Source of the DNA: a virus
DNA length: 64,000 nt
Reading direction: 5' to 3' (one strand)
Virus record (IMG/VR): IMGVR_UViG_3300009082_000018
Coordinates: 32,001-96,000 of that record
Part shown: positions 1 through 64,000 of the stretch, piece by piece
How positions within the stretch are numbered: position 1 is the stretch's first letter
How the letters are laid out: each line of letters opens with the position of its first letter
Program-made: the position numbers and the translations under genes
Notes under the pieces: generated by a model
Told to the model about the DNA's origin: nothing
What the model saw: the letters and a program-made list of their open reading frames with translations, nothing else
Database searches by the model: none

Positions 1-2
1 CG

Positions 3-260
3 TATTCGTCGGAAGCGCACTGGTTGGCAGAGGGTCGTCGTAGATTCTCGACACCAACTCGAAGGAACTACTTGTTGGATCTCGTGTGCGAAAGTCGCAC
101 GAGTGGGCATATGGAATTTCGTGGCAAACTTCGTCGTGTTTGGATATCTGGTCGCGATCACCAACGAGAGACTCCCTTCGGTGCGAATAGCGAGTATCTG
201 CACATTATAGGTGGCATCACAATTCCTTGGTTCAATACCAAGGTTTGGTATCAGGTGTAG
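3..260 (+). CDS. 3' end of virion structural/tail protein, paralog of 510-2027 (truncated by window start)
   Basis: Frame is open from position 3 (YSSEAHWLAEG...). ESRTSGHMEFRG and HIIGGITIPW align with ESRTSGHMELRG and HIVGGLLLPW of 510-2027. Confidence 0.7.
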   Translation, partial: YSSEAHWLAEGRRRFSTPTRRNYLLDLVCESRTSGHMEFRGKLRRVWISGRDHQRETPFGANSEYLHIIGGITIPWFNTKVWYQV

Positions 261-261
261 C

Positions 262-510
262 ATGGACGAGAACGAGCGTAGAACGTTGATCACTGACTCC
301 ATCTGGTGGTGGTTGCCTGCACGGTGGGAGAATGCAGGTTCCTGGTACGAGGTTCTGCGCTATGAGTTGGTGGAGGAAGGGGTTGACGTGTACGTCACCA
401 AGGATTCTGGTTCGGAGGTAGCAGTCAGGTTTGTTAACGACGAGTGTTTGGGTGAATTGAAGATTCTTCCCGAATCCGCTCGTGGGCGCATCTACGATGA
501 GGTGGTTTGA
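262..510 (+). CDS. hypothetical protein
   Basis: ATG 262 lies right after the previous stop; its stop overlaps the next start (TGATG). Confidence 0.55.
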   Translation: MDENERRTLITDSIWWWLPARWENAGSWYEVLRYELVEEGVDVYVTKDSGSEVAVRFVNDECLGELKILPESARGRIYDEVV

Positions 511-2027
511 TGGCAAGCGAACGTAGGTGGCAAACAGGACTGTACTTGGCTGATCCTAGTGGTTACACATTCAATGGAATGCCAAGTAATGCTCTGTATC
601 GATGGTTGTTTGAGTTCTTGGTGAAAGTGGTTGGTTGGACCGACGTTGATTCAGATGATGCCAAGTGGGACAACGTTGCGGCCTCTGGAGTGGATGGGGC
701 CACCGACGCAGTTCTCACAGATCGATTCATTTCTGCATCAGCATCCTTCACCCAAGCTGATGTTGGAGCTTACCTAACTATTACGGGTATTGCTTCTCCA
801 AATGAAGAACGAAATGGGATCTATCTGATAAGTGCTTTTGTCAACTCCACTACTGTTGTGTTGAATACAAACCTTGGAGTCCATTCCGATGGACTGCCAG
901 TTGGGTTGTCTGGTTTGAGTTGGAGAAAGTGGCTACTTAACAGCACTACTGCTTATGTTCCTGCTTACAATGCGGTCAGTGTTGTAGCCGGAAGGGGAAA
1001 GACCGGAGCAGGGTTGAAGGACGCAGTGGGTCCGATTGGAACAGCTAGTTTTAGCATCTCAGGATCAACTGTGACTTTGGCTGACACTGGGGCTACCTTC
1101 CAGGCGTCAGATGTTGGCAAGGATGTTGTTATCGAGAATGCCACCACGCCAGGCAATAACGGTACCTACACGATCACTGCTTGGCTGTCCGCTACCCAGA
1201 TTCAGTACACTAATGCGTCTGGCGCAACTGAAGCATTTGGTGGATCTACCACCTGGAAGATCAGGTACACCTTTCATTTGCACATCCAGGTAGCCACAGG
1301 ATCGGCCAGCGACCCAACTCCCATGGGTGGGTTTACCATCTCCCCATGGCCTACTTGGAATGCAGGCACGAATTCTTGGAGTGATAGTAGGCACACAGCT
1401 CAGTATATACAGTCATTCCCTCAGCTTCTGGACAGACTTCAAACTACTCAGGTGTGGGCTGTTGCAGACATGGATTGCGTGACAATCTATGCAAGAACAG
1501 TAGAGACCTATTACGGGTGGTCACAATCCCACATCTTGTACCAATTCGGGGAACTTGATACGTTCTATCCTGCTCAAGACCCTCGACCTGTCATGATGAT
1601 GGTGTCTCGTTCCCAGGCAGATTATAAAGACGCAATTGGAACGAGTGCTACTTGGTCAGCCTCTCCGTCTGGAAACATTAGGATGATGAGCTGGGATGAT
1701 GTAACCAGTCTAACTGCGTATTTGATGTTCCCCCATTGTCCCTATTCGTCTGATTACAACTGGACTGCCGGACATCGAAGGCATAAGTCTCAGTTCAGCC
1801 ATAAGTTGTATCGACTGCCACTAATTGTCGAGAGCAGAACAAGTGGGCACATGGAGCTTAGGGGTACGCTTAGGCACATACAGCGTACAAACACGAATCA
1901 ACCGTTCTCACTGATGCCCATCGGAGCTACACATTCCTTGATACACATTGTTGGGGGTTTGTTACTTCCCTGGCATGGTGGGAAGCAATGGTATGAGTTT
2001 GGTGGTAGATCAAATGGCTCAAGCTAG
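510..2027 (+). CDS. putative tail/virion structural protein (T/S/G-rich, beta-rich)
   Basis: Repeated DVG..(N)NG.Y.I beta modules; paralogous to neighbours. Confidence 0.6.
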   Translation: MASERRWQTGLYLADPSGYTFNGMPSNALYRWLFEFLVKVVGWTDVDSDDAKWDNVAASGVDGATDAVLTDRFISASASFTQADVGAYLTITGIASPNEERNGIYLISAFVNSTTVVLNTNLGVHSDGLPVGLSGLSWRKWLLNSTTAYVPAYNAVSVVAGRGKTGAGLKDAVGPIGTASFSISGSTVTLADTGATFQASDVGKDVVIENATTPGNNGTYTITAWLSATQIQYTNASGATEAFGGSTTWKIRYTFHLHIQVATGSASDPTPMGGFTISPWPTWNAGTNSWSDSRHTAQYIQSFPQLLDRLQTTQVWAVADMDCVTIYARTVETYYGWSQSHILYQFGELDTFYPAQDPRPVMMMVSRSQADYKDAIGTSATWSASPSGNIRMMSWDDVTSLTAYLMFPHCPYSSDYNWTAGHRRHKSQFSHKLYRLPLIVESRTSGHMELRGTLRHIQRTNTNQPFSLMPIGATHSLIHIVGGLLLPWHGGKQWYEFGGRSNGSS

Positions 2028-2036
2028 AGGTGACCT

Positions 2037-3275
2037 ATGACTAGCCGTTGGCTCAGAGAAGTTGATTGCCTTCAAGGTCCTACCCTCAGCCAGAGTTGGG
2101 GCATGAAGGCCACCGCCATCTTCCTTCAGAACGTGATGGGGTACACTTTCCAATCAACCAACTGTGGAGCTGGAAGAAGTTGGGTATCCACTGAAAAGAA
2201 CGGAACCAATGGTTCTTTTGGTGGTAGTGATTGGATTTTCACAGAGTCCTCTTCAGAGCCTTTCAGCACGTCTGATGCCGATAAGTATCTCGTGGTCAGG
2301 GATGATACCAACCCGCGTAATGGAGGCATCTACAGAATCAGACGCTACATATCATCCACACAGGTCGAGATAGATTTCAAATCGGATTTCTATTATGAGT
2401 GGCCGACAGCTAGCACAGGGATATCCTGGTGGGTCGTAGCACGAACCTATGAGCTTCCCAGTGCACATGGAGATCAGGTACGACTCCAATCCCGGCATTC
2501 AACCGGTTGGGCTGTAGAGCTGAACTACCACTCCACCTACAATGCTGTGTGGGTGAGGGTCGCAGTTACCGGAGATTGGGGCGGAAAGGTCATAACCAGC
2601 GGATCGCCTTCCTTGGGGTACGGTTTTACGACCACAAGCAGTAGTTGTGGTGCCATTTGGAATGCCGAGGGCGATTATGACGGAGAGTGGCTACATCTGT
2701 GGCTTAAACAAGTAGACTACAACACGAGTTTCGATGAAAGTGTGGGCGGTGTTTGTGGCGGCATCATGATATCCAGAATTGATCCAATCGAGTCGGGTCA
2801 TTCTTCAGATGAACTACTTGTAGTCTGCGGAAACACAAACGCTGGGTTCCTTACTGCGTGGCTTCAAAATGGATTCAACCGAAGCACGGATGATCGATCC
2901 AGTGGTCACGTAGCTGCTTGGAGCGATAATCTTAACAGTGTCCTCGATGGTTACATGCTCGAGTCCACTGCTGCGGGTTGGGGTAACGGTTTCTCCCATA
3001 ACTACTACAGACAACCAAATCGACGTATCGGCAACAAAATTGAGTTGGTACAAGGCACAATAGTGATCCTTGATCCAAATAATGTCAAAGCAAGTTATCA
3101 AATTTTGGGCAGGATCAAAGGTCACTACACTTCAAGAGCCTTTTGTTCTGGGTTGGGCCGATATGGAACTATTGGCTATAGACACCTACCGTTGACCAAG
3201 GATTCAAGCAAAGACCTGTTGATGATCCAGGATGGCTGGATTATTGCTTGGCCTGGCGTGACACCACAAGTCTGA
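2037..3275 (+). CDS. putative tail/virion structural protein
   Basis: GAGGTG SD; N-terminal RWLRE and C-terminal WPGVTPQ shared with 3288-4916. Confidence 0.6.
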   Translation: MTSRWLREVDCLQGPTLSQSWGMKATAIFLQNVMGYTFQSTNCGAGRSWVSTEKNGTNGSFGGSDWIFTESSSEPFSTSDADKYLVVRDDTNPRNGGIYRIRRYISSTQVEIDFKSDFYYEWPTASTGISWWVVARTYELPSAHGDQVRLQSRHSTGWAVELNYHSTYNAVWVRVAVTGDWGGKVITSGSPSLGYGFTTTSSSCGAIWNAEGDYDGEWLHLWLKQVDYNTSFDESVGGVCGGIMISRIDPIESGHSSDELLVVCGNTNAGFLTAWLQNGFNRSTDDRSSGHVAAWSDNLNSVLDGYMLESTAAGWGNGFSHNYYRQPNRRIGNKIELVQGTIVILDPNNVKASYQILGRIKGHYTSRAFCSGLGRYGTIGYRHLPLTKDSSKDLLMIQDGWIIAWPGVTPQV

Positions 3276-3287
3276 GAGGGTAATTGC

Positions 3288-4916
3288 GTGGCCACCAAGT
3301 GGATCAGAGAGCTTACCTCTGCGACAACCGGTACCAACACCGGCATCCCATTCGCTTTGAGGGCCATAGTAGGGTTCTTGGTTAATGCCCTCGGGTTCTC
3401 CCTTGATAGTTCTTCAGATCCCCCCACAACAGGAAGTGGCTCTTGGGCCAGTGCTGGCGGTGGAAACTGGACTCTCACTGCCACAGGTGGTGATTTCACT
3501 TCTTACGATGTTGGAGGACTCGTAACCATAGCTGGGTCTACTGCCCAAAACAACGGTTCATGGACTATAGTCTCAGTCGCCAGCAGAACAAGCTTGGTGT
3601 ACTACAATCCAACTGTTGGAGCTACCAACGGTTCCGGTACATGGACCAGCACAGGGACAGGCACTTGGACAAGCTACAATCCAGGTGCTGGTTCGAATGG
3701 GGCGTTCTCTGGGACTGACAAGAACTTTGTGGATTCAACAGCCGGTGCCTTTCTGGCTGGTCATGTTGGGTACTGGATTCTCATAGATGGTGCCAACGCC
3801 GGATGGTACAAGATCACAGGCTATGTTGATGCCAACACTGTGACCATCGATTACAGATCTGGCGCTACGGAATACCCACCAAGTGATTCTGGGATAACTT
3901 GGCATTTGCTTCAAGATGGCTACTTCATCCCGACACGTTCCGGGGCATATGCTCAGCTTACTACTCCCCATGCAAATGGATGGGCTATTGAGTTCAAGTA
4001 CACCAACTTTGCTTTCCATCAGGTCAGTATTCGTGTGGCCACAGATGGCAATTGGGCTGGTAGCAAGATTCTCGGTCCTGTGTACTTCGGCTGTGCTGAT
4101 AGCAAAACCAATTGGTTCTATCTAGCAGCCGAAGACGATGGGTCTGCTCTACATGTTATGACTCATCAAGCAACTGACAATCGATATAATGGAGCTTTTG
4201 TCTGCAACATTACCCCCTACGACACTGGTCACACGAGTGACGAGAAAGTTAGTTTGTGGGGAAATAGCGGATCATCAATAACTGATGCCGACAACGGGAA
4301 TCTCAACCACAACTACGACAGCAAGCGAGTAGGAAATGGTTACTGGTGGAAGGAGTGGGCGCAAGCTGTCAGATCTGTCTACATGGTTGCCTCCACCTAC
4401 GCTGGGTACGCCAATGGGCTGGAGAAGTGGTCCTCTCGCGAGAAGAATCGGCGACTGAGTGGTAGCGGATCTGGTACGGGAGACAGTTTCTCGAAGACTG
4501 GATCAACAATCACTTTGACAGACGCTGGGGCTGCCTGGGTTGTCAGCGATGTCGGGAAGACAATCAAGATCAGCGGGGCAACTACGTCTGGGAATAACGG
4601 GCTCTTTGTGATCACGTCTAGAATCAGCGGCACACAGATCACCTACGAGAATGCTAGTGGGGCTACAGAGGCGTTTGCTGGTACGTGGGCCATTGCTGAT
4701 TTCCAAGATGTGTTGGTTGGAACCACGGTTGTTCGCGATGAGAACAACACGACGGCTGAGTATGAGCTGGTTGGGCGTCTGCAAGGACATTACGGAGTGA
4801 GGGCATCGATCGGTAACAAGACAGCCTTCAGCGATTCAGCCCCTCATGCCTTGGACAAGTTCCACATGGCTGACGGTTTCGCCTTTGATTGGCCTGGCGT
4901 AACCCCACAACACTAA
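3288..4916 (+). CDS. putative tail/virion structural protein
   Basis: GAGGG SD, GTG start; KWIRE...WPGVTPQH; paralog of 2037-3275 with extra modules. Confidence 0.6.
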   Translation: MATKWIRELTSATTGTNTGIPFALRAIVGFLVNALGFSLDSSSDPPTTGSGSWASAGGGNWTLTATGGDFTSYDVGGLVTIAGSTAQNNGSWTIVSVASRTSLVYYNPTVGATNGSGTWTSTGTGTWTSYNPGAGSNGAFSGTDKNFVDSTAGAFLAGHVGYWILIDGANAGWYKITGYVDANTVTIDYRSGATEYPPSDSGITWHLLQDGYFIPTRSGAYAQLTTPHANGWAIEFKYTNFAFHQVSIRVATDGNWAGSKILGPVYFGCADSKTNWFYLAAEDDGSALHVMTHQATDNRYNGAFVCNITPYDTGHTSDEKVSLWGNSGSSITDADNGNLNHNYDSKRVGNGYWWKEWAQAVRSVYMVASTYAGYANGLEKWSSREKNRRLSGSGSGTGDSFSKTGSTITLTDAGAAWVVSDVGKTIKISGATTSGNNGLFVITSRISGTQITYENASGATEAFAGTWAIADFQDVLVGTTVVRDENNTTAEYELVGRLQGHYGVRASIGNKTAFSDSAPHALDKFHMADGFAFDWPGVTPQH

Positions 4917-4921
4917 ACACA

Positions 4922-6064
4922 ATGGCTATCACTATTGACATTCAACTTGAGGTCCGTAACCAACCTGTCCATGAGGCATTCAACAACACGTGGGTGGTTG
5001 TAGATCAGCATCCCATTGATGTCGATCTGGTCCGTAACCAACCTGTTCACGAAGCCTACAACAACCCGTGGGTGGTTGTAGATCAGCATCCCATTGATGT
5101 CGATCTGGTTCGTAATCAACCTGTCCATGCGTGGGCTGTAGCAGCAGAGATAGAGCCCGAAATAGGCTCTGAGCCTGAGCCTTCGTCGGATCCGTATGTT
5201 GTTGAAAATCTGCTCAATCCAGCTCCGGGGGCTGTGGATGTTGGTGTCGCCGGCCCCTATTTGTTAGTGGTCGGTGATGCGATCTCCACAATGGAAGTTC
5301 CTACAATCGAAATTGGGAGGGTACCAACTACAGCTCCAGATCCTATCATCGGCATTGATCCTGACAAGACTGCAATCTCAGTGAGCATCAATGGAGGATC
5401 ACCAGTTGATATATTCTCTGGAGGTATCCCACACGCCGGTTGGTCAGTAGTTTCTGCTGTCAATGACTATGCTGGAGTGAATCGCGGCATACAGGGTGTA
5501 GGAAGGAACTACACCCTAACTCCAGGAGTCTCTCTTCCGGGTAATGCTCTGGTTGAGATGCTTGTTGAGCTTGTCGATTACGGAAACAACTACTCATACT
5601 ATGTTTGGACGTTCCGCACTGAGGCCCCGAGTATAGCAAAGATCAAAGAGATCTTTGTTATTTCGGAAGATCTTCTGCAAATCGAATTCACCCAAGATCT
5701 GGCTGTCATCGATAGCTACTTTGATCTCACCAGCTTCAGCATCACACCTTTGGGCGGGGCAGCAGATGTTTTCATCGAAGGAGTTCTGACTCCCATCGGG
5801 GCAAAGACGCCCTACCTATTCTTGAAGATCAAAGGTCTTCGATTCGGAAGCCAGTATCAATTCAATGTCTCCTTCCAAAAGCTTCACTCTTCAGATGGTA
5901 GCTGGGTCGCCCCTCAAAGTGGTGCATGGCTCATGCGACGGACCAAGGTCGATTCAATGAGAGCCAGCTTGGCCAGGTTCTACGATACGAGGTCTCGCGG
6001 CCTCATCCGAGGTCTCATTGAGGCCATCATGATCTCTGATGAGAAAATTGGTGGTGACTTCTAA
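4922..6064 (+). CDS. putative baseplate/tail protein with Ig-like domains and N-terminal 26-aa repeats
   Basis: VRNQPVH repeats; Ig-like LNPAPGAVDV...WTFRTE segment; C-terminus similar to 9170-9715. Confidence 0.55.
   Translation: MAITIDIQLEVRNQPVHEAFNNTWVVVDQHPIDVDLVRNQPVHEAYNNPWVVVDQHPIDVDLVRNQPVHAWAVAAEIEPEIGSEPEPSSDPYVVENLLNPAPGAVDVGVAGPYLLVVGDAISTMEVPTIEIGRVPTTAPDPIIGIDPDKTAISVSINGGSPVDIFSGGIPHAGWSVVSAVNDYAGVNRGIQGVGRNYTLTPGVSLPGNALVEMLVELVDYGNNYSYYVWTFRTEAPSIAKIKEIFVISEDLLQIEFTQDLAVIDSYFDLTSFSITPLGGAADVFIEGVLTPIGAKTPYLFLKIKGLRFGSQYQFNVSFQKLHSSDGSWVAPQSGAWLMRRTKVDSMRASLARFYDTRSRGLIRGLIEAIMISDEKIGGDF
4951..5129 (+). repeat. 78-bp (26-aa) tandem repeat, about 2.3 copies
   Basis: ggt(c/t)cgtaa(c/t)caacctgt recurs at 4951, 5029 and 5107. 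Confidence 0.9.
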
Positions 6065-6104
6065 TGATCCTCACAGGAATCACTGAAGCATAGGAGTGTA
6101 GATC

Positions 6105-6791
6105 ATGGCTGTTCCTGCCGTAACCTGTGCAGCGAAGATTACCAAGCCTTGGAACGATGGCGATGGACTGACCAGTGCGTCTCTATCCGCGACCGCTACT
6201 GGTTCACCCACGAGCTGGACCTGGACGATTCTCTGGGTGCCGGTGGGGCTCGAGACGTTGTTGTCTGGCGCCCATGGTGATTTCACCGATGGAGTTGCCA
6301 CGACCGGACCGGGTGGGTCTTCGGCTGTGCTGCTGGCCGACATCCCGTCCGACATCGTCGGCGGCACGATCGTGATCCAGGCCGTGGCGACCAACGGCGA
6401 GGGTCCGAGCGTCCCGACCACCGACAAGAAGAACGGGCAACAGTGCGTGGTGATCGAGACCGAGCTTCTCGCGCTCCCGCTTCCCGGCGACAAGCAGTAC
6501 TCATGGGGCGAGGCGCAGCTTCGCGAGGTGCTGACCAAGCTCGAGACGGCGGCCAGTGAGGGCGGAGGAGGAGGAACCGACGAGCACGCGATCCACGACA
6601 ACGTGGACGATGAGATCGTTGCGATCACAGAGGAAGAATCGCCCGGGATGACCGATCTGCTCCTGCTTGAGAAGGCGACGGGAGAAAAGCGGCGGCTACA
6701 GATCATCAATCTGCCGATCCTGAAGCCGGTCAGCGTGACGGGCGGGTACACGGCGGACTACTGGGACTGTGCCTCGGTCAGCGTGGCATAG
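6105..6791 (+). CDS. putative tail fibre protein, N-terminal part
   Basis: AGGAG SD; PKD-like GSPTSWTW segment; GGGGGT linker. Confidence 0.55.
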   Translation: MAVPAVTCAAKITKPWNDGDGLTSASLSATATGSPTSWTWTILWVPVGLETLLSGAHGDFTDGVATTGPGGSSAVLLADIPSDIVGGTIVIQAVATNGEGPSVPTTDKKNGQQCVVIETELLALPLPGDKQYSWGEAQLREVLTKLETAASEGGGGGTDEHAIHDNVDDEIVAITEEESPGMTDLLLLEKATGEKRRLQIINLPILKPVSVTGGYTADYWDCASVSVA

Positions 6792-6801
6792 GAGCTTCGC
6801 C

Positions 6802-7809
6802 ATGTGGAAGATGATTGAGCAGGACACTATCACCTCCGACTGTTCTGGAGGAGTGCCGCCCAACGATCAGGGAGCACAGATCATGGCCAACCTGTTCTGG
6901 TGGCCAGCGATCCTGAAGATGTGCGTGGTGGTGAAGAACGCCACCGGCGGTGCGGACGACGGCAAGCTAGAGCTGTGGGCACGCAATCTGACCTCGTGGA
7001 CGAAGCTAGCGACCTCGCCCGACATCTTCGCCGGGCAACACCGAATCATGGCAGCCGTCGACGGCACGGACGGCGCGGTCGTTCTCGCAATTCATGACCT
7101 CGATGCCTCTGGGTATCGGTTCTCGAAGCTCGCCTGGAGTGACCCAAACTTCGTGTGGACCGAGCCCTATCCGGGTCTCGATGGCAGCTACTTCGGGACC
7201 GCCGGCGGGGAGGGGGGGCCTCCCATGATGTGCTCAGGCACCGACGGAGGCCGCCCGCGACTCTTCGGAAACTTCGACGACGGCCTCGGCGGTTACGCGT
7301 TCTCCTCGGCGGGGTTCGACCCCTCCGGGGGCACTGACGGGCTCGTGCTCCACCAACCTGCGCCAGCGTACATCCTGACTTACGGAATCGCTTACTTCGC
7401 TTTCGAACTCGATCCGGTGCGCGACGTGGTCGTGATCTTTGGCGGCGGGGGTGGTGATGGCCTCTACGCCAAGGTTTGGGAGAGCGCATCTCCCGCCGCG
7501 CCATTCGCAGAGGTCGAGTGGTCTGGCGCGGGCCCTTACGCGAGAAGTGGCGCTGCCATGTGCTATCACGCCGCACTCGGGAAGATGTTAATCTACGGAG
7601 GTTATGCGGGTGCGCAGAGCTACCGAGGTCGCGGTGCTTGGAGCTGGAATGGCACCCTGTGGACGAGGGAAGCAGGACTCGAGACCCAGTACAACGACCC
7701 AGTGCGCGGTGGCATTGCCAACAACCACTTCTTCCGAGACCGGACGCGCATGGCCTATGACCCGGTTCGCGGTGTTCCTGTGGTCTTCCGCGGCGTGCAG
7801 CTCGATTAG
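6802..7809 (+). CDS. Kelch/beta-propeller repeat protein
   Basis: DPVRDVVVIFGG, ARSGAAMCYH...LIYGG, W.WNG..W and MAYDPVRG repeats; AGGAG SD. Confidence 0.7.
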   Translation: MWKMIEQDTITSDCSGGVPPNDQGAQIMANLFWWPAILKMCVVVKNATGGADDGKLELWARNLTSWTKLATSPDIFAGQHRIMAAVDGTDGAVVLAIHDLDASGYRFSKLAWSDPNFVWTEPYPGLDGSYFGTAGGEGGPPMMCSGTDGGRPRLFGNFDDGLGGYAFSSAGFDPSGGTDGLVLHQPAPAYILTYGIAYFAFELDPVRDVVVIFGGGGGDGLYAKVWESASPAAPFAEVEWSGAGPYARSGAAMCYHAALGKMLIYGGYAGAQSYRGRGAWSWNGTLWTREAGLETQYNDPVRGGIANNHFFRDRTRMAYDPVRGVPVVFRGVQLD

Positions 7810-7817
7810 GAGACATC

Positions 7818-8831
7818 GTGGGCTACAAGTTAGTAGAACAGGACACCATCACCTCTGACTGTGTGGATGGTCTTCCTCCGCCAGGTGAGGGTCCGGGACA
7901 CATGGTCCACCTCAACATCTTCTACTGGCCAGGCCCCAACAAGGTGTGCTTCGTCACACGCAACATCACTACCGGATACCTCGAACTCTGGACACGGACG
8001 CCCGGCAGCCCTGCGTGGACGAAGGTGTCGGACTCGGGCGCGGAATGGAACACGACCTATGAGGTGCTGGCCTGCTACGACCCTACCGATGGCGGGGTGG
8101 TGCTGGCCTACCGCGTGAATGACATCGACAGCGACTGGCGCTGGGGCAAAATCGCCTACTCGGCTCCGAACTACACCTGGAGTGCTCGGTACCCGGGAAC
8201 GACTACCGATTGGCAGTTGCAGCCAGGACTGGACCTCGTACTGTGCCGAGGCACGACGACCAATCCACGACCGCTGGTGATCGGGTGGATTCGCACACCG
8301 CCCGCAGCGTTCGCGTGGCAGTCGGCCTCCTTCGACCCCACAGTCGCCGATGGTCTCGATTACCAGTGCGCCGCTAGTGCCTTGCCATGGACGGGCACAG
8401 ATGCGATCTATGGCAGAGCTGCACTGGACGAATCGCGGGACGTGATCGTATGGGTCACGAACCAGGATGGCACACCGGAGAATCAGGGCGTGTGGGAGGG
8501 CAGCGGACTATCAGGCGACGGCTTCACCAAGGTGTCTGACGGCGCCAATGGTTTCTCGCACCGCTTCGGACACAGCGTGTGTTATCACCCCGGGTTGCAG
8601 GGAGTGATTGCGTACGGCGGATTCGATGCCATGGGCACCGGAGAGCCCATGGGGCGTGGTGCCCATCTCTGGAATGGAACTCTGTGGGTTCCCAAGCTGG
8701 GAACCGAGGTGACGTACAGCGACCCCCTCGGTGGCGAGGCCAACAATCACTTCTTCCGCTTCTTCTCGAGTATGGTTTACGACCCGGTTCGCGAGGTGCT
8801 GGTGCTCTTTCGTGGCACGCAGAAGCCGTAG
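7818..8831 (+). CDS. Kelch/beta-propeller repeat protein, paralog of 6802-7809
   Basis: Shares EQDTITSDC and ANNHFFR..M.YDPVR; HRFGHSVCYH..IAYGG. Confidence 0.7.
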   Translation: MGYKLVEQDTITSDCVDGLPPPGEGPGHMVHLNIFYWPGPNKVCFVTRNITTGYLELWTRTPGSPAWTKVSDSGAEWNTTYEVLACYDPTDGGVVLAYRVNDIDSDWRWGKIAYSAPNYTWSARYPGTTTDWQLQPGLDLVLCRGTTTNPRPLVIGWIRTPPAAFAWQSASFDPTVADGLDYQCAASALPWTGTDAIYGRAALDESRDVIVWVTNQDGTPENQGVWEGSGLSGDGFTKVSDGANGFSHRFGHSVCYHPGLQGVIAYGGFDAMGTGEPMGRGAHLWNGTLWVPKLGTEVTYSDPLGGEANNHFFRFFSSMVYDPVREVLVLFRGTQKP

Positions 8832-8840
8832 GAGATAGGT

Positions 8841-9137
8841 ATGGCATGGATCCCGAATTCGACCCTGGAGTTTCTCGAGCTGCGGCTGCAACTGCCAGCG
8901 GCGGACGCCGACCATATCGGCTGCCAGGTGGCCGCCCGTCTTCCTCCTGATGTGGAGGAGGGCTTCTCTCTGGTCGTCTACCCAGATGGGAGCGACACGA
9001 TCAACGGGGAGACCACCTACGAGATTGAGCTGCCCGGAACCTCGATCACCGTGATCGTGGGCGAGGTTGGAAACTGGTGGGGCATCGCCAAGTTCGACAT
9101 GCCAGACCCGCCGTACGAGCCAGCACCCGAGTGGTGA
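8841..9137 (+). CDS. tail-fibre-type C-terminal domain fragment
   Basis: L.LPAA...G...V.PDGSDTING.TTY.I...SITV...NW pattern typical of phage tail fibre ends; GGAG SD. Confidence 0.5.
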   Translation: MAWIPNSTLEFLELRLQLPAADADHIGCQVAARLPPDVEEGFSLVVYPDGSDTINGETTYEIELPGTSITVIVGEVGNWWGIAKFDMPDPPYEPAPEW

Positions 9138-9169
9138 GTGATATCCCCCAGGGTGAATGGGAGTAGCAA

Positions 9170-9715
9170 ATGGATGAACCGATCTGCACCTACGGCGGCG
9201 GACAGTACGGAGAGCCTGATCCTACCTATGGGGAGTGTCTGGATGAGAGTGGACCCACACCTCCTTCTCCTACTATTCTAAGGATCCTCACGGTACAACT
9301 AATCGCTGACGATGAAGTAAGGATCAAATTCTCCATCCCGATGTCTCTTGACGGACTAACCAATGTGGCCAACTACGTTTTTGCGCCGGTAGTGCAGGTC
9401 AACGAGGTTTTAGTACCAACTGCTCTTGGCAGCATCAATTATGTTGATCTACATGTCACTGGGCTGGCAAGTGGTGTGCAGTACACTTTGTCGCTCAACA
9501 ATATCGTTGACGTCAACGAAAGTGGTGTGACAGCCGAGTTGGTCTTTACACCTGGCGACACTAAGTCGACAAAGCTGATGGGTGGTCTGCCACGTATGTA
9601 CACCTCCGATATCAAGTCTCTGATGCGGCATCTTTTGGTTGCTGTTGGCATCGAGGATGAAATCATAGGTGGTGGAGACCAGGTTTCCAGGACTATATTT
9701 TCCAGGACTAGGTGA
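9170..9715 (+). CDS. putative baseplate/tail protein with Ig-like domain
   Basis: V.I.FS.PM...ANY...YTL.L.NI.D Ig-like pattern; C-terminus paralogous to 4922-6064. Confidence 0.55.
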   Translation: MDEPICTYGGGQYGEPDPTYGECLDESGPTPPSPTILRILTVQLIADDEVRIKFSIPMSLDGLTNVANYVFAPVVQVNEVLVPTALGSINYVDLHVTGLASGVQYTLSLNNIVDVNESGVTAELVFTPGDTKSTKLMGGLPRMYTSDIKSLMRHLLVAVGIEDEIIGGGDQVSRTIFSRTR

Positions 9716-9718
9716 CTG

Positions 9719-10162
9719 ATGGCCAATCAAGAAAAGAATGATCTCACTGAGGTCAAGCAAAAACTCAACAGTCTCCTGGAAGCGGTACAGAGCAAGAAAG
9801 AAGAAAGTCAAAAGAGCGGCACGTCGTGGGGTTGGGTCACAGCAGCCATCGCAGCTATCCTAGCCTTCGTTGGACTAGCCTTCGCGGCCTACGATGCCTG
9901 GAAGAAGGGCCGAGAGATCGCCAAGCTAAAACACGAAATGGACAAACAAGAGGAGTTGAAGATTCAAGCTGAGATCAATGCCAAGATCACAGCTGAGAGC
10001 GACGTGCAGAAGTCACAACGGATGGTCGCAGAGCAGCTAGCCAAGCAGATTGAGAAGACTAAGAAAGAGATCATAGCGCTCGAGAAGGAACGTCTATCTG
10101 TTCATAACAAGATCGACAAGGTCACCAGCTGGGCCGACATCGATAAGCTGATGGGTAAATGA
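9719..10162 (+). CDS. membrane-anchored coiled-coil protein (lysis/spanin-like)
   Basis: One TM segment (WVTAAIAAILAFVGLAFAAY) followed by coiled coil. Confidence 0.5.
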   Translation: MANQEKNDLTEVKQKLNSLLEAVQSKKEESQKSGTSWGWVTAAIAAILAFVGLAFAAYDAWKKGREIAKLKHEMDKQEELKIQAEINAKITAESDVQKSQRMVAEQLAKQIEKTKKEIIALEKERLSVHNKIDKVTSWADIDKLMGK

Positions 10163-10163
10163 C

Positions 10164-10625
10164 ATGCGCTACCTGATCGCAGTTCTGATCTCCATGTTGG
10201 TTGTTCCACCAACACTCAGCCTGGCCCATCCCCCGCTCTTCCGGCTGCCGGAGGGAAAGCGAGTCGAAGTCTCGGGAGAGACTCTGCAGGGCTACACGCT
10301 AGAGGAGATGAAGGTGCTCCTCAAGATGGACGCGGACCTGGAGAGCTTTTCGGAGCAGCTACCGAAGATCAAGTCCGCACTCGATGCAGCTGAGAAAGCT
10401 CTGAAGGCCAAGGACACCATGCTCGAGTCCAAGGACAAAGCGATCAGCCTGCTCACGCAAGACCGTAACCGAATCACGGAAAAGTGGACTCAGGAGAACA
10501 AATTACGGCATGAGTGTGAGAACAAACCCAAATTCGGAAGTTGGATTGCCTGGGGGCTGACGGCAGTCCTGGGTGCGACAACCGTAGCCTTGGGGATCAC
10601 TCTTGTGGTAAAAGAGACTCGTTGA
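10164..10625 (+). CDS. secreted coiled-coil protein with C-terminal TM (spanin-like)
   Basis: N-terminal signal peptide, coiled coil, C-terminal hydrophobic helix. Confidence 0.5.
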   Translation: MRYLIAVLISMLVVPPTLSLAHPPLFRLPEGKRVEVSGETLQGYTLEEMKVLLKMDADLESFSEQLPKIKSALDAAEKALKAKDTMLESKDKAISLLTQDRNRITEKWTQENKLRHECENKPKFGSWIAWGLTAVLGATTVALGITLVVKETR

Positions 10626-10672
10626 CGCTGAGAAGATCAAGCGTCATAGGCCTTGGTCTGAAGGAAACACAC

Positions 10673-10882
10673 ATGAGAAGGTTCCACCTACTTAGGCTCG
10701 AAGATGAAACTGGCACTAGTGGCAAGGGGGTGGTCGCTGAGGGCGTCAAATTCACGGATGGTGTCGTAGCGGTGCGCTGGTTGTCACCAACTCCAACGAC
10801 CGTGATCCACGACAACATAGATTCGGTGACCAAGATCCACGGTCACAACGGAAAAACTCAGATCGTCTGGAGAGACGAGTAG
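10673..10882 (+). CDS. small hypothetical phage protein
   Basis: AAGGA SD; R.ED.TG.SG.GVVAEGV.F.DG...HGH.G.T pattern. Confidence 0.65.
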   Translation: MRRFHLLRLEDETGTSGKGVVAEGVKFTDGVVAVRWLSPTPTTVIHDNIDSVTKIHGHNGKTQIVWRDE

Positions 10883-10885
10883 CCC

Positions 10886-11518
10886 ATGTGGGAATTCGTG
10901 AAAAGTGCGCCTTGGACCTGGGCAGTTGGTGCCTTGATCTTTGTTTCTGCAATCGTGGGTGTTGTCTGGGGTGTGGTGAGACACCACGATCGGGGCTTCA
11001 TGAAGCGTGGCACCAACACGCTTCAGTGGGGCAAATCTGACATCCCCTTAAAGATCAAATACACCCGACAGGTTCATAGCACCTATGTGGAGCTAGCAAA
11101 GCTCTGCACTGCTCAGCTCAACAATCGATTGGGCAAGCTTATCTTTGATCCTGTGCTTGACCGGTACGAAGACAGCGGAAACCTGACCAAGATCGACGTG
11201 CTTCTGGACAAGTTGGACATACCCTTCAGTGCAGTTGAGGCACCAGATGGATCGGTGAGGGTCGAGGACAACGTAGGTGGCCGCACCGACGTGTACGACA
11301 ACGCCGGCCGAATCGTGTTGGCCAAAGTCCTCATGCCTGATCCAGCCAAGGGCTGGGCCAACGGTACAATGCTTACACATCTGAGGCACGAGCTAGGCCA
11401 TGCACTTGGATTGGACCACGATGACAAGAAGGATTCTGTGATGCACCAGGTCTCAGAACAGCGGACCAAGGATTTCACAGCTTCTGATCTTGATAGGCTG
11501 AAAAAAACGTACTTGTAG
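10886..11518 (+). CDS. membrane-anchored matrixin (M10/metzincin) zinc metalloprotease
   Basis: HELGHALGLDH zinc motif, SVM Met-turn, N-terminal TM. Confidence 0.85.
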   Translation: MWEFVKSAPWTWAVGALIFVSAIVGVVWGVVRHHDRGFMKRGTNTLQWGKSDIPLKIKYTRQVHSTYVELAKLCTAQLNNRLGKLIFDPVLDRYEDSGNLTKIDVLLDKLDIPFSAVEAPDGSVRVEDNVGGRTDVYDNAGRIVLAKVLMPDPAKGWANGTMLTHLRHELGHALGLDHDDKKDSVMHQVSEQRTKDFTASDLDRLKKTYL

Positions 11519-11537
11519 CTTCTTCTACGCGGAGTTG

Positions 11538-11993
11538 ATGATGGACCAACGGCCTGGCGGCTCGATCCTTTTTCTAATCTTCTGCGAGCACACAGTCTTC
11601 TTCAAACTGGACTCGATCTTCCCTGAGTGCTACCTACATCGGGATCAGATGCCACGTACTGATCCTTTGATGTGTTTGTACTCGAACTGCCCAGGGAACA
11701 AGAACTGCATGGAGACTCTAGCCAAGCGGATCTTCGTTCTATTCCATGAGGTCATTACCCAGGCTGATCTGATTGTCCTCTACTACCGCAAGCAGACCTC
11801 AGATAGCCTTGGCGCCGGACTCTTTTGGAAGGACATGCGGGAGCCCAGGTACATCACCATGAATCCGTCTGCTTGGGACCTCATCAAAACCCGTGGTCTG
11901 GTCTTCCAATTCACACCGGGACCCTACTTTTTCCTTACTGGTTCTGCACCGCCCCCGAAAGAGGAGACCGAGAGCGAAAAAAGTGCTCTCTAG
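11538..11993 (+). CDS. hypothetical protein
   Basis: Co-directional ORF with GGAG SD. Confidence 0.55.
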   Translation: MMDQRPGGSILFLIFCEHTVFFKLDSIFPECYLHRDQMPRTDPLMCLYSNCPGNKNCMETLAKRIFVLFHEVITQADLIVLYYRKQTSDSLGAGLFWKDMREPRYITMNPSAWDLIKTRGLVFQFTPGPYFFLTGSAPPPKEETESEKSAL

Positions 11994-12019
11994 GACCCTC
12001 GAGAACTGTATAAAGGTAT

Positions 12020-12619
12020 GTGACAACACCAATCACACCAAAGAAGCCGGTCGTCGGCCGCAACGAGGCAGACCAGCATCCTGAGCTGAATGGGGCCCAC
12101 CTCCTAGTCTCCGTGGGGCTCAAGAAGCGCTGGTCCAAGAAACCAACCTACTGGATCGAGATCTACGGCAAGCACGAAGCTCGGCCTAGTGGTCACCCGC
12201 CCCCTTCAGCGACGAAGATCATCCGCTTCTACGTCTTCCGCCAGTGGTCCTTCATCAAAGGATCCATGTTCGATGAAAACCGTGAGTTGGTGGCGGGAGG
12301 ATTCTTGATCCCGACGTGTTTCACCCAGGTCCGGGCGGCGTTGGAGGTGAGCACTGAGATTGTGCGCAAACAGGTTGCTGACAAGGGCTATGATGTGTGC
12401 GATGTCAACATCCCCGATGAGGTGCAAAAGGCTACGTGGGGGATGCTACTTCTGAGCGAGCTAAACACGCACAAGGACATCTTTTTCAAGATCAGCAACG
12501 ACAAGGGCCAGCAGCGTGCAGAGGAAGCTACAGAGATCAAGATGATGGCCAAGCCACCCGCCAAAAAGGTAGACTTCTGGGACACAGCTCGACAACGTGA
12601 GAAGAAAGCCAAATGGTAG
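12020..12619 (+). CDS. hypothetical protein
   Basis: 199-aa ORF overlapping the helicase start. Confidence 0.6.
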   Translation: MTTPITPKKPVVGRNEADQHPELNGAHLLVSVGLKKRWSKKPTYWIEIYGKHEARPSGHPPPSATKIIRFYVFRQWSFIKGSMFDENRELVAGGFLIPTCFTQVRAALEVSTEIVRKQVADKGYDVCDVNIPDEVQKATWGMLLLSELNTHKDIFFKISNDKGQQRAEEATEIKMMAKPPAKKVDFWDTARQREKKAKW

Positions 12620-14061
12620 CTTATGACAAATCCTGCACCATTGTGATCAACGGTGCAGATGCCTGCATCGAAGGGATCGTCCCCTGGAACACGGTGATCG
12701 ACGCGACCAGCTACTTCTCGCCCGGCTACCAGTTCAGTCCTCGCTTCCGCATGCATCAGTGGGATGGTAGGATCAAGCTCTTCAAGCTGCGGACTCGATC
12801 TTTCCCAGCTGGCCTGACAAAGGATGTCCAGACCGCCCTCTCAGAGATCGGCGTCAAGACACACGTTGACGAGCGGCGAAAGATGCCGGCGCTTCCGCCC
12901 CTCGATGTCAATTGGACGCGAGGACTTGAGCTGGAGGGGGTCAATTTCGCGTACCCGTACGACTACCAGACAGACGTGGCTGAGAAGATGCTCGAGGCCC
13001 AGCGAGGCATCGTGGCCATCGCCACCAACGGGGGCAAGACCGAGATTGCTTGCCTCGTGACCGCTGCCCTGCGCCTTCCCACGCTGTTCCTGGTGCCGGG
13101 CAAGGAATTGCTCCATCAGACGGCCAAACGCTTCACCAAGCGGCTCAGGCTGCCCGAGAGCGACCCCTGTGGGGTAGTTGGGGACGGCATCTGGAAGGAG
13201 GGCTCCTGGGTCACGGTAGCTTCGGTCCCCACCCTCTTCCAGAGCCTGGCCAAGGAACGTGGCAGGAAGCTCCTGGAGCGCTCCCAGCTCGTCTTCGCGG
13301 ATGAATGCCATCATACCGGGGCGGACAGCTGGTATCTCGTCCTGAGGGCCTGCAACGCGTTCTTCCGGTACGGGATGAGCGGCACTCCCCTGAAGCGTAC
13401 AGACGGGGCAGATCTGCGGCTCGTGGGTGTCACAGGTCCACTCATCGCGGAAATTCGCAACAAGGAGCTGATCCAACGGGGCATCTCGAACAAGGTGAAA
13501 ATCGAGATAATCCGCATAGATCAGCCCGACGACATCGACCCAGCAACGCCCTACCAGGACGTGTACCAGATCGGCATCGTCGAAAATCCCTATCGAAACA
13601 GGGCGTTGTGCAAGAAGATCGAGGAGAAGGTCGCCGCCAAGAAGAGCGTCATCGTGCTCGTCAAGGAGATCTTCCACGGTGACAGGTTGGATGAGAACCT
13701 GTGGAAGTACTGTAAATTTGTACCCCACAAGTTCATCAACGGCCAGGAGACCTCCGAGGTCAGACAGCGTGCTCTGGCTGAGTTCGAGAGCGGCGCTCTG
13801 AAGGTGCTGATCGCCACGTCGATCTTGGATGAGGGAGTGGACATCCCCAACATCGACGTGATGGTGCTGGCAGGTGGAGGCAAGTCGTCAATCAAGACGC
13901 TGCAGCGGATCGGTCGAGGTCTCCGCAGAGGAGGATCATCGGACACCCTTGAGGTGGTGGACACAGCCGACTTCACCCACGAGTACCTCCTGAAGCACAG
14001 TCTGCAGCGCCTCGAGGACTATAAGGCCGAAGACTGCTTCGAGATCATCGTTGCGAGGTAA
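12613..14061 (+). CDS. superfamily 2 (UvsW/XPB-like) DNA helicase
   Basis: ATNGGKT Walker A, DECHH, SGT, EGVDIP, QRIGRGLR. Confidence 0.9.
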   Translation: MVAYDKSCTIVINGADACIEGIVPWNTVIDATSYFSPGYQFSPRFRMHQWDGRIKLFKLRTRSFPAGLTKDVQTALSEIGVKTHVDERRKMPALPPLDVNWTRGLELEGVNFAYPYDYQTDVAEKMLEAQRGIVAIATNGGKTEIACLVTAALRLPTLFLVPGKELLHQTAKRFTKRLRLPESDPCGVVGDGIWKEGSWVTVASVPTLFQSLAKERGRKLLERSQLVFADECHHTGADSWYLVLRACNAFFRYGMSGTPLKRTDGADLRLVGVTGPLIAEIRNKELIQRGISNKVKIEIIRIDQPDDIDPATPYQDVYQIGIVENPYRNRALCKKIEEKVAAKKSVIVLVKEIFHGDRLDENLWKYCKFVPHKFINGQETSEVRQRALAEFESGALKVLIATSILDEGVDIPNIDVMVLAGGGKSSIKTLQRIGRGLRRGGSSDTLEVVDTADFTHEYLLKHSLQRLEDYKAEDCFEIIVAR

Positions 14062-14068
14062 GTCTTTC

Positions 14069-14353
14069 ATGGCTACTACGTGGAAGGGGAGTCGTCCACA
14101 AGACTTCACAATCACCATGAGTGGGCCACACCAGTTTCAACCTGGGATGCTCATCAATATCGACACTGGTGACGGCAAAAAGAAGCAATGTATGATCACA
14201 GAGATCGTCGATAGGCACACGTTGCAGCTCGCAGAGCTAACAGCGCAAGAGCAGTCCTTTGGATCACCTGTGGTGTATGGGATGATCAGGCCAGAGAAGG
14301 AACGTACGGACATCGTCAGGCGTGAGGATGCGCCCTACAAGGACATCGAGTGA
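14069..14353 (+). CDS. hypothetical protein with C-terminal RxxAPY motif
   Basis: GAGGT SD; ends VRREDAPYKDIE. Confidence 0.6.
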   Translation: MATTWKGSRPQDFTITMSGPHQFQPGMLINIDTGDGKKKQCMITEIVDRHTLQLAELTAQEQSFGSPVVYGMIRPEKERTDIVRREDAPYKDIE

Positions 14354-14681
14354 TCAAGCAGCCTTCGGATAGGCCTCGTCGATCAAGTCCGCCACAGGGG
14401 CGTCCCGGTCGTGGTCTCCGAAGAACCGCTGATCTGGCGCACGCTCTACCAGCTGGGCTGAGTGTACCGCTCCCGTTGGTACTACAGGTACTGGGACGGA
14501 AGCGCATACGACAGCGTTGGAACACACCAGACATAGTCTGGCGTGTGCTAGGCCGTACAGGCCTGGCAGGGCTGGGTGAGCTGGGGCCCCGCATCTGTCG
14601 CAACGAAGGTACATGGTCTCCACTCAGTAAGCATCGATCCAAGTTGTGGTCGATTGAGATCAAAAGTCAAGAGGTTTTTTC

Positions 14682-14918
14682 ATGGATACCGTGATCCACA
14701 TCAGCCCTGTTGGTTGGTGGGTCTCCTATAAGAAGGACCAATGGACCGGTCCCTTCAAGGATGAGAACGAGGCCCACGAAGCGGCCAAGGTGATTGTGCC
14801 GATGATCTATCCGGAGTACCAGCTACTACGGGTCATGCCGTGGGAACGGAAGACCTGTCCCAACGTCTACAACGAATTGTTGACGAAGAAGAATAGGAGA
14901 TCGAAATGCCAGGACTGA
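14682..14918 (+). CDS. hypothetical protein
   Basis: GAGGT SD; GPF...EEA pattern of small phage proteins. Confidence 0.55.
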   Translation: MDTVIHISPVGWWVSYKKDQWTGPFKDENEAHEAAKVIVPMIYPEYQLLRVMPWERKTCPNVYNELLTKKNRRSKCQD

Positions 14919-15691
14919 TCATCAATGGCAAAGAAGAACTGGTTGATGGACTCACCATCATCAACTACAAGGACGAGCCCAAGCTCAAGCTCAAGGCGGG
15001 CGAAGACATGCGGGCGCGCAAGACCCGCTGGATTCGTTCGATCGTCCTGCACAACACCAAGAACATCCAAACCAAGGTCAAGGCTGGCTTTGGTCCCTCC
15101 ACCAATCTCGGCAAGCGCATCGCCGATCTTTGGGCCACGAGCAGCAAAAACGCTGGTGCTCACCTGTCCGTGGACTGGGACGGGACGGTCTACTGCCACG
15201 CAGATCTACTTCAGGATGCGACCTACCACGCAAGTTCGATGAATGAGGTCTCGATCGGAATCGAGATCTACGAGGATGGGAAGGGCGTGGTGTACGAGGG
15301 CCAGCTCGACGTCGTGGTCAAACTCGTGGTCTGGCTCTGCCGGCGCTTTGGTATCCAGATGCAGATGCCGATCGCCATGGACAACTCCGAGATCTCTCGG
15401 ATCAAGCGTGGCGGCGAAGACTGTGTAGGGGTGTTCGGTCACTGCCACCAGAACCACAAGGACAAGGCCCACGACCCTGGCATCGACATCTTCAAGCGCC
15501 TGAAAGCCGATGCTGGGTTCAAGGAGTTCGACTTCGCTCATCAGGGCATGCCTGATGACATCAAGTACTGGATGATCACCCAGAAGGCACTCGATCTCGT
15601 AATCGACGGTGTGCCTGGCCCCAAGACCTGCGACGCACTCCAGGCTCGTGGGTTTGCCAACGGTCTCTACGACTGGAAGACGACACTGTGA
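14906..15691 (+). CDS. N-acetylmuramoyl-L-alanine amidase (amidase_2 endolysin) with C-terminal peptidoglycan-binding segment
   Basis: IVLHNT, AHLSVD.DG, YHA...N..SIGIE, GH....DPG; L..DG.PGP.T. Confidence 0.85.
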   Translation: MPGLIINGKEELVDGLTIINYKDEPKLKLKAGEDMRARKTRWIRSIVLHNTKNIQTKVKAGFGPSTNLGKRIADLWATSSKNAGAHLSVDWDGTVYCHADLLQDATYHASSMNEVSIGIEIYEDGKGVVYEGQLDVVVKLVVWLCRRFGIQMQMPIAMDNSEISRIKRGGEDCVGVFGHCHQNHKDKAHDPGIDIFKRLKADAGFKEFDFAHQGMPDDIKYWMITQKALDLVIDGVPGPKTCDALQARGFANGLYDWKTTL

Positions 15692-15948
15692 TCTTGAAAT
15701 TCAACAATAGCCAACAAGCCAGGTTGTTGGCAGAGCTGACAGGTGATCTGGTTCAAATCGAAGAGGCCGAGATCAAACACCCAACACTTGACCACATGTG
15801 CATGTTGGTTGGCAGTGTGAGAGATGGTGGTCGTACCAAGCTCTGGTTGCGGTTGGAGGAGGTTTCTGAACTGACTTCTGCTGTTGATCCTATTCGTAGA
15901 CCGCCGATTAGAATGAAAAAGAAACCACCACCCATGAGGCAAAAATGA
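15688..15948 (+). CDS. hypothetical protein with C-terminal KKKPPP tail
   Basis: GTGA overlap with the amidase stop. Confidence 0.55.
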   Translation: MILKFNNSQQARLLAELTGDLVQIEEAEIKHPTLDHMCMLVGSVRDGGRTKLWLRLEEVSELTSAVDPIRRPPIRMKKKPPPMRQK

Positions 15949-16128
15949 GAACCGTGATCATTTTGAAGGCACCAAAGCCGTGAAGTGTAGCAGAAGAGAA
16001 GATCGTCGTCGTCTTCGAGGTGGCTCGCAACTGACGCGTAAGAAGCGTCGACGAAATCGTATGCTGCGTCTGGTTCTCACTAGACGAAATCGCAGGGTAC
16101 AGCGACAACAACTGGCCCAAGAGGAATT

Positions 16129-16896
16129 ATGATCAAGCAACCTCCCCCTGTTCGACCTCCGGTGAAAGGCTGGAAACAGGCGCCTGGCGGCAAGATTTTC
16201 ACCGGGGACTGCATCGACATGCTCAAAGAGCTGAGTTCAGAGTCTGTTGATCTGTCAATCTTCGATCCCGCCTACGAAAGCCTGGAGAAGCATCGAGCTG
16301 TCGGATCGAAGACCAGGCTCAAGCACTCCAAGGCCTCCAGCAACGATTGGTTCACGACCTTCCCCAACGCCCGATACGGGGAGCTGTTCCAGCAGCTCTT
16401 CCGAGTGATGAAGCCAGGGACTCACATCTACATGTTCTGCGACGAGGAGACTCGCGACGTGGTGACCTGTGGCTGGTCTCCTCAATCTCCGAATGTCAAC
16501 CTCGGTTTCTCACCCATCCTGGCCGCCGGCTTCAAGTACTGGAAGGCTCTCATCTGGGACAAGATGATCGCCGGCATGGGCTATCATTATCGAGCCCAGC
16601 ACGAATTCATCGTTATGGCTGAGAAGATCGTGAGAGTGAACAAGCACCGGCAGCTAAACGATCTAGGACCAGGTGACGTCCTCCAGCATCGTCGCCTCAA
16701 GGGACCGGATTACTACCCGACGGAGAAGCCTCGAGAGTTGATCGAGCTGTTGGTGAAGCAGTCGTCGAATACAGGTGACACGGTGCTTGATATGTTCGCT
16801 GGTTCTGGTGTGGTGGGTCAGGTCTGCCAGGACATCGATCGTCGTTTCATCCTGGGTGACATCGACACCAAAGAGATTCGCCTGAGACTCGTATGA
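16129..16896 (+). CDS. N6-adenine/N4-cytosine DNA methyltransferase (beta class)
   Basis: GDC..L, DPAY (motif IV variant), YPTEKP, VLDMFAGSG (motif I). Confidence 0.88.
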   Translation: MIKQPPPVRPPVKGWKQAPGGKIFTGDCIDMLKELSSESVDLSIFDPAYESLEKHRAVGSKTRLKHSKASSNDWFTTFPNARYGELFQQLFRVMKPGTHIYMFCDEETRDVVTCGWSPQSPNVNLGFSPILAAGFKYWKALIWDKMIAGMGYHYRAQHEFIVMAEKIVRVNKHRQLNDLGPGDVLQHRRLKGPDYYPTEKPRELIELLVKQSSNTGDTVLDMFAGSGVVGQVCQDIDRRFILGDIDTKEIRLRLV

Positions 16897-17366
16897 CCAC
16901 GCTCAAGATCACCTTTGATCCCGATACCAAGTTCTGCCAGCTTCGCTTCGGCTACAATAAGCGATTTGCTGAATTCATGAAAAGTGGGATCACTCCTCTT
17001 TCTTATCGGCGCTGGGTGGCAGACAAGAAGTACTGGGAGGTCCACGTCTCGAAGCTGGCTCGTGTGGTCGTGGTGGCCCGTCGCTACTTCGGTCATGTCG
17101 ATTACTCAGAGCTGCCAGGTGGCCTACAGATCGAGCTGGCCATCAGGATGAGTGCCTTCGATGACGTGGAGGCACCGCCCAAGAGGACGGCTTCTACACC
17201 GCACGATGTGCTCTACCTGCTACCCACTGCGCCAATCGAGGTGGTCAAGGCAGCCTATCGAGCCCTGGCTCTTATTCATCACCCAGATCGGGGCGGTGAC
17301 GAGGAAATCCTGAAGGAGATCAACTCTGCTTACGAAACCATCACTGAGGCGAAAAAAGAGGGTTGA
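16893..17366 (+). CDS. J-domain protein with N-terminal HARP-like domain
   Basis: VKAAYRALA..HHPDRGG....EIN.AY; N-terminal F.Y...F...K......RRW....K.W.V. Confidence 0.8.
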   Translation: MTTLKITFDPDTKFCQLRFGYNKRFAEFMKSGITPLSYRRWVADKKYWEVHVSKLARVVVVARRYFGHVDYSELPGGLQIELAIRMSAFDDVEAPPKRTASTPHDVLYLLPTAPIEVVKAAYRALALIHHPDRGGDEEILKEINSAYETITEAKKEG

Positions 17367-17392
17367 CAAACGACCCGACCTAGTTCAAGGAT
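17363..17392 (+). promoter_or_regulatory. candidate sigma70-type promoter of the leader/tRNA operon
   Basis: Perfect TTGACA at 17363-17368. Weak -10 AAGGAT at 17387-17392 (18-nt spacer); AAGGA could instead be the leader SD. Confidence 0.45.
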
Positions 17393-17397
17393 GAAGA

Positions 17398-17553
17398 ATG
17401 ATGTTCCAAGCCGCAAAACGAACAAAGTCGAGCGCCCGGAGTTGGCGCGGGACGTGTTCGTTTAGCGTGCGCCCAGATCATAGCTCGAGGGAATTGGGTA
17501 CCCTGCAGTCTTACCCGAATACCCTCGAGCCCATTGGAGCGCCAGGCGGCTAG
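17398..17553 (+). CDS. attenuator leader peptide (51 aa, MMFQAAKRTKSSARSWRGTCSFSVRPDHSSRELGTLQSYPNTLEPIGAPGG)
   Basis: ATG ATG at 17398/17401, TAG at 17551-17553. Contains all 20 amino acids; the last codons form the antiterminator strand. Not in the supplied ORF track (<60 aa). Confidence 0.7.
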   Translation: MMFQAAKRTKSSARSWRGTCSFSVRPDHSSRELGTLQSYPNTLEPIGAPGG

Positions 17554-17589
17554 GACTCGAGGAAACATAGGACTCGAGAGGCCGCCTGG
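17542..17589 (+). promoter_or_regulatory. antiterminator helix
   Basis: CCAGGCGGCU (17542-51) pairs with GGCCGCCUGG (17580-89): 9 WC + 1 GU. Inner CUCGAG/CUCGAG pair (17556-61/17573-78). Mutually exclusive with the terminator. Confidence 0.75.
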
Positions 17590-17611
17590 GAAACCAAGCG
17601 GCCTTTTTTTT
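17579..17611 (+). terminator. intrinsic terminator directly upstream of the first tRNA
   Basis: AGGCCGCcUGG-GAAA-CCAaGCGGCCU stem followed by a U-tract to 17611. Confidence 0.9.
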
Positions 17612-17616
17612 GTTCT

Positions 17617-17688
17617 GGGTGGTTCGTCCAACTGGAAGGGCCCCGGGCCGTAACCCCGGCTATCTAGGTTCGACTCCTAGACCACCCA
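17617..17688 (+). tRNA. tRNA-Tyr(GUA), atypical: short variable loop, C33
   Basis: GGGTGGT/ACCACCC acceptor; loop CC-GTA-AC; TTCGACT. Confidence 0.75.
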
Positions 17689-17755
17689 TTGGAGATCGAC
17701 TATGTGCTTGCAGGAATTCATGCACCGCTTGAAACAGAGGCTTGAGTCAGATCAA

Positions 17756-17828
17756 GCCTCCGTGGTGCAGCGGCTAGCACACATGGCTTTTACCCATCGA
17801 GACGCAGGTTCGAGTCCTGCCGGGGGCA
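17756..17828 (+). tRNA. tRNA-Lys(UUU)
   Basis: GCCTCCG/CGGGGGC; loop CT-TTT-AC. Confidence 0.85.
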
Positions 17829-17840
17829 CTGAAGGAAGTC

Positions 17841-17912
17841 GGGCTCGAAGTGTTATGGTTGCACAGCGGACTCTTAATCCGACAAGTGAGGGTTCAACTC
17901 CCTCCGGGCCCA
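17841..17912 (+). tRNA. tRNA-Lys(CUU)
   Basis: GGGCTCG/CGGGCCC; loop CT-CTT-AA. Confidence 0.88.
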
Positions 17913-17923
17913 TTGAGAATTGA

Positions 17924-17995
17924 TCCGGGTTAGCCTAGCGGCAAAGGCAGCGCGCTCTGACCGCGCCATCGAAGGTTCGAGTCCTTCACCCGGAA
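17924..17995 (+). tRNA. tRNA-Gln(CUG)
   Basis: TCCGGGT/ACCCGGA; loop CT-CTG-AC. Confidence 0.9.
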
Positions 17996-18006
17996 CTGCG
18001 CAACTG

Positions 18007-18025
18007 GCCCTTGACAATTGAATAG
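18007..18025 (+). promoter_or_regulatory. boxA-like antitermination element
   Basis: GCCCTTGACAATTGAATAG resembles rRNA-operon boxA-containing leader/spacer sequences; the embedded TTGACA has no matching -10. Confidence 0.5.
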
Positions 18026-18041
18026 CTGGTCGTGGTCGTTT

Positions 18042-18116
18042 GGTGAGGTCGTCCAATCGGTAGGACACCAGACTGAAAATCTGGGAACGACGGTTCGACT
18101 CCGTCCCTTGCCACCA
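18042..18116 (+). tRNA. tRNA-Phe(GAA), CCA encoded
   Basis: GGTGAGG/CCTTGCC; loop CT-GAA-AA. Confidence 0.92.
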
Positions 18117-18119
18117 CTT

Positions 18120-18190
18120 GGGCCTGTAGCTTGAAGGTCGAGCCACCGGCTCATAACCGGTTGGTGAGTGTTCGATTCACTCCGGGCCTA
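18120..18190 (+). tRNA. tRNA(CAU), probably Ile2 (lysidine type)
   Basis: GGGCCTG/CGGGCCT with C4-G69 and C5-G68; loop CT-CAT-AA. Confidence 0.8.
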
Positions 18191-18194
18191 TTGA

Positions 18195-18265
18195 TCGGGT
18201 GTCGTCTAACGGTAGGGCCGTGGACTTTGGATCCATGAATAGAGGTTCGACTCCTCTCACCCGAA
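18195..18265 (+). tRNA. tRNA-Gln(UUG)
   Basis: TCGGGTG/CACCCGA; loop CT-TTG-GA. Confidence 0.88.
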
Positions 18266-18267
18266 AA

Positions 18268-18340
18268 CGGGGAGTAGGGCATTGGATGACCCGCTTGCTT
18301 TGGGAGCAAGAATAAGCTGGTTCGATTCCAGTCTCCCCGA
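18268..18340 (+). tRNA. tRNA-Pro(UGG)
   Basis: CGGGGAG/CTCCCCG; loop TT-TGG-GA. Confidence 0.88.
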
Positions 18341-18351
18341 CTGATCTTCAT

Positions 18352-18426
18352 TCCAGAGTAGCTCAAAGGTGGAGCGGCGCCCTGTTAAGGCGATGGCTGG
18401 GGGTTCGAGTCCCTCCTCTGGAGCCA
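18352..18426 (+). tRNA. tRNA-Asn(GUU), CCA encoded
   Basis: TCCAGAG/CTCTGGA, G73; loop CT-GTT-AA. Confidence 0.92.
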
Positions 18427-18438
18427 GTAAAGTTGATC

Positions 18439-18510
18439 CGCCTCGTGGCTCAGTGGTCCGAGCAGTCGGCCGATAACCGACAGGCGAGAGTTCGATTCTC
18501 TCCGAGGCGA
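18439..18510 (+). tRNA. tRNA-Ile(GAU), C33
   Basis: CGCCTCG/CGAGGCG; loop CC-GAT-AA. Confidence 0.87.
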
Positions 18511-18522
18511 AAAGAAGATCAT

Positions 18523-18595
18523 GGCGGACGAAGCCAAACGGTGCGGCGCCTGACTGTGGATCAGGTTCTAGGGGGTTCGACTCCCCTCGTTCGCC
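18523..18595 (+). tRNA. tRNA-His(GUG)
   Basis: G-1/C73; GCGGACG/CGTTCGC; loop CT-GTG-GA. Confidence 0.88.
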
Positions 18596-18696
18596 CTCGC
18601 ACATGTTATGCTCCTGCGCAGGTCTACCAGAGCGGGCCAGATCGCCCTTGAATGGGCGTGGAGGGCGGCGCAGGCGGGCCAGGGCGGGGAGCGCTT

Positions 18697-18768
18697 GGGG
18701 ACGTAGTGATAGCGGGAGCACACGGCGTTCGCAACGCTGAAGTGAGGGTTCGACTCCCTCCGTCTCCA
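18697..18768 (+). tRNA. tRNA-Ala(CGC)
   Basis: G3.U70; loop TT-CGC-AA. Confidence 0.88.
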
Positions 18769-18774
18769 CTCTCT

Positions 18775-18845
18775 GGGCTCATAGTGAAATGGGATCACGC
18801 AGCCTCGGCAAGGCTGAATCCCGGGTTCAACTCCCGGTGGGTCCA
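18775..18845 (+). tRNA. tRNA-Ala(GGC), C33
   Basis: G3.U70; loop TC-GGC-AA. Confidence 0.87.
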
Positions 18846-18850
18846 CTCTT

Positions 18851-18933
18851 GGAGGGTACTGAGGAATGGTCCTCAACATGGTCCGAACCCATGGGCGGCC
18901 GAAAGACCGGGCGTTCGATTCGTCTACCCTCCG
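18851..18933 (+). tRNA. tRNA-Ser(CGA), C33
   Basis: GGAGGGT/ACCCTCC, G73; long variable arm; loop TC-CGA-AC. Confidence 0.85.
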
Positions 18934-18961
18934 CTGATTGTTGATCTGAAAATTGTACCAT

Positions 18962-19032
18962 GGACGCGGAAGCTGTCGGATGGCTGACCGGCTGTCTACC
19001 GGTTGAAGAGGGTTCAACTCCCTTCGCGTCCG
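18962..19032 (+). tRNA. tRNA-Asp(GUC)
   Basis: GGACGCG/CGCGTCC, G73; loop CT-GTC-TA (U37). Confidence 0.83.
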
Positions 19033-19033
19033 C

Positions 19034-19107
19034 CGCAGGGTTGAGGAGAGGTCTACCTCGCCTGGCTCATAACCAGGAGCACGTTGGTTCAAATCCAACC
19101 CCTGCTA
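19034..19107 (+). tRNA. tRNA(CAU), initiator fMet-like
   Basis: C1xU72 mismatch, CGCAGGG start; loop CT-CAT-AA; only two of the three usual anticodon-stem GC pairs. Confidence 0.78.
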
Positions 19108-19109
19108 GC

Positions 19110-19181
19110 GCGGTTGAGGTGTTTGTGGTTGCACGCGGCGTTGCCAACGCTGAAGACAGGGTTCGACTCCCTGCAGCCGCA
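19110..19181 (+). tRNA. tRNA-Gly(GCC)
   Basis: GCGGTTG/CAGCCGC; loop TT-GCC-AA. Confidence 0.87.
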
Positions 19182-19183
19182 AC

Positions 19184-19256
19184 GCCGGAGGTCGAGGGTT
19201 CAAATCCCTCCAGGCTCCCGCAAGGGACCTGTAGCTCAGTCAGGTAGAGCACCGGC
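19184..19256 (+). ncRNA. free-standing circularly permuted tRNA-like RNA (YrlA-type effector domain without Ro stem)
   Basis: GCCGG, AGGTC, T arm (GAGGG TTCAAAT CCCTC), acceptor closed by a GCAA loop, TA, D arm (GCTC...GAGC), A, CCGGC. Confidence 0.8.
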
Positions 19257-19260
19257 TTCT

Positions 19261-19345
19261 GGAAGGTGACCCGTAATGGTACGGGAGCTGGTTGCTAACC
19301 AGTCAGGGGGTAACGCCCCAGCAGGTTCGATTCCTGCACCTTCCG
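19261..19345 (+). tRNA. tRNA-Ser(GCU)
   Basis: GGAAGGT/ACCTTCC; long variable arm; loop TT-GCT-AA. Confidence 0.88.
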
Positions 19346-19352
19346 CCGGATT

Positions 19353-19436
19353 GGAGAGCGAGAAGCAGGGTGCGCAACTGCGTTGGAAGCGCAGGAGGGT
19401 TGAAAGGCCCGCTGGGTTCGATTCCCAGGCTCTCCG
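19353..19436 (+). tRNA. tRNA-Ser(GGA)
   Basis: GGAGAGC/GCTCTCC; long variable arm; loop TT-GGA-AG; weak D arm. Confidence 0.82.
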
Positions 19437-19529
19437 CTAGATGAGTCGACTGACACGGAGACGGCAGCTGATCCCGGTCCCCAAGGGCGTCTTACGGCTG
19501 ACGGGCTGTCAGAGCACGACTCATCGCAT

Positions 19530-19601
19530 GCGGGTGAGATGTTAACGGTTGCATGTCAGTCTTCCAAACTGAATGACGGAGTTCAACTCTCCGCACCCGC
19601 A
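19530..19601 (+). tRNA. tRNA-Gly(UCC)
   Basis: GCGGGTG/CACCCGC; loop CT-TCC-AA. Confidence 0.88.
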
Positions 19602-19615
19602 CCGTATAGTTGATC

Positions 19616-19694
19616 CGGGATGTAGCTCAGCCAGGGAGAGCGCTCGCTTCGGGAGCGAGAGGTTTCGTGGGTTCGAACCCCACCATCCCGACCA
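19616..19694 (+). tRNA. tRNA-Pro(CGG), CCA encoded
   Basis: CGGGATG/CATCCCG; loop TT-CGG-GA. Confidence 0.92.
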
Positions 19695-19696
19695 AT

Positions 19697-19770
19697 GCCA
19701 AGGTAGCCCAACAGGAAGTGGCACACGCCTCAGGCGCGTGACAGTGAGGGTTCGAATCCCTTCCTTGGCA
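19697..19770 (+). tRNA. tRNA-Leu(CAG), short variable loop
   Basis: GCCAAGG/CCTTGGC, A73; loop CT-CAG-GC. Confidence 0.85.
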
Positions 19771-19775
19771 TCTTC

Positions 19776-19847
19776 GCCGCCAAAGCGTAAAGGGTGACGC
19801 GCCGGCTTCGTACACCGGAGAACCCAGTTCAACTCTGGGTGGCGGCT
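19776..19847 (+). tRNA. tRNA-Thr(CGU)
   Basis: GCCGCCA/TGGCGGC; loop TT-CGT-AC. Confidence 0.84.
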
Positions 19848-19849
19848 CT

Positions 19850-19982
19850 GGGTGGACCGACAGAGGTTGGATTATCCATGCTAAGGACGAGGTCGCGGGT
19901 TCGAATCCCGTCGGGCTCCTTCGGGGGCCCGTGGCTCAGCGGTAGAGCGCGTAAAACTCCAGCTTCAACCCCTTGTTCACCC
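19850..19982 (+). ncRNA. YrlA-type Y RNA (Ro60-binding stem plus permuted tRNA domain)
   Basis: GGGUGGAC-C(bulge)-GA / UU-GUUCACCC helix; second stem AGGUUGGA/UCCAGCUU; T arm, acceptor closed by a UUCG loop, D arm in permuted order. Confidence 0.88.
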
Positions 19983-19986
19983 TACT

Positions 19987-20057
19987 GCCGGATGATGACT
20001 CCTGGGGAGTCAGCGCACTTGTAAGGCGCCAGGGCGGTTCGACTCCGACATCCGGCT
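19987..20057 (+). tRNA. tRNA-Thr(UGU), atypical D arm
   Basis: GCCGGAT/ATCCGGC; loop CT-TGT-AA; D region can form the 7-bp stem TGACTCC/GGAGTCA. Confidence 0.75.
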
Positions 20058-20069
20058 CTGATCTGAAAT

Positions 20070-20141
20070 GGCCTTGTCTGCTAACGGTAGGCAACCTGGT
20101 TCTCACCCAGGAAACGATGGGTTCAACTCCCTCCAAGGTCA
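20070..20141 (+). tRNA. tRNA-Glu(CUC), bulged T stem
   Basis: GGCCTTG/CAAGGTC; loop TT-CTC-AC. Confidence 0.84.
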
Positions 20142-20146
20142 CTGAC

Positions 20147-20218
20147 GGCCCCATCTGCTAACGGTAGGCACCGTGGTTTTCACCCACGCAACGGCGGGTT
20201 CAACTCCCCCTGGGGTCA
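20147..20218 (+). tRNA. tRNA-Glu(UUC), bulged T stem
   Basis: GGCCCCA/TGGGGTC; loop TT-TTC-AC. Confidence 0.84.
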
Positions 20219-20222
20219 CTGA

Positions 20223-20295
20223 GGGCGCTTCGTCTAGCGGCAAGGACCCCTGCTCGACACGCAGGTGATCGCCGGTTCGAGTCCGGCAGTGCCCA
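20223..20295 (+). tRNA. tRNA-Val(GAC), C33
   Basis: GGGCGCT/AGTGCCC; loop TC-GAC-AC. Confidence 0.87.
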
Positions 20296-20299
20296 CTTC

Positions 20300-20371
20300 G
20301 GGGAGTTGGTGAAACTGGGATCACACGGCCCTTGCACGGCTGGATCAGGGGTTCAAATCCCCTACTCTCCA
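20300..20371 (+). tRNA. tRNA-Ala(UGC)
   Basis: G3.U70; loop CT-TGC-AC. Confidence 0.9.
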
Positions 20372-20437
20372 CTACCTGCACAGGTCATTGCCGATATGAC
20401 TAGTCTGTCAGAAGGGATGGTCTGTGCGGGGTCGATT

Positions 20438-20510
20438 GCCGCCAAAGTCCACGTGGTCGGGACGCCTGCTTGGTACGCAGGAGGGCAGAGTTCGATTCTC
20501 TGTGGCGGCT
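20438..20510 (+). tRNA. tRNA-Thr(GGU)
   Basis: GCCGCCA/TGGCGGC; loop TT-GGT-AC. Confidence 0.86.
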
Positions 20511-20568
20511 CCGCTGATTATCAGCATTTCACTTATGAAGATCACTGATAATCACTGATGAGACTGAT

Positions 20569-20639
20569 GGGGTTGAGGCTGAGGTAGCCGGACGGTCTCC
20601 AAAACCGTCGTCGAGGGGGTTCGATTCCCTCCAACCCTG
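20569..20639 (+). tRNA. tRNA-Trp(CCA)
   Basis: GGGGTTG/CAACCCT, G73; loop CT-CCA-AA. Confidence 0.85.
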
Positions 20640-20644
20640 CTGAT

Positions 20645-20715
20645 GAGTCCGTGTCCGAGAGGCGAGGTACCTGGCTGCAACCCAGGTCACGGGGGTTCAA
20701 ATCCCTCCGGACTCT
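20645..20715 (+). tRNA. tRNA-Cys(GCA)
   Basis: GAGTCCG/CGGACTC, U73; loop CT-GCA-AC. Confidence 0.88.
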
Positions 20716-20720
20716 CTGAT

Positions 20721-20796
20721 GCACCCGTGGTCCAAAGGATGGGCACCGGTCCTCTAAACCGGATCCATGCTGGTTCGAGTCCAGCCGGGTGTGCCA
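20721..20796 (+). tRNA. tRNA-Arg(UCU), C33, CCA encoded
   Basis: GCACCCG/CGGGTGT; loop CC-TCT-AA. Confidence 0.88.
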
Positions 20797-20797
20797 A

Positions 20798-20870
20798 GGT
20801 CCCGTGGTCTAAAGGATGGGCACCTGTTTCCTAAACAGGATCAATGCAGGTTCGAGTCCTGCCGGGATCA
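20798..20870 (+). tRNA. tRNA-Arg(CCU)
   Basis: GGTCCCG/CGGGATC; loop TT-CCT-AA. Confidence 0.88.
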
Positions 20871-20874
20871 CTGA

Positions 20875-20948
20875 GCTGCGATAGTGTAGGGGACTCTGCA
20901 CGGTGCTCTCCGAAAGCACAGGTCTGGGCTCGACTCCCAGTCGCAGCA
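20875..20948 (+). tRNA. tRNA-Arg(CCG), C54
   Basis: GCTGCGA/TCGCAGC; loop CT-CCG-AA; T loop CTCGACT. Confidence 0.82.
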
Positions 20949-20950
20949 TT

Positions 20951-21023
20951 GGGCGGTTCTCCTAGCGGAATGGAACCTGACCTACACTCAGGAATAATGG
21001 GGGTTCAACTCCCTCACCGCCCA
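20951..21023 (+). tRNA. tRNA-Val(UAC), C33
   Basis: GGGCGGT/ACCGCCC; loop CC-TAC-AC. Confidence 0.83.
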
Positions 21024-21027
21024 TCAT

Positions 21028-21099
21028 CTGCCCATGGTCTAAAGGAAGGGCCCCTGACTACGGATCAGGTGCATGCAGGTTCGAGTCCTGCTGGGCAGG
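21028..21099 (+). tRNA. tRNA-Arg(ACG)
   Basis: CTGCCCA/TGGGCAG; loop CT-ACG-GA. Confidence 0.88.
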
Positions 21100-21105
21100 C
21101 TACAC

Positions 21106-21180
21106 GCCGGGGTGGCGCAAATGGAAGATCGCTCCAGACTTAGGATCTGGCTGTTGAGGGTTCGAATCCCTTCCCCGGTA
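21106..21180 (+). tRNA. tRNA-Leu(UAG), short variable loop
   Basis: GCCGGGG/CCCCGGT; loop CT-TAG-GA. Confidence 0.86.
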
Positions 21181-21183
21181 CTT

Positions 21184-21257
21184 GGCAGCAGGGAGGAGAG
21201 GGACTCCTCACCGCTCTCATAAAACGGGAATTGCTGGTTCGATCCCAGCTGCTGCCA
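21184..21257 (+). tRNA. tRNA(CAU), probably elongator Met
   Basis: GGCAGCA/TGCTGCC fully paired; loop CT-CAT-AA. Confidence 0.75.
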
Positions 21258-21260
21258 CGA

Positions 21261-21333
21261 GCCCTCGTAGCCCAAGAGGAAGCGGCATCGCCTTAAAAGC
21301 GATCAAGTGGGGGTTCGAGTCCCTCCGGGGGCA
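21261..21333 (+). tRNA. tRNA-Leu(UAA), short variable loop
   Basis: GCCCTCG/CGGGGGC; loop CT-TAA-AA. Confidence 0.85.
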
Positions 21334-21336
21334 CAC

Positions 21337-21409
21337 CGAGGAGTAGGGCATTGGATGACCCGCTCGGATGGGGTCCGAGAGCAAGCTGGTTCGATTCCAG
21401 TCTCCTCGA
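21337..21409 (+). tRNA. tRNA-Pro(GGG)
   Basis: CGAGGAG/CTCCTCG; loop AT-GGG-GT; D and T arms identical to Pro(UGG). Confidence 0.85.
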
Positions 21410-21418
21410 TCTTGATAT

Positions 21419-21492
21419 GCCAGGGTAGCCCAATCGGTAGTGGCACCAGCCCGAGGCGCTGGACAGTGTGGGTTCGAATCCCATCCCTGGTA
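21419..21492 (+). tRNA. tRNA-Leu(GAG), C33, short variable loop
   Basis: GCCAGGG/CCCTGGT; loop CC-GAG-GC. Confidence 0.85.
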
Positions 21493-21496
21493 CTAT

Positions 21497-21571
21497 GGCG
21501 CGGTAGCCCAACTGGTAGGAGGCACCGGCCTCAAGCTCCGGACAGTGAGGGTTCGAATCCCTCTCGCGCTA
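21497..21571 (+). tRNA. tRNA-Leu(CAA), short variable loop
   Basis: GGCGCGG/TCGCGCT; loop CT-CAA-GC. Confidence 0.84.
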
Positions 21572-21611
21572 CGACTTGTGAAAACGACCACGATCTGCTA
21601 TTGGTGCAATC

Positions 21612-22121
21612 ATGCAAACGCTCGTACTCGACCAAGGCTACCAGCCGATCAACACCGTCCCTTGGACCAAGGCGATGGGATACATCGCCCGTGGCAAGGT
21701 CGACGTGCTGGAGGAGTACGAGCAGGAGGTCCACTTCAACATGGGCATGCCGGCGGTGGTGAGGCTCAACCATCGCATCAGTGCCAGCAAGAAGAGGATC
21801 AAGTTCTCTCGTCAGAATGTGCTGGCGAGGGACAAGTTCAGTTGCCAGTACTGCGGCGCCCACGGACGTGACGTGGTTCTAACCTTCGATCACATCATCC
21901 CCAGGTCTCGGGGTGGTCGAACAGAGTGGGAGAACATCGTCATGGCCTGCCAGGAGTGCAATGCACGAAAGGCTGACCTGACGCTGAGAGAATCGGGAAT
22001 GCGTCTGCGGACGCAGCCTGTTCGACCGACGTGGGTGCCCACTTTCAACGTCGCTCTGCGGGATGCTGGCAACATCCCACCAGAGTGGCGGAACTACTGG
22101 ACAACAGAGCTGCAGCCGTAG
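21612..22121 (+). CDS. HNH endonuclease (McrA-like family)
   Basis: TLVLD.GY.P; SR.NVL.RD...CQYCG; T.DHIIPRSRGG...WEN.V.AC..CN..KA. Confidence 0.92.
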   Translation: MQTLVLDQGYQPINTVPWTKAMGYIARGKVDVLEEYEQEVHFNMGMPAVVRLNHRISASKKRIKFSRQNVLARDKFSCQYCGAHGRDVVLTFDHIIPRSRGGRTEWENIVMACQECNARKADLTLRESGMRLRTQPVRPTWVPTFNVALRDAGNIPPEWRNYWTTELQP

Positions 22122-22184
22122 AACCTTGTCCGGAATACTTCCTTGTCCTCTACGTAGCGGACAGGGAGGAAAACCGGACAACTT

Positions 22185-22267
22185 GGAGGGTGCCGCCGGT
22201 TGGTTGGCAACACGGTTTGAACCCGTGGGTGGTCGCAAGGCTAGGGGTTCGACTCCTCCACCCTCCG
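22185..22267 (+). tRNA. tRNA-Ser(UGA)
   Basis: GGAGGGT/ACCCTCC, G73; long variable arm with GCAA loop; loop TT-TGA-AC. Confidence 0.85.
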
Positions 22268-22310
22268 CTCTTCCCGCCAAATCCTTCATGATTATTTTTG
22301 ATTCTTTTGC

Positions 22311-22338
22311 TTGACAAAGAATCATTCATAGGGATAAT
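22311..22338 (+). promoter_or_regulatory. sigma70-type promoter for the Y RNA-Ro60 unit
   Basis: TTGACA-N16-GATAAT with an AT-rich upstream tract; predicted start coincides with the 5' end of the first Y RNA. Confidence 0.7.
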
Positions 22339-22343
22339 AGGAT

Positions 22344-22432
22344 CATGAGGGACCGACTGAGTTAGGTTATCAAACTCTCACTTTGATTGGGGCCTCTGGC
22401 CCCGCTCCTAGCTCAACAACTTGTTCCTCATG
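22344..22432 (+). ncRNA. short Y RNA (Ro60-binding stem, no tRNA domain)
   Basis: CAUGAGGGAC-C-GA / UU-GUUCCUCAUG; second stem UGAGUUAGG/CCUAGCUCA; followed by U6. Confidence 0.82.
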
Positions 22433-22453
22433 TTTTTTGATCTGAAAAGGAGA

Positions 22454-22586
22454 ATTGAGGGACCGACGATTTGGGTTACCTTGGACCTGTTGGGGCTGGT
22501 TCAATTCCAGCTCGGTCACTTAGGTGATCGATAGTGTAGAGGCAGCACAGCAGGAGTGTTCCCAGATCAACAACTTGTTCCTCAAT
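22454..22586 (+). ncRNA. YrlA-type Y RNA (Ro60-binding stem plus permuted tRNA domain)
   Basis: AUUGAGGGAC-C-GA / UU-GUUCCUCAAU; GAUUUGGG/CCCAGAUC; T arm GCUGG UUCAAUU CCAGC, closed acceptor, D arm GUGU...GCAC. Confidence 0.88.
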
Positions 22587-22599
22587 CTTTATTGGCTGT

Positions 22600-22670
22600 G
22601 AGAGTGGACCGCTGATCTTGGGTTACCTTCTTTGGTGAACAACCCCAGGGTCGATCTTTTGTTCGCTCTC
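22600..22670 (+). ncRNA. short Y RNA-like element in the Ro60 leader
   Basis: GAGAGUGGAC-C-G / U-GUUCGCUCUC; GAUCUUGGG/CCCAGGGUC; shares GGUUACC with the other copies. Confidence 0.75.
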
Positions 22671-22696
22671 CTTTTGTTCGCCCATGGAGGTGGACC

Positions 22697-24298
22697 GTGC
22701 AGAACTTCGGTGGCTCGTTCTCGACTGTTAGCACTCCGCAGACCCAGCCGACCCCGGGCAAGAACGAAATCAAGATGCGCTCCGGTGGCTACGGCTTCGC
22801 CGTGGATGACTGGGTGCGCCTCAACCGGTTTTTGATCATGGGCTCGGAGGGCGGAACCTACTACGCCTCGGAACGCGAGATGACCAAGGTCGCCAGCGAT
22901 GCGGCCATGAGGCTGGTCAGACAGAATGGTGTGGCGGTGGTCAACCACGTCGTCGAGATCAGCCAGTCCGGTCGTGCGTTCAAGAACGATCCGGCGCTGT
23001 GGGTTCTGGCCATGGCATCGCAGCTCGGTGATCAGGCTACCAAAGAGCTGGCGTACAAGTCGCTGCCGTTGGTGGCACGCATCTCGACCCACCTGTTCCA
23101 CTGGCTGCAGTACACCAAGGCCTTCGGGCACCAGGGAGGCAACGGCTTCAAGCGGGCAGTGGCACGATGGTACCTGGAGCAGACACCGGCTCATCTGGCT
23201 CACCAGGTCGTGAAGTATCAGGCTCGTGATGGGTGGTCGCACCTGGACGCTCTTCGGATCGGTCACCCGACTCCGTCGGATGAGCTGTTCCAGGCAATCT
23301 TCCACTACGTCAAGCACGGCAGGACCAAAGATCTGTCGGCGGTTGCGGCGGTTCCGGAAGAGCTGACGCTCATCTGGGCGTGGGAGAAGATCAAAGAGGC
23401 AAAGAACGCCGATGAGGTCGCCAATCTGATCAGTGCTTTCAAGTTGCCGCACGAGTGCGTGCCGAACGAGTGGAAAGACCAGCAGGGGGTCTGGGGTGCG
23501 TTGTTGAACTCGATGGCACCGCACGCCATGCTGCGGAACCTGGGCAAGATGACCTCGGTGGGTCTGCTAGAGGGCAAGTCGGCGGCGGTGCAGAAGGTCG
23601 TGGACACGCTGACGGACATGGAGCGTCTGAAGAAGGCCAGGATGCACCCGATGTCGGTGCTGACTGCGTTGGCGGTCTACCGGACGGGCCGTGGCATCAA
23701 GGGCTCGCTGAGCTGGAACCCGAACCGTCGGGTGATCGACGCGCTCGATGAGGCCTTCTACCTGTCCTTCGGGACAGTGACGCCGACGGGCAAGCGGCTG
23801 CTTCTGGCCCTGGACGTATCAGGGTCGATGGGATCGCCGTGCGCTGGTTCTCCGCTGACCTGCAGGGAGGCGACGGCAGCCATGGCGATGGTCACGGCAC
23901 GGACGGAAGAGGACTACGAGATCGTCGGCTTCTGCGACAGCCTGAAGACGCTGAGCATCTCGCCGAAGCAGCGTCTGGATGACGTCGTGGAGTCGATCTC
24001 CCATCTGTCCTTCGGAGGCACGGACTGCAGCTTGCCGTTCCGTTGGGCGCAGTCCAAGCAGCAGAAGTTCGACGGTGTTATCACCTACACCGACAATGAG
24101 AGTTGGGGAGGTCCAGTGAAGGTTCACCAGGCAATGCAGCAGTATCGCCAGAAGATGGGCACCACAACCAAGGGAGCCTTCGTGGCCTTTGCGGCCAATG
24201 AGTACTCGGTGGCAGACCCGGACGACGCGGGTCAGATGAACTTCGTGGGCCTGGACGCCAACCTGCCACAGGCGCTCTCCAGCTTCATTGGAGAGTAG
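22697..24298 (+). CDS. rsr: Ro60/TROVE domain RNA-binding protein (Rsr ortholog)
   Basis: GGY.F....W.RL.RFLI.GSEGGTYY; KYQ.R.GWSH.D.LR; A.LRNLGKMT; HP..VL.A...Y..G.G; VWA DVSGSM and YTDNE.W; GGAGG SD. Confidence 0.95.
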   Translation: MQNFGGSFSTVSTPQTQPTPGKNEIKMRSGGYGFAVDDWVRLNRFLIMGSEGGTYYASEREMTKVASDAAMRLVRQNGVAVVNHVVEISQSGRAFKNDPALWVLAMASQLGDQATKELAYKSLPLVARISTHLFHWLQYTKAFGHQGGNGFKRAVARWYLEQTPAHLAHQVVKYQARDGWSHLDALRIGHPTPSDELFQAIFHYVKHGRTKDLSAVAAVPEELTLIWAWEKIKEAKNADEVANLISAFKLPHECVPNEWKDQQGVWGALLNSMAPHAMLRNLGKMTSVGLLEGKSAAVQKVVDTLTDMERLKKARMHPMSVLTALAVYRTGRGIKGSLSWNPNRRVIDALDEAFYLSFGTVTPTGKRLLLALDVSGSMGSPCAGSPLTCREATAAMAMVTARTEEDYEIVGFCDSLKTLSISPKQRLDDVVESISHLSFGGTDCSLPFRWAQSKQQKFDGVITYTDNESWGGPVKVHQAMQQYRQKMGTTTKGAFVAFAANEYSVADPDDAGQMNFVGLDANLPQALSSFIGE

Positions 24299-24301
24299 CT
24301 C

Positions 24302-24511
24302 ATGCCCCGCCGCCCAGAAGACCAACCGCAAACCCCACCTGAGGTCTTCACCGTCCGCCTGCAAGGTCAGGATGCGGCGGACTTCCGTCGTCTGCAATCA
24401 GCAGCTGCAGCTGAGGTCCCTCCAGGAGCCCGGCAGACTCGTCACAGCTTTGCTGTCTGGTTGCTGAAATTGGGGATGAAAGCGATCGAGACGGTCAAGC
24501 GGAAGCGCTAG
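24302..24511 (+). CDS. small basic protein, possible ribbon-helix-helix DNA binder
   Basis: VFTVRL beta strand followed by two predicted helices; starts 3 nt after the rsr stop. Confidence 0.5.
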   Translation: MPRRPEDQPQTPPEVFTVRLQGQDAADFRRLQSAAAAEVPPGARQTRHSFAVWLLKLGMKAIETVKRKR

Positions 24512-24634
24512 CTGTTGCTGCTGCCTAGGTCTCCAGCAGGTCCCACACCATCCCTAGAGATGACGTTTCCGTGCTCGTCCACGTCCACGTTCAGTGCTGG
24601 CAGCTCACCACTGCTGATGTAGTTTCCAATTCTC

Positions 24635-24904
24635 CTATGGTTTCTTTTCTGGCTCTCCCGATGGTGGTTCTGGCTCCTTTGGAGTCGGCACAGGCTTGGA
24701 TACCTGAAAGACCTTGCACCGGACGGCTAGGAACAGCTCTCCTTCCTGCACACCAGTGATCCGCATTTTGGAATCGTTGTCAAGCTCGATCCTATAGCTC
24801 TCCTGGTGCAGCATCTGATGGAAGATCGCCAGCAGCTGCTCAGACATCTGCTTCGGAGATAGGTTTCGTTTACCTGAACGAGGACGTTTTTGTTGTGCAG
24901 ACAT
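24635..24904 (-). CDS. hypothetical protein
   Basis: Continues the minus-strand run after the kinase. Confidence 0.4.
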   Translation of the reverse strand: MSAQQKRPRSGKRNLSPKQMSEQLLAIFHQMLHQESYRIELDNDSKMRITGVQEGELFLAVRCKVFQVSKPVPTPKEPEPPSGEPEKKP

Positions 24905-25532
24905 CTTTGATAGTCGCCGAAATCGCGTCCCAGTCCGGAACGGCAGTGGTTGGATCCCAGATCAGTCTGGAAACCTTTACAGCGTGTCCCCAAGGCATCA
25001 AGCCAGACTCAGCTTCTTGCAGGAGCTTCTGGTAGCCTTCGTTGAGTCGCTCGAGGTAGTCGATAGCCACAGCTGCCTCAGCCCCACGGTTCCGCTGTCG
25101 CATACGTTCGTATGCCGTCTTCGGCTGAACGTCAAGGAAGATCAGTTTGGTGGGTGGAAGAAGCTCGTGGCACATGACGTTGTAGCAGTACTCGTAGGTA
25201 TCCCAGTCGAGCTGGTTGATGTTACCCATTGCAGTGTGCAGGCTGGCGAAGACTCGGTCACCGCTGAGAGAGCGATCGAGAATCGCGCCGGCAAAGGGCC
25301 CAACTCCCAGAGAGATGAGGGCAGCCATTTTCTGCATTGCGTACCTTCGATGCAAAAGGTAGATCTGCATTCCAAAGGCATAGGTCTTTGGGTCCTGGTA
25401 GAACTTCTCCAGGTATGGGTTGGTGTCGACTGGCTCTTCGATGACGGAGAAGTTGAGCCGCTTTCCGACTTCGCGGGAGAACGTGGTTTTTCCACAGCCA
25501 ATGATTCCTTCTACCCAGAGTAGAGGCTTCAT
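24870..25532 (-). CDS. deoxynucleoside kinase (dNK/dGK family)
   Basis: VEGIIGCGKTT, EEPV..NPYL..FY.DP, DRS...D.VF, R.R..E. Confidence 0.92.
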   Translation of the reverse strand: MKPLLWVEGIIGCGKTTFSREVGKRLNFSVIEEPVDTNPYLEKFYQDPKTYAFGMQIYLLHRRYAMQKMAALISLGVGPFAGAILDRSLSGDRVFASLHTAMGNINQLDWDTYEYCYNVMCHELLPPTKLIFLDVQPKTAYERMRQRNRGAEAAVAIDYLERLNEGYQKLLQEAESGLMPWGHAVKVSRLIWDPTTAVPDWDAISATIKDVCTTKTSSFR

Positions 25533-26149
25533 GCCAATACCTCGCGGTAGTCTGCAAATACCTCGGGGCAGTTCTCGAGAAGGATGCGGCCGATCATGAT
25601 AGCAACCTCTCGCATCTGTGGGTGAGCCTTGGTCGACGTCCTCATCTTGAGGAAGTGGCGCCACTCACGCAGGTTTGCTGTCGCCACCAGCTCGGTCTTG
25701 AGGCAGGTGGGTAGGACAGAACGGGCGATCTCAGGCGGCACTCCCATGGTGATCATTCCGAGGTAGCTGTGTTCTGCCATGCGAATGGAGGCTATCCACA
25801 GATCTCTAGTCTCCCCTGTGAGTCCTGGAGGCTCGATGACAGTGATCTCTCCCCCGAATTTGTCCTTGCCATAGTTGCAGTAGCGCGTCGACTCCTGCGA
25901 GTAGCTCATGAGCCTGTGTCGAACGAACTCGTGGCTCACGCCTCGGTCGCAGACCACCCTGAAACTGGCCCAGCCGTGTTCGATCACGGACTCGTGACCG
26001 CGCTCGAGAAGCATCTTCACGAACTTGGCTGCGCTCTCAGCTGTGATCTTGTCCTCGGACTTGTAGCAAGTCCGCCCGCACACCTCGATGAGCTTCTGGG
26101 CGTTGGGGATGATGAACTCCCGCTTGACTGACTGCCACACAATCTTCAT
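25529..26149 (-). CDS. thyX: flavin-dependent thymidylate synthase
   Basis: GHESV.EH, RHR..SYSQESTRY, ARSVLP, NLREWRHF..R....AH. Confidence 0.95.
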   Translation of the reverse strand: MKIVWQSVKREFIIPNAQKLIEVCGRTCYKSEDKITAESAAKFVKMLLERGHESVIEHGWASFRVVCDRGVSHEFVRHRLMSYSQESTRYCNYGKDKFGGEITVIEPPGLTGETRDLWIASIRMAEHSYLGMITMGVPPEIARSVLPTCLKTELVATANLREWRHFLKMRTSTKAHPQMREVAIMIGRILLENCPEVFADYREVLA

Positions 26150-26358
26150 TGTGCTCCTCCTTGCAGGCACAGCAAGATGATTCCGAGGTTGGTCTTGTCG
26201 AACTGGTACGTATCACCAGATTCTTCTCGTACCTTTCTCAGATGTGCTATCAAGTCCTTGCTCTGCACTGCGTTCATCATCAAGATCGTTCTGATCTTGT
26301 TGGTTTTAGCTGGCGGTGGTGTCGTCTTTGGCTTGATCTTGGGTGGCGTTTTCTGCAT
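26146..26358 (-). CDS. hypothetical protein with K/P-rich N-terminus
   Basis: Stop overlaps the thyX start (ATGA). Confidence 0.5.
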   Translation of the reverse strand: MQKTPPKIKPKTTPPPAKTNKIRTILMMNAVQSKDLIAHLRKVREESGDTYQFDKTNLGIILLCLQGGAQ

Positions 26359-26926
26359 TCAGCTCTCCCAGTAGCATGTGGTCGATCATCTTGTCGACTT
26401 GGTCTCGAAGAGCATCGAGAGACCCATTGTTGTCCAGCTCATAGTCCCAGTGCGGGTATCCATCCAAGGCGATCTCCGAATCATGTGTGTCCATACTCGG
26501 ATCGAATGGAACATCTCTTTTGCAACGAACCATGAAGCCGCCAAGATGCTTGATCGCCGCAGCCTCGTTGGAGAAGCGCAGATCGGTGACCAGAATCGAG
26601 GTGTGCTGGTCCTGCTGGACTCGCCGGACGAAGGTCTTCACCCAGATCTGGTCGTCGATCACTTTCCGCATGGCTTCAGTGCCGGCGTACTGCAGGGCCC
26701 AGCGCGGTGTGAATCCCCAATATGGATCAGGAATGCCTTTGAGGTCACCGTAGAGTTGCTCATCGTTGAAGCCGAAGACAACCCTGCACATTTCCTTCAG
26801 GGAGTAGGCGAAGGCGTCGTGGCGCACTTTCATGCCCCTTGTTTGCAGGTTCTCAAAGGCCATGGCTGCTGCTGTGTCTTTGCCTCTGCACCTTTTATGG
26901 CCGAAGCCGATGATCAATCGTCTCAC
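26306..26926 (-). CDS. deoxynucleoside monophosphate kinase (T4 gp1-like)
   Basis: IIGFG....GKDT, FA..LK, TPR..LQ..GTE, TDLRF.NE, H.SE; GAGGAG SD before GTG. Confidence 0.9.
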   Translation of the reverse strand: MRRLIIGFGHKRCRGKDTAAAMAFENLQTRGMKVRHDAFAYSLKEMCRVVFGFNDEQLYGDLKGIPDPYWGFTPRWALQYAGTEAMRKVIDDQIWVKTFVRRVQQDQHTSILVTDLRFSNEAAAIKHLGGFMVRCKRDVPFDPSMDTHDSEIALDGYPHWDYELDNNGSLDALRDQVDKMIDHMLLGELNAENATQDQAKDDTTAS

Positions 26927-26936
26927 AATGATCTCC

Positions 26937-27422
26937 TCAGAATGTGATATCGTCGCCTTCGAACAGGATATCGATCTGATTATCCTTGAAGTGCTTGACT
27001 TCGTCTTCGTCGTACACAGTTCTCGACAACGCATCCGCTTCGGTGTTCTTTTCTCTGGGAATCCACTGGAAGGTGACACCCCGACCGTAACGAGCCTTGG
27101 CTTTGATCACCATTTCGTGAAGAGGAACCAATTTCTCGTCACGGCATTCCCAGGTACCGCTACACTGGTTCACGATGAGCTGTGAATCTGACTTGATAAT
27201 GACGGGTTGTCTTTTCCCCACAGGAAGCTTGATCAACCACAGCATGGCCGCAATCACGGCATGGTATTCTCCGATATTGTTGGTTGCCAGAGCACCTCCT
27301 TTGACCGAGATACCGGCCTCTTGGTGTACTAGGTTCTGTCCGTTTTTGACGATGAAGGCCCAAGACACAATGCCGCCTGGGTTGAACGGCTCAATTGAGC
27401 TGTCAGTGTTGATGAACAACAT
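26937..27422 (-). CDS. ribonuclease HI family protein
   Basis: I.TD.S...NPG, TNN.GEY.A, SDSQL.VNQ..G.W, WIPRE.N..AD. Confidence 0.9.
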   Translation of the reverse strand: MLFINTDSSIEPFNPGGIVSWAFIVKNGQNLVHQEAGISVKGGALATNNIGEYHAVIAAMLWLIKLPVGKRQPVIIKSDSQLIVNQCSGTWECRDEKLVPLHEMVIKAKARYGRGVTFQWIPREKNTEADALSRTVYDEDEVKHFKDNQIDILFEGDDITF

Positions 27423-27643
27423 CTAATCCTCTTCTCCCTCGTCGAAGCTATCCGGGTCTTTCTCCTTGAATGGCTTCTGCAGGCACCAGTAGAAGTCGAC
27501 ACACGGAGGTCTCGTCCCACCACCAGAGCAGATGCTCATCAGCAGGAGGCGCCACGGTCTCTTCAAGTAGAATCGGCAGTAGGACTTGACATTCGCCAGG
27601 CCACCTTCCTTGTGCGACAGCTTTGGGATGTCGCCCAGATCTT

Positions 27644-27892
27644 CTACTGGGCTTCCGGCCAGCTTCCCTTTTCCAGCCTTTCGTAGCTCTGGTGTCGGAT
27701 GTTCTGGTGGAAGTACTTCCCCGATGACTCCGCATTCAGGATCTCTTCCATCTCGTGTGCTAGATCCGGATAGCGGTACATCTCCCCGTTCCTGAACTGG
27801 ACGATCAGGAAGTCGTCCTTTGTCCCCACGGCGGATAAATTGGAAGACCTTACCTCGACCCATTGATCAACCTCAAAGTCTGGATGGCTCAT
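27644..27892 (-). CDS. KTSC domain protein
   Basis: V.SSNL.AVG...L.VQF.NG..Y.Y......L.A.S.GKYF...IR. Confidence 0.85.
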   Translation of the reverse strand: MSHPDFEVDQWVEVRSSNLSAVGTKDDFLIVQFRNGEMYRYPDLAHEMEEILNAESSGKYFHQNIRHQSYERLEKGSWPEAQ

Positions 27893-27901
27893 AGTTTGAT
27901 C

Positions 27902-29764
27902 CTAACCAAATGTCATGAGTGGCACGCGCCGCAATCGTTCCAAGGCGATGTTGCAGAAGTTCCACGCATGCACGCTGTGCGGATCCAGACCGAGGTTAAC
28001 CCACTCCATTCTGAACGTGCCAGTTTCCTCGTTGACGACAGCCTTTTGCCGAACGATTTTCGTGGCATGCAAGTAGAAGTAGTTGCGGAAAATCGCCTGG
28101 GGTTCGTAGCGGCCGGTCTCAAGGCCACGGGCCATTTGGATCAGCGTGCTTGGGGCAGGCCACTCGCAATTGCGGTGGGCAATCTCAGCAAGTGCGAAAT
28201 CGATCGACATGTAACGGTTGAGAACGCAAGTGTACTTGAACTTGAGTCCTGGTCCACCCTTGCGGACGTTCATCTTGTCCTTGGGACGGTCTCCCCACTG
28301 CACAATGTCTCTCTGAGTGCCATGGCTATCGAGGTACCAGGCCACAAAGACACGTCGTGGGAAAGTACGAGCGAAGTCGATCGCCTCATTGGAGTTAGGC
28401 ATGGCGTCGATGATGCACAGATCGACGTCGTACTCCTTCATCAATTGGTAGAGGCGCTTGAACGGAGTGATCCGCTGCCCACCTTCGTAGTACATCGGAT
28501 TCATGCTGTCGATGATCTCGTAATGGATTATTCTCTTCTTTCCAGGTTGGCGCTCCGCGATGACCACGTAGTTGTTGCCTGACATCTGGTCCACGCCCAT
28601 GGCGACCTGGCTCTTGCGGCCCTTGACAGGGCCCCACAGGATGTCTGTGTTCTCGCATGCGATCAGATCATCTGTGCTGACCGGGACGTTTTCAGCATCG
28701 ACGTATGGCTTGCCCAGCTTGGCGTTGTGGAACTCTTTCAGGTTTTGGGTCGTGGTAAAGGCACGCCAGATCTCTGCCGGCGATATGAACTTCGACATCA
28801 TCTGGTGGATGTGGTAGCTGGAGACGTCCACGCCAGGATTGTGCGGTATGAATCGGCCATTCTGGGGATCGTTGATCCTCATCTTGCAACGGGGGCATCG
28901 GTAGTAGATCTCCTTGTCAGTGATGGCCATGCAATCTGGCCACACCTCAGACAAGATCACTCCGTCAGGGCAGTTACACTTAGAGTGCCAGTAATTCTGA
29001 GTACCCTGAATGAACTGCCGGTGAATGTCCGCGTGTGGATAGCCGGCGGTGGAAACTTGCATGATCCATTTGAAGATGCTGTGGCTTACGCGTTCCCTCG
29101 CTTGGTCGATGTCCGCTGCATTCATCAGTCGGACTTCGTCGAAGGCTAGCATGTCAAATGGGGTAGAGTCCTTGGAGGCGACGCCGCCGAGGTGGCGCAT
29201 GTAGAGGGAAGACTTGGCTCCTACCTTTTTGAATCCGATGGTGTCAGTGTCTTGAACGGCATCAGCTAACTCTGGGTTGCTCATCACCAGGGGATAGAGC
29301 CGATCTTTGGACAGCAGGGCTACATCATCCTGGGTGGGGAAGAAGAAGCAAGCCTTGACCGAACGGTATAGGCAGAACCAGAAGAGCTTGAGCAGAACGA
29401 AGATCGTGGCACCCATCTGGGCGCTCTTCATTAGCACAAATTCCTTGTTTCGATCCAGATACATCGGAATAAGGTACTTGTGCGAGTCTATGTCAAACGG
29501 TTTGTGATCAACCTCGATACCTGTTGTGCAAGCCCATAGCAGGAAGTTCTCTTGCTTGAGGGCATTCAACTGGTCTGGGCTAACACTAGCCGGAGAGATT
29601 GAGCTGATACCTGAGAAGTCATGGGCCTGCTGCGATGGCATCAGGTTACCAAGGACATCTTGGATTGGCTGCTCGTCTTTCTTGATTTTTACGGCCTGCC
29701 GTGTCGGTTTGATCTTGACCGCTGTCCTTTTGGGAGGCGGGTTCTTCTTGATCTCTTCGTTCAT
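27902..29764 (-). CDS. terminase large subunit (lambda GpA-like ATPase plus nuclease)
   Basis: KSAQMGAT Walker A, FFPT, FDE Walker B, VSTA motif III, MGVDQ nuclease. Confidence 0.85.
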   Translation of the reverse strand: MNEEIKKNPPPKRTAVKIKPTRQAVKIKKDEQPIQDVLGNLMPSQQAHDFSGISSISPASVSPDQLNALKQENFLLWACTTGIEVDHKPFDIDSHKYLIPMYLDRNKEFVLMKSAQMGATIFVLLKLFWFCLYRSVKACFFFPTQDDVALLSKDRLYPLVMSNPELADAVQDTDTIGFKKVGAKSSLYMRHLGGVASKDSTPFDMLAFDEVRLMNAADIDQARERVSHSIFKWIMQVSTAGYPHADIHRQFIQGTQNYWHSKCNCPDGVILSEVWPDCMAITDKEIYYRCPRCKMRINDPQNGRFIPHNPGVDVSSYHIHQMMSKFISPAEIWRAFTTTQNLKEFHNAKLGKPYVDAENVPVSTDDLIACENTDILWGPVKGRKSQVAMGVDQMSGNNYVVIAERQPGKKRIIHYEIIDSMNPMYYEGGQRITPFKRLYQLMKEYDVDLCIIDAMPNSNEAIDFARTFPRRVFVAWYLDSHGTQRDIVQWGDRPKDKMNVRKGGPGLKFKYTCVLNRYMSIDFALAEIAHRNCEWPAPSTLIQMARGLETGRYEPQAIFRNYFYLHATKIVRQKAVVNEETGTFRMEWVNLGLDPHSVHAWNFCNIALERLRRVPLMTFG

Positions 29765-30303
29765 GACCGTCTTCCCGGGTCTTGGAACACTTCTCTATCC
29801 GTCAAGAATATGATCTCGTCAGCGGCGTTGTGCAGCAGACTCGAGGCGACATTCTGAAAAGTGATCACTTCAACTCGCTTGTTCAACCTCTTCAACCTCT
29901 CAAGCAACAGAGCGTAGTCACCGTCACCAGAAACCAGCACGAAGGTGTCGAAGGTATCGATGTCGCTGATAGCGTCAACGGCAATTCCAACATCCCAATC
30001 CGTGGCATACGGCTTGAGAAGACCTTTTTCGATCCTCATATCTCTGGTCTTCACTGTGAAACCAAGGTTGCGGAGTGATCGCAGGAAGCGAGCATTCTGA
30101 GCGGGCTGCTTGTCGCTGCCTTGGACGGTCACAGCATAGGCAACGATCTTCGCTTGTCGCGGCATGTTCGCGAACTGTCTGGAACAGATCAGCTGCTTCA
30201 GAGATGAGTAGCTGACCCTCGCGTCCCTGCCATGGATCTCCCGGCAGGAATGCCAGAGGTTGTTCACGTCGATGGCGACGTATGCACGCTCAGCCTGGCT
30301 CAT
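29761..30303 (-). CDS. NYN domain (LabA/DUF88) PIN-like ribonuclease
   Basis: ID.NNL, DWDVGIAVDA, LVSGDGDY..L, S..L...AD. Confidence 0.9.
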   Translation of the reverse strand: MSQAERAYVAIDVNNLWHSCREIHGRDARVSYSSLKQLICSRQFANMPRQAKIVAYAVTVQGSDKQPAQNARFLRSLRNLGFTVKTRDMRIEKGLLKPYATDWDVGIAVDAISDIDTFDTFVLVSGDGDYALLLERLKRLNKRVEVITFQNVASSLLHNAADEIIFLTDREVFQDPGRRS

Positions 30304-30392
30304 TCTATTTCTTCAGCTCATTGTCCTTGCATGTGCAACGCAGCACGGGTTGTCTGCACTTGGAGCATCGTGGGACCTCGGGTGTCTTAGGC

Positions 30393-30971
30393 TTAGGCTC
30401 TTCTTGGGGGCGGCCTTTTTTCGACTTGTCTGACATTGATCTCTCCTGGGTCTTGACCCTTCATCTGCAGCATGCCGTAGGTGGCGATCAAAGATGCGTC
30501 GGATCGACCGTCCAGGGATAGAACTTTGCCTCGTGGCTTGGTCAGCGGCAGTGTGGGGTACAGCCGCTGGCACTTCGTCATCGACCTGGCTTTGGGGTCT
30601 CCTGCCGGCACATCTCTCAACACCACCTTGGTCCACGTAGCGGGGTGGACTATATCATATTTGATCCCCAATCCGATACAGATTCCTTCCCACAAACCGA
30701 ACCCTCGTCCCGTCTTGAACGTGGAGCTGAGCCCTTGCTTGGGCATTGCCTGGGCCTGTTCCAACCAGACCATGACGTTGTCGCTCAAAGCCATGAATTC
30801 TCTGAGTATGTTGCCCATCTCAGCGGTGGCGAAGTCGTGCTTGACCTTGCCCTTCTTGCCGAGGTTGACGGTTGGGGTGTCCCTGTAGTCCACCAGGCGG
30901 AAGTTCACGTCGACGACGACGATCGCTCCCAAGAGTCCGTTGTCGATCCCAATTACTAACGGCTTTCCCAC
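30393..30971 (-). CDS. RuvC-like Holliday junction resolvase
   Basis: IGID.G..GA, LE....MPKQG.SS.F..G...G, P..W.K, DGR.DA.LIA. Confidence 0.88.
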   Translation of the reverse strand: MGKPLVIGIDNGLLGAIVVVDVNFRLVDYRDTPTVNLGKKGKVKHDFATAEMGNILREFMALSDNVMVWLEQAQAMPKQGLSSTFKTGRGFGLWEGICIGLGIKYDIVHPATWTKVVLRDVPAGDPKARSMTKCQRLYPTLPLTKPRGKVLSLDGRSDASLIATYGMLQMKGQDPGEINVRQVEKRPPPRRA

Positions 30972-30992
30972 AGGGACACCCCTTCCATCGGA

Positions 30993-31325
30993 CTACGCGA
31001 GATGATCTTTGAGCTTGTCGACATAGCCATTGGCAATGCCGACATCCACCCAGTCCAGGAATGCTCTCTGGTCGGCGACCTTGGACGAGAGAGAGCCATT
31101 CACCGGGGGGATTCCTGCCGCCTTTCTCGGAGCCCTCTTGACCTTGGCACCGCTGGCCAAAGCCAGCTCACCTTTTTTCTTGAGCTGGCTCTTCATCGTT
31201 GCGAAGTACGATGACGAAAGCACACCCGGAGTCGCTTTGTCGAAGTCCTTGAACGTGCCTTGTGGGTCAGTCAGAAGGAACTTCCTGACCAGATCGATTT
31301 TGGAACCACTCTTCTTTGACATCAT
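30993..31325 (-). CDS. hypothetical basic protein
   Basis: AGGAGG SD. Confidence 0.6.
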   Translation of the reverse strand: MMSKKSGSKIDLVRKFLLTDPQGTFKDFDKATPGVLSSSYFATMKSQLKKKGELALASGAKVKRAPRKAAGIPPVNGSLSSKVADQRAFLDWVDVGIANGYVDKLKDHLA

Positions 31326-31362
31326 AGCCTCCTGTTGAGCCACTGATTGGCTCGGCAACGGA

Positions 31363-31830
31363 CTACTCTTTCTTCGTAGGGGGTGTCAGATCTTTCGGGA
31401 TCGAAGTGGCGAGCTGAATCACCGGAGCCCGCACGTTGGCGTCGAATAGCACGCCGCAGCCAGGGCAGCGAATCAGATTCTGGTCTGGCGGCGCATCGTC
31501 AGGGATGTCATGGGCGTGGATCTCTTGGGTCTCGTCCTTGTAGACGACGAAGGTGTCGATCGTCTTCTCCTGGTGATTCACCTGATCGTGAATTTCGATG
31601 TGCTTCTTCATCCAGGCCAGGAATGGCTTGATCTTCATCAGCTGAGCAAAGACCTCTAGGTAGCGGAGCGCCTGATTGAGGTGCTTGACCGTAGGCCACT
31701 CCTTGAGAGCCCGTGCTCGGATGTACTCCTCCTGGATGTCTTTTTCCTCCTGCTCGGCGGCCTTCTCCTTCTTCTCGGCTATCTTCTTCTCGAATGGAGA
31801 CCTCTGATCGTTTTTCTTCTGGCTACTCAT
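31363..31830 (-). CDS. hypothetical protein with C-terminal CPGC
   Basis: Overlap-coupled to the upstream gene. Confidence 0.6.
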   Translation of the reverse strand: MSSQKKNDQRSPFEKKIAEKKEKAAEQEEKDIQEEYIRARALKEWPTVKHLNQALRYLEVFAQLMKIKPFLAWMKKHIEIHDQVNHQEKTIDTFVVYKDETQEIHAHDIPDDAPPDQNLIRCPGCGVLFDANVRAPVIQLATSIPKDLTPPTKKE

Positions 31831-32239
31831 GGTGACCCTTCCTCTTGGCCTTTTCCAGCTGCAGCCAGTTGTGAACTTCCTGCTGGCTTGGTAGTACCAG
31901 CTTGGCCCAGTCCTGCACCAGATCAAGCTGATCTTCAGTGAAGATTGGGATGCTCAACTCGATAGCTTCTGTGTGCTCTCCAACGGCTCCGGTGGATTGT
32001 TCCCATCCGTTGAGCATGATAATAGCATCGCACCGTCGAAGCAACTCAAGAGTGGCCTCGTACCAGTAATTGGCCGTCTCCATACCATAAAAGAACCTGT
32101 ACATGGTGTGTGGACAAAGAGCTACGACATTGCCTAGGGCACACACCTTCAGTGACAACTCTTCGGCCCGTCGAACATTGTTCTCGATTAGCCATGGAGT
32201 TGGCGCTGTGAATGGACCTGCAATGTACACTGTTTTCAT
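31823..32239 (-). CDS. DUF4406/nucleoside 2-deoxyribosyltransferase-like protein
   Basis: VYIAGP, PH, LL.RCDAI.ML.GWE.S.GA..E...A. Confidence 0.8.
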   Translation of the reverse strand: MKTVYIAGPFTAPTPWLIENNVRRAEELSLKVCALGNVVALCPHTMYRFFYGMETANYWYEATLELLRRCDAIIMLNGWEQSTGAVGEHTEAIELSIPIFTEDQLDLVQDWAKLVLPSQQEVHNWLQLEKAKRKGHHE

Positions 32240-32253
32240 GATCAACTCCTGTG

Positions 32254-32823
32254 TCAGTCGATCTTCCATTTGGCGTTCTTTTTTCTATCGTCGATAGCTT
32301 CTTTGACTGTCTCTTCTTTGATCTTCATTACAACCTCTCCATTTGGAGATACCAACTTCATTGTGCCAGGAGGCAATGTTGGATCAGAGATAATAGGGAA
32401 GTTAGGGAAGATGTAGTTTGGGTTTTCAGCTTGCTTCTTCAAGGCCTCGTAGCGCCGTTTGGATTCCTCAGCGTAGCTGGTGCCATACTCCTTGAGGATG
32501 CCACCGACCATCTCATGAGCCATAGTCCTCATGTGCATTGAGATCAATTTGGCTTGCTCTGATGAATCTCCAACGGTCAGCAGTGCCATGTGGGAGACGA
32601 CATCTTCCACAGTCACTAATTTCGCAGCGGATTGTACCTTGATCGAAGCAAACAATGACAACTTGTAGTCTGGACCTAGATCTGACCTTAACGTGACTTT
32701 GAGAGGCCCAGCGAACATACTCATGTCCCATCCGATTTTAGACAGGGATTCCTTGATGTCATTGATGGCCAAGTCACATAGTGCCTTGTTCAAGGCATCA
32801 TCTGGAAGTTTGAAACTGATCAT
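32254..32823 (-). CDS. hypothetical protein
   Basis: ATGA overlap with sbcC. Confidence 0.6.
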   Translation of the reverse strand: MISFKLPDDALNKALCDLAINDIKESLSKIGWDMSMFAGPLKVTLRSDLGPDYKLSLFASIKVQSAAKLVTVEDVVSHMALLTVGDSSEQAKLISMHMRTMAHEMVGGILKEYGTSYAEESKRRYEALKKQAENPNYIFPNFPIISDPTLPPGTMKLVSPNGEVVMKIKEETVKEAIDDRKKNAKWKID

Positions 32824-34751
32824 GACGCCTCGAGCTGAGTCACGCCGTTGCGCTTGATCAGTTTCAGCGTCTTCGCGAAGAGCCCCTTCATTGAATCTAG
32901 ATGAGTGATGACGAAGATGGACCCTGCATCCACTGCCAAATCCGAAAGCAGTTCCATGACAGCTTCAACACCGGATTCATCCAGGTTCTCAAAAGGCTCA
33001 TCGAGAAATCGCTGAGGATAAGGACGCCGAGAGCGCGAAGACATAAGGTCAGACATGACAAAATTGATCGCGAGATCTGCTCGACCCTTCTCTCCACCGC
33101 TGTTGCCAGCGTAAGAATCCGCTCCGTGGAGGTTGGTGACCTGTACAGAGAACTTCTCACGGGTCTCTCCTGACTTCAGGGTGGTCTGGGTGTTGAACTT
33201 GATCGACAGCTCGTCGCCGGCCAAGGCCCGAATGTGGTGATCGACCCGCTCATTCAGGAATGGCGTCACCGAAGCCAGGATATGACTCTTCAGCCCTCTG
33301 TTGGAGAAGCCGTATTGCCAGAAGTGGAGATGCTCCAGATCGATCTGCAACCGGCGGATGGAGGCCCGAACCTTGGCCATCTCCTCCCTCTTCGTGACCA
33401 CCAATCGTTGAGCGTCGTCGATCAAGTCGTTGAACGAAGTGGTCTCGGTTTGCTTCTGCTTGAACAGTTTGCGCAGCGTAAACTCCTGCCGGTTCAGTGC
33501 TGCCAGCTCGTTGACCCAAGCCTTGGCTGTTGAGGCCTCGTCTACCAGCTTGAGGTGGGAGGTCTCTTGCTCATTGAGCTTGGCTACGATGGTGGTGTAG
33601 GCCGCGTTATGGGCTTCTTGGCTGTTCGTCAGATCAGATTCGAGTAGCTCAATCTGCTTGGACAGCGAACTGGCTAGTGCCTTCTTATCACTGATCTTCT
33701 TTTCGATAGTGTGGTGGCAGGACTTGATATGTGTCTCGTTGACAATCTGTCTACATGTTGGGCACGGCGATCCCTCCATGCGCTCCAGGTCAACAACCTC
33801 AGTCTTCAGAGCGGTCAGCGCATCCAAAGCCAACCTATGTCCTGCTCTGGCAGTAGCCAGTTTGTCTTTGATCTCAGTTCTCAGGTCGTCCCACTTCTGT
33901 TTCAGTTCGTCGCTCTGACCCTTGAGGTGAGCAGTGGTGGCCTTGGAGTCAGCAAGGGCCTTGGAGAAGTCAATCGCCTGACTTTGCTCCCACAAGACCT
34001 CCTGCTGCTCGACTACGGCCACGATCTGCTTAGCCAGGTCACAAAGCGAGTAGCGTTTGTCCTTGCTCCAGTTGGCCCGTTCCGATTCGTAGCGCTGCAC
34101 AGTGTCTTGTAGATCACCAATATCTTCTGCCAGGGTGGCGTAGTTTTGCTCATCCTGGGTCAAGCGCTGACTGACTAACGAAACACGATCGTTGGTCTCT
34201 TTCAGCGCCTCAGCCAGAACGCCAGTCTGCAGAGCCCTATCGAAGATGGCCTTCTGCTCACCATCGGTCATCTCTGAGAACTTTTTGAAGTGCCCTTGAG
34301 GGATCATTGGTCCCTGGATGAAGGTGTCGTAGTCGATGCCGAGGAAAGCGTTGACCTTGTCCTGGGTCAGAGTCGAAGTGCCTTGGCTCAGATCGTTGGA
34401 GTAGGCACCTTCGTAGTGCTCGAATTCGAGATCGTTACCGTTCGTGTCGTGCTTGCGGTAGCGGCTGATGCAGTAGGTCTTGTCTTCGTGACCTACCCAG
34501 ACCTCCACCATGCAGTTCTTCTTAGCCTGGCGATTCACAACACCGTCACCGGTCTGACCCCTCGTAGTCTTGCCCCAGAGGGCCCAGACCAACGCCTCGA
34601 AGAGGGTCGACTTGCCGGCGCCATTGCTGTCCGCTGCCGGGCTGTCGTAGTTCTCTCCGGAGATGAGAACCAGGCCTTGGTTCTCCATCTCCCAGGTCAC
34701 CCTGTCAGTGATGGAGAAGAAGTTTTCGATGATGGTGCGAATAAAGATCAT
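32820..34751 (-). CDS. SbcC/Rad50 (T4 gp46-like) ATPase
   Basis: NGAGKST, CPTC hook, SGGEK signature, LDEPF, ITH. Confidence 0.93.
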   Translation of the reverse strand: MIFIRTIIENFFSITDRVTWEMENQGLVLISGENYDSPAADSNGAGKSTLFEALVWALWGKTTRGQTGDGVVNRQAKKNCMVEVWVGHEDKTYCISRYRKHDTNGNDLEFEHYEGAYSNDLSQGTSTLTQDKVNAFLGIDYDTFIQGPMIPQGHFKKFSEMTDGEQKAIFDRALQTGVLAEALKETNDRVSLVSQRLTQDEQNYATLAEDIGDLQDTVQRYESERANWSKDKRYSLCDLAKQIVAVVEQQEVLWEQSQAIDFSKALADSKATTAHLKGQSDELKQKWDDLRTEIKDKLATARAGHRLALDALTALKTEVVDLERMEGSPCPTCRQIVNETHIKSCHHTIEKKISDKKALASSLSKQIELLESDLTNSQEAHNAAYTTIVAKLNEQETSHLKLVDEASTAKAWVNELAALNRQEFTLRKLFKQKQTETTSFNDLIDDAQRLVVTKREEMAKVRASIRRLQIDLEHLHFWQYGFSNRGLKSHILASVTPFLNERVDHHIRALAGDELSIKFNTQTTLKSGETREKFSVQVTNLHGADSYAGNSGGEKGRADLAINFVMSDLMSSRSRRPYPQRFLDEPFENLDESGVEAVMELLSDLAVDAGSIFVITHLDSMKGLFAKTLKLIKRNGVTQLEAS

Positions 34752-34948
34752 ACAAGGTCTTCCTTCTCAGCGAACCAATCTACGATGACGAGTGTGCCTC
34801 TACTGTTCTCTTCATCGTCAAAGACCTCTGAGTCGTCGTGGACAGCTGACTTTGGAATCCAGCGGCTCTCTTCCAAGTCTGGGATGTAGATGAGGAGAGC
34901 CTTATCAGTGGCTCGCTTGACCTCGCAGTCGTCAAATCGTGCTGGCAT
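34748..34948 (-). CDS. small hypothetical phage protein
   Basis: T.KA.L....W.PKS...L....W.A pattern. Confidence 0.6.
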   Translation of the reverse strand: MPARFDDCEVKRATDKALLIYIPDLEESRWIPKSAVHDDSEVFDDEENSRGTLVIVDWFAEKEDLV

Positions 34949-35406
34949 GACATTTCTCACATGGCAGCTTCTCACCGTGAAGCTTGCAGCGTGGCACTAT
35001 TCGGTAGTGGATGACTCTTGATCCGACTCTGGATGATTCCACGTAGCCTCGCTGCTCCAACACTCGCATTTGGCTAACCGTCATCCTTACTGTAGACGGT
35101 AAGAACCACCCTGTCGGAGCCCTCGTCTCCAGTATCTTCAGTAGTGCGTCCACTAACTTCCTCCTCTTTGGTCTCGAGCTGAGCCAGATGGGCCTCTATC
35201 TCTGGGATGCGGGCTGCTTGCTCACGAGCGTATCTCAGTTGCTCCTTGAGGCAGCAGACCATGCACCACTGTTGGTACATACCGTGAACGAACGCCAATG
35301 TCCCTTCTGTGCCAGTCCAGAATGTTGTAGCTGGTCTTTGCTGGCAGTTCTGGCACGTTCCGCTGGGTTGGGTAGAAGTGTTGGCGAGGTTGATCTCTTC
35401 CACGGC

Positions 35407-35784
35407 TCACCACCTCATATCGCGTTGAACTACAATGTGACCAAGTCGATTGAATCGCTTGAACTCTACGATCTCTTCTCCGTCTGTTTCACGGCGATTC
35501 ATCTCGAACCATGCCTCGTATTCCGGCGGCTCAGCTCCCTCTTCCAGTTCATCGAACAATGGACTGAGACAGAGGTACAGGATGTCATCCGTTATCGGGC
35601 TTGGTCTAGCCTCGACAACGAAGACACGCCTCATCAGCTCGGAGACCTCTTTCCACTTTCGACCATGAACACTGCAGCCTTCCGCACCGATCTCATTTGG
35701 TACCGTGGCTGGGATTCGGATGTATCCCCAGCGGCTGCTGTACTTCCTGACCGTCGACACCGGGAATTTGGCCAGCGTCATCAT
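35407..35784 (-). CDS. hypothetical protein
   Basis: ATGA overlap with sbcD. Confidence 0.55.
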   Translation of the reverse strand: MMTLAKFPVSTVRKYSSRWGYIRIPATVPNEIGAEGCSVHGRKWKEVSELMRRVFVVEARPSPITDDILYLCLSPLFDELEEGAEPPEYEAWFEMNRRETDGEEIVEFKRFNRLGHIVVQRDMRW

Positions 35785-36887
35785 TCGTATCTCTCGAGCG
35801 CCTTGGCCAAGATGTTGTTACCAAAACCGATCAAGCTGTCTTCGTCCAGGTCGTCGGGGACTTCCTTCTTGACGAAGGTGACAACCATCTCCTCGTGGTC
35901 CATCGCGGGGTGGAATTCATTATTCTTGGTAGCACCCATAATGGAACTGGCTTTCTGATCAAGCCAAAATTCTACAACCTTGGCCCCAGCCTTCAGGTAC
36001 TCGACCCTGATCTGCTCGCTTGTTGCACCAGAAAGAGGAGCGTTATGGACCACGCGAATGAAGTTGCCCTGCAGGTCCACTACGGTCATGTTGGAGACGT
36101 TGTCGATCGGCACCTTCACGAACTTGGGTGCTGAGGTCAGGTGGTGAAACTTGACCACGTTCGTTTCAGTGTCCCAGATCAAGCAGCCTCGGCGCTGATC
36201 TGCGTCTCCCCAATTGTGGTGGTGCGTAGCACCGATGTACTGGACGCTGGGTTGAAGCGTCTGGGGCTTGTGGAAGTCACCAAGGAAGATGCGACGGAAG
36301 TAGTCGGGCCGCAAATCATCGACCTTGGTAGCGCTCTCGTCCGGCATGTGGAAGTTGCAGCCAACCACACCGCCGGCTATCGGAAGATGGCCAAGCATAA
36401 TCGCCTGACCTTCGAAGTCAGGGTTTAGATTCAGATCAATGATCTCTTTTATTGGAGCATTCTTGCTTTGCGCCGGCAATGCGAAAACGTGGAGATCAGG
36501 TGTGAAGTTGAACCACTCTGGCTTGTCCATCACCGTGACGATGGAGCCGAAGGCGTAGATGCTGTGCTCTCGCCCGGCTCGATCGCCCTGGTCATGGTTG
36601 CCAACCAGGAGCCCTACAAATTCCCTGCCGATCTTCAGTCTAGCTATCGCATCGTAGATGGCGTTGAAGGTCGAGATCTTCATTGTCCCGGCGCCTGGCC
36701 GGATGTGAAAGAGGTCCCCTCCGAAGAGAATCCCATCCACATCTTCCTTGTCGGCGATGGCTTTGATCTCCTGAAGGATCAAGATGGCGTCATGCAGACG
36801 GCTGTTCCTACCAACGGGCTGCGGAAGGACCGTGGAATACGCCTTGAAGGCGTGAGCGTGCAGGTCGCTGAAGAGCAGGACTTTCAT
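35781..36887 (-). CDS. SbcD/Mre11 (T4 gp47-like) metallophosphoesterase nuclease
   Basis: SDLH, GDLFH, GNHD, GH, LGDFH. Confidence 0.92.
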   Translation of the reverse strand: MKVLLFSDLHAHAFKAYSTVLPQPVGRNSRLHDAILILQEIKAIADKEDVDGILFGGDLFHIRPGAGTMKISTFNAIYDAIARLKIGREFVGLLVGNHDQGDRAGREHSIYAFGSIVTVMDKPEWFNFTPDLHVFALPAQSKNAPIKEIIDLNLNPDFEGQAIMLGHLPIAGGVVGCNFHMPDESATKVDDLRPDYFRRIFLGDFHKPQTLQPSVQYIGATHHHNWGDADQRRGCLIWDTETNVVKFHHLTSAPKFVKVPIDNVSNMTVVDLQGNFIRVVHNAPLSGATSEQIRVEYLKAGAKVVEFWLDQKASSIMGATKNNEFHPAMDHEEMVVTFVKKEVPDDLDEDSLIGFGNNILAKALERYE

Positions 36888-37065
36888 GTCTTCGCCGCTT
36901 CTTTACGAACAAAGATCAGGTATGCGTCACTGCTCCCATTGACAGTTCCACGAAGTGTCCACCCTTCGTCGAGTCTTTTCTGGACTGCATCTTGTAGCCC
37001 CTTTCGGACACCTACGGCGCCGAAGCGTACCTCGTCTATCTCACATACCATGCGATGACTCTTCT

Positions 37066-37374
37066 TCATGAAGTCTTCTCAGCTCCACACTCTGAGCACT
37101 TTTCTGCTTTGGGTTTTTGCACTCTGTGGAGGTACTCAACGAAGCAAGCGATGTTGCAGAAGTCTAGAGTGCCTGTCTCACTAAGCCTGATGTAGTGAGT
37201 GTCTCCAGTCCTATCTGGCTTGCGACCCTTTGCAATCGAGATTCCCTGGCCGCGAATCTGAATCCAACCTATCTCCAGGTACCAGTCGGTTGTCTCCCTC
37301 TTGCAGTTGTCGCAAACGTGCTTGGTCAAGGTGGACATGAATTCCTCGGAGGTTTCTGGTTTCTTCAGGCTCAT
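37066..37374 (-). CDS. Cys-rich (zinc-binding) hypothetical protein
   Basis: CDNC, FC...C, CSEC. Confidence 0.55.
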   Translation of the reverse strand: MSLKKPETSEEFMSTLTKHVCDNCKRETTDWYLEIGWIQIRGQGISIAKGRKPDRTGDTHYIRLSETGTLDFCNIACFVEYLHRVQKPKAEKCSECGAEKTS

Positions 37375-37745
37375 AGCCTCTTCCACTTAATATTTGAGAT
37401 CACGATATTCACCGTGTCAGCTTCCTCAGCTAACGCCTTGTCTACGTAGTCGTGGACATCAGCCATGCTCATCTCACAGTTCTGCAAGGTGAGATTGACC
37501 TCTTTGGGCCTGGAGACACTGATCTTCACACCAGGTGTGGTGAAGCACATGCGGACTCTAGGAGGGAACTCCTTCCGCATAGCCTGGGCGAAAGCAGCAG
37601 ATCGATCGTGCGGGGTGCCGGCAGGGAATTGGACGTGGATCACGACGTCGTTGGAGCTGACCTTCATCAGCTCCGTCTTGATCCCTGAGATTAGCTGTCC
37701 GACGCCAGGGATGTCCCAGATGGTCTTTTTCTCTTCATCGACCAT
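37371..37745 (-). CDS. hypothetical protein
   Basis: Overlap-coupled ORF. Confidence 0.55.
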   Translation of the reverse strand: MVDEEKKTIWDIPGVGQLISGIKTELMKVSSNDVVIHVQFPAGTPHDRSAAFAQAMRKEFPPRVRMCFTTPGVKISVSRPKEVNLTLQNCEMSMADVHDYVDKALAEEADTVNIVISNIKWKRL

Positions 37746-38286
37746 GGCGTAGGAGGGTCCACATGGAACGAAGAGCCTCTTCGACTGGACTGCTCCACCC
37801 CTCGTCCAGGGACCATCGTATCTCTATGCCATCGGTAAGGTAGAAGTCGATGAAGGAGTAGTAGACCTCCCCCGGCATATCTGGGTGCTCTACTTCATCA
37901 ACAAAGATCTTATCAGCGTGTGTTGCAAAGAAGATCACGATGTCGTAGTCAATGCAGTCCTTGGCGCTGGTGAACAGCCACTGAATGCACTGCTTGAGAG
38001 AGATCTGTTTCAGGTCAGGAGGTGGCTTGATTGTGCGACCAATCCCAGGAAGCTCGTATTGGTTCTGAAGGATCTTGACCTGCTCATCTGGCAGCACCAC
38101 CGTGGCAGCAGCTCCGAAGATATCCACGTGGGCCACTGCCAATGGCAGCTTGGCATCGACCTCAAAGGTCAGTCGCGTGATGTTTGGGACCGGCTTGCCG
38201 TCATGCCATACCTTGCACTGCTTGGGCTTCGAACCCAGCTGGAAGTACCAACCAATTTGTGGGATGGTGGGATCGTCAATTGACAT
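37735..38286 (-). CDS. hypothetical protein
   Basis: GAGGGG SD. Confidence 0.55.
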   Translation of the reverse strand: MSIDDPTIPQIGWYFQLGSKPKQCKVWHDGKPVPNITRLTFEVDAKLPLAVAHVDIFGAAATVVLPDEQVKILQNQYELPGIGRTIKPPPDLKQISLKQCIQWLFTSAKDCIDYDIVIFFATHADKIFVDEVEHPDMPGEVYYSFIDFYLTDGIEIRWSLDEGWSSPVEEALRSMWTLLRHGR

Positions 38287-38359
38287 TGGTCCCCTCGATC
38301 TTCAATATCTAACGATTCGACATCATCCTACTAACAGCGATCCAGATCAACAAAATTCG

Positions 38360-39490
38360 TCACCCTCCGAAGACCTTTGCTTCACTGTACTTTTCCTTCA
38401 CCACAGCGACTAGTTCTCGGTAGCGAGGATGAGGAATGATCTTGTCCTGGAACCCAGCCCAGCCTTGGAAGTTGATGTCTTCGTCGTTCCACTTGATCCA
38501 GCTCTTGCTCTTCTCAAAGATCTTCATTCGCACAGCCTGCTCAAAGACTGTGTAATCCTCCGAGAAGCCATGGTTGCCGAGGCATGGAACTTGGACTTTG
38601 CGAAGCACGGGGCCCATCTTGTTCTTCAAAATGTGGACCCAGTTGCGGTGCCCAATCACATCCTTCTCGTCGTCCTCCTCAGCACCAGCTGCACCACCTT
38701 CCTTGATCGGAGAACCCTTGATGAGCCTGATGCGGAGCGATGCGCAGAACTGCACCTTCTCACCACCATAGCTCTGCCATGGATCACCGTACTTGACGTT
38801 GATGTCTCGGTAGAGGTGGTTGACGAAGACCAGAGCGATCTTCTCCTTGGCGATGAGAGCCATGGCCTTCTGCAGATTCTTGCCCACCACCTTGGCAGCC
38901 TCAGCATAGAAATGGGCGTCGGTGGCGGCCTCGAGCTGTGCCCGGGTCGGGGTGCCTCCAAGAGAGTCCCAGCCGATGAGTACGGGGACTTTGGCCTGCT
39001 TGTCCTTGATCGTGTGGATGAGGTAGATAGCCTTCTCGAAGACGTCTTCGATGCAGTCGCTCTGGAAGAGCACAAGGTGGCTGAGATTGACACCCAGCTG
39101 GCTCCAGTAGCCGAGGTCCAGGGCCTGTTCCGTGTCTCCCACGCAGGCGATACCACCCATTCGCTGCGTCGACGCCACAGCGTGACCAAGAAGCGTTGTC
39201 TTGCCGCTGCCATTCCTGCCGGCGATCTCAGTCAGTCGCCCGAACGGAATGCCTCCCGGGATGTTGGGATTGCCGGCGGCGATGGCGTGGTCGATCACGA
39301 AGTTGTTGCAACTGGCCCACGCATCGACCTTGCAGAGCACGGTGTCCGCCTCAGGAGTAATGGCAGCGCCTTTCCCGAACTTATCCTCCATGCCCTTGAC
39401 AGCAAAAGTGACCAGATCGATGGCAGGATTGTTCTTCGCTGTAGCGGGTTGCCGAACAGGTGGCTTCTTCCCTGGAGGCGTCTTCGGCAT
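38360..39490 (-). CDS. recA: RecA/UvsX family recombinase
   Basis: GGIPFGR.TEIAG.NGSGKTT, DTE.ALD, WDSL, YGG....F.AS.R, KNKM.P. Confidence 0.92.
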   Translation of the reverse strand: MPKTPPGKKPPVRQPATAKNNPAIDLVTFAVKGMEDKFGKGAAITPEADTVLCKVDAWASCNNFVIDHAIAAGNPNIPGGIPFGRLTEIAGRNGSGKTTLLGHAVASTQRMGGIACVGDTEQALDLGYWSQLGVNLSHLVLFQSDCIEDVFEKAIYLIHTIKDKQAKVPVLIGWDSLGGTPTRAQLEAATDAHFYAEAAKVVGKNLQKAMALIAKEKIALVFVNHLYRDINVKYGDPWQSYGGEKVQFCASLRIRLIKGSPIKEGGAAGAEEDDEKDVIGHRNWVHILKNKMGPVLRKVQVPCLGNHGFSEDYTVFEQAVRMKIFEKSKSWIKWNDEDINFQGWAGFQDKIIPHPRYRELVAVVKEKYSEAKVFGG

Positions 39491-39493
39491 GAT

Positions 39494-39880
39494 CTACTCT
39501 TTCTCTTCGAGTACCTTGCGTTCCTTGGCAAGATCTCGATCGTTGGCAGCCTGAGAGCTGAAGCCCTTCCCGTAACGAGCGGCGAGCTTGTTGTGGTTGA
39601 TCTGCATGATCTCTTCGAAGGAGCGGTCGAGGACATCAGAGGCTATGCCAATGTACCAGAAAAGATCTCCCAGCTCCTCGACGAGGTTGGTCTTGTCGAA
39701 CTCCTTGCCGTAGAAGATGTGCTTCTTCACAGCATCAAGGAACTCTCCAGCCTCGGTGACCAACCCCATGGCTGCATGCAGCAGGCGGATGGTTCGAACC
39801 GTAGTGGCACGAGTGGCAATGTCTGCCATGTCACGCGACTCGGTGACGAGAACTCCTTGGACGTAGTCTTTGGGATTCAC
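39494..39880 (-). CDS. MazG-like nucleotide pyrophosphohydrolase
   Basis: GL..EAGE..D.VKK, EELGD..WY, N..KL..RY. Confidence 0.9.
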   Translation of the reverse strand: MNPKDYVQGVLVTESRDMADIATRATTVRTIRLLHAAMGLVTEAGEFLDAVKKHIFYGKEFDKTNLVEELGDLFWYIGIASDVLDRSFEEIMQINHNKLAARYGKGFSSQAANDRDLAKERKVLEEKE

Positions 39881-40078
39881 CTACTCCTCCGGATCCTCTA
39901 GCACGATCTTTGGCATGTGCCGATCTTTGATCGTGCTCATCTTGGCCGCCTTGGCGTTCTTGGCTGCCTGGATGATGACGGCTTGGACTTCCTCGCTGAG
40001 CTTGTCGCAGAACTCGAGGGAGGTGCGAAGACCGGCGGCCTTGGCCATGGCTTTGATCTTCGAAACAACGACCAACAT
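39881..40078 (-). CDS. bacterial-type histone-fold protein (Bd0055-like)
   Basis: LVV.SKIK......RTS.E..D.LS..V......A...AK.....TI..R matches the short bacterial histone pattern; AAAGGAG SD. Confidence 0.75.
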   Translation of the reverse strand: MLVVVSKIKAMAKAAGLRTSLEFCDKLSEEVQAVIIQAAKNAKAAKMSTIKDRHMPKIVLEDPEE

Positions 40079-40096
40079 GGTTGACTCCTTTCAAGA

Positions 40097-40146
40097 AAAA
40101 TGGGGGGCGGGATCGCGAGGAGGGCATCCACGATCTCCCGCCCCCC
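40097..40146 (-). terminator. GC-rich hairpin plus U tract between the SSB and histone genes
   Basis: GGGGGGCGGGA...UCCCGCCCCCC followed by AUUUUUC on the minus strand. Confidence 0.55.
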
Positions 40147-40198
40147 ATCCCAGCTAACAGCAGGTCACGAGGGGGGTCGCTCCTGCTGATGGGCTGCG

Positions 40199-41584
40199 CT
40201 ACTTCCTCCCCTTGACTGCGCTCTTCATCTGGCGCTCCAGCTCGTCGACGTCACCGTCACCCTCGTCCTTGGGTGCCGGCTTGCCAGGAGCCTTCCCAGG
40301 GGCCTTCCCAGGGGCCGGCTTGCCAGGAGGCTTCCCGGGTGCCTTCTTCGCCTTGGCGGCGGCCTCAGCAGCGTCCAGAGCTGCAATGCGTTCACCACAG
40401 CGCTTGAAGAGGGGGCAGTTCTGGGAGCAGTTCTCGTCGTCCTCGTCCCTCTGACGCGCTGCGCCATAGCACTGCACGTAGACAGAGGTGCCGTTGGTGT
40501 CCTGGACTGCGATGTTCTGCTTGTCCTCGATCTGGTCATCCGTGAGCTTGTCGAAGTCGAGGAAGCCCTCGTCATCGACCGGCGGCCAGTCCTCATCCTT
40601 CTTGGTGGGCGGCTTCTTGCCTGGAGGGGCCTTGGCGGCAGGCTTGGTAGCGGGCTTCTCCGGCTCGGCCTCAGCTTCTTCTTCAGCTTCTTCCTCGGCA
40701 GAGGTCTCTTCCTCTACTTCCTCCTCGGAGGTCTCTTCCTCGTCCTCCGACTCCTCCTGTGCCTTCTTGGCGGCGGCGAGTTTGTTGGCCTTGTCCTTGT
40801 TTCCAGTCTTCTTGGCTTCGAGCTTCTTGACCTCTTCCGGATCGACTCCTTCCAGGATCGCCTTCAGCTCGGCACCCGTCTTGAGCTGCATGATGTTGTC
40901 GAGGCTGTGCAGCTTGGGCTCGTCATCCGGCACCGGGGCCCTCGTCGACTCCTGCTCGATGCGGCAGCGGTACTTGGTGTTGATCCCATCACCCTCGCGA
41001 GTGAGAAGCACACTGCGACCCTCGTCGAGATCGGTGATGTCGATCACGTCAGTGTAGTAGTCCAGCAGCTCCTTGAAGACGCCAGAGCCGAAGCTGTAGA
41101 CCTGGATCTTGGGATCGCCTTCAGCGGGGAGGTTGTTCTCCTCCACGCCAGCAGCCTGTAGCTCCTCGATCTCATCAGCGGTCCACGTCTGGTCCTTGAG
41201 ATCGATGATGTTGGCGTAGACCCGCATTTTGGCCTTGATCTGCTTGGCCAACTCGAGGTCCGCCGGATCACCGGACTTGCGAAGCCGCTCGACCTCTTCA
41301 CAGATCGGGCAGGGCTGGTTGTTGGCCTCGGGAGTCTTGGCGAGGCAAGCCACGCTCTGCTTGTTGTCGTCGTCGGGGCCGATCCCCCAGTGTACCCAGA
41401 CCTCCCGCCACCACTGATAGGCGTTGTGCCCCTCACCGGTCCAAGGTGGCATTACTCTGATCTTGTTCTTGCCCTTCTTGGGCTTCCACCACTTGAGGGT
41501 GCCGAAGGTGCCGAAGCTTGCTGCTCGTGCAGCTTCTTCTGCCGCCTTCTTTTGGGCTTTCGCCATGTCAGCTTTCAGAGCCAT
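40199..41584 (-). CDS. single-stranded DNA-binding protein (T4 gp32-like) with long acidic and K/P-rich tail
   Basis: G.N.IR..PP, H, C...CPIC zinc ligands, YAN.ID, G....L.R.G.G..T.Y. Confidence 0.75.
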   Translation of the reverse strand: MALKADMAKAQKKAAEEAARAASFGTFGTLKWWKPKKGKNKIRVMPPWTGEGHNAYQWWREVWVHWGIGPDDDNKQSVACLAKTPEANNQPCPICEEVERLRKSGDPADLELAKQIKAKMRVYANIIDLKDQTWTADEIEELQAAGVEENNLPAEGDPKIQVYSFGSGVFKELLDYYTDVIDITDLDEGRSVLLTREGDGINTKYRCRIEQESTRAPVPDDEPKLHSLDNIMQLKTGAELKAILEGVDPEEVKKLEAKKTGNKDKANKLAAAKKAQEESEDEEETSEEEVEEETSAEEEAEEEAEAEPEKPATKPAAKAPPGKKPPTKKDEDWPPVDDEGFLDFDKLTDDQIEDKQNIAVQDTNGTSVYVQCYGAARQRDEDDENCSQNCPLFKRCGERIAALDAAEAAAKAKKAPGKPPGKPAPGKAPGKAPGKPAPKDEGDGDVDELERQMKSAVKGRK

Positions 41585-41624
41585 TTCGATCTCCTTTGGG
41601 TTACCTGCTCAGCGGCAGATTGGG

Positions 41625-42266
41625 TTACTGGGGCCTCTTCATGGGAGGCTTGCGTGCTGGAGGGGTAGTGGTTGACTCTTCCTGGGCCTTGCTAGCCATC
41701 TCAGCCTTGCTCTTGCGCTCTTCCTTCCGTCGTTCACGCTCCTCTGCGTAGCGAGCTGCCTTCTCGCGGGCGGCTTCTTTCAGGATAATTGGATCAGCCT
41801 GTCCCTCTGTCCGGTAGTTGGCGCCCAGCTGCAGCAGCATGTCTCGCCGCTGGTTCATTGCCATCATGCCAGCGGTAGCGAGCCCTGCCTGCTTCTTGGC
41901 GTTGTTGTATCGGGACAGCAGCTCTTGGTACTCAGTGGAGGTGGTGACTTCGTTCTCGACCATCTTCTCGGTGTACTTGATCGGAACCTGCTTATTGGTC
42001 TTGGCATCGACGGCAGCGATCTGTGCCTTGGTCCTGACCTTGTGGTCGAGTCGAGCGTAGAGAACGTCCAGCTCCGACTTGATCTGATTGACCTGATCCT
42101 TTGCGTGCTCGGTCAGGAACGCCCACCAGGCATACTTCTCAGCCTGGCCCAGGAACTCTTGATCCAGGTTCCCGTTGTCGATCTGAACATCGTCAGCGAT
42201 TGGGTTGCCCCAGTCTCTGTCGTTGACTTGGAGTGGTGTTGCGAGCCCGTTGAAGTCTTTGTCCAT
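41625..42266 (-). CDS. UvsY-like recombination mediator
   Basis: Helical ID..NL..EF..Q...Y..W, TE..VE..V.....Y, A...R.DML.QL; lies between polymerase and SSB. Confidence 0.65.
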   Translation of the reverse strand: MDKDFNGLATPLQVNDRDWGNPIADDVQIDNGNLDQEFLGQAEKYAWWAFLTEHAKDQVNQIKSELDVLYARLDHKVRTKAQIAAVDAKTNKQVPIKYTEKMVENEVTTSTEYQELLSRYNNAKKQAGLATAGMMAMNQRRDMLLQLGANYRTEGQADPIILKEAAREKAARYAEERERRKEERKSKAEMASKAQEESTTTPPARKPPMKRPQ

Positions 42267-42329
42267 CGTGTCCCCTTTGCCCTTTATACAGGCGAGGTGG
42301 GTCTTACTGGACAATCGGCCATGTCGATT

Positions 42330-44339
42330 TCACATGTGGAGGGCTTTTTTCCCTGCCCAAGAATCACGGGCATAGGAGACCTCGGCGATGATGGGAATCG
42401 AGAAGTTCCAGTCTTCCATAGTCTTTACGATTGGGTTGAGGACCGGCAACTCGTTCTTGTGGATGTAGAACACCAATTCGTCGTGGATCGTCATGACGAG
42501 CCGAGATCTCATCCCGCGCAGGATGTCGCCGACCCGGACCATGGCCACCTTGAACAGGTCAGCGCAGGTTCCCTGAATCAGGAAATTGACCGCTTGTCGC
42601 TGGCAGCGCTCGCGCTCCCACTTCTCCAGCCTTGGGTTGTTCAACTCCTCGAACCGGCGGTAGCGACCGAAGTAGTTCTGGACGTACTTGTCTGTCAGAA
42701 CTAGGCCAGACGTTCTGATGATCCACCGCTTAAGCTGCCGGAGCTTGGCGAAGTACTGGTCGATGAACTTCTGACACTGATCTTTGGCGAACTGCCTCTT
42801 GGGGGAGCTGATCTTAGCCCGCAGGTTTTCGGCGCCGCCACCGTAGATCACAAGGAAGTTGGTTGTCTTGGCTACCTTTCGAAGGAGGGACACTTCCTCG
42901 AACTTGGGATGGGCGTTGTCGTCCAAGATCTTCAGAACTTCATCGTAGTCGTAGCCGAACACCTCGCAGAGGGTGTTGGTGTGAACGTCACGCTTGGTGA
43001 CATTGTAGCAGTCGAGGAGTACTGGATCTTGGCTGTAGTGAGCTGTCAGTCGGACCTCGACCTGCGAGTAGTCAATGAAGACCATGATGTATCCGTCTGG
43101 GCAGACGAAAGCCTTTCGGATCGTCTTGGTCTTCGCAGGTATGTTCTGCAAATTGGGACCTTGGCTCGACATGCGGCCCGTGGTCACATTTTGGTTGTAG
43201 GTGCAATGAAGGTAGTCGTTGGGATCGAGCTTGCTGAGGATGTTCTCAACGTAGGTGCTCTTGAGCTTCTTGGTCTGTCGGAAGTGAAGAATATCCTCGC
43301 ACACATCGTACTTGATAGCGAGTTTCTCCATGACCTCGACGTCGAGGCTGATCTTCCCTTTGTCTGTCTTCTTCGTGAGTGGAATCTTCAGACGCTGAAA
43401 AGCTTTGGCCAGCTCATCGTTGGAAGCGAGGTTGATCTGTGCCCCAAGCTTTTTCAGTGCTGACTCTTCGTACTTCTTGGCTTCAGCCTCGAGGTCCGGT
43501 CCTGCTTTCTCAAGGTACTGGCGGCTGATGTACACCCCCCTGTGTTCCATCTCGAGGAGAACCCAGAGCAGTTGGCTCTCCATGAGGTAGAGGTTGCGCA
43601 GATCTTCATTCTCGGCCACTTTGGGCATCTTCTTCTTCCAGAGAGCCCAGGTGTAGTGGGTGTCTGACGCCGAATAGGGCGTCATCATGTTGATCGGGAC
43701 CATCCCGTAATGGACATTCTTCTTCTTGCGCATCAGCGTGCGCTTGGGATTGGTCGGCGTTGGCGCAGGGATTTTCTCGCGACCCTTTTTGGTGCGGAAA
43801 TCGTCGATCGCCACTTCCCACATGTCACAATTGGGATCAATCTCCTGCTTGGACAGTTCCTTCAACTCGGCAGAGCCAGTCTCTCTGAGCAGCTTGTGCT
43901 GAATCAGAACGTCGTGGACCACTCCTCGAGGTGTGATCCCTTCGTTCAGGTAGAAGTGAAGATCGAACTTGGCGTTGAACCAAATTGTGATCAAGTCTTC
44001 TTGATCGAAGAATTCCTTCAGGTCATCGATGATGTCTTCGATCTTTAGCTGCTGCTCTCCGGTCTCGTGCCGAACAGGGATGTAGTAGCTGTTCTCTGCA
44101 CCCCAACTGAAACTGACGCCTACGATGTGGCCGCCAGAGAAATCCAGGCTGTTGGTCTCTGTGTCGCAGGCCACCTGCTTTCGTGTCATGAGCTGCTTGT
44201 GGAAGTGCTTCCACAGTGGCATGGTGTCGATCAGGGTGTAGACTCCCCCTGCCACACCTTTCCATGTCCTAGCTTTCAGCGGATCATTCAGTCCGATGGG
44301 TGTGATCACAAAGGCTCCTGCTGTCTTGCCAGGCCACAC
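42330..44339 (-). CDS. family A DNA polymerase (3'-5' exonuclease plus polymerase, no 5' nuclease)
   Basis: DTET, NAKFD, Y...D; TGRMSS..PNLQNIP, DYSQ.E.R, R..AK..NF...YG, IHDEL. Confidence 0.95.
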   Translation of the reverse strand: MWPGKTAGAFVITPIGLNDPLKARTWKGVAGGVYTLIDTMPLWKHFHKQLMTRKQVACDTETNSLDFSGGHIVGVSFSWGAENSYYIPVRHETGEQQLKIEDIIDDLKEFFDQEDLITIWFNAKFDLHFYLNEGITPRGVVHDVLIQHKLLRETGSAELKELSKQEIDPNCDMWEVAIDDFRTKKGREKIPAPTPTNPKRTLMRKKKNVHYGMVPINMMTPYSASDTHYTWALWKKKMPKVAENEDLRNLYLMESQLLWVLLEMEHRGVYISRQYLEKAGPDLEAEAKKYEESALKKLGAQINLASNDELAKAFQRLKIPLTKKTDKGKISLDVEVMEKLAIKYDVCEDILHFRQTKKLKSTYVENILSKLDPNDYLHCTYNQNVTTGRMSSQGPNLQNIPAKTKTIRKAFVCPDGYIMVFIDYSQVEVRLTAHYSQDPVLLDCYNVTKRDVHTNTLCEVFGYDYDEVLKILDDNAHPKFEEVSLLRKVAKTTNFLVIYGGGAENLRAKISSPKRQFAKDQCQKFIDQYFAKLRQLKRWIIRTSGLVLTDKYVQNYFGRYRRFEELNNPRLEKWERERCQRQAVNFLIQGTCADLFKVAMVRVGDILRGMRSRLVMTIHDELVFYIHKNELPVLNPIVKTMEDWNFSIPIIAEVSYARDSWAGKKALHM

Positions 44340-44599
44340 AGTTCTTGTGCCTTCTCAGAGGCGATTCGATCGAGAGGCGGAATCATCAGGAAGAGCACAG
44401 CCTGCTTGTTCCACAGGCTCATGTTGTGCCACTCAACGTAGAGGGCGTCGAGGCAGTAGAAGGGTCTGCCATCGTATAAGGGTCTGCCATCTACGAGACC
44501 GTTGGCGTGCATCCAGAACCGTACGAAAAACGGGTCCCCCTGGAAAAGGACTCGCTGGACGAACTCCTCACACCTTCGACGATCGTAGTCTACGCTCAC
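44306..44599 (-). CDS. hypothetical protein
   Basis: Fills the gap on the coding strand. Confidence 0.5.
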   Translation of the reverse strand: MSVDYDRRRCEEFVQRVLFQGDPFFVRFWMHANGLVDGRPLYDGRPFYCLDALYVEWHNMSLWNKQAVLFLMIPPLDRIASEKAQELCGLARQQEPL

Positions 44600-44611
44600 T
44601 TCATTCTCCGT

Positions 44612-44893
44612 TCACAGCTTCACTCCACGCTTGCCAGCGTAGTCTTTCACACGCTCGAGGTTGTCCTTGAAGCTGGCACGAGAGTGATCTTCGCTCCTCT
44701 TCTTGAGCATGGCGTTACGAACTTCTGGGTCGTTGCTCTGGAGGTAGGCACTGCCTCCGACGATGCGAACGAACTTGGTGCTCTTGCACTTGGGGCATGC
44801 CGTGTCGTCGGCGTCAGGTTCTGCCTTGCTGTTCTTGAGCCAAATTGTACGGACGTGTCCACACTCACACTGCACGTCGACGACGAACGGCAT
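44612..44893 (-). CDS. FmdB-like zinc ribbon protein
   Basis: MP.....C.CGH...CPKC.S....R; AGGAGG SD. Confidence 0.7.
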   Translation of the reverse strand: MPFVVDVQCECGHVRTIWLKNSKAEPDADDTACPKCKSTKFVRIVGGSAYLQSNDPEVRNAMLKKRSEDHSRASFKDNLERVKDYAGKRGVKL

Positions 44894-44905
44894 GTGACCC
44901 TCCTG

Positions 44906-45328
44906 CTAGAGATTCGTGAACGTGGGTGCAGGACGAGCGCTAGTGTTCTTGCGCTCCTGATCTTCGATCTTGAAGATCTGCTTGTTCTTGTCGTTGATTT
45001 GCTTCTGCAGATCCTTGTTCTTCTGAGCGAACCTCTTCTCCTCGGCCTTCATGTCCTTCTCGAGAGCCCTGGCAGCGTCAACCAGCTGCCGGCAGAGGAA
45101 CAGGTATTGCGAGGCATCGACCTGGATGCCAGCTGCTTTGAGGGACTTCTGGAAGCTCTTCAGCTCCGTCTTGCAGCCTTCCATGACGTCCCAGTTGGGG
45201 TAGAAGTCAGGGACATCTGGGAGATCGTACATCTGGTTTTCCAGATCATCGATCTCTTTCTGCAGTTTCTGGACCGGGGACAGCTCCTTCTTGCCGTTCT
45301 TCTTGCCCGCCTTGGCCTTGGTAGCCAT
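44906..45328 (-). CDS. coiled-coil hypothetical protein
   Basis: AGGAG SD. Confidence 0.6.
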   Translation of the reverse strand: MATKAKAGKKNGKKELSPVQKLQKEIDDLENQMYDLPDVPDFYPNWDVMEGCKTELKSFQKSLKAAGIQVDASQYLFLCRQLVDAARALEKDMKAEEKRFAQKNKDLQKQINDKNKQIFKIEDQERKNTSARPAPTFTNL

Positions 45329-45337
45329 GATGATCTC

Positions 45338-45826
45338 CTATCTTGTGCTCTTCTGCATGTTGGACCGAATCTCTCGGTCACGTTCAGACTTCTCTTGCTT
45401 TCGTTTCTCTGGAGACTTGTAGCTGTCTTTCTTCTTGTCTCGTTCCGTCTTTCCTGTTCGATGAGTTCTGCTACCGTTGCCGGCCTCTCCAGACAATCGC
45501 TTCTCCCAGTCCTCCTGGTCACGTTTGCGCCTGGATTCGAACTCCTGACGCATGCGAGCGTCTTCGACGTCTGCCTCTGGAACCACCTGGGTCAGACCTG
45601 AGATCAGATCTTTGGCTGCTGCCACGGAGAAGAACATGACCTTCTTCCCAAGATCGCATCGGATTGAAACGAACTCGCGGCTCAGCTTACCGTCGTCTCG
45701 TCTCCTCTGTTGAACCAGAGCCGCGATCTTCACGGTAGGTTCTTCCTCCGGACCAACAGAAGTCTCCTTGATGGTGCGGACAACAGTATAGGGCGAGCCA
45801 ACTCTCGAGGCAGCAGTATCTTCCAT
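45338..45826 (-). CDS. hypothetical protein with basic tail
   Basis: GGGAG SD before ATG 45826. Confidence 0.55.
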   Translation of the reverse strand: MEDTAASRVGSPYTVVRTIKETSVGPEEEPTVKIAALVQQRRRDDGKLSREFVSIRCDLGKKVMFFSVAAAKDLISGLTQVVPEADVEDARMRQEFESRRKRDQEDWEKRLSGEAGNGSRTHRTGKTERDKKKDSYKSPEKRKQEKSERDREIRSNMQKSTR

Positions 45827-45857
45827 GACGATCTCCCAGGTTGTCAGGCAGAGTAGA

Positions 45858-46532
45858 TCAGTTGGTGTCGGTCTCGACCTCAGCACGCTCACGAGCCTGC
45901 TCGGCCTTGTCCTTGACAGCCTGCTTGGCTGCCCGCTTCTTGGCCTCCTCGGCTTTCTTCTTGCCCACCCCGTTGTGCTTGCGGGCATCAGCCGTCTTGA
46001 CGGCCTTCTTCATGGAGACCTTCTTCACCTTCTTGTCAGCGGGCTTGGCCTTGGCAGTCTTCTTGGCAGCAGGCTTGGCCTTGGCAGTCTTCTTGGTCTT
46101 CGCAGCGGACTTGGCCTTGGCAGTTGTTTTCTTCTTGCCGCCGCCCTCCTTGGCCTCCTTCTCCCGCTTCTTGCGAGCCGCTTCCTTCTCCTCGTCAGTC
46201 ATCGGCTTGCGACCACGCTTGGTGCCGAAGGACTTGGTGGCCTCTTTGCCATCCTTGACCCACCGCTTGCCGGTCGTGGTCAGCTTGTAAGTGCCATAGG
46301 CTGACTTCTCAGCCCAGCCGTCACGAATCAACCGGCGGATGCTGTTGCGGACCATGCTCTGGGCCATGGCGTCGACTTCCTCTTCGCCCCAGCCCTTCTC
46401 GTAGGTCTCCTTGCAACGCTCGGTGGCGTCCTTGGCGAACTTCTTCTTCATCTCAGCGATGTTGTGAACTTCACCGTCTGAGAGCACGTCGTAGCACTTC
46501 TGTTCCTTGGAGTTGAAACCCTTGATCTTCAT
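45858..46532 (-). CDS. winged-helix-like domain plus histone H1-like Lys/Ala-rich tail
   Basis: RNSIRRL.RDGW......Y.LT..GK wing pattern; KKTAKAKPAA repeats. Confidence 0.65.
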   Translation of the reverse strand: MKIKGFNSKEQKCYDVLSDGEVHNIAEMKKKFAKDATERCKETYEKGWGEEEVDAMAQSMVRNSIRRLIRDGWAEKSAYGTYKLTTTGKRWVKDGKEATKSFGTKRGRKPMTDEEKEAARKKREKEAKEGGGKKKTTAKAKSAAKTKKTAKAKPAAKKTAKAKPADKKVKKVSMKKAVKTADARKHNGVGKKKAEEAKKRAAKQAVKDKAEQARERAEVETDTN

Positions 46533-47467
46533 TGACCCTTCTCCTGTTCTTGGTCCGCCATTGGCATGATCCCTAGATGCTCAAACACCTCGGCAAAACG
46601 ATCAACTTGCGCCTTTCGATGGATGTAGACTCGGTGTGGGTAGAACCTGTACCGCTTGCGCAGCATGCCTTGAGGAGGATGCTCGATCTTCAGTGTGGGC
46701 ACGACCTTTAGGACCGCTTTCGCGAGGTCGCCTGAGATATCCATCCATCCGCCGCCAGGCGCTGTCATCCACAAGCGCAAAAAGTGAAAACCATCTCTAA
46801 AGAACTGATGGTAGTTTGATCGCCTTGATACCATAACTCCAGAACCAAAGCGATCCCTAAATTGCTTTGGCGCAAGTTCTAGATCTTCTTTGGTTTTTAC
46901 CGAAGGGAACATCCAGGAATCAGGTAGAGCAGGAGGGCTCCCAAGCAGTTCCCAGATCAATGTTGCCAACTTGTCGATCGGCCTTCCTTGGTCTACGTAG
47001 GGGAAGCGGGTGTACTTCCTAACCTTCACCTTGATCTTCTTACGCTTGTTCTTGCCTATGGTCTGAGGTGGGATCTCCTGGGTGTCCTGGTAGGACGCAG
47101 GTGACTCTTCCTTCTTCTGCTCTACGCCCAAAGCTCTGGTGTAGACCAACTCACACAGCGATCTCAGATCACAGTCCCACTGGTCACAGATTCCGCCCAC
47201 GTCTGTGTCGTTCTCGGTGGCGATCACAGAGTCGATGAACCAGTTGCGACCGAAGCATGGGGCTCGTTCAATGGTGTCACGTACCGCCGGACTTTGCGAA
47301 GCTTTGAGCTTGGCGATCTCTTCGATGAACGGATCGATGGACATGGGTTCCGGCTCTGGACGAGGCTCTTCGAACTCGTCACCGTCATCATCGATCTTCT
47401 TCTTTGGTTGCTTGAAGCCCATGGCGTGGTGGGTAAGCATGGGCATGGTGTCGTCTTTGTCGGTCAT
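46529..47467 (-). CDS. hypothetical protein with CFG...C...C..C cluster
   Basis: 312-aa ORF with ATGA overlap. Confidence 0.6.
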   Translation of the reverse strand: MTDKDDTMPMLTHHAMGFKQPKKKIDDDGDEFEEPRPEPEPMSIDPFIEEIAKLKASQSPAVRDTIERAPCFGRNWFIDSVIATENDTDVGGICDQWDCDLRSLCELVYTRALGVEQKKEESPASYQDTQEIPPQTIGKNKRKKIKVKVRKYTRFPYVDQGRPIDKLATLIWELLGSPPALPDSWMFPSVKTKEDLELAPKQFRDRFGSGVMVSRRSNYHQFFRDGFHFLRLWMTAPGGGWMDISGDLAKAVLKVVPTLKIEHPPQGMLRKRYRFYPHRVYIHRKAQVDRFAEVFEHLGIMPMADQEQEKGQ

Positions 47468-47473
47468 CAGGAG

Positions 47474-47854
47474 TTACCGCTTTTCTGTGGTCTTAGTCCG
47501 CTCGTGTCTAATGATATTGTGCGCTACATTGAGCCTATCATGTGCGATGGTCAGGTTCATCATGTGGAGATCGAAAATGTCTTGTACCTGGTCCGGGGTC
47601 AAGTCACCACATTGGGCAAGCCCCAGGTAGGGAGTGGGCGCAAAGTGCATGGGCTCAAACCTTGTGCGGTCCACGACTGTGAACTCGATCGGCAGGTCAC
47701 CGTCTGGGTCCTTGTCGAATTTGGCCTCGATCAGAGCATCGATGATGCCACAGAGCTGCGGCACATCCGTAGGCTGGACCTCAGCCCATCCTCCTTTGCT
47801 TTTGCGTTTCTGGGCCAAGAACCTGTCGATCTTGGTGAGAAGACTCTTATTCAT
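47474..47854 (-). CDS. hypothetical protein
   Basis: ORF on the coding strand. Confidence 0.55.
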   Translation of the reverse strand: MNKSLLTKIDRFLAQKRKSKGGWAEVQPTDVPQLCGIIDALIEAKFDKDPDGDLPIEFTVVDRTRFEPMHFAPTPYLGLAQCGDLTPDQVQDIFDLHMMNLTIAHDRLNVAHNIIRHERTKTTEKR

Positions 47855-47903
47855 TTCTTGATCTCCTCTGGCCAGGCACCTTTTCCCACTTCAAGCTCAT
47901 GGT

Positions 47904-48146
47904 TCACCAATCCTGATCTTGGTCGCAAGGAGTTCCCACATCGATGTCCAGAGTCCCATTCTTGATCGTGGCCCAGAAGTACGCCTTGGGCCTCTCCCCC
48001 AGAGCCTTCACCAACGCTTCGGGTGGGTTGAAGAATTGCGTGAAGGTTCGATCCTCATCGTAGATATAGAACCCAGGGTCCTTCCCTTCCTTCCAGTCAG
48101 AGGAAAAGAGAGGCTGCTGGACCTTCACGATGAATCGCTTGCTCAT
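47904..48146 (-). CDS. small hypothetical phage protein
   Basis: IVKVQ.PL...IY.E.R...KAYF.A pattern; AAGGA SD. Confidence 0.6.
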   Translation of the reverse strand: MSKRFIVKVQQPLFSSDWKEGKDPGFYIYDEDRTFTQFFNPPEALVKALGERPKAYFWATIKNGTLDIDVGTPCDQDQDW

Positions 48147-49702
48147 GCTACATCCTTCTTTCGTCGAGCTGACCGGCGGATGGCTGGGATGAACGGCGCG
48201 TTCCTGGGACCCTTGATGTGATCCTTGCGCCAGAACAAAAGCACGGACATCCACTCATCTCGCTTCTTTGGAGCCACGCCTCGCTTGGCCAATTCCTTGG
48301 CAGTCTCTGAGTCGGGCCATTGGTCTGTGAAGATCTTTCGACGTTTGTCTCGACGCAGCTGTTTCTCTAGTTTTGGATCAAGTGGTAGCGGACCTCGCAT
48401 GATTCGACAGTTGGTGCTGCCTCGCACATCGTGCCGGTATCGCAATTCCCAATGCCTGCGTGGGGCGGACAGAACCTGCCGCTGCTTCTCCTGCAGGATG
48501 TCCTCGTGCATGGTGATCGTGTAGTAGGGCGCGGGGATGTGCTGCAACTTCATTCGCTTGGCGGACTTCTTGTACCTGTTCCGGTAGCCGAAGGACTTGG
48601 TCCTCTCTTCGATGGTCACCTGGTGATCGTTGATCCACTCAACAATCCAGGTCACCACCCAAGGCATCAACGTTGCCGGCCTTACCCATTCGTCCCCTTT
48701 CCGATCAGTGAATGGTAGTATGCTTGCGTGCTCTCCATGCTTCCCGTGGACAATATTGGCGAGTGTGAACACAGTTCCTGTCGACGTAATGATGACTGCA
48801 CACAGCCAAGCTGATCCAGTTTCTTCCAGGCTGTTAATGTTATAAGCCATCCTTTGGATTTCTGACATCTCCAATGGCGGATCGATGGCAAGGTAGAGAA
48901 CATCAAATGGGAACTTCTCTGGCCACATACTGCCACAGGTATCTTTGATCGTCTTCATGTACTTGGCAGCATGATCATCATCTCTGATTACAACACCGTC
49001 GTAGTCCCAACCGCAGTTCTTCGTGGTCAGTCGATCTGCGAGGTGGTAGAAGTTTGCAAATAGACTCACCGGCACTTCGAAGATGCGTGCCTGGTTGACC
49101 AATCCCCAGTTGAGACTGGCTCTCTGACGTTCAGCTTCTCCCAGCTCGGTGGCTGCAGAGGCCTTTCGAAACGTCGCCAATGCTGTGAGGTACAGCTCCA
49201 CAACCAGGTCCCGACCATTGATGAACGTGGTCTTGTTATTTGGATCACCTGGGATGCCGGGGATACGAAACGGAACCGTGTTCGATACCATCTCCTCGAG
49301 TGGGGCTCGTTGATTGACAATGTCGACCCACTTGTCAAAGGCCGCAGCTCCTTCCGGCGACAGGACGGACCTGAACTTCATGAGTTTCTCAGCTCTAAGC
49401 CTGGCCGCTCCAGGAAACTTAGTGATGTCTCCACCAGACTCGAACACCTTCACTGCTATTGACCCAAGCTCGTTGGCGATCTGCTCTTCGATGCGCTTGA
49501 CCTCGTTGGCCAGACCGCAATCGATGCACTTCTCCTGCTCGATGTGCTTCTCGAGGAACTTGATCCGCAGCTCTGCTGCGTTGGGCTCGTCCCAGGTCTC
49601 GGACGTGTACTCCACCGCATCCATGCAGAAGCCACCCTGCCAGATGTTGACTAGCTTCTGCCACTTCTTAGGATCGGTTATAGGCTTCACCGGGCACCTC
49701 AC
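48143..49702 (-). CDS. hypothetical phage protein with H.VRG...W...H.KGP motif
   Basis: 519-aa ORF; C-terminal RHDVRG and WRKDHIKGP. Confidence 0.6.
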   Translation of the reverse strand: MRCPVKPITDPKKWQKLVNIWQGGFCMDAVEYTSETWDEPNAAELRIKFLEKHIEQEKCIDCGLANEVKRIEEQIANELGSIAVKVFESGGDITKFPGAARLRAEKLMKFRSVLSPEGAAAFDKWVDIVNQRAPLEEMVSNTVPFRIPGIPGDPNNKTTFINGRDLVVELYLTALATFRKASAATELGEAERQRASLNWGLVNQARIFEVPVSLFANFYHLADRLTTKNCGWDYDGVVIRDDDHAAKYMKTIKDTCGSMWPEKFPFDVLYLAIDPPLEMSEIQRMAYNINSLEETGSAWLCAVIITSTGTVFTLANIVHGKHGEHASILPFTDRKGDEWVRPATLMPWVVTWIVEWINDHQVTIEERTKSFGYRNRYKKSAKRMKLQHIPAPYYTITMHEDILQEKQRQVLSAPRRHWELRYRHDVRGSTNCRIMRGPLPLDPKLEKQLRRDKRRKIFTDQWPDSETAKELAKRGVAPKKRDEWMSVLLFWRKDHIKGPRNAPFIPAIRRSARRKKDVA

Positions 49703-50207
49703 TCAGCAGCCTGTCAATGACCCTCTTGATCTTGGTTCTGGAGTACTTCACCTGCCTCTTGGTCACACCGAGATATGAAGCCAGCCGCCAGTTAGCGATG
49801 GTCCCGCGCTCTCTCACCTGGTCTGTCACCAGATGCACTGGAGGATTGGCCAGAGTCTGGAAGACCTTCCTGTCCATGGGTCCAAGCTGGCTACTGATCT
49901 TCTCAATCAGGCTGTCGTATGATTGCTCTGGGATTGAGTAGCTACTACAAGTCTCAGCAGCGAAGACAGTGTTGTATTTGATTCTAGCTACCTCTGCCTC
50001 CATCATGTTGATGGCTCGCCACCGCAGATGCCGGCCAATGAACGTGAGGAAGGTGTTCTCTGAGTCGTCGTAGCGCGGAGTGGCAGTCACGACCTCGAGC
50101 CACAAGTCCTGCAACGCATCATCGAAGGAAAGGGACGGCATGTGGGTCACCATCCAGTGGGCAAACCACTTCACCGCTCTGTGTACGTCAGGACTTGTGA
50201 TATTCAT
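49668..50207 (-). CDS. ECF/sigma70-like RNA polymerase sigma factor
   Basis: DD.LQD.WL......YD....F.TF...L.W region 2; C-terminal HTH LA.YLGVT..QV....KI. Confidence 0.75.
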   Translation of the reverse strand: MNITSPDVHRAVKWFAHWMVTHMPSLSFDDALQDLWLEVVTATPRYDDSENTFLTFIGRHLRWRAINMMEAEVARIKYNTVFAAETCSSYSIPEQSYDSLIEKISSQLGPMDRKVFQTLANPPVHLVTDQVRERGTIANWRLASYLGVTKRQVKYSRTKIKRVIDRLLSEVPGEAYNRS

Positions 50208-52072
50208 CGGGCACCTATATGGACCTGCTGATTCTTCCGCAGTAGCCGATCCAACTCTCCTAGCATCACCTTAGGAAGGTCTGTCAGATCGTTGATCACG
50301 ACTGAGTTTTTGAAGTACTTCTTCACATTGTCGGTCATGATGCCGACAGCGAAGACTTCGATTGCTTTCTCTACTTCCTTGGCCACCCTCTTGAGGTACA
50401 GCTCATGATCTTCTTGGAACTGTTGCACGTTTGGGCACGGCTCACCGTCGTTGAACCAGAACAGCAAGCGACGAGGCTCCTGGTATGAGAGGAGCCTCTG
50501 AGCCGCCAGCCTCAGGCACTCACCGTCGTAGGTGTTGTCGTGTTGCTGTCGCTCCATGGCAGCACATCGGTGCTTGACCACGTGCCACGACTCGTTGAAG
50601 GACTTGTAAACCCCGACCCAGATGCCGCCCCAGCGAGTGAACACCTTCTGATCGGCAGGCGAGGCACTCTCGTAGACTGAGTAGCCTGCATAGGACGAGG
50701 TGGATGTCGAGAACCCGCAGACCTCGAATGGGATCTTCAGGGCTTCCAGTACCTCACCGAAAAGCATGGCACTGGCAGCAGCCAGTCTGAGCTTGGCACC
50801 GTGCATGGAGCCAGAGTGGTCCACCCAAAGGCTGGCTCTGGTATTGAACTCCGGGGCCTCGACACGCTGCCAGAAGACTCGTTTGCTGGTCTCGAGGCTG
50901 ACACGGAAGAGGGACCGTCGATCGACCTTCCCACGCTCCTTACCCGGGTCTCGAAGAGCGCGGTTGCGGGCCAAGAGGTTCCGCATCATCTTCATCTTCA
51001 TGACATTGGTAATCGCTCGGCTCTCGTCGAAGAGCTTACGAGCTGCCTGGATGTCACCACCATGGACCGGACTGATCTCATCCCTCTCCGTGGTGTAGAC
51101 CAGGTAGGAACCACGAGACTGTTGCTGCGTCTTACGAGCTTCCTCACTCGCCAACTGCTGCCGGTCAGATAGCTGGTCATCCTGCTGTTGCTGCTGGTCC
51201 GTGGGATCGAAGTCAGACTTCAACGACTCGGGAGTGTCGTTTCCCTCGTCCAGATCGTCACCCTCTTCCTCGTCAGAACCATCCCCATCCGTTTCATCCT
51301 GATCTTCGTCATCATCTCCTGGAGCAGCCGGAGAATCACCCGGCTCTGTCTTCTTGTTGTCCTTCCGGCGACGCCGACGCTTCTTCTTGCCATCTCCATC
51401 ACCATCGGACTCAGACTCATCACCTTCGTTTCCTTCTTCCTCTGGTGGCGGCTCAGCCAGCTCGTGCAACTTGGTCAAGATCTGTTCAGCCAACTCGAGG
51501 GTGGCCTTGTTGTCTGGCTGGTCCTTGGCAGTGACCAGGAGTGGAGCAACCTCTTCGACGTACTCCCAGAGCTTGGGCTCCGTGATCCTGACCCACTTGG
51601 TGAACTCATGGTCCTGGCCAAGCCCGGCCACTGCGCCGCACATCTGAGAAAGCTTGCCCCACTCGGACAAGCGATCCCAATTGCCGATGAGTCTCTTAGT
51701 GGCCCAGGAAGCAGTCTTCTCAAAGTTGGGCCGGCAGCCCCTCCACTTTTTGATCATGGCTGCTTCGATGCGAGCATCCTCGCAGATGTTGACCATGGTG
51801 TGTAGCTTCTTGGGGGTCTTGTGCTTCTTGATCTTGGTGCCAAGAGTGAAGTCACTGTGCAGAACGTGGCTGGATTCGTGATCCACCAAGCCTGGGATGG
51901 CTTGCAGGAATTCCTCGGGGGCGCCCTCGCCGATGACGGGGAGGAAGATGCGCTTGCCGTCGGTGCAGCAGAGATCACCCTTGAAGATTACTTCGATGCC
52001 GTAGTTCTCAGCCAAAATGCGGCTGAGCTTCTCAGTGGTGTTCTCGATGAGCTGCACACGAGCGGTCTTCAT
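50204..52072 (-). CDS. CobT-like protein (HE..H domain, acidic linker, VWA domain)
   Basis: DHESSH, N..EDARIE, DHSGSM MIDAS, NDGEP. Confidence 0.85.
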   Translation of the reverse strand: MKTARVQLIENTTEKLSRILAENYGIEVIFKGDLCCTDGKRIFLPVIGEGAPEEFLQAIPGLVDHESSHVLHSDFTLGTKIKKHKTPKKLHTMVNICEDARIEAAMIKKWRGCRPNFEKTASWATKRLIGNWDRLSEWGKLSQMCGAVAGLGQDHEFTKWVRITEPKLWEYVEEVAPLLVTAKDQPDNKATLELAEQILTKLHELAEPPPEEEGNEGDESESDGDGDGKKKRRRRRKDNKKTEPGDSPAAPGDDDEDQDETDGDGSDEEEGDDLDEGNDTPESLKSDFDPTDQQQQQDDQLSDRQQLASEEARKTQQQSRGSYLVYTTERDEISPVHGGDIQAARKLFDESRAITNVMKMKMMRNLLARNRALRDPGKERGKVDRRSLFRVSLETSKRVFWQRVEAPEFNTRASLWVDHSGSMHGAKLRLAAASAMLFGEVLEALKIPFEVCGFSTSTSSYAGYSVYESASPADQKVFTRWGGIWVGVYKSFNESWHVVKHRCAAMERQQHDNTYDGECLRLAAQRLLSYQEPRRLLFWFNDGEPCPNVQQFQEDHELYLKRVAKEVEKAIEVFAVGIMTDNVKKYFKNSVVINDLTDLPKVMLGELDRLLRKNQQVHIGAR

Positions 52073-52431
52073 GGTGCCTCAACCTTCTCCACATCATTGA
52101 TGTCACAGCTGAACCAGTACCCACCGTGGCCTGTCCAAACCACAGTAGGATTCGTCACAGGCAGGATGCCAGCTGTGGAGCCGGGGAGCAGGTGATGGAT
52201 GCAGACCTTCCTACCACGTGGGTTGTCGTAGCTGGGCCCACGCTGTGGGTGTGTCGACTTGATGATCACTCCTTTTGGGATCAGAACGTAGTCTCCACGC
52301 TTGATCGGCAGTGAGTCCAAGCTATGGTAGCCCTCGTACTGGATGTTTCCGTCCCCTTCGCACAGACCACAGCCAGCGATTGGGAACTTGCTGGTGTCGC
52401 TTCCAGTTCCATTACACCGTGGGCACTTCAT
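52069..52431 (-). CDS. hypothetical protein with DnaJ-type zinc finger
   Basis: CPRCNGTG...CGLCEGDG. Confidence 0.6.
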   Translation of the reverse strand: MKCPRCNGTGSDTSKFPIAGCGLCEGDGNIQYEGYHSLDSLPIKRGDYVLIPKGVIIKSTHPQRGPSYDNPRGRKVCIHHLLPGSTAGILPVTNPTVVWTGHGGYWFSCDINDVEKVEAP

Positions 52432-52628
52432 CGCTTGATCCCCCTTGAGGTCTCGAAAGGCATTCCTTCCAGCATGGCTTCCAAGATCAGTGTTGAGTCA
52501 GCACCCTCTTGCTCCAACTTCAGAGCCTTGGGTGGCAGGATGTGGCACATGTGATTCACTGGCATGCCATCCGAGAGCCTGTGCCCTTGGTTGCAGTAGG
52601 AAGTGCAGTAGATCTGCTCATCGTCCAT
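52428..52628 (-). CDS. hypothetical protein
   Basis: ATGA overlap with the next gene. Confidence 0.5.
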   Translation of the reverse strand: MDDEQIYCTSYCNQGHRLSDGMPVNHMCHILPPKALKLEQEGADSTLILEAMLEGMPFETSRGIKR

Positions 52629-52631
52629 GGT

Positions 52632-52868
52632 TCACTTATTGTCGATCTCTGTTTTCCTCAGCTCCACGAACTTGCTACTGTCAGCCCCCTCTCCGGTGAT
52701 GACAAAGTCTTCTGTCATCTTCAGGAGTTGAAGGAAGAACTCGATTCCGTATTTGCAGCACAAGTAGCTGACGTCCATGGGCCCCGTGGCCAGGTCTTTG
52801 CGGACCCTGCGCAGCAGCGGCTCGAAGATGCTGACAACCTCACCAAGGGGCTTTTGGGGATCGCTCAT
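52632..52868 (-). CDS. hypothetical protein
   Basis: ORF on the coding strand. Confidence 0.5.
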   Translation of the reverse strand: MSDPQKPLGEVVSIFEPLLRRVRKDLATGPMDVSYLCCKYGIEFFLQLLKMTEDFVITGEGADSSKFVELRKTEIDNK

Positions 52869-53100
52869 AGGTCACTCTCACTTCTTCTAGATCGATTACT
52901 CCCTCGTCATCCACCTTCTGAATAGTCAACTGCACTCCCGCCGGTAGCACTACAGTAAGAATTGGGTCGCAGTGATTCTTTGTCTTCAACCACCCCGCGA
53001 TCGTATCTGTGAGCTTTTGGGCTGCTGTGACCATCTGCTCCATATAGATCTCGTCGTAGTCCTCTTTGGTGCATTGGAGCACAGCAAGGTAGCGAAACAT
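52840..53100 (-). CDS. hypothetical protein ending RSPKAPW
   Basis: Starts 1 nt after the AAA gene stop. Confidence 0.5.
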   Translation of the reverse strand: MFRYLAVLQCTKEDYDEIYMEQMVTAAQKLTDTIAGWLKTKNHCDPILTVVLPAGVQLTIQKVDDEGVIDLEEVRVTYERSPKAPW

Positions 53101-53101
53101 C

Positions 53102-54109
53102 CTATGTGTCCTCGAAAGCTCTCTGTACGATGCCTCGACAGACCTCTGCGTCCTCAGTGTTCATGCGGTTTAGGAAGCAGTACTTGGCTGCCGTGATTGG
53201 GTTTCCGATGAAGAGGTACTTCTCCACCCAGTTGATCAAGTCGCGAGTGGAGAGGGGAACGCTCAGTTGGTGATTGGCGAAGGCGTCGCGCACCTTGTTG
53301 ATGCACTTGACGAAGGCGGTAGCCTCGTGGTTCTTGAGCGGAGGAGTGTGCCTGGTGAACTTCTTCAGCAGCATCTTCTCCTCGTTTTCCGGCTTGAGCC
53401 AGTCCATCTTGATCGTGAGACCGAACCTGTTGAGCTGAGCGTAGTTCTGCACCCGGGTTCCGTGAGCGTAGAGCCCAGTGTCGTCGCCCTGCCCGCAGGT
53501 GTTGGCAGTGGCCACGATCACGTTGTCCGGGTGCAGATCGACGATCTCGATTTCTCCATCTTCGTCCGCTCCCTTCTCCAGGAGCATGAGCTTGCCATCT
53601 TCCCGCTGCAGCAGTCGCTGAATCACGAAGCTGGTGTCGGCGTTGATGGTGTCCCACTCGTCCAAGATGATGATCGTCCCGGGGGTTGTCATGGCCACTG
53701 GCAGGATTCCCCGCTGGTAGACCATGGTTCCCTTCTTGACCACCCACTCACCCACTAGGTCGTTGCGGGTGAGGCAGGCGTCGAAACTGATCTTGAAGAC
53801 GGAGTAGTTGAGCCTGGCAGCCACCTGCTCGACCAGCGACGTCTTGCCCGTGCCGGTGTGTCCAACCAGGAGGACCCGGTCTCGGTTGGTCATGCCGAGG
53901 AGGAGAACCCGGGTCTCGTCCTTGGAGAAGATGTAGCCCGGGTCGATGGGAGGCGTGTAGCGAGTCGAGTCGGAGAAGCCCTCGATTTCCACGTCGTCCT
54001 TCAGGTCGAGCCCGAAGGTCGCGTTACGGGAGAAGGCCTTCTTCTCTCGCGAGGCTGCCGGAGCCTTGCGTGGCCCCAACGGGGGCGGGGTTTTCTTGAT
54101 ATCGCTCAC
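53102..54109 (-). CDS. CobS/MoxR-family AAA+ ATPase
   Basis: GHTGTGKTS, DLVG, LDEWD, ATANT.G.GD, NRF, S.R. Confidence 0.9.
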   Translation of the reverse strand: MSDIKKTPPPLGPRKAPAASREKKAFSRNATFGLDLKDDVEIEGFSDSTRYTPPIDPGYIFSKDETRVLLLGMTNRDRVLLVGHTGTGKTSLVEQVAARLNYSVFKISFDACLTRNDLVGEWVVKKGTMVYQRGILPVAMTTPGTIIILDEWDTINADTSFVIQRLLQREDGKLMLLEKGADEDGEIEIVDLHPDNVIVATANTCGQGDDTGLYAHGTRVQNYAQLNRFGLTIKMDWLKPENEEKMLLKKFTRHTPPLKNHEATAFVKCINKVRDAFANHQLSVPLSTRDLINWVEKYLFIGNPITAAKYCFLNRMNTEDAEVCRGIVQRAFEDT

Positions 54110-54247
54110 ATTGATCTCCTATTCCATGAGAGCCAGCTGCACGACCCCGTTGTAGTCGATCTCTAATTTCCAGCCTATCGACTGTGCTCAGCATGGAATT
54201 CATGACTATCACATGTATCATAGGGATAGCAAGCATTTTATACGAGA

Positions 54248-54751
54248 TCACCAAATAGCCTTTGATTCTCTATCCTTAGCTAAGTCCATGAAAGAAGTAA
54301 CTTTTTCAGGGATGATCCCATTTTCTTCATCACCATGGGAGTTTACCCACAGGAATCGATCGTTTGTCACGATGGTATCGATGTTCATGTAGTTGAAATT
54401 CAAGTGATTTGCAGGTCGATCCCATTTCCCACCAAGGCCCATGATACGCTTTTTCCACGTTTCCATGGCCCTCTGAGAGTCCAAGCTGGAGTACTCTACA
54501 GCCTCAACATTCTGTAATCCAAGCTCTTTTATCAACTTTCGGATCGACGTACCTGGCCAAGATGCGCTCCGTTCCTTCACGATGTCATAAAAGATCACCA
54601 CCCTTTGGAACTGAGACGCTACCTGCTGCAGCAATCTGACGCTCCATTTGATCAACCCGGCGTCTTCAGGATGGTTCGAGGTCATGAATCGTCCGGTGTG
54701 GTGCCGGATCAAAAACAGATCAGCAGTCTTGACAATGAGAATCTCGCTCAT
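54248..54751 (-). CDS. hypothetical protein
   Basis: ATGA overlap with the primase stop. Confidence 0.55.
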   Translation of the reverse strand: MSEILIVKTADLFLIRHHTGRFMTSNHPEDAGLIKWSVRLLQQVASQFQRVVIFYDIVKERSASWPGTSIRKLIKELGLQNVEAVEYSSLDSQRAMETWKKRIMGLGGKWDRPANHLNFNYMNIDTIVTNDRFLWVNSHGDEENGIIPEKVTSFMDLAKDRESKAIW

Positions 54752-55905
54752 CGAGCTGCCCAACTGCAGAACTCCGGCGACTGCACGTCGATCGCTGCCT
54801 TGACCTCAGCCTCCATCAGCTCGGCTGAGTGCAATGGGCAATTAGGATCTAGTGTGTCGCCGAGGTCCAGATCGAGTCTGTCCCAGGCCTCGTGTTGGTA
54901 CGGAAAGACCTTGACGATGAACATGCCTGAGAGTTTCTCAGCCATCTTGATCATCTTACTTTTTGCGTCTCGGTCCCATGCCAATATGATCTCTTTTACT
55001 CGATTCCTTTGCAAGAGATCAATTTGGCTATCGCTGAGCTTCTTCCCGAAGCAGGCGAAGCCAAGGCGGCTCGTCATCTCCCGAATCGCATGCGCGTCGA
55101 TAATGCCCTCGGTGAGGACCACACGACCAAGGCCCATGGAGTTGGGATGGAAGAGGCCTCCCACCCAGCGTCCAAGAGGCCAAAAGAAATGAGCAAGATC
55201 TGTGTCTGGCCAGTTGACCCACTTGGGCCTCTCCCAAGCAGCGCCAGCATCTCGTGCTACAGCAGATCGACACGTTCCTTCTTGATCGTAGATTGGGAAG
55301 ATGATTCGCTTGACAAAGGTGTTCTGATACTTCTCTGGCAGGAAAGGGAGCTTGGAAACGCAGTACCTGACGTCGTAGAGGGCCTGCCGGTCATCTGGGA
55401 AGCCTCGCTTGCCAGCGTAGCGCTTGAAGCTCTGGGAAGCTCTGCCAGTGGCCTCAGAGAGCTTGTAGAACTGCCTGGGCATGTCGATGGTCCGAAGCTC
55501 AGGTACGACCTTTTCCTCCTCCCCAGTGCCCTCCTCTAGCTCGAACATCCTCTCCAGAGCCATATCCAGGTCTTCGCAGTCGGGAGTGATCTCGACAGAC
55601 TTGATGACCCTCTGAAGAGCTACCTGGAAAGAAATGTGTTCAGCATCGGCGATGAAGCGGGGCAAGAAAGCAGTACCACGCTGCACGTCTGGGTCGCCAT
55701 AGCCGCACTTGTAGCAAATCCAGGCCTTCTTGTGGATGTTGATCCAAAGATGTGCGTGAGTGTCTGAGCCGGCGCAGCCCTTGGGAGCGAAGCAGTTGAC
55801 TCGAAGTTCGCTGCTCCCTGATGGGATCACTCTGTCGAAGGTGCCGTGGACGTAGCTCTCGAGATCAAAATTCTGAAGTGCCCGCCTCAGTTTTTCGTCG
55901 ATCAT
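54748..55905 (-). CDS. DNA primase (Zn-binding plus TOPRIM)
   Basis: C...C...H...CYKC, RIIFPI, TEGIIDA, AWDRDA. Confidence 0.88.
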   Translation of the reverse strand: MIDEKLRRALQNFDLESYVHGTFDRVIPSGSSELRVNCFAPKGCAGSDTHAHLWINIHKKAWICYKCGYGDPDVQRGTAFLPRFIADAEHISFQVALQRVIKSVEITPDCEDLDMALERMFELEEGTGEEEKVVPELRTIDMPRQFYKLSEATGRASQSFKRYAGKRGFPDDRQALYDVRYCVSKLPFLPEKYQNTFVKRIIFPIYDQEGTCRSAVARDAGAAWERPKWVNWPDTDLAHFFWPLGRWVGGLFHPNSMGLGRVVLTEGIIDAHAIREMTSRLGFACFGKKLSDSQIDLLQRNRVKEIILAWDRDAKSKMIKMAEKLSGMFIVKVFPYQHEAWDRLDLDLGDTLDPNCPLHSAELMEAEVKAAIDVQSPEFCSWAAR

Positions 55906-56071
55906 GAATGTACTCCATCCGGAAACCGGGTTGACGCCTCAACCAGCGCTCCAATTGGATTGCGCGTTGACCCTTGAAGCGTCTGACAATAGGAGGAGTG
56001 CTCACAACTACACCATCCTGATCAACTTCCACTCCCACCGTCATTCTTGTTGTGCTGAACCAAACCCACAT
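55865..56071 (-). CDS. small hypothetical protein
   Basis: G.VV..PPI.R.F.GQ....L..W pattern. Confidence 0.5.
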   Translation of the reverse strand: MWVWFSTTRMTVGVEVDQDGVVVSTPPIVRRFKGQRAIQLERWLRRQPGFRMEYIHDRRKTEAGTSEF

Positions 56072-56075
56072 AGGA

Positions 56076-57509
56076 TTATGGTGGTCCTACTTGTACCCGT
56101 GGCGGGCGACTGATCGTAGTCTTCTTCAAAGGTGGTGGCTTCTTTTGGATCGTCGGTACGGTGATGATCTTCTCGCCGCTCTTGTTGAATTCCACCGTCG
56201 GGTCGTAGAAGCACATGCGCTCGAGGTCTGTCTGAATCTGGACCATGACGCCCCTGGGACCGTTGCGGTTCTTGGCCAGCAGAAGCCTCATGATGCCTTC
56301 CTTGGCCTCTTTCGGAGTCTGGTTGATGGTGACCAGGAGGTCGGTGTGCATGGCCTTGCCGATGTCCTCCGACGTGTCCTCCTCGTCGTGGGTTTCCTTG
56401 GCATAGGCGGCCCGGCGGCTCTGGGTGGCTGAGATGAGAGGCACATCGAACTCACCAGCCAAGTTACGCAGGCCCAGCGTGATCTCTGTGAGCTGCTCTC
56501 GCTTCTCCAAGCGCAGGTCGTGGCTCTTCACCAGGTCCAGATAGTCGACCAGGATGAGGTCTGGTATGAATCCAGATCCAATGCACTTCTCTATGTGGGC
56601 CCGGATGGTGTGGATAGTGGGCGCATGCATCGGGTAGTACTTGATGATCAAGCTATTGCCAAAGACCTTGCCCATGTCGCCCAGTGCAGTAGCTAGTTCC
56701 GCTTCCTGGTCCACTAGGTCTTTGACCTTGATCCTGGAGAACGAGGCATCGTAGCGCTCAGCTACCTCGTCCTCGCTCAACTCCATGGTGTAGTGCAGTA
56801 CCTTCTTCTTGAAGATCACCGCTCGCTTGCCGCAGTGGACCAGAGCGATAGACTTGCCTCGAGATGTAGGGGCCATCCACAGAAAAAGCTGCCGGGCCTT
56901 GACGCCTCCACCCATTAACTCGTCCAGCTCGGTGATACCCGTGGGCATGATCTTCATCTGCTGCCGGATGATTCGATTGGCAATGCGCTCGGCGTAGCTG
57001 ATGAAGTACTGGCTGCCGATGTCGTTAACTGAGGTCCCGACCCGAAGTGCCTTCGAAAGCAGACTTTCGATCTCGTCGAAGGCTGTATCGTCTGTAGCAG
57101 TCCTGGTGAGCAGGGGTGGAACCTCGAGGATGGCCTTCTTGATCGCCTGGTGGCGGCAGAAGGTGGAGATCTCCTCTATGATGTAGACTTTGTTGTCGAC
57201 AGGTTCCTTGATCTTCTTGTAGACCTCAAGGAACGAGTGAACCTCAGCGGACTTGATCCTGTTGTTGGTTGAGTCCTTCTTCAACTCGTTACGAAGAGCG
57301 ATGTCGTCCATCCTCATCTGATAGTTTCGATAGTAGGAACGAAAAGTCTCGAAGTACCAGGCGAGAATGCCGTCGGCAAAGTAGGCCGACTCGACGATGT
57401 CTTGAGCGAGGAGAAGGAACTCGAAGTCCTTCATCATCAGAGCCAGGACTTTGATTTGGAAGTCCCGGCTGAACGAGAATTTGGAAGTTGCCACTGAGGA
57501 TCCTTTCAA
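56076..57509 (-). CDS. DnaB-like (T4 gp41-type) replicative helicase
   Basis: PTG..ELD..GG, APTSRGKS, TME, VDYLD, ATQ.RR, AKNRNG. Confidence 0.92.
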   Translation of the reverse strand: MKGSSVATSKFSFSRDFQIKVLALMMKDFEFLLLAQDIVESAYFADGILAWYFETFRSYYRNYQMRMDDIALRNELKKDSTNNRIKSAEVHSFLEVYKKIKEPVDNKVYIIEEISTFCRHQAIKKAILEVPPLLTRTATDDTAFDEIESLLSKALRVGTSVNDIGSQYFISYAERIANRIIRQQMKIMPTGITELDELMGGGVKARQLFLWMAPTSRGKSIALVHCGKRAVIFKKKVLHYTMELSEDEVAERYDASFSRIKVKDLVDQEAELATALGDMGKVFGNSLIIKYYPMHAPTIHTIRAHIEKCIGSGFIPDLILVDYLDLVKSHDLRLEKREQLTEITLGLRNLAGEFDVPLISATQSRRAAYAKETHDEEDTSEDIGKAMHTDLLVTINQTPKEAKEGIMRLLLAKNRNGPRGVMVQIQTDLERMCFYDPTVEFNKSGEKIITVPTIQKKPPPLKKTTISRPPRVQVGPP

Positions 57510-57546
57510 GACTCCGCATGGCGTGGGAACAAAACATCGGTCCCGA

Positions 57547-58080
57547 TCACACTTCAGAGCGACGGAGTATGAACATCTGCTTCAACTGCTGATACAGCAC
57601 GTCGACCTTCGTTGGCTTGAGGTTTTTGATCTTGTATCCCCACTTCATATGCTTCCACCAAGAGTGGTGCTTGTCGTCACATGTTCGATCGTGGTAGGCC
57701 CGCCACATCTCAGCCAGCCGGCTCCACTCTTGCAGGTTCGTTAGAGGACGATACAGCTCTTTCTCGCGTCCTAGGAATTTGGCTGATCCATTGGCAGACA
57801 CATGCACTTGGCCCAATCCATAGTCGTTGGTTGAAGAGCGAAGATTAGATTTCCACTGACTCTCGTGTGTGATGAATGCCACCAGCAGTAGAGGATCAAT
57901 TCTTCTACGAGATGTCACCTTGTGGACAATCTTCGCGTAGTGTCGCACCAGTCTGCGCGACAACTGTGGAGCGACTTTTTGGATTGCCACTTTCACTTCT
58001 TGCACTGTGTAGTACTTTTCAATCGTCGAATGTTCTAGTTCTGGAAACAGGAAGAATAGTGCCAGAAAGATCGTCTGCAT
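57547..58080 (-). CDS. lytic transglycosylase (SLT domain)
   Basis: IDP.LL.A.I..ES, GLGQV, N-terminal hydrophobic segment. Confidence 0.8.
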   Translation of the reverse strand: MQTIFLALFFLFPELEHSTIEKYYTVQEVKVAIQKVAPQLSRRLVRHYAKIVHKVTSRRRIDPLLLVAFITHESQWKSNLRSSTNDYGLGQVHVSANGSAKFLGREKELYRPLTNLQEWSRLAEMWRAYHDRTCDDKHHSWWKHMKWGYKIKNLKPTKVDVLYQQLKQMFILRRSEV

Positions 58081-58198
58081 GGGGCCTCCTCAGGACGTAC
58101 TTCACCTCTCGATGACGCCGTCTCTGGAAACCCACATGACTCGTCCAGCGGCCGACGAACACACCGACGATGAAGCAAAGAAAAAAGTACAGCATGAT

Positions 58199-59088
58199 CA
58201 GATTCGTCCCAATCGCTTTAACTCGTTGAACACCGAGTTATGAATCAACCAGCGGGTATCGAAGATCCCGACTGGCGCGAATCTTTCGATGCACTGTCTC
58301 TCGTCCAGGCCCCAGTCTAGCATCAATCGTTCTAGCCTAGTTTTGTTGATCCTGTCAAGTTCCTGATCTGTGATCTTCGCATTGAAAATCACGCGTGACT
58401 CAACAGAAGCTGAAATCTCACCTGAATCTACTCGCTTCCTGTACTCCTTGTAGCGTTCTTTTGCTGGAAATGCACCAGTCCTTCCTCGCAATTCGTAAGG
58501 CTTCGCTGCTCGTCTCTGCGTGCGATGAATCCAGAAGAATTGGGCCCGGCAGAAATCTTCATAGGGAGCTTTGATCTCGTCGGCGATCTTGGATGCCTCC
58601 AGGAGAGCCTTGTAGACTCTTGATTCTGGATCAAGCTCACTGTGCCGGTTCACCCAGCGAAGCGTTGGCTTGAGGCGGTACTCTCCAAGAACGGCCTCGT
58701 AGGCCAAGGCCATCATGAATGCTGGATCAATCTTCCCCCTTCCTGCGGCGTACCTTCGATCCTGAGATGGTGGCGATTTTTCCGCCACTGTGCAATATGA
58801 GATCGCTTCCGCTGGATTGGATGGGGTAGTTGATAGCCTCTCGGAACGATCGGTGGAGTGCTGACGGGAGGAAGAGCTGCGTTGGTTGTCCGAAGCTGCT
58901 CGCGAGCGCGGCGGCGGCATCTTCGAAATCTTGGGGCTTGAGGGGCTGTCCCCCGAAGATGTTCCCACTTCCTCCGAAGAAGACTGGCTTTCGAGACCCG
59001 AAGAGGGGGATGTCGACGACGGTCCAAGCGCTCTTTGACGGGCTCTCAAGACGCGTTCCTGCATCTTGGTTAGCTTCACCCTGGCCAT
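58199..59088 (-). CDS. hypothetical protein with Ser-rich disordered N-terminus
   Basis: 296-aa ORF upstream of SLT and helicase. Confidence 0.6.
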
Positions 59089-59181
59089 CGTCTTCCATCC
59101 TCCACGGGGCTTCTGGGCGCCTCACACGCATGCTCTGCCTCAGCTTCTCCAACTGCCGGCGAAGTTCTAGGTTGACCTCAC

Positions 59182-60126
59182 TCACTCAATCTTCCATGGC
59201 GCATCAGGACGCTCGATACGGCGGGCCTTCCTGGCCTTCTCTTCCTCCTCAGCAGCTTTCATCATTGCGTCTACAGCAGCGATGTGCATTGAAGGATCAT
59301 CTTGCGGCCATTGGCCAAGATACTCACGACGGAAGTGATCTGTGTTTCCTGTGTGGCCAACGGAAAGTACAATGCCATCGATGATCTTTTTGATCTCAGA
59401 TTCTGAATCGGTGATGGCCCAATTGGGCATGTGGTTCTTGGCAAAATTGACGATCTCAAACATGCTGCTATGGATCTCCTGAGCAGTCTGTGCATTGTTA
59501 CGGCTACCGATGAATTTGTCCGCTTCAGAGATCATCTTCTCAGCAATGGCCTGCAGAGCTTTTTGCTTTCCGCCACGATGCCAGTCTCGAAGACTGGCCT
59601 CGATGACCTCTATGAACTGCTGGTGACTAGGTCTGTTCAATGAATTCGGATCAATATTGGTCAACGTTGTGCGGAATGCCAAACTCGATGATGGAAGCTG
59701 CTGTGTCTCCGTAAAGAACGAAGATGGTGCAGTGTTGTCGATGTCAATCGTCTGCTCCAAAACCCAGGTGCAATAGGCCGAATCGGCCGACCGCACTAGC
59801 AGCCCCATCGGCAAATGGACCTGCCCAGACTGAGGCACCAGCAGTTCTATCTCCGGCGAGATGCTTTGCTGGCTGTGCCTGACCTGGACTACCTCCAAAG
59901 TGGCCACAATCCCTCTGCTGTCGCAGAAGTCAAGATGATCTCCTGGGCGAAGGTCTTGGTTTCGGATGGCGTGATGACCTTTGATCCAAAATGTTTGCAT
60001 GGGTGTCGGTATCCTCATTGAATTGATGATCGACTGCTTGAGATGCTCCTGCCATTTTGCCCAATGTGAATCAAGATCAGAGTTGCTGATCTTAATTGAC
60101 TTGATCTCAAATTCAGCGGACCCCAT
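59182..60126 (-). CDS. hypothetical protein ending RPDAPWKIE
   Basis: GGAG upstream of ATG 60126; contains FRREYLGQW. Confidence 0.6.
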   Translation of the reverse strand: MGSAEFEIKSIKISNSDLDSHWAKWQEHLKQSIINSMRIPTPMQTFWIKGHHAIRNQDLRPGDHLDFCDSRGIVATLEVVQVRHSQQSISPEIELLVPQSGQVHLPMGLLVRSADSAYCTWVLEQTIDIDNTAPSSFFTETQQLPSSSLAFRTTLTNIDPNSLNRPSHQQFIEVIEASLRDWHRGGKQKALQAIAEKMISEADKFIGSRNNAQTAQEIHSSMFEIVNFAKNHMPNWAITDSESEIKKIIDGIVLSVGHTGNTDHFRREYLGQWPQDDPSMHIAAVDAMMKAAEEEEKARKARRIERPDAPWKIE

Positions 60127-60169
60127 ACTCCGTACTCCGTAGCTATAGATCGCGCGCACGCGCGCGTTT

Positions 60170-60850
60170 TTATTTATTACTATCTCTTCTTTCTTCTTTA
60201 CTTTGATCTTCTTTTAAGATTGATCTTAATGGATAGAACTCTTCCCCCTTCGGGGGAAGAGATTCTACTGATCCCCTGGAAGGGAAGCCGGCAACAGGTG
60301 AACAATTGAGATTCTTTGAGAATTGTCCACGTAGATCCTTATTTCTTCTGACAATCTCAGCCGCGACCGATTTCGTTGGAGGAGGGCTCTTTTTGATGGG
60401 CGCGGGAGAAGATTCAGGATCCACGCCCTCGCCGGCTGCAATCTTAAGCTCTTTCGCCAGCTTCTGGATCTCGTCGTCCTCAACCACGTCAGTGGAGACG
60501 GACTTCTGGGACGGACTCTCCTGACGTACGTCTACTAGGTCCGTCTCTAGAGACGGACTTCCGTGACGTGGTTCCGGCCAGGAAGGCTGCCTCTGGAACT
60601 TGAGGGAGGAGGAAGCAGACCAGCGAGCCTGCCGGTTCGAGTGGTCAGAGGTGACGAGCTTGTGGGTCCACTCGAGGTCGGCGAGCCAGCGCTCGATTGT
60701 GCGGTACCCGAGTCCGGTCATGCCGGCTAGCTCGGTTTTGGTAAGGGAACGATCGTGCCAGAGGAGGAGCAGAAGGAGAAGCTTGGGTCCAGGTTTGATG
60801 CTTGTGTCAGCGATTGGGTTTCCAAGTTGATCCATTTTTCGCCACAGCAC
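60170..60850 (-). CDS. HTH DNA-binding protein, possible replication initiator
   Basis: KLLLL.L......T..ELA..TGL..RTI.R.L..L winged HTH plus disordered tail. Confidence 0.6.
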   Translation of the reverse strand: MLWRKMDQLGNPIADTSIKPGPKLLLLLLLWHDRSLTKTELAGMTGLGYRTIERWLADLEWTHKLVTSDHSNRQARWSASSSLKFQRQPSWPEPRHGSPSLETDLVDVRQESPSQKSVSTDVVEDDEIQKLAKELKIAAGEGVDPESSPAPIKKSPPPTKSVAAEIVRRNKDLRGQFSKNLNCSPVAGFPSRGSVESLPPKGEEFYPLRSILKEDQSKEERRDSNK

Positions 60851-61074
60851 ACGCGCAAAGACCCCCGCCCCCTGGTCTCATAAGAACCAGGATCACACTG
60901 GACTCCAAGGAAGACCAAAGGGCTGGTTACCAGGGTTTGGGGGATATGGTGTGTCTGTGCCTCCTTGGGTACAGTTGTTGGTTCTTATGAGGCCTCCAGC
61001 GTCTCATGGGCATGTAGGCCTCGTCAATACCTATTGCACAACATACTACTAGTATTGATCTTTTTCCTTCTGTC

Positions 61075-61103
61075 TTGACACCTCTTCCGTGACCACTTAC
61101 GGT
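61075..61103 (+). promoter_or_regulatory. sigma70-type promoter
   Basis: TTGACA-N17-TACGGT upstream of the lone plus-strand gene. Confidence 0.55.
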
Positions 61104-61130
61104 AACGTGGTACACCTGAGAGATACAATC

Positions 61131-61772
61131 ATGGGTAGACCTCGGAAGATTAAGAAGAAACCGCCACCCGTTCCACCAGGGCAGCTGATGCAGCGCCCTC
61201 GCAAGGGATCTCTTGACGAGATTACCGATAGGCGTCAGCAGGTTATACGACTGCGGCTCCGAGGCATGGGGTATCGTGCCATTGCCAAGGAGTTGGGTGT
61301 CGGGCACATGACTGTCAAGCGGGACCTCGAGGCCATCTCCGAGGAGACCCGTACCAAGATGGGCAAGCTCGAGAAGGACTACGTGCTGGCTCAGTCCCTG
61401 TCGGTGTACGAGGAGATTGAGACACAGGCCTGGGACCAGTTTTCCAAGAGCGCTCCTGGCTCCACCCAGCGGGCCAACTTCCTGCAGGTGGTACGGGCGG
61501 CGCGCAATGACCAGGCCAAGTTGTTGATGGACATCGGCCTCATCTCCAAGACACCCCAGGAAGTGCGGCACGTCGTGACCTCGAAGGTGATCGAAGGCTG
61601 GACGCCGGCAGCTCAAGACCTTGTGGCACTGGCGATCATCAAGGCCGGGCTCACGCCGGCCATGGAGCCTATTCCCGATACCAATCAGCTTCCTGCTTCC
61701 TTCCCATCGGTGATCGATGCTCCACCAGACAGCGATGAGGACGAAGAAGAGCAAGAGGCCCCCGCTACGTGA
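61131..61772 (+). CDS. HTH protein, possible terminase small subunit
   Basis: RR.QV..LR..G..YR.IA..LGV...TV.RD followed by helical R....AKL..G segment. Confidence 0.6.
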   Translation: MGRPRKIKKKPPPVPPGQLMQRPRKGSLDEITDRRQQVIRLRLRGMGYRAIAKELGVGHMTVKRDLEAISEETRTKMGKLEKDYVLAQSLSVYEEIETQAWDQFSKSAPGSTQRANFLQVVRAARNDQAKLLMDIGLISKTPQEVRHVVTSKVIEGWTPAAQDLVALAIIKAGLTPAMEPIPDTNQLPASFPSVIDAPPDSDEDEEEQEAPAT

Positions 61773-62058
61773 TGTCCTTCCAAGGTGCATTGGGACGGCT
61801 GATTGGTTCTGCTTTGAAGAACTCACTCCTGGTGCTGGCTAGCTTCACTAAGATCTTTATTCCAGCAGGAACGTGATCGTAGAGAGAGCAGACCAGGTCT
61901 TCTCTTTCTCGTTCACTGATCCCAGACACAACGATGGTTAGTAGTCCTCGGTCCTCATCGATTTTGTGGATCCAAATATCTGGATATTGATCTAGAATTA
62001 ACTGATTGATGCCATAAATGGAGTAAGCGGTCGGGAGTTTGGGCTTGCTGCCTGGCAT
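61765..62058 (-). CDS. hypothetical protein ending RPNAPWKDIT
   Basis: AGGA SD; one of three tandem genes sharing a C-terminal motif. Confidence 0.55.
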   Translation of the reverse strand: MPGSKPKLPTAYSIYGINQLILDQYPDIWIHKIDEDRGLLTIVVSGISEREREDLVCSLYDHVPAGIKILVKLASTRSEFFKAEPISRPNAPWKDIT

Positions 62059-62067
62059 TGGTTGATC

Positions 62068-62334
62068 CTAGTCAATAATCCATGGAGCTGCCCGCCTTAT
62101 CATTGGTTCGAAGAAGCTGACTGAGCCGATCTGAAAAGGCATATTGTTCTCGAGGCAGTGCAATACCCACGCTAGGTCTTCTTCTCCTACGAAAACAAGA
62201 TCTACTAGACCATTGACGTTGAAGTTGATCGTTTTTAGTTTGATCTTGGGCAGGTATCGTCTGGTGTAGAACTTGACGGCTGTTTTGCAGTAGGCAAGGA
62301 ACTGGCGGTGTCCCAACACTGGGTGATTTGGCAT
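62068..62334 (-). CDS. hypothetical protein ending RRAAPWIID
   Basis: TGATG coupling. Confidence 0.55.
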   Translation of the reverse strand: MPNHPVLGHRQFLAYCKTAVKFYTRRYLPKIKLKTINFNVNGLVDLVFVGEEDLAWVLHCLENNMPFQIGSVSFFEPMIRRAAPWIID

Positions 62335-62762
62335 CAGTTGATGTCCCGATGTGGTGCTTCGCTCCGGTAGACCTTCAGCTGTTCCGGTGGATTAGCTTGA
62401 GTCCACCTCTCGATCAACTCGATCGCTTTCTTCAGGTGACCAAAGTCAGAGTAGTTGACCACCTTGTCGTTACTGTGGATCCTGACGTCGGTGATGAAGT
62501 CGCTGTGCCGGCGGCCCTCGTCATCTAGAGACTTCCAGATCGCGAACTCGACCCCGGTGTAGGACTCAGCGGGGGCCCCGGGGATGGAGTGGAGCCCAAA
62601 GCCAGCCTGGATGGACAGGATGTAGCCGTTGGGGGAGAGAGCGTGGATCGAGATGCCACGGGAGTCCCGCCACAGCTCCTCGACGTCGCTTCGATCGGAG
62701 ATGACCCGCCAGCCTCGATCGATCAGGAGCTTCACGAGAAGGTCTTGCGTCATGGTTGACAT
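62334..62762 (-). CDS. hypothetical protein ending RSEAPHRDIN
   Basis: GGGAG SD. Confidence 0.55.
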   Translation of the reverse strand: MSTMTQDLLVKLLIDRGWRVISDRSDVEELWRDSRGISIHALSPNGYILSIQAGFGLHSIPGAPAESYTGVEFAIWKSLDDEGRRHSDFITDVRIHSNDKVVNYSDFGHLKKAIELIERWTQANPPEQLKVYRSEAPHRDIN

Positions 62763-63037
62763 CGTTCTGCTCCCTGTTCTACTCTCTCCACAGAGGCGTC
62801 ATAGGCCTGTTGGAGTCTGCCGGTTGGCGCCAGCCGCCAGCGGCCTTTGGCGACACTCCGTAGCGGAAAGCAGACTCGCCTCGGGGGCACCCGAGGCTGA
62901 CCGCTATCGAGCCTCTATTTCGTAGTCCTCGTCGTAGTCGGCGACTTCTTCTTCGTAGGCCGCCTCGGTGTCTGCCGCCTCCAAAAGCTCTGTGTCCGAG
63001 AGTAACCAGATCGCTTCGTCTCTCCAGCCACGCTCCT

Positions 63038-63289
63038 TCAAGTAGCTCTTGGCGTACCGCCAAGAAGACAGATGCGGGGCATCAGAACACCGAGGTGGAG
63101 ACGCCGAACCTTGTCCTCCCGGTCCATCTCCAGGCGGAGCATGTGGAGGTCTTCAAGGATCTGAGCGGTTTCTTTGTCCTCGATGGCTTTCAGCCTGTTG
63201 GCTTCCTTTTGCTCCTCTGGTGTGAGAGTGATCTCCTCTTCCCACTCTCGTTTCCAGTCCGTGTCGCAATTGTTGATTGATCGGCTCAT
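63038..63289 (-). CDS. hypothetical protein
   Basis: GAGGGA SD. Confidence 0.5.
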   Translation of the reverse strand: MSRSINNCDTDWKREWEEEITLTPEEQKEANRLKAIEDKETAQILEDLHMLRLEMDREDKVRRLHLGVLMPRICLLGGTPRAT

Positions 63290-63323
63290 TGATCCCTCTT
63301 CGTACGGTAGTAGAACGACACCT

Positions 63324-63902
63324 TCACTGTGTCACTAGTCGTGGTTGGCACATCACCTCGTCGTAGATCTTTTTTGCTGCTTCGTACGATTCGGCTTGGA
63401 ATTCCTTGATCCGTGTTGCCCCCTTCGTGAGGAAATCCTTCTGAGGATGATTGGCTGGTAGCAATGTGAGTTCCAGATCATCCTTGTTCCAGATCTCCCA
63501 GTCCTTCACGTCTTCCCAGGTCAGCTCCCACTCTTTCTCGTCCCAGGGAGCTTTACCCTTTGTGATCAGCTTCCACTCGTCTTCAGTCGGGTCACGGAAC
63601 TCGCCTCGAAGCTCAGCGTCGTACTCCCCATCCCGATCAGGCCCCCAGCTATGCATCCTGCCTTCCCAGATGCTGATCCCATCAGGAGCATTGTCAAGCC
63701 CATTGTCATCGAGCCTGTAGCTACCAGAGCCTTCGTGCCAGGCTGCCCAGCAGGAACCGATAGCGTAGAGAACACATCCAGCTCCACCATTGCAGGCCAC
63801 CACCAGTCGGCTGTTCATCTCTCTTTTGTACTTCGACCACGGAGAAAGCTGCTCTCCAAGATCGATGGGCTCTGCAACCGTCCAGTCTTTGTTTGGCATC
63901 AC
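63324..63902 (-). CDS. hypothetical protein
   Basis: 192-aa Trp/acidic-rich ORF on the coding strand. Confidence 0.55.
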   Translation of the reverse strand: MMPNKDWTVAEPIDLGEQLSPWSKYKREMNSRLVVACNGGAGCVLYAIGSCWAAWHEGSGSYRLDDNGLDNAPDGISIWEGRMHSWGPDRDGEYDAELRGEFRDPTEDEWKLITKGKAPWDEKEWELTWEDVKDWEIWNKDDLELTLLPANHPQKDFLTKGATRIKEFQAESYEAAKKIYDEVMCQPRLVTQ

Positions 63903-64000
63903 TTTTTCTCGCTCTCAACTTGATCCAACTTGGTGTACAGAATAGCTTTTGTCTTCTCTCGACGATAGAATGACACCTTGACCGAATTAGGATCAAGGTC

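Follow-up and report, generated by a model that had tools for sequence, protein, structure and literature searches.

A basic, proline-rich terminal tag on DNA-handling proteins of an uncultured ~110-kb phage: a possible tether to phage DNA

SPKK and other (S/T)PXX units bind the minor groove of A/T-rich DNA. The terminal protein of phage phi29 is reportedly targeted to the nucleoid through its basic N-terminal domain, and NLS-like signals are said to be present in phage terminal proteins. DddA-type deaminases are described as requiring C-terminal SPKK-related motifs for activity on dsDNA, and an AT-hook can replace them (PMC9935910). In the account given of T4 gp32, the LAST sequence, (Lys/Arg)3(Ser/Thr)2 at N-terminal residues 3–7, docks on a neighbouring DNA-bound gp32 and resembles residues of the ssDNA trough (PMC12424627). 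The acidic C-terminal tip of bacterial SSB is presented as a hub for partner proteins, while a model involving its PxxP linker and the OB-fold is disputed (PMC7145534, PMC10164576, PMC8881015). Ku of Mycobacterium smegmatis is reported to have PAKKA repeats in a lysine-rich, low-complexity tail that modulates its DNA binding (PMC3553676).

The 64,000-nt stretch analysed here (the window) corresponds to G000:C1:32001-96000 in a virus record of 109,593 bp from an uncultured phage of ~110 kb. Our own gene model comprises 146 genes (33,069 aa). Many of its DNA-handling proteins have a short basic, proline-rich tag, mostly at an end. All 12 instances in the first-pass annotation are present, in frame, in real or conserved ORFs. 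They are as follows, together with a related SSB repeat.

15910-15945, plus strand: C-terminal tag RMKKKPPPMRQK-stop of the 86-aa ORF 15688-15948, of unassigned function; the G001 orthologue (62% identity) ends KRTPPPMRKK-stop
16129-16161, plus strand: N-terminal tag MIKQPPPVRPP of the N6/N4 DNA methyltransferase 16129-16896
26299-26358, minus strand: N-terminal double tag MQKTPPKIKPKTTPPPAKTN of the 70-aa ORF 26146-26358; the G001 orthologue begins MIKTPPKVKPKVAPPT
29720-29755, minus strand: N-terminal tag EIKKNPPPKRTA of the large terminase (TerL) 27902-29764, followed by KRTAVKIK and TRQAVKIKK
30396-30425, minus strand: C-terminal tag VEKRPPPRRA-stop of the RuvC-like Holliday-junction resolvase 30393-30971
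39458-39490, minus strand: N-terminal tag MPKTPPGKKPP of the RecA/UvsX-like recombinase 38360-39490
40607-40639, minus strand: tag AAKAPPGKKPP inside the gp32-like SSB 40199-41584, in its disordered linker
40310-40339, minus strand: K-x-P-G-K repeats (KKAPGKPPGKPAPGKAPGK) of the same SSB, close to its C-terminus and disordered in the model (residues 417-444)
41628-41660, minus strand: C-terminal tag PARKPPMKRPQ-stop of the 'UvsY-like' protein 41625-42266
54068-54103, minus strand: N-terminal tag DIKKTPPPLGPR of the CobS/MoxR-like AAA+ ATPase 53102-54109, whose PHROG match starts at residue 47
56118-56150, minus strand: C-terminal tag IQKKPPPLKKT of the DnaB-like helicase 56076-57494, followed by a degenerate second copy, ISRPPRV
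60365-60400, minus strand: internal tag PIKKSPPPTKSV of ORF 60170-60835 (possible HTH protein), at position 148 of 221, in a coding frame
61146-61181, plus strand: N-proximal tag KIKKKPPPVPPG (residue 20) of the HTH protein 61089-61772 (possible small terminase)

Two look-alikes outside that annotation were rejected. At 58917, KISKMPPPRSR is read in a frame that is locally non-coding by the codon-score plot, and IKPPPD in 37735-38286 is lacking from the orthologue. Two of the names above have weak support: the 'UvsY-like' protein matches T4 UvsY at E 0.11-0.18 in a PDB profile search, and the Pfam HTH matches of ORF 60170-60835, for which no orthologue was found, are at E 0.02-0.2, below the family cut-offs.

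Judged by sequence, the tag can be written [IV]-K-K-x-P-P-P-x-[KR] and would be a portable short linear motif of disordered N- and C-terminal extensions. Among 27 PPP-type instances, position −4 is I in 9, V in 5 and M in 2; −2 is K in 23 and +2 is R or K in 18. The residue directly before PPP is more varied (K 9, T 6, R 5, N 3). Nine conserved tags have PPP, RecA and SSB have PPG and the UvsY-like protein has PPM. In DnaB tails and TerL heads the tag is found in duplicate.

The tags resemble the SPKK-related units of histone H1, sperm H2B and DddA in being short, basic, proline-containing and often duplicated, and in being attached to an end of a protein that acts on DNA, away from its catalytic fold. 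At the same termini, related lineages carry K-R-T-P-V-K-I-K and K-K-S-P-V-R-K-K, and the relaxed form (K/R)-(S/T)-P-x-(K/R) is found there. The tags differ by their P-P-P core, the conserved I/V at −4 and the presence of around a dozen carriers in one genome. None of 14 tag segments has a strict S/T-P-K/R-K/R unit; [ST]P[KR][KR] occurs 6 times proteome-wide against 2.4-3.0 expected, a count reached by 19 and 41 of 500 shuffles. Neither the AT-hook core R-G-R-P nor any G-R-P is present in the tag segments.

As with LAST, these are short basic terminal peptides in a system with a gp32-type SSB (core match by Foldseek, E 1e-8). LAST, however, belongs to the SSB and serves cooperativity between SSB molecules, whereas the tags are on other enzymes and consist of 2-3 basic residues, one variable residue and prolines, with no (S/T)2. 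The N-terminus of this SSB (M-A-x-K-x-D...K-K-A-A-E-E) has neither a LAST-type unit nor the tag. The likeness to the bacterial SSB hub would be that many genome-maintenance proteins are gathered around ssDNA by a single short disordered peptide, but the polarity is reversed: here it is a basic peptide on the putative clients. The SSB does have an acidic amphipathic tip, found in all 23 aligned SSBs with L449 and M453 invariant, and also in the tagless G003, G005, G006 and G007. The Ku tail is likewise a K/P/A-rich terminal extension, though with long repeats on a single protein rather than a fixed-order unit of 9-12 residues across many. In the phi29 case a basic segment on a phage replication protein serves for placement on cellular DNA, but it is a folded domain on one protein and not a short motif on many.

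The tag is a real, peptide-level motif that is terminal, class-biased, conserved and lineage-flavoured. The proteome of our gene model was shuffled 2000 times in each of three ways, over whole proteins, in 15-aa blocks and in 10-aa blocks. [KR][KR].?PPP occurs 9 times, against 0.10, 0.72 and 0.81 expected respectively, and the broader [KR]{1,2}.?PP[PGM], for which a composition-matched count had been proposed, 19 times against 2.28, 4.93 and 5.62; neither count was reached by any of the 2000 shuffles in any control. The gene model has 14 PPP tripeptides, 10 of them with K or R among the four preceding residues; the other four belong to a fibre-like protein, to two unknowns and to the acidic linker of CobT. 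The enrichment was replicated in G001 (12 instances against 0.98 by global and 3.13 by local shuffling) and in G002 (7 against 0.46 and 0.93), with 0/1000 shuffles reaching the count in either.

Ten of the 12 tags are within 25 aa of a terminus (3.35 expected, P = 3.5e-5), five of them in the first 15 codons and four in the last 20. As first described for most of them, they are in extensions beyond the domains matched by Pfam and PHROG profiles. Pfam N6_N4_Mtase covers residues 40-251 of the methyltransferase and Pfam RecA residues 28-309 of the recombinase; the PHROG terminase match begins at residue 71 of TerL, PHROG 1770 takes in residues 5-171 of the 192 of the RuvC-like protein, and HTH_23 and other Pfam families cover residues 36-80 of 61089-61772. 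In DnaB, where PHROG 19 spans residues 4-439 of 472, the tag is 18 residues before the C end. The tagged stretch of the SSB (residues 281-330) has AlphaFold pLDDT of 33-37.

Tags are present on 8 of 22 annotated nucleic-acid-handling proteins and on 0 of 54 structural/lysis-block and nucleotide-synthesis proteins (Fisher P = 1.7e-5, with class labels partly assigned in this analysis), and the reported absence from structural, lysis and nucleotide-synthesis proteins is thereby borne out. All 12 tags are among the 59 genes of 15688-61772, with none among the other 87 (P = 9e-6).

The tags are shared with orthologues from three related contigs. In G001 the methyltransferase begins MIKTPPPKPAP, with different codons, and the RuvC-like protein ends EKRPPPRR-stop (G002, GKTPPPRRPIRRASRI-stop). 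The RecA/UvsX-like protein starts MPTKSPPGKKPP in G001 and MPKQPPKKKIP in G002; the UvsY-like protein ends RKPPMRKP-stop and KRPPGKRPPGSEA-stop, respectively. The SSB tag is retained in G001, P0121 and P0122 and lost in G002, and KK-x-PGKK is broadly retained across the SSB family. The TerL tag is kept in orthologues, with a PP-type tag in 7 of the 8 closest homologues. In L095 the 14 residues of the CobS/MoxR-like tag region are identical despite 4 synonymous codon changes. In an alignment of 11 homologues, P453, P454 and P465 of the DnaB tail are invariant, with K451 conserved to at least 90%, while the rest of the tail is unalignable. Since Pro and Lys codons vary between instances and between orthologues and the residues are kept, this is a peptide motif and not a DNA repeat, and shuffle enrichment and orthologue conservation together support a selected peptide-level signal.

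Relatives at 34-59% identity are without PPP tags, and G003, G005 and L099 have no tag hits. The RecA and UvsY-like proteins of tagless relatives still have plain basic ends; at least 3 K/R are present within the last 15 residues in 67 of 70 UvsY-like tails (among homologues listed). Of TerL homologues in the 58-66% identity band, 29 of 37 have [KR][ST]P-hydrophobic-x-[KR] in their first 45 residues, for instance KRTPVKIK. RuvC tails in relatives include RRTPVRIKR-stop and KKSPVRKKAT-stop, (K/R)-(S/T)-P-x-(K/R) is also found on RuvC-like tails and HTH heads in L131, L132, L133, L135 and L142, and the orthologues of the HTH protein 61089-61772 in L131, L135 and L142 begin M-x-R-T-P-V-x-K. The PPP tag is one lineage flavour of a broader family of basic terminal motifs, which goes beyond the first-pass reading. 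Its apparent forms are (K/R)(K/R)-[ST]-P-x-(K/R)-hydrophobic-(K/R) and (K/R)(K/R)-K-A-A-K-hydrophobic, and other flavours are K-R-T-P-V-K-I-K, K-S-P-V-R-K-K, R-K-A-A-K-V and also RRRPK. The relatives using this arm family are a group of ~110-kb myoviruses.

Different proteins within one genome have a common flavour. L132 has KSPVRIKR on TerL and KKSPVRKK on RuvC; L133 has KRTPAKL and RRTPVRIKR; L136 has KKRKAAKL on TerL and RRRKAAKV on SSB; L099/G004 have RTPYTK, M[RK]TPFR[RK] and RRQPFKQT.

The reading that we prefer, tentatively and with a probability of about 0.45, is that the tag is a portable basic arm by which the enzymes of DNA transactions are tethered to phage DNA or to DNA coated by SSB. 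A positive, proline-stiffened arm would keep replication, recombination, methylation and packaging enzymes on replicating phage DNA. Like an SPKK/H1-type unit or another lysine-rich tail, it could contact nucleic acid directly; alternatively, like the LAST peptide, it could dock on the gp32-like SSB at acidic surfaces that mimic DNA. We infer both the binding partner of the tag and its effect. Support comes from the H1/SPKK-like units at the same termini in related lineages, from the terminal location outside domains and from the carriers' work on DNA, the only trait common to them (methyltransferase, TerL, HTH/TerS-like, RuvC-like, RecA, SSB, UvsY-like and DnaB). The suggestion that the tag is a localisation or recruitment signal fits this evidence; no result points to the replication/packaging compartment that was part of it. 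A winged-helix protein of the same genome, 45858-46532, has a long K/A/P-rich, H1-like tail, which also favours tethering.

Several features count against a tether. The CobS/MoxR-like ATPase is not known as a DNA-binding protein, and the tag is absent from many other proteins of this phage that act on DNA (PolA, primase, SbcCD, RNase H, three SF2 helicases, ParB-like, NYN and HNH). Sister lineages lack the tag on DnaB, methyltransferase and CobS. S or T directly precedes the first P in just 4 of the 12 tagged proteins (ORF 26146, RecA, CobS and ORF 60170), and the strict SPKK-type unit is lacking. The fixed order and the hydrophobic −4 position (I or V in 14 of 27) are more typical of a groove-fitting peptide than of a non-specific DNA arm. 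For flavours shared within a genome, the simplest explanation is a protein reader that co-evolves with the tags, DNA being invariant.

The tag may be a ligand for one specific, co-evolving protein reader other than DNA, encoded by phage or host; this we regard as possible though rather unlikely, and we are equally doubtful of the associated idea that the tags are an address label bringing together the enzymes of replication, recombination and packaging. In its favour are, besides motif order and anchor, the duplicated copies in DnaB tails and TerL heads and the joint gain or loss of the tag across proteins, as in the three genomes with no hits. TerL heads and RuvC tails of the same genome are also more alike than when permuted (similarity sum 194 vs 153.8, P = 0.00034), though this is for 9 genomes with approximately three flavour groups among them and is uncorrected for kinship. 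Against it, the flavours (PPP, TPVK, KAAK, RRRPK) have little in common beyond charge and Pro/Ala, as do non-specific DNA-binding tails. A proline-binding hub, as had been proposed, is possible, but no domain of SH3/WW/GYF/EVH1 type was found by Pfam among 99 window proteins, or in 8 re-scanned at E up to 1, the search being of phage proteins only.

Degrons are usually exposed terminal peptides and DnaK binds basic proline-rich peptides, so that the tag might instead be a degron, or a recognition peptide for DnaK/J or an AAA+ protein, that times activity or turnover. A J-domain protein (16893-17366, Pfam DnaJ E 5.9e-9) does adjoin the tagged methyltransferase and the phage encodes a MoxR/CobS-CobT pair. 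However, the J-domain protein is also present in the tagless L099, G003, G004 and G005, the copies in SSB and ORF 60170 are internal and the AAA+ ATPase is itself tagged. Such a handle is improbable.

A role in translation, in which PPP/PPG near ORF ends imposes EF-P dependence or couples through ribosome pausing, is highly improbable. PPP and PPG are described as stalling motifs rescued by EF-P, with Thr before PPP suppressing stalling and Arg promoting it (PMC4176338). Such motifs are present in the tags, five tags being in the first 15 codons and four in the last 20, and the phage's 41 tRNAs include three tRNA-Pro genes. That tRNA set is, however, nearly complete and not Pro-specific, and the mixed −1 residue shows no consistent tuning. 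The I/V, the K-K and the trailing K/R are also conserved though unneeded for stalling, the bias is to DNA proteins, and the corresponding termini in related lineages have a basic motif that lacks consecutive prolines. With the flanks conserved and PPP replaced there by T-P-V-K or K-A-A-K, the translational checkpoint that had been put forward is unsupported. Pairing with the RBS was a separate candidate and is also unsupported; the 5 N-tagged genes have no consistent RBS occlusion (MFE ranks 115, 138, 99, 33 and 19 among 140 other genes).

DNA-binding proteins are described as often having basic tails of low complexity (PMC3553676, PMC6821194), but that the tag is a functionless, neutral by-product of K/P-rich disordered tails is scarcely credible given the local block shuffles (0.7-0.8 vs 9 observed, 0/2000), the invariant prolines within unalignable tails, the residues kept through synonymous changes and the replication in G001 and G002, and the first-pass annotation's own ground for giving up the signal, composition alone with neither class bias nor conservation, fails on all three counts.

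Twelve proteins encoded in the window carry a short basic-proline peptide with the consensus [IV]-K-K-x-P-P-P-x-[KR]: ORFs 15688, 26146 and 60170, a methyltransferase, the large terminase TerL, a RuvC-like protein, a RecA/UvsX-like protein, a gp32-like SSB, a UvsY-like protein, a CobS/MoxR-like ATPase, DnaB and the HTH protein at 61089. The tag is real and under selection: phage DNA enzymes carry a system of terminal motifs whose flavour varies by lineage. Every named instance is in frame and lies in an ORF that either has a family annotation or is conserved in a relative. The pattern [KR][KR].?PPP occurs nine times, and the expectation is 0.10 when whole proteins are shuffled, 0.72 with shuffling in 15-residue blocks and 0.81 in 10-residue blocks; none of 2000 shuffles attains nine in any of the three controls. 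Counted against shuffled proteins in the same way, the looser pattern of the first-pass annotation gives 19 versus 2.28, 4.93 and 5.62, and again 0 of 2000 shuffles attain it. Since the controls fall so far below what is observed, K/P-rich tail composition is not the explanation of the K-K-x-P-P-P order. There are 14 PPP tripeptides in the gene model, ten with K or R just upstream and four in non-basic contexts. Ten of the 12 tags are within 25 residues of a terminus (3.35 expected, P = 3.5e-5), and none overlaps a Pfam or PHROG profile match. The claim that the tag marks DNA-handling proteins is borne out, as it is present on 8 of 22 nucleic-acid-handling proteins and on 0 of 54 from the structural/lysis block and nucleotide synthesis (Fisher P = 1.7e-5, with class labels that are partly the analyst's own). 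Two look-alikes are not tags: the frame at 58917 is non-coding there, and the one within 37735-38286 is unconserved.

The gene model is based on codon scores and holds 146 genes (33,069 aa), its doubtful spots having been checked by frame plot and by homology to related contigs. Ten of the 12 tagged proteins have orthologues that back the gene starts called by the codon-score model; no orthologue of ORF 60170 was found, and those of HTH 61089 are distant. The name UvsY-like reflects weak profile matches (E 0.11-0.18) and gene position. The window spans bases 32001-96000 of one virus record 109,593 bp long. Tail sheath, baseplate and fibre genes on the left arm identify a tailed phage, and replication, recombination, nucleotide-metabolism and packaging genes form a long block, mainly on the minus strand. 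The host is a bacterium, since a peptidoglycan amidase and an SLT domain are encoded. Species genomes scanned with TerL and with Ro60 yielded no relative, and the TerL proteins of the closest cultured phages are only ~31% identical.

Features in and around the tagged block (window coordinates)
16893-17366: protein of 157 aa whose J domain is C-terminal (Pfam DnaJ E 5.9e-9); its gene overlaps the stop codon of the tagged methyltransferase (16129-16896)
17616-22268: dense tRNA array of 41 genes that between them serve nearly every amino acid, three being for Pro and two for Lys (ARAGORN)
20875-20948: additional tRNA from Rfam
22697-24298: Ro60/TROVE plus vWA protein (Pfam E 2.3e-55), adjoining the tRNA array
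27644-27892, minus strand: KTSC-domain protein (Pfam E 1.7e-9) immediately downstream of TerL, kept in G001, G002 and L129
40199-41584: SSB, with an extra acidic domain of ~80 residues at 331-412 that has four conserved cysteines and a predicted pLDDT of 81-93
45858-46532: winged-helix protein of 224 aa, whose codon score relative to length is the highest of the block
50204-54109: CobT-like vWA protein (622 aa) and the CobS/MoxR-like AAA+ ATPase, among replication genes

It is the peptide and not the nucleic acid that is maintained. Pro and Lys codons vary between tags, and orthologous tags retain their residues through synonymous changes. The 14-residue tag of the CobS-like ATPase is identical in the related metagenome contig L095 despite four silent differences. 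A DNA-level repeat is ruled out, as codons differ both among instances and among orthologues. So is occlusion of ribosome binding sites by CCN-rich codons, the five genes tagged at the N-terminus being no more structured than the other 140; pairing of such codons with a Shine-Dalgarno sequence (SD:CCUCC) is found at the methyltransferase start only.

Conservation in related phages, which the original observation set as a check, holds in two IMG/VR contigs, G001 (PolA 85% identical) and G002 (PolA 63%), and in L095 (DnaB 71%). Alignment queries were needed to find related viral contigs; single CobS-like and DnaB protein queries found none. The tag is kept in orthologues of the methyltransferase, ORF 15688, TerL, the RuvC-like protein and ORF 26146, likewise in those of the CobS-like ATPase and DnaB, and also in those of RecA, the UvsY-like protein and SSB, where the copy is gone in G002. 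The enrichment is repeated in 38 proteins of G001 (12 versus 0.98 and 3.13) and in 17 of G002 (7 versus 0.46 and 0.93), with 0 of 1000 shuffles attaining the count in each. Among 120 listed DnaB homologues, a PP-type tag is present in the last 45 residues of 9 of the 20 closest, and in 2 of 40, 1 of 33 and 1 of 27 in the more distant bands. In an alignment of 11 tagged DnaBs (48-79% identity), P453, P454 and P465 are invariant and K451 is nearly so, in a tail that is otherwise unalignable. Relatives whose orthologues are 34-59% identical (G003, G005, L099) have zero tag matches, their RecA heads and UvsY-like tails being basic all the same. Around distant DnaB genes, 76 of 80 IMG/VR loci (~1.1 Mb) are without [KR][KR].?PP[PGM] in ORFs of at least 60 aa, the expectation there being reduced because G+C is lower. 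One DnaB subclade (P0021, P0034, P0035, P0037, P0040, P0053, P0087) has a different common C-terminal peptide, ...S-P-x-T-G-G-L-I-R-T*, which points to an exchange of tail motifs between lineages. [Intein-like insertions were met in the same families: in TerL of G002 (L007:4453-7443; 996 versus 620 aa, Pfam PF14890), in the CobS-like ATPase of L095 (L095:3435-5297; 620 versus 335 aa) and in the DnaB proteins P0011, P0035 and P0059 (~800 aa; PF05203, PF05204, PF14528). The window's own three copies are uninterrupted.]

As judged from sequence comparison, PPP is just one of several flavours in which a wider terminal motif occurs. In the heads of 120 TerL homologues, flavours sort with relatedness. 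Seven of the eight closest have I-K-K-x-P-P-P or K-K-T-P-P-K; in the next band, (K/R)-(S/T)-P-hydrophobic-x-(K/R), typically K-R-T-P-V-K-I-K, occurs once to three times in 29 of 37; of the remaining 75, zero to three have either motif and many start with K-R-K-P-x-R-K-A-A-K instead. The window TerL has K-R-T-A-V-K-I-K and T-R-Q-A-V-K-I-K-K immediately after its PPP. No match to the TerL head was found among PDB sequences. In the UvsY-like family a basic, proline-containing C-terminal tail is nearly universal, with at least three K/R in the last 15 residues in 67 of the 70 tails printed. Within loci around TerL genes, and in L099/G004, each genome's flavour is common to several of its proteins.

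Flavours within single genomes
L129: TerL I-K-R-M-P-P-P; RuvC-like tail R-R-P-P-A-R-K
L132: K-S-P-V-R-I-K-R; K-K-S-P-V-R-K-K
L133: K-R-T-P-A-K-L; R-R-T-P-V-R-I-K-R
L135: K-R-T-P-V on TerL, the RuvC-like tail and the head of an HTH protein
L136: TerL K-K-R-K-A-A-K-L; SSB R-R-R-K-A-A-K-V
L099/G004: TerL R-T-P-Y-T-K; methyltransferase M-[RK]-T-P-F-R-[RK]; DnaB R-R-Q-P-F-K

When TerL heads and RuvC tails of nine genomes were scored by their best-matching 6 residues and pairings were permuted, the same-genome sum was 194 versus a permutation mean of 153.8 (P = 0.00034, uncorrected for shared ancestry and with ~3 flavour groups among the nine), so that flavour matching of the two proteins within genomes is suggestive only. 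Away from the tagged block, classical T-P-K-K units stand at the start of two functionally unassigned proteins, 12020-12619 (M-T-T-P-I-T-P-K-K-P) and L008:1988-2263 (M-A-D-T-P-K-K-R-K).

From a selected terminal motif on DNA enzymes we infer binding to DNA or to SSB. The tag would be a tether, its exposed, positively charged and proline-stiffened arms holding enzymes of replication, recombination, methylation and packaging to phage DNA or SSB-coated DNA; this reading is tentative, with a probability of roughly 0.45. It is favoured because carriers of known function all act on DNA, because of the character of the arms, because related flavours resemble histone H1 or SPKK-type units, and because an H1-like protein and a gp32-type SSB are encoded and there are three precedents. 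The first is dsDNA deamination by DddA-type enzymes, which is reported to require SPKK-related C-terminal motifs whose prolines are needed and for which an AT-hook can substitute (PMC9935910). Lysine-rich repeats are described as modulating DNA binding by mycobacterial Ku (PMC3553676), and the basic LAST peptide of T4 gp32, according to PMC12424627, docks on adjacent DNA-bound gp32 and is like residues lining its ssDNA trough. The tag system resembles basic DNA-binding arms and SSB-centred hubs, though it is outside every defined motif family tested. No description of shared tags on phage DNA enzymes was found in the open full-text literature, a body to which most subscription journals do not belong. 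The tag is no general requirement for work on DNA, since the same phage has many DNA enzymes that lack it (PolA, primase, SbcCD, RNase H, three helicases, ParB-like, NYN and HNH proteins).

The SSB core is gp32-type in an AlphaFold model (Foldseek E 1e-8 to RB69 and T4 gp32); the protein also possesses a long linker and a conserved tip, both acidic. The internal tag is not docked on any domain (pLDDT 33-37) in this model, which has no bearing on binding in trans. The cysteine-rich SSB domain is present in tagged G000 (the window's record), G001 and G002 and absent from tagless G003, G005, G006 and G007; the domain, retained in most of 22 aligned homologues, also occurs in many SSBs down to 43% identity, so that no strict link to the tag follows. 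In the protein at 45858-46532, the N-domain matches winged-helix families weakly (MksE, Nse1, Mrr_N; E 0.003-0.007) and is 88% identical in G001; the tail is long, K/A/P-rich and H1-like.

The main rival, that the tag is instead a ligand for one co-evolving protein reader, is possible, with the odds rather against it. The fixed motif order, the duplication of tag copies and the conserved I/V at position -4 from the prolines (in 14 of 27 instances) speak for such a reader, most strongly so the sharing of flavours by different proteins of one genome; against it, domains of SH3, WW, GYF or EVH1 type are absent among the 99 window proteins scanned. Doubtful to a like degree is a lineage-specific address code, by which one co-evolving reader would draw a dozen enzymes of replication, recombination, methylation and packaging together in a single DNA factory, each lineage having its own flavour (KKxPPP, KRTPVKIK, KSPVRKK, RKAAKV, RTP[FY]RK) and the reader being perhaps the gp32-like SSB filament, a condensate on that filament, or a host factor. 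A handle for a chaperone or for degradation is unlikely. Unlikely as well is the translational checkpoint that had been suggested with the original observation: selection extends to residues that stalling does not need, and relatives retain the tag position without consecutive prolines. Thr before PPP is reported to suppress stalling and Arg to promote it (PMC4176338); the preceding residue varies (K in 9, T in 6 and R in 5 of 27 instances), with no clear pattern of tuning in either direction. Neutral K/P composition is the least credible, no shuffle in 2000 having attained the observed counts.

If a tether or address label is what the tag provides, it shows how a phage without a known compartment can bring its enzymes of replication, recombination, DNA modification and packaging together on the phage DNA by means of one reusable 10-residue module. 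There would then be a simple sequence rule predicting which proteins of unknown function act at phage DNA, for instance ORFs 15688, 26146 and 60170, and covering also the CobS/CobT pair, which is widespread in phages. The lineage flavours are a natural experiment for finding a reader, and the module could serve phage engineering in laboratory strains as a small portable DNA-factory tag. An address code, if true, would give bacterial viruses a counterpart to the signals that target proteins to organelles or factories.

Within the CobT/CobS pair, which adjoins a sigma-70-region-2 protein (49668-50207), the basic tag is on the ATPase only and the CobT-like protein has an acidic proline-rich linker, AEPPPEEE. 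A 515-aa protein (48143-49690), checked by atlas look-up as a possible shell or portal, gave weak matches to unnamed phage clusters only. Thirty-five tRNAs of the array are at Rfam gathering score, and a permuted 'tmRNA*' called by ARAGORN at 18024-18644 is probably spurious because it overlaps several of them. No Y-RNA-like family reached gathering score within 16000-27000. The Ro60/TROVE gene is probably a recent gain, since it is missing at the syntenic position in G001. The J-domain protein is kept in every relative examined, tagged or untagged.

Follow-up and report, generated by a model that had tools for sequence, protein, structure and literature searches.

A phage tRNA array preceded by a probable leader-peptide attenuator whose reading frame contains all 20 amino acids

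Transcription attenuation by a translated leader is known from trpL, hisL, pheL and leuL of E. coli and Salmonella, and from the multivalent leaders thrL and ilvL. Related switches act on genes of the translation apparatus, the pheM leader of pheST sensing one amino acid, and T-box RNA binding one uncharged tRNA directly, without translation; to our knowledge, neither the pheM attenuator nor the T-box controls tRNA genes. The purpose of phage tRNA genes, and the timing of their use, have been debated for decades. Literature searches turned up neither a case of tRNA genes under leader-peptide control nor an account of the regulation of phage tRNA arrays.

A regulated tRNA array is known from Anabaena sp. 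PCC 7120, whose trn L-array of 26 tRNA genes stays silent until translation is impaired (PMC8421152) under the repressor TrcR (PMC10272220). Control there is exerted through promoter direct repeats bound by the repressor, and no leader, attenuator or terminator is mentioned (PMC8421152, PMC10272220). In phages, tRNAs can replace host tRNAs destroyed by tRNA-cleaving defence, which provides a rationale for a replacement set; in their accessible portions these counter-defence studies treat tRNA function and not the control of expression, and no sensor is apparent in them (PMC10264068, PMC11555353, PMC11464382). Antibiotic-responsive attenuators with a leader ORF, such as those of vmlR and msrD/mef (PMC9226507, PMC4335068), are relieved of their terminator by a stall in the leader and sense impaired translation and not one metabolite, through drug-stalled ribosomes at particular peptide motifs.

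We analysed 64,000 nucleotides of viral DNA (positions 32,001 to 96,000 of IMG/VR record IMGVR_UViG_3300009082_000018; hereafter the window), in which an original prediction had placed a leader-peptide attenuator before a tRNA array. The region resembles trpL-type attenuators in having a short leader ORF and a U-run terminator just 5' of the genes to be regulated. The 5' strand of an antiterminator lies at the ORF end, such that a stop-bound ribosome would cause termination and a stalled one read-through, and a candidate upstream strand, A, would play the part of region 1. Unlike those systems, it is phage-borne and would regulate tRNAs instead of biosynthetic enzymes; its leader contains all 20 amino acids and 41 of the 61 codons with no run of a single amino acid, and the ORF is longer (43-54 codons), with two internal hairpins. 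As with the pheST attenuator and the T-box, scarce charged tRNA would lead to antitermination and to more of a translation-apparatus gene product. In contrast to the peptide motifs of the drug-responsive leaders, it is the complete amino-acid repertoire that is conserved here. Like the Anabaena array, this is a long accessory tRNA array proposed to be conditional on translational stress, and RNA-repair genes lie near both (rtcB in Anabaena; Ro60 and Y-like RNAs in the window phage). The array opens with Tyr and Lys, species targeted by tRNA-cleaving defence nucleases.

Layout of the leader region and the tRNA array

The features of the region are listed from 5' to 3'.

17354-17376, plus strand: A-run and small hairpin (GGGUUG / CGACCC), containing TTGACA at 17363-17368 and overlapping the TGA stop of a DnaJ-domain gene
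17388-17392, plus strand: candidate Shine-Dalgarno sequence AAGGA, 5 nt 5' of ATG 17398
17398-17553, plus strand: leader ORF of 51 sense codons and TAG, with 41 distinct codons and 20/20 amino acids
17405-17414, plus strand: element A (UCC.AGCCGC), predicted by minimum free energy and partition function to pair with 17546-17555 and sequester element B
17416-17463, plus strand: hairpin P1 (AAACGAACA / UGUUCGUUU, with two inner helices), inside the ORF
17483-17530, plus strand: hairpin P2 (GCUCGAGGG / CCCUCGAGC, extended by UUGGGUA / UACCCGA), inside the ORF
17542-17551, plus strand: element B, CCAGGCGGCU, the antiterminator 5' strand, formed by the last three sense codons and the first stop base
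17551-17553, plus strand: leader stop TAG, overlapping the last base of element B
17556-17578, plus strand: hairpin P3 (CUCGAG / CUCGAG), lying between the two strands of the antiterminator, with AGGACUCGAG directly repeated
17579-17611, plus strand: intrinsic terminator, with 5' arm C 17580-17589, GAAA loop, 3' arm D 17594-17603 and U8 17604-17611
17616-22268, plus strand: array of 43 co-oriented tRNA genes (ARAGORN and Rfam), opening with Tyr, Lys, Lys, Gln

The leader ORF had been singled out for its even use of the code, and the counts bear this out. It starts at ATG 17398, with a second ATG at 17401, stops at TAG 17551-17553, and uses 41 distinct codons whether these are counted among the 50 from 17401 or the 51 from 17398, covering all 20 amino acids. 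Both codons of Lys, Gln, Glu and Phe occur, along with four each of Gly, Arg and Ser and three each of Pro, Thr, Ala and Leu, exactly as had been claimed. The expectation of about 34 +/- 2 given for uniform use of 61 codons became 34.3 +/- 2.3 on recomputation (P(>=41)=0.003), and a first-order Markov null built from the leader itself gave 32.6 +/- 2.5 distinct codons, for which 41 has P=1.8e-4. Among the window's 171 ORFs of 45-60 codons, the leader ranked first in codon diversity, and it alone had 20 amino acids. The excess was confined to the ORF frame: in the other two frames there were 35 and 37 different triplets, with 15 and 17 kinds of amino acid. The AAGGA before the start has a counterpart, AGGA at similar spacing, in the nearest relative (contig L002), and AGGAG-type sites at the same distance from the start are used by other genes of the window phage; no clear Shine-Dalgarno motif was seen 5' of the ATG in six distant homologues.

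The TTGACA at 17363-17368 is a candidate -35 box and may mark the upstream boundary of a module formed by leader and array. A TTGACA-like hexamer lies 5' of all eight homologous leaders, preceded in the six distant ones by a terminator made of an A-run, a stem and a T-run, and the GGGUUG / CGACCC stem persists in L002, where a G-U pair has become A-U. A sigma-70 scan returned no promoter at the window leader, with no convincing -10 there or across homologues, and a looser scan gave only TTGACA-18-AAGGAT in the window, for which the homologues have no consistent counterpart.

Complementarity between the ORF end and the terminator had also been claimed, and it is complete: CCAGGCGGCU (17542-17551) pairs with GGCCGCCUGG (17580-17589) at 10/10 positions, nine Watson-Crick and one G-U. 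The terminator does lie just before the first tRNA gene, although its U run ends 4 nt, not the 5 nt proposed, from tRNA-Tyr at 17616. Its stem (17579-17604) has 10 pairs and one C.A mismatch, because of which a simple terminator scanner missed it. Formation of the B:C antiterminator and of the C:D terminator exclude each other, and B:C pairs at 10/10 while C:D has an internal mismatch, in the window and L002 alike. Inside the ORF, the predicted hairpin formed by GCUCGAGGG (17483-17491) and CCCUCGAGC (17522-17530) was found and extends to 17494-17518; this P2 hairpin survives in L002, where G-C pairs have changed to G-U and a U-A pair stands in place of an A.A mismatch. P1 shows one compensatory change against L002, from A-U to C-G. 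P3 is conserved in L002, and distant homologues carry another small hairpin at the same place. The two AGGACUCGAG copies at P3 were considered as a repressor site, by analogy with the Anabaena trn promoter, and set aside: they have no promoter context, and distant homologues have a different hairpin. Element A is a candidate anti-antiterminator, equivalent to region 1, as judged from the predicted fold of the window RNA; its sequence is kept in L002, and A:B pairing is not predicted at equilibrium there or in homologue L017.

The interval occupied by the array also carries YrlA-like RNAs and an HNH endonuclease gene, and relatives share the gene order at the array start. A permuted 'tmRNA*' called by ARAGORN at 18024-18644 covers several tRNAs and was taken as spurious. 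Codons in the leader sample 35 of the 40 array tRNAs with an anticodon other than CAU, where random ORFs reach 27.1 +/- 2.1 (P=5e-5); the five left unsampled are Val-GAC, Leu-UAG, Leu-UAA, Arg-UCU and Ser-UGA, and the presumed Ile2 tRNA is not sampled either.

Conservation of the leader across the family

Homologous leaders occur on seven further viral or metagenome contigs and among six database peptides, the aligned ones being 11-74% identical. Six distant homologues (L013, L014, L016, L017, L018 and L022) were located through their syntenic HNH gene; each has an ORF of 43-48 codons immediately 5' of a Tyr-Lys-Lys-Gln array, with a peptide 11-26% identical to that of the window, and the U tracts in this group are interrupted. 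The leader of another contig, L015, is a decayed copy. IMG samples 3300035701 and 3300032173 are among the sources of the related contigs. The original prediction hinged on homologous leaders keeping the frame and the position of the stop, and both are kept in the seven further homologues, with ORF lengths of 43-54 codons across the family. The stop is TGA or TAG and lies inside, or <=6 nt from, the antiterminator 5' strand B in 8/8 DNA homologues.

All 15 known members, the window included, carry all 20 amino acids, and four of the six database peptides were found after this property had been established and thus form an out-of-sample check. For the distant six, the null probability of containing all 20 is 0.2-7% each, and in every DNA copy of the family the property is seen in the ORF frame alone; once the residues conserved in place are allowed for, all 20 would survive seven branches by chance with a probability of about 6e-8. 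Residues present in single copy (His, Ile, Lys, Asp, Trp) occupy different alignment columns in different members; the window leader encodes Trp at 17443-17445 and His at 17479-17481. The idea that the leader samples the isoacceptors needs dividing: a complete set of amino acids holds family-wide, and extreme codon and isoacceptor diversity holds in five of the eight DNA copies (window included), diversity not being elevated in L014, L016 and L022.

Comparison with L002, whose flanking proteins are 69-87% identical to those of the window phage, shows how the codon set is maintained. The L002 leader has 44 distinct codons among 54, and 20 amino acids. The ORF start is kept, as is the stop position, with TAG changed to TGA. 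Three indels within the ORF (9, 3 and 3 nt) are all in-frame, and a 2-nt indel follows right after the stop. No more than 30 codons match position for position, yet the two repertoires have 40 in common, against a null of 32.7 +/- 1.5 (P<5e-5), and 12 of the 13 codons lost in place reappear elsewhere. Frames +1 and +2 are at the null, with 28 shared triplets against 27.7 and 27 against 27.1. Within the limits of sequence comparison, these results show that selection on the ORF targets its repertoire of amino acids and codons and not the sequence of its peptide.

The two competing helices are also maintained. Across the eight homologues, compensatory changes were found in 4/10 consensus pairs of the terminator C:D and in 3/7 consensus pairs of the antiterminator B:C, and one G/A column of C covaries with its partners in both B and D. 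The alignments thus show a conserved ORF frame, a stop placed in or beside B, and covariation of both B:C and C:D.

Folding with the stop masked, a check proposed with the original prediction, gave the expected outcome: a ribosome footprint on the stop gave the window terminator a probability of 0.90, and the same footprint gave 0.83-1.00 in 8/8 leaders. Equilibrium folding with a ribosome stalled upstream was less uniform, the antiterminator appearing at 0-47 codon positions depending on the homologue and at almost none in L016 and L018. In free RNA carrying no ribosome, termination was predicted in six homologues and antitermination in L002 and L017. Since the antiterminator is sparse under upstream stalls, the proposal that a stall at any codon would give read-through rests on a tentative kinetic argument, and of the ribosome-bound folds we draw only on the one with the ribosome at the stop.

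Control of the array and alternative explanations

We consider the element likely to be a ribosome-mediated transcription attenuator that gates the whole phage tRNA array through a leader peptide whose ORF is composed so as to include all the amino acids. In the window clade, on this reading, the ORF also covers almost every isoacceptor. Transcription would start a few tens of nucleotides upstream of the leader, near the conserved TTGACA, and a ribosome would load at AAGGA/ATG and trail the polymerase. If all codons were decoded promptly, the ribosome would reach the stop at 17551 and cover B while C and D were being made; with B covered, the terminator would form and transcription would end at U8, 4 nt before tRNA-Tyr. 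A ribosome held at any codon lacking charged tRNA would leave B free to pair with C, no terminator would form, and the polymerase would enter the 43 tRNA genes. In untranslated window RNA, A is predicted to sequester B, and therefore the default would also be termination. By these steps, the phage would make its own tRNAs when the host pool fails, through amino-acid starvation, host shut-off or a tRNA-cleaving defence. We infer that the ORF is translated, that the switch runs in the direction given, and that a tRNA nuclease or starvation is the trigger.

A more general sensor of translational activity, one that gauges ribosome availability or speed and answers to host shut-off, ribosome-targeting toxins or growth rate, would share this geometry and the translated ORF, and the set of 20 amino acids would then be a by-product of an 'average' message. 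The formation of the terminator when a ribosome sits at the stop is the feature that is robust in all eight homologues, three homologues have no elevated codon diversity, some array tRNAs go unsampled, and the Anabaena trn operon, the only published regulated tRNA array, answers general translational stress (PMC8421152). A gauge of speed needs no complete amino-acid set, however, yet 15/15 members keep all 20; lost single-copy residues are regained at new positions, and the window clade retains a near-identical 40-codon set despite positional turnover. We regard a general activity sensor as unlikely.

A further alternative is an untranslated structured leader, acting as a processing or insulator element, as a riboswitch that binds a protein or tRNA, or as a self-terminated small RNA, in which the ORF would be incidental. 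In its favour, folding of the region far surpasses that of shuffled sequence (z = -5.5 and -4.4), changes that preserve structure occur in P1, P2, the terminator and the antiterminator, conservation against L002 continues outside the ORF, and a second frame is likewise open in the window and L002. Against it stand the retention of all 20 amino acids and of the codon repertoire in the ORF frame only, with the other frames at the null, indels that are multiples of three within the ORF but not just past it, and start and stop positions that are conserved at 11-26% peptide identity. An Rfam cmscan of 16500-25000 with all families (E<=1) gave no match within 17363-17615, T-box RF00230 included. An incidental ORF is quite improbable. 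We give very little credence to a functional micro-protein of about 50 residues with the downstream hairpin merely as its terminator, for although gene callers had predicted the ORF in several assemblies and the distant group shares the core peptide motif Y-P-A...W-C-A-L...G, the leader has a dN/dS of 0.35-1.8, peptide identity falls to 11-26%, no Pfam family is matched, codon usage departs from that of phage genes (the 16 codons that neither the window leader nor the L002 leader contains account for 23.8% of phage-gene codons), and a protein function would leave unexplained the 20 amino acids in every member, the regain of residues elsewhere and the stop codon embedded in a covarying antiterminator.

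Attenuation by a leader peptide remains our preferred explanation, and our best reading is that trp-type attenuation has here been broadened to respond when any aminoacyl-tRNA runs short. Beyond this, we lean towards the view that the leader is a universal sensor of aminoacyl-tRNA supply, a sampler of the code with one of each, in which loss of any single charged tRNA, to a host anticodon nuclease for example, would stall the ribosome and call up a full replacement set; it would then be a counter-defence sensor and the first case of leader-peptide control of tRNA genes.

Distribution and significance

Exact-pattern and peptide-pattern scans of viral contigs returned only the one relative contig already known, a metagenome scan added L006, a near copy of L002, and GenBank phages yielded no blastn match to the leader region. 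A Ro60 protein query found no viral relatives. Two other leads were dropped: a match in a Hyphomicrobium MAG from a genome scan, which sits at a gene end with no tRNAs nearby and was judged to be chance, and a DnaJ homologue on a 205-kb phage (L003/G001), irrelevant as that phage has only one tRNA. The tRNA arrays of Gordonia phage Sixama, Mycobacterium phage Myrna, L019 and L020 are without such a leader; in Sixama and Myrna a Ro-like gene lies directly 5' of the arrays, followed in Sixama by a terminator and a promoter, and the ORFs near both arrays have ordinary or low codon diversity. From the Sixama and Myrna arrays we conclude that the leader is not general to phage tRNA arrays.

The selective signature of the leader is unusual, with composition conserved and sequence free, and the element might be put to use as a small biosensor for translational stress. 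If the attenuator reading is true, attenuation, a textbook mechanism specific to an amino acid, would be extended to a leader that monitors the entire code. This lake phage probably activates its tRNA genes whenever scarcity of any charged tRNA slows the ribosomes; with transcription of the array coupled in this way to how fast codons are decoded, the tRNA set would, in at least one phage lineage, be an inducible rescue kit and not a constitutive supplement to codon usage.

The leader reading frame and its locus

The parent IMG/VR virus record of the window is 109.6 kb long, and genes in the window include those for a terminase, a helicase, an endolysin and a DNA methyltransferase. A gap of 250 nt separates a DnaJ-domain gene from the tRNA array, and the proposed leader lies within it.

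Features of the locus (window positions; strand where assigned)
end at 17366, + strand: DnaJ-domain gene
17405-17414: element A, predicted to pair with B in the untranslated RNA
17542-17551: element B, last sense codons and first stop base, pairing with C at 10/10 positions
17580-17589: element C, hairpin 5' arm
17594-17603: element D, hairpin 3' arm
17604-17611: U8 run after D
17616-22268, + strand: tRNA array, 43 co-oriented genes
start 17616: tRNA-Tyr, first of the array
21612-22121: HNH gene, inside the array, 5' of the last tRNA (tRNA-Ser)
22311-22338: near-consensus sigma-70 promoter, TTGACA-16-GATAAT, 3' of the array
22697-24298: Ro60 orthologue, 3' of the array (Pfam TROVE and vWA_Ro60)

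The ORF at 17398-17553 has 51 sense codons, and the original prediction of 41 different codons and all 20 amino acids was borne out, with its list of codon families exact on recount. Its estimate of about 34 +/- 2 distinct codons under uniform use of 61 codons was recomputed as 34.3 +/- 2.3, giving P=0.003 for the observed 41, and a first-order Markov model of the leader gave 32.6 +/- 2.5 (P=1.8e-4). Read in its other two frames, this stretch contains 35 and 37 distinct triplets. The window has 171 ORFs with 45-60 codons, among which the leader ORF ranks first in codon diversity and is the sole one with 20 amino acids. The idea that the leader samples nearly every isoacceptor holds for 35 of the 40 non-CAU array tRNAs (random expectation 27.1 +/- 2.1, P=5e-5), but five (Val-GAC, Leu-UAG, Leu-UAA, Arg-UCU and Ser-UGA) have no codon in it, and the ATA codon is also absent. 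The peptide matched no Pfam family, and the leader matched no Rfam family, T-box included.

Several other elements were observed nearby. An A-run and hairpin at 17354-17376, when read on the minus strand, become a hairpin and T run, a terminator facing the array, and no minus-strand gene for it to serve was found. Two non-tRNA slots in the array (19186-19254 and 19864-19974) gave sub-threshold Rfam matches to YrlA (Y RNA-like), at 39 and 37 bits compared with a gathering score of 69. A permuted tmRNA called by ARAGORN at 18024-18644 covers eight tRNA genes and is almost certainly false. Between the sigma-70 promoter and the Ro60 orthologue are three repeated units with ends GGGACCGAC...UUGUUC, and the whole of 22311-24298 looks like a phage Ro60/Y-RNA module directly behind the tRNA array. 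In the actinophage Sixama (Gordonia; L008, 498-2322), a large gene annotated as Ro-like lies directly 5' of the tRNA array, followed by a terminator and a promoter, and in the actinophage Myrna (Mycobacterium; L009, 3400-5199) this place is taken by a large gene, gp141, similar in size to Sixama's and a candidate by size and position. Therefore, linkage of Ro60 with tRNA arrays may recur across unrelated phages. An all-20 leader ORF is absent upstream of the large arrays of both these GenBank phages.

Codon turnover in the nearest relative

Querying with the DnaJ protein identified the contig L002, whose flanking proteins are 69-87% identical to those of the window and whose 42 tRNAs stand in almost the same order. 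Because an extra gene separates the leader from the DnaJ gene in L002, leader and array move together as one module. The two leaders align with 81% mean column identity. All three indels within the ORF are multiples of three, a 2-nt indel lies immediately 3' of the stop, and the stop position is unchanged (TAG to TGA), so that the frame and stop place, on whose retention in homologues the original prediction depended, are kept.

In L002, the 54 codons of the ORF include 44 distinct ones and encode 20 amino acids. Codons match at only 30 aligned positions, yet 40 codons are common to both repertoires (union 45). Thirteen window codons are lost in place, and 12 of these are present elsewhere in L002; for example, TTC and CTC are swapped between codons 3 and 47, and CAT, GAA, ATT, GCA, GCG, CCC and CCG have moved. 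When the same positions were mutated to random codons at equal Hamming distance, the shared repertoire was 32.7 +/- 1.5, compared with the 40 observed (P<5e-5). Frames +1 and +2 remained at the null (28 vs 27.7 and 27 vs 27.1), and the leader sequence therefore appears to be read as codons. These comparisons suggest that the codon set, not codon order, is under conservation.

Codon usage in the leader ORF departs from that of the phage. Both leaders lack the same 16 codons, which account for 23.8% of all codons in phage genes; the preferred ATC, GAC, AAC, CAC and GTC are among them. The leader has AAT, GAT, CAT, ATT and TGT where phage genes prefer AAC, GAC, CAC, ATC and TGC, and this choice is preserved in L002, even for moved codons. 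Reliance on codons read by wobble might increase the sensitivity of the proposed sensor. The leader of metagenome contig L006 (Ga0315274_10221469) is a near copy of L002's, but only 9 tRNAs follow it; the array has either undergone a deletion or been collapsed between tRNA genes during assembly.

Amino acid content of distant leaders

Alignment of the array-embedded HNH endonuclease retrieved ten more viral contigs (L011-L022), in which the HNH gene is syntenic and 44-87% identical. In six of them (L013, L014, L016, L017, L018 and L022), HNH identity is 46-48% and the arrays open Tyr-Lys-Lys-Gln, the L018 tRNA-Tyr being identified by eye in the sequence, with no ARAGORN call. Directly 5' of each of these arrays, a homologous ORF (43-48 codons) precedes a terminator with a GAAA loop. 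The peptides are 11-26% identical to the window's, and all six contain all 20 amino acids. For leaders of these lengths, the probability of 20 kinds is 1.5-7% under uniform codon use and 0.2-3% under the base composition of the sequence itself, and 20 kinds were confined to the ORF frame in every case (12-19 in other frames). When in-place identical residues were kept and the remainder redrawn, the chance of 20 kinds on all seven branches was 6e-8 for codon-uniform draws and 3e-9 for the leaders' pooled composition. Single-copy residues occupy different alignment columns among members, with six distinct placements for His, eight for Ile, five for Lys, four for Asp and three for Trp.

Profile searches in protein databases added P0005, P0006 and P0009-P0012 (44-52 residues), known from peptide sequence alone; P0003 is the L006 peptide. 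All database members contain 20 kinds. Between L022 and P0006, Ile and Val are gone from every old position and each is regained at a new one. Among members, dN/dS is 0.35-1.8. The window, L002, L013, L017 and L018 show significantly elevated codon diversity, but L014, L016 and L022 do not. The leader copy in L015 is decayed, with at most 19 amino acid kinds and a weak U tract. Its related array contains a tmRNA gene, whose tag is ANSNSYVPAAMAA, and a tRNA whose UUA anticodon would decode the UAA stop (7105-7513 and 9702-9778).

A predicted terminator/antiterminator switch

A TTGACA-like hexamer lies 30-65 nt 5' of the ATG in 8/8 leaders. In the six distant leaders a terminator (A-run/stem/T-run) immediately precedes it, suggesting an independent transcription unit. 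No credible -10 box was found for the leader. An AGGA Shine-Dalgarno-like site with proper spacing is present in the window and L002, and not in the distant leaders.

The proposed complementarity of the final codons to the terminator 5' arm was confirmed at all ten positions, and the internal hairpin named with it is present. The predicted fold of the entire leader is far more stable than those of shuffled sequences (z = -5.5). Compensatory double changes affect 4 of the 10 consensus pairs of the terminator across the eight DNA homologues, and compensatory changes affect 3 of the 7 consensus pairs in the helix that joins the ORF end to the terminator 5' arm. Where C varies between G and A in one column, both B and D vary between C and U in step, the pattern expected if one strand has two alternative partners. 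B:C is fully paired in the window and L002, and C:D has one internal mismatch in each, at differing positions. Four members have the stop codon within B (GGGUGA); in the window and L002 it overlaps the last base of B, and in L016 and L022 it is up to 6 nt 3' of B.

When the footprint of a ribosome at the stop codon was masked, as in the fold check suggested in the original prediction, the terminator was favored in all eight leaders (probability 0.83-1.00). With the ribosome stalled further upstream, equilibrium folding favored the antiterminator at 0 to 47 codon positions, depending on the homologue, and free RNA was predicted to form the terminator in six homologues and the antiterminator in two. 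The upstream-stall part of the model would thus depend on co-transcriptional kinetics, beyond equilibrium folding.

In full-text literature searches, no case of tRNA genes controlled by a leader peptide or by attenuation was found. Among published tRNA arrays with conditional expression, the nearest is the trn operon of Anabaena (PMC8421152), which is controlled at the promoter by repeats and the repressor TrcR (PMC8421152, PMC10272220); these papers make no mention of a leader, attenuation or terminator. As judged from sequence, the predicted leader has all the testable defining features of a leader-peptide attenuator, one of them in a generalized form: whereas the regulatory codons of such attenuators are for one amino acid, those of the window leader would span all.

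What the first reader, a model, noticed from the sequence alone, without database searches (positions are those of the whole stretch)
17363..24511. Integrated phage translation-rescue island: sensor, tRNAs, tRNA mimics, Y RNAs and Ro60
Seen in one co-directional 7.1-kb block: attenuator, 43 tRNAs, boxA-like site, three permuted tRNA-like domains, four Ro-binding RNAs, HNH, Ro60 and a small possible regulator. Established: bacterial Rsr-Y RNA complexes partner with PNPase, and the Salmonella rsr-yrlBA-rtcBA operon responds to tRNA cleavage; many anti-phage systems cut tRNA. No RtcB or RtcR is present in this window. Inference: a replace-and-clear counter-defence, in which the leader detects tRNA loss, the array resupplies tRNA, and Ro60/Y RNPs clear damaged RNA or decoy the nuclease.
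Basis: inference. Interest (0 to 1): 0.85.

Follow-up and report, generated by a model that had tools for sequence, protein, structure and literature searches.

The report
Attenuator-gated phage tRNA array with Ro60
An uncultured wetland phage carries a full set of 43 tRNA genes behind a small "test" gene and a stop/go RNA switch, followed by four Y RNAs and the RNA-quality-control protein Ro60, and it probably makes its own tRNAs whenever ribosomes decode slowly.

Summary
On one strand of a 109.6-kb phage contig lie:
- a structured leader
- 43 tRNAs that can decode all 61 sense codons
- one YrlA-type Y RNA and one free-standing permuted tRNA-like RNA inside the array
- an HNH gene
- three more Y RNAs behind their own promoter
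- a canonical Ro60
- a small ORF

New here: four distant relatives share the leader. In each, a near-leaderless ORF of about 50 codons ends in the 5' arm of an antiterminator that competes with an intrinsic terminator. The peptides are unrelated, yet each ORF calls on an unusually large share of its array's tRNA species (36 of 41 here; P from 4e-5 to 1e-2).

The HNH belongs to the family linked to bacterial long tRNA arrays, including the stress-induced Anabaena trn operon. Y RNA genes sit either inside the array, flush with tRNA ends, or beside Ro60. Ro60 lies beside the array in two of the five genomes and about 7-8 kb from it in two; none lay within 10 kb in the fifth.

Phage Ro60/Y RNAs and stress-induced tRNA arrays are published; I found no paper on the attenuator or the embedding. 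Rescue from anti-phage tRNases remains inference. No RtcB, CCA-adding enzyme or Rnl1 is on the contig.

This scan has flagged the same kind of locus before in other genomes.

The parts
17364..17392 (+). Promoter-like site of the leader: -35 TTGACA (17364-17369), 17-nt spacer, hexamer CAAGGA at the -10 position. The leader ATG follows 9 nt later.
   Evidence: The same layout (-35, 17 nt, CAnnnT-type hexamer, 9-12 nt, ATG) occurs in all five leaders. The generic sigma-70 scan did not call it.
17401..17553 (+). Leader ORF: 50 codons from ATG 17401, or 51 from ATG 17398. Stop UAG at 17551-17553. Probably leaderless.
   Evidence: 41 distinct codons and all 20 amino acids. Only 3 of 13,618 stop-free 51-codon windows of the genome have 41 or more distinct codons. 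It of 41 array anticodon species, P = 4e-5. Analogous ORFs with unrelated peptides occur in four relatives.
17542..17589 (+). Antiterminator hairpin. The 5' arm (17542-17551) holds the last codons of the leader ORF. The 3' arm (17580-17589) is the 5' arm of the terminator.
   Evidence: RNAfold of 17536-17593 gives -29.6 kcal/mol. The same geometry occurs in L089, G003, L121 and L130 with different arm sequences.
17580..17612 (+). Intrinsic terminator: 10-bp G+C-rich hairpin plus U8, ending 4 nt before the first tRNA.
   Evidence: -22.3 kcal/mol. Conserved in four relatives.
17616..21572 (+). tRNA array, first gene tRNA-Tyr(GTA): 42 of the 43 tRNA genes, tightly packed. It includes Arg(CCG) at 20875-20948 and the atypical Ser(CGA) at 18850-18933.
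   Evidence: Most genes lack an encoded CCA.
18011..18025 (+). boxA-like conserved motif (TGACAA-N-T-NN-ATAG) just before tRNA-Phe.
   Evidence: Invariant in window, L089 and G003 at the same position. A single match in the window is not significant on its own: 26 of 100 shuffles reach one match.
19182..19260 (+). Free-standing circularly permuted tRNA-like RNA: closing stem, T arm, closed acceptor hairpin, D arm. It has no anticodon loop and no Ro-binding stem. It exactly fills the gap between tRNA-Gly(GCC) and tRNA-Ser(GCT).
   Evidence: YrlA model positions 23-85, 39 bits. Fold -34.1 kcal/mol. R1 positions 42-86. By eye, L089 3335-3481 and 3557-3701 have the same ends but large inserts.
19850..19984 (+). 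Y1, a YrlA-type Y RNA inside the array. It starts 2 nt after tRNA-Thr(CGT) and ends 3 nt before tRNA-Thr(TGT).
   Evidence: Rfam YrlA over the full model, 37 bits, E = 2e-5, below the gathering score. R1 109 bits. Covariation.
21612..22121 (+). HNH endonuclease gene, directly after tRNA-Leu(CAA).
   Evidence: PF01844 1e-16; phrog_16726 2e-35. Homologues sit after tRNA-Leu(CAA) in L089, G003 and several metagenome arrays. They also sit beside the Anabaena pCC7120delta trn operon and inside a Mycobacterium plasmid array.
22185..22268 (+). tRNA-Ser(TGA), the last tRNA gene.
22311..22338 (+). Sigma-70-type promoter TTGACA-16-GATAAT. The predicted start coincides with the 5' end of Y2.
   Evidence: 11 of 12 consensus matches.
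22344..22432 (+). Y2, a Y RNA with a two-hairpin module.
   Evidence: Fold -38.6 kcal/mol, z = -5.1. Stem scan.
22454..22586 (+). Y3, a YrlA-type Y RNA with a permuted tRNA-like module.
   Evidence: R1 108.6 bits. Fold z = -3.4. Covariation.
22600..22670 (+). Y4, a short Y RNA.
   Evidence: Fold z = -3.4. Stem scan.
22674..22699 (+). Hairpin over the Ro60 ribosome-binding site and GTG start, built from the two Y-helix strands in swapped order.
   Evidence: Read from the sequence. A like hairpin lies before the Ro60 ribosome-binding site in L130. Function inferred.
22697..24298 (+). Ro60 (Rsr) orthologue: TROVE plus a vWA domain with the DxSxS motif.
   Evidence: Pfam. PDB: vertebrate Ro60 entries (9nen, 1yvp) 1e-111, Deinococcus Rsr (2nvo) 3e-104. 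Invariant D373/S375/S377 in alignment A1.
24302..24511 (+). 69-aa ORF starting 4 nt after the Ro60 stop; possibly a ribbon-helix-helix protein.
   Evidence: No Pfam or PHROG match. Atlas leads to RHH_1/TacA-type folds only. No homologue in any fetched locus.

Best explanation
This is a phage-borne long tRNA array of the L-array kind. It is gated by a ribosome-dependent transcription attenuator and joined to a Ro60/Y RNA unit.

How the switch should work (inferred from anatomy conserved in five genomes):
- A near-leaderless ORF of about 50 codons is transcribed first.
- If ribosomes read it quickly to its stop codon, they cover the 5' arm of the antiterminator. The terminator then forms 4 nt before tRNA-Tyr and the array stays off.
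- If a ribosome stalls anywhere upstream, the antiterminator forms and the array is transcribed. The ORF calls on 36 of the 41 tRNA species, so a shortage of almost any tRNA could cause the stall.

What the transcript yields (inferred from flush junctions): host tRNA-processing enzymes cut the long transcript. Cutting the flanking tRNAs also releases one YrlA-type Y RNA and a permuted tRNA-like RNA.

Second unit: a separate promoter drives three more Y RNAs, Ro60 and a small ORF.

By analogy with studied Ro60/Y RNA particles, the phage particles would steer a host 3'-5' exonuclease such as PNPase toward or away from structured or damaged RNAs during infection.

Overall purpose (inferred): keep translation running when the tRNA pool fails. 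The cause could be host shut-off, a codon mismatch or a tRNA-cutting defence.
For: Attenuator:
- The leader folds far better than shuffles (z = -6.4).
- Antiterminator -29.6 against terminator -22.3 kcal/mol, with the ORF stop abutting the shared arm.
- The same geometry holds in L089, G003, L121 and L130 with different arm sequences and unrelated peptides.
- Promoter-to-ATG spacing is conserved.

tRNA sampling by the leader ORF:
- Array species called: 36/41, 33/39, 28/32, 19/22 and 22/26.
- Against stop-free windows of each genome, P = 4e-5, 6e-4, 9e-4, 1e-2 and 6e-3.
- Codon diversity P = 2e-4, 7e-3, 1.3e-2, 1.1e-2 and 7e-2.

L-array kinship: HNH homologues lie beside or inside the Anabaena trn operon and a Mycobacterium plasmid array. 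That operon is induced by translational stress and aids survival (PMC8421152).

Link between Y RNAs, Ro60 and the array:
- The YrlA model R1 hits the Ro60 strand just upstream of Ro60 in about 20 viral loci, and hits inside the tRNA region of Streptomyces phage Limpid.
- Y RNA genes inside the array / beside Ro60 number 1/3 in the window, 4/0 in G003 and 0/3 in L069. The array copies start 1-4 nt after a tRNA 3' end.
- L130 repeats the order leader, array, HNH, Y RNAs, Ro60.
- Array-linked Ro60s are scattered over the Ro60 tree (10 label changes).

Ro60 is canonical. Phage Ro60 binding to Y RNAs and host PNPase is published for phage phiLo (PMC12135203).

Contigs from two wetland RNA libraries match parts of the array, HNH, Ro60 and the small ORF exactly. 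This shows presence only.
Against: - No experiment. No transcript ends were seen: only assembled contigs could be laid.
- The -10 hexamers are poor sigma-70 matches, and the host and its promoter rules are unknown.
- Without a ribosome, the window's full-length MFE favours the terminator, whereas L089 and G003 favour the antiterminator. The default state may therefore differ between genomes.
- The five leaders are homologous, so their P values are not fully independent.
- Other Ro60-linked arrays (L002, G001, G002, L063) lack this leader.
- Y2-Y4 and Ro60 have their own promoter, so the leader does not control them.
- Ro60 occurs in small phages without arrays, for example Gordonia phage BearBQ at 55 kb. 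No Ro60 was found within 10 kb of the HNH in L121.
- No RNA ligase or CCA-adding enzyme is on the contig, which is 65% complete.
- The Ro60 tree backbone is weak: starred branches force only 2 label changes.
Confidence: 0.55

Rival explanations
1. Supply plus self-quality-control, with no role in defence. The phage needs its own tRNA set for late protein synthesis, because host tRNAs decay or do not fit its codon usage. The attenuator is simple feedback homeostasis. Ro60/Y RNPs deal with misfolded or misprocessed products of the phage's own large tRNA transcripts.
For: The tRNA set is complete. The block lies at the end of the rightward gene block (helicase, amidase, methylase), where it meets the leftward block that holds the terminase. 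Ro60 proteins are known to bind misfolded non-coding RNAs, and the tRNA-like module of YrlA is handled by tRNA enzymes (PMC4201824). Y RNAs are co-transcribed with the tRNAs.
Against: Nothing here separates this from the stress or defence reading. The attenuator logic fits both. Small Ro60 phages without arrays show that Ro60 is not needed only for array products.
Confidence: 0.25
2. Linkage without a shared function. The leader, array and HNH form a mobile L-array cassette spread by the HNH endonuclease. Ro60 and Y RNAs merely gather in the same accessory RNA-gene region of large phages. Y RNA genes drift into arrays because they descend from tRNAs and can use the same processing.
For: The HNH family travels with arrays in plasmids, bacteria and phages (PMC8421152). 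Ro60 position varies: adjacent, 7 kb downstream, 8 kb away and divergent, or not found within 10 kb in L121. The Ro60 unit has its own promoter.
Against: Ro60 meets tRNA arrays on many branches of the Ro60 tree and in cultured Streptomyces phages. Y RNAs sit flush with tRNA ends in three lineages. The full order recurs in L130 at 46% Ro60 identity.
Confidence: 0.12
3. Host-nuclease capture. The main task of the phage Ro60/Y RNPs is to bind and damp host PNPase or another exonuclease. This would protect phage transcripts or disturb host RNA-guided immunity. The tRNA-like modules serve as handles for host proteins, and the neighbouring tRNA array is a separate matter.
For: Thermus phage phiLo Ro60 with two Y RNA-like RNAs binds host PNPase and lowers its activity (PMC12135203). 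Here four Y RNAs carry different modules.
Against: The phiLo protein is only distantly related (E = 1e-5, against 1e-111 for vertebrate Ro60). The idea does not explain why Y RNAs are embedded in arrays, nor the recurrent array linkage.
Confidence: 0.08

Closest known systems
[quoted passage not shown] PCC 7120 (PMC8421152)
   Same: Dozens of tightly packed tRNA genes on a mobile element, with a linked HNH endonuclease of the same family. In Anabaena the operon is silent until translation is stressed and then aids survival. Linked RNA-repair genes (rtcB) are reported in other species.
   Different: In Anabaena, control is by repeats at the promoter (PMC8421152); the words 'leader' and 'attenuat' do not occur in that paper, and a later paper names the repressor TrcR (PMC10272220, abstract only). 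Here a leader-ORF attenuator precedes the array. Here the element is a lytic-type phage. Ro60 and Y RNAs, not RtcB, are the linked RNA-handling genes, and non-tRNA RNAs are embedded in the array.
Leader-peptide transcription attenuators (trp, his, leu, thr, ilv operons) and the mycobacterial whiB7 uORF attenuator (PMC10274678)
   Same: A short translated ORF, alternative antiterminator and terminator hairpins, and read-through when the ribosome stalls. The whiB7 uORF likewise responds to loss of many amino acids, tRNAs and synthetases, and its peptide is poorly conserved.
   Different: There is no run of one regulatory codon; the ORF spreads over nearly all tRNA species. The regulated genes are tRNAs themselves. 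The mRNA looks leaderless. It sits on a phage.
Bacterial and phage Ro60 (Rsr) with YrlA-type Y RNAs (PMC4201824; phage phiLo, PMC12135203)
   Same: Ro60 gene with several Y RNA genes directly upstream on the same strand. At least one Y RNA carries a permuted tRNA-like module. The Ro-binding stem has the CCGA / CUUG motifs.
   Different: Some Y RNA genes lie inside a tRNA array, where tRNA processing should define their ends. There is a tRNA-like module with no Ro-binding stem. The scores lie below Rfam's YrlA gathering threshold.
Salmonella rsr-yrlBA-rtcBA RNA repair operon (PMC7790460)
   Same: Ro60 and Y RNAs tied to a response to damaged tRNAs.
   Different: No RtcB or other RNA ligase was found on the contig; RtcA and RtcR were not searched for. 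The response here would be replacement of tRNAs, not religation.
tRNA-rich actinophages with a Ro-like gene (Streptomyces cluster BE such as Limpid and BoomerJR; Mycobacterium cluster C such as Bxz1)
   Same: The Ro-like gene lies among co-directional tRNA genes. An HNH gene lies in the tRNA region of Limpid. YrlA-type hits occur next to tRNAs.
   Different: Ro60 identity is only 31-42%. Their tRNA genes are interspersed with many small ORFs. I did not look for this leader in them.

Membership tests
Ro60 / Rsr (TROVE family) | TROVE (HEAT-repeat ring) domain plus a C-terminal vWA domain with a DxSxS metal site | tested here: met
   PF05731 3e-33 and PF25045 2e-55. D373, S375 and S377 are invariant in A1. 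Full-length matches to solved Ro60/Rsr structures at 1e-111 to 3e-104.
Ro60 / Rsr (TROVE family) | Binds Y RNA partners | not testable with these tools
   Four candidate partners are encoded nearby. Binding needs an experiment.
YrlA (Rfam RF02553) | Score at or above Rfam's gathering threshold (69 bits) | tested here: not met
   Best matches are 37 bits (19864-19974, full model) and 39 bits (19186-19254, partial). No hit at all for Y3.
YrlA (Rfam RF02553) | Terminal Ro-binding stem enclosing a T arm, closed acceptor-like hairpin and D arm, with the gene near Ro60 | tested here: met
   In the five-sequence alignment, 19 of 26 predicted pairs keep pairing through changes on both sides. Model R1 finds like RNAs on the Ro60 strand just upstream of Ro60 in about 20 loci.
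Leader-peptide transcription attenuator | Short ORF, intrinsic terminator, and an antiterminator that shares an arm with the terminator and is masked by a ribosome at the end of the ORF | tested here: met
   in five genomes.
Leader-peptide transcription attenuator | Cluster of regulatory codons for the amino acid that is sensed | tested here: not met
   The ORF holds all 20 amino acids and 41 distinct codons; no run of one codon.
Leader-peptide transcription attenuator | Read-through rises on ribosome stalling | not testable with these tools
   Needs reporter or in vitro transcription-translation assays.
L-array (long tRNA gene array) | Long, tight, co-directional array of tRNA genes on a mobile element | tested here: met
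   42 tRNA genes in 4.0 kb, plus one after the HNH gene, on a phage contig.
L-array (long tRNA gene array) | Linked HNH endonuclease of the array-associated family | tested here: met
   tblastn 8e-16 (47% identity over the HNH core) to the HNH gene beside the pCC7120delta trn operon, and 2e-24 to one inside a Mycobacterium intracellulare plasmid array. tRNAs in both were confirmed by ARAGORN.
L-array (long tRNA gene array) | Induction by translational stress | not testable with these tools
   Only inferred from the attenuator.
RtcB/RtcA/RtcR RNA repair operon | RtcB ligase present | tested here: not met
   No PF01139 match on the 109.6-kb contig; controls rang in 10 of 14 genomes. The contig is 65% complete.
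T-box riboswitch (uncharged-tRNA sensor) | Match to the Rfam T-box model in the leader | tested here: not met
   No T-box match in 17000-25000 up to E = 5.
rrn-type boxA antitermination site | boxA consensus bound by NusB/NusE | tested here: inconclusive
   The motif at 18011-18025 is conserved in three arrays. It resembles boxA only loosely, and binding cannot be tested.

The most novel reading that the evidence does not exclude
The locus is a self-regulating counter-measure to tRNA-cutting defences.
- The all-codon leader senses loss of any tRNA species.
- The array replaces the pool.
- The permuted tRNA-like RNAs have a tRNA body and elbow but no anticodon loop, so they act as uncuttable decoys for anticodon nucleases. 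Some stand free; others are tethered to Ro60 through Y RNAs.
- Ro60/Y RNPs hand cleaved tRNA halves to a host exonuclease.
Probability: 0.2. Interest if true: 0.9.

Novelty: new variant of a known kind. Interest (0 to 1): 0.7.

Why it matters
Phage tRNA genes are usually explained by codon usage, or more recently by escape from tRNA-cutting defences. How they are switched on is largely unknown.

A conserved leader that reads out the whole tRNA pool and gates a full tRNA set would be a new use of attenuation. Its signal would be decoding speed at almost any codon, and its output would be tRNAs themselves.

The link to Ro60 and Y RNAs gives a concrete setting in which to ask what bacterial and phage Ro60 particles do. 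That question has stayed open since their discovery. It also suggests that Y RNAs can be matured by tRNA-processing enzymes as passengers in tRNA operons.

All parts are small and can be tested in ordinary laboratory strains.

Tried and rejected
- Searching viral contigs with the single Ro60 protein found nothing. An alignment was needed.
- Megablast of 21500-24600 and blastn of the leader against cultured phages found nothing.
- No T-box or other Rfam cis-regulator in the leader.
- No RtcB, CCA-adding enzyme or T4-type RNA ligase 1 on the contig. The Rnl1 search had no positive control, so it says little.
- My first narrow Y RNA pattern scans missed most relatives. A covariance model and a looser stem scan did better.
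- Partial R1 hits at model positions 42-95 in other arrays are junctions of two adjacent tRNAs, not free modules.
- The leader pipeline found no such attenuator before the arrays of L002, G001, G002 or L063. L091 has coding sequence right up to its array.
- The Acaryochloris plasmid HNH homologue has no tRNAs nearby.
- The small ORF has no homologue in any fetched locus.
- Read laying could use only assembled contigs, so RNA ends, strand and level are unknown. No RNA-library contig was listed over 22344-22690 (Y2-Y4) or over the leader, which proves nothing.
- Two literature searches for an attenuator before phage tRNA arrays returned nothing relevant.
- Complex prediction, structure prediction and fold search were not used: no protein-protein claim is made, and Ro60 is already clear by sequence.

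Full report
WHAT THE RECORD IS

The window is bases 32001-96000 of a 109,593-bp linear IMG/VR viral contig, 65% complete by CheckV.

Gene layout:
- A long rightward block ends with a helicase, an amidase, a DNA methylase and a J-domain protein.
- The finding follows this block.
- Leftward genes begin at about 24870 (nucleotide kinases, terminase large subunit, SbcC-like).

Nothing indicates a host chromosome.

Near-identical DNA is held by freshwater-sediment, soil and wetland runs. Two wetland RNA libraries contain contigs that match parts of the array, HNH, Ro60 and the small ORF exactly. These are assembled contigs, so they show presence only. They give no transcript ends and no expression level.

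CHECK OF THE OBSERVATION

- tRNAs: ARAGORN finds 41 on the + strand. Rfam adds 20875-20948, which I read by hand as Arg(CCG). 18850-18933 is an atypical Ser(CGA) with C at position 33. The 43 genes carry 41 different anticodons and can read all 61 sense codons by wobble.
- CCA ends: only about four genes encode CCA, and no CCA-adding enzyme is on the contig.
- Proteins: Pfam confirms HNH and Ro60. Ro60 is a full-length canonical orthologue. It scores 1e-111 to the vertebrate Ro60 entries (9nen, 1yvp), 3e-104 to Deinococcus Rsr and only 1e-5 to the phiLo phage protein.
- Y RNAs: four RNAs share a terminal stem, an asymmetric internal loop (CCGA on the 5' side, CUUG-type on the 3' side), a second stem and a variable module. 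These are Y1 at 19850-19984 inside the array, and Y2-Y4 at 22344-22670.
- Permuted modules: Y1 and Y3 carry a permuted tRNA-like module. A third such module, 19182-19260, stands alone and exactly fills the gap between two tRNAs.
- Rfam threshold: YrlA matches stay below the gathering score (37-39 bits against 69).
- Second promoter: an 11-of-12 sigma-70-type promoter at 22311-22338 places a start at the first base of Y2. Y2-Y4, Ro60 and the small ORF are therefore a second unit.

THE LEADER

The 225 nt before tRNA-Tyr fold far better than shuffles (z = -6.4). They end in a hairpin plus U8 terminator.

The terminator's 5' arm can instead pair with 17542-17551 (-29.6 against -22.3 kcal/mol). That segment holds the last codons of an ORF whose stop is at 17551-17553.

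The ORF has 41 distinct codons and all 20 amino acids:
- Only 3 of 13,618 stop-free 51-codon windows of this genome reach 41 distinct codons.
- The probability is 0.006 even with uniform codon use.
- Its codons call on 36 of the 41 anticodon species of the array, P = 4e-5.

RELATIVES

The HNH protein led to arrays with the same build. These are two viral contigs of 171 kb (G003) and 194 kb (L069/L089), and two metagenome contigs (L121, L130). G003, L089 and L130 start with tRNA-Tyr(GTA); in L121 I read the Tyr gene only by eye. In L089, G003 and L121 the HNH gene follows tRNA-Leu(CAA). In L130 it follows Leu(CAG), which is two genes after Leu(CAA).

All four have the following features:
- a -35 box, a 17-nt spacer, a CAnnnT-type hexamer, and 9-12 nt later an ATG
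- an ORF of 49-62 codons with 19-20 amino-acid types
- a stop codon in or next to the 5' arm of an antiterminator
- a conserved terminator

The peptides are not alike, and the arm sequences differ while the pairing is kept. Each ORF calls on an unusually large share of its own array's tRNA species:

| Genome | Species called | P |
|---|---|---|
| L089 | 33/39 | 6e-4 |
| G003 | 28/32 | 9e-4 |
| L121 | 19/22 | 1e-2 |
| L130 | 22/26 | 6e-3 |

The leaders are homologous, so these values are not fully independent. Even so, keeping an open frame, its end point and its codon spread while the peptide drifts is what a translated sensor predicts.

Arrays of other lineages that also sit near Ro60 (L002, G001, G002, L063) lack this leader.

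A boxA-like motif before tRNA-Phe is invariant in three arrays. Its role is open.

Y RNAs, Ro60 AND THE ARRAY

A covariance model was built from five YrlA-type RNAs of three phages. In that alignment, 19 of 26 predicted pairs keep pairing through changes on both sides.

The model finds like RNAs:
- on the Ro60 strand just upstream of Ro60 in about 20 of 80 viral loci
- in Streptomyces phage Limpid directly after tRNA-Ile, and again a further kilobase downstream

Placement of Y RNA genes in other genomes:

| Genome | Y RNA genes | Source |
|---|---|---|
| G003 | Four inside the array, each starting 1-4 nt after a tRNA 3' end; none beside Ro60 | |
| L069/L089 | Three before Ro60; none in the array | |
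| G001 | Seven on the array strand | |
| L002 | tRNAs, three Y RNAs, Ro60, then more tRNAs | |
| L130 | Leader, array, HNH, permuted modules and Y RNAs, Ro60 (46% identity) | |

On a tree of 83 Ro60 proteins, the array-linked ones are scattered (10 label changes). The backbone is weak, and starred branches force only two changes.

In cultured phages, the Ro-like gene of Streptomyces cluster BE lies among co-directional tRNAs. In Bxz1 two tRNAs lie 3 kb upstream. Small Gordonia and Microbacterium phages have Ro60 in genomes of 52-55 kb.

THE HNH GENE

Homologues lie beside the trn operon of Nostoc sp. PCC 7120 plasmid delta and inside a 28-tRNA array of a Mycobacterium intracellulare plasmid.

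This ties the window's array to the published L-arrays. Those arrays spread horizontally and are linked to an HNH homing endonuclease. In Anabaena they are induced by translational stress and aid survival (PMC8421152).

The gene is most simply a DNA endonuclease that travels with the array. I found no sign of an RNA role.

WHAT IS KNOWN AND WHAT IS NOT

Published:
- Y RNAs beside Ro60 in 22 phages (PMC4201824)
- TROVE proteins in jumbo phages, read as RNA-repair platforms next to tRNAs (PMC7824862)
- a phage Ro60 that binds Y RNA-like RNAs and host PNPase (PMC12135203)
- a Ro60/RtcB operon that responds to damaged tRNAs (PMC7790460)
- stress-induced L-arrays (PMC8421152)
- a uORF attenuator that senses broad translation stress (whiB7, PMC10274678)

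I found no paper on a leader-ORF attenuator before tRNA genes, or on Y RNAs embedded in tRNA arrays.

The scan's own index holds several earlier reports of the same kind of locus in other genomes. I treat them as leads, not as evidence.

VERDICT

The reading as one functional island is partly supported:
- The sensor and supply part is well supported by comparison.
- The Ro60/Y RNA link is recurrent, but its purpose is unknown.
- The counter-defence and decoy steps are inference.

I class it as a new variant of known kinds: an L-array plus Ro60/Y RNA, under a new type of attenuator.

Noticed in passing
window 22674-22699; L130 11341-11368: Just before (L130) or over (window) the Ro60 ribosome-binding site, the two strands of the Y RNA Ro-binding helix occur in swapped order and can form a hairpin. 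This could let free Ro60 repress its own translation. It is present in two genomes with different sequences.
   Followed up: partly
window 18597-18696, 19438-19529, 20373-20437, 20513-20568: Four further spacers of 56-100 nt inside the array are neither tRNA nor Y RNA. 19438-19529 folds into a long hairpin (z = -2.3); 18597-18696 is no better than shuffles. No family match.
   Followed up: partly
L089 3335-3481, 3557-3701, 3775-3879: Spacers between the Ala tRNAs of a relative hold permuted tRNA-like RNAs with large inserts. The inserts share a short motif (CGCAUACGGAAG-like).
   Followed up: no
L090 (G003) 6231-6370: A Y RNA whose module is a tRNA-like domain in normal order (D arm, anticodon-like arm with C33, T arm), with the acceptor strand closed by an upstream hairpin. 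This differs from the YrlA permutation.
   Followed up: no
L084 (G001) 8350-9200, minus strand: An AT-rich 88-kb phage has a tandem cluster of at least five Y RNAs, with two sigma-70-type promoters (read by eye) within the cluster. The cluster lies upstream of its tRNA region and about 18 kb from Ro60.
   Followed up: partly
L121 (760-kb contig) and L130 6124-6690: One relative of the array lies on a 760-kb metagenome contig. Another lies next to a tRNA-Leu gene and bacterial-looking genes. Some members may therefore be prophages or elements in cells, which could reveal the host group.
   Followed up: no
L089 1690-1760, L121 7285-7330, L130 6950-7000: After the terminator, three relatives keep a GGAGG plus ATG that opens a short frame running toward tRNA-Tyr. 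The window lacks it.
   Followed up: no
window 18024-18644: ARAGORN reports a permuted tmRNA spanning eight tRNA genes. Rfam finds no tmRNA, so it is a false call.
   Followed up: yes
window 16893-17366: A 157-aa protein with a C-terminal J domain (DnaJ, 6e-9) ends where the leader's -35 box begins: its TGA stop overlaps the TTGACA.
   Followed up: no
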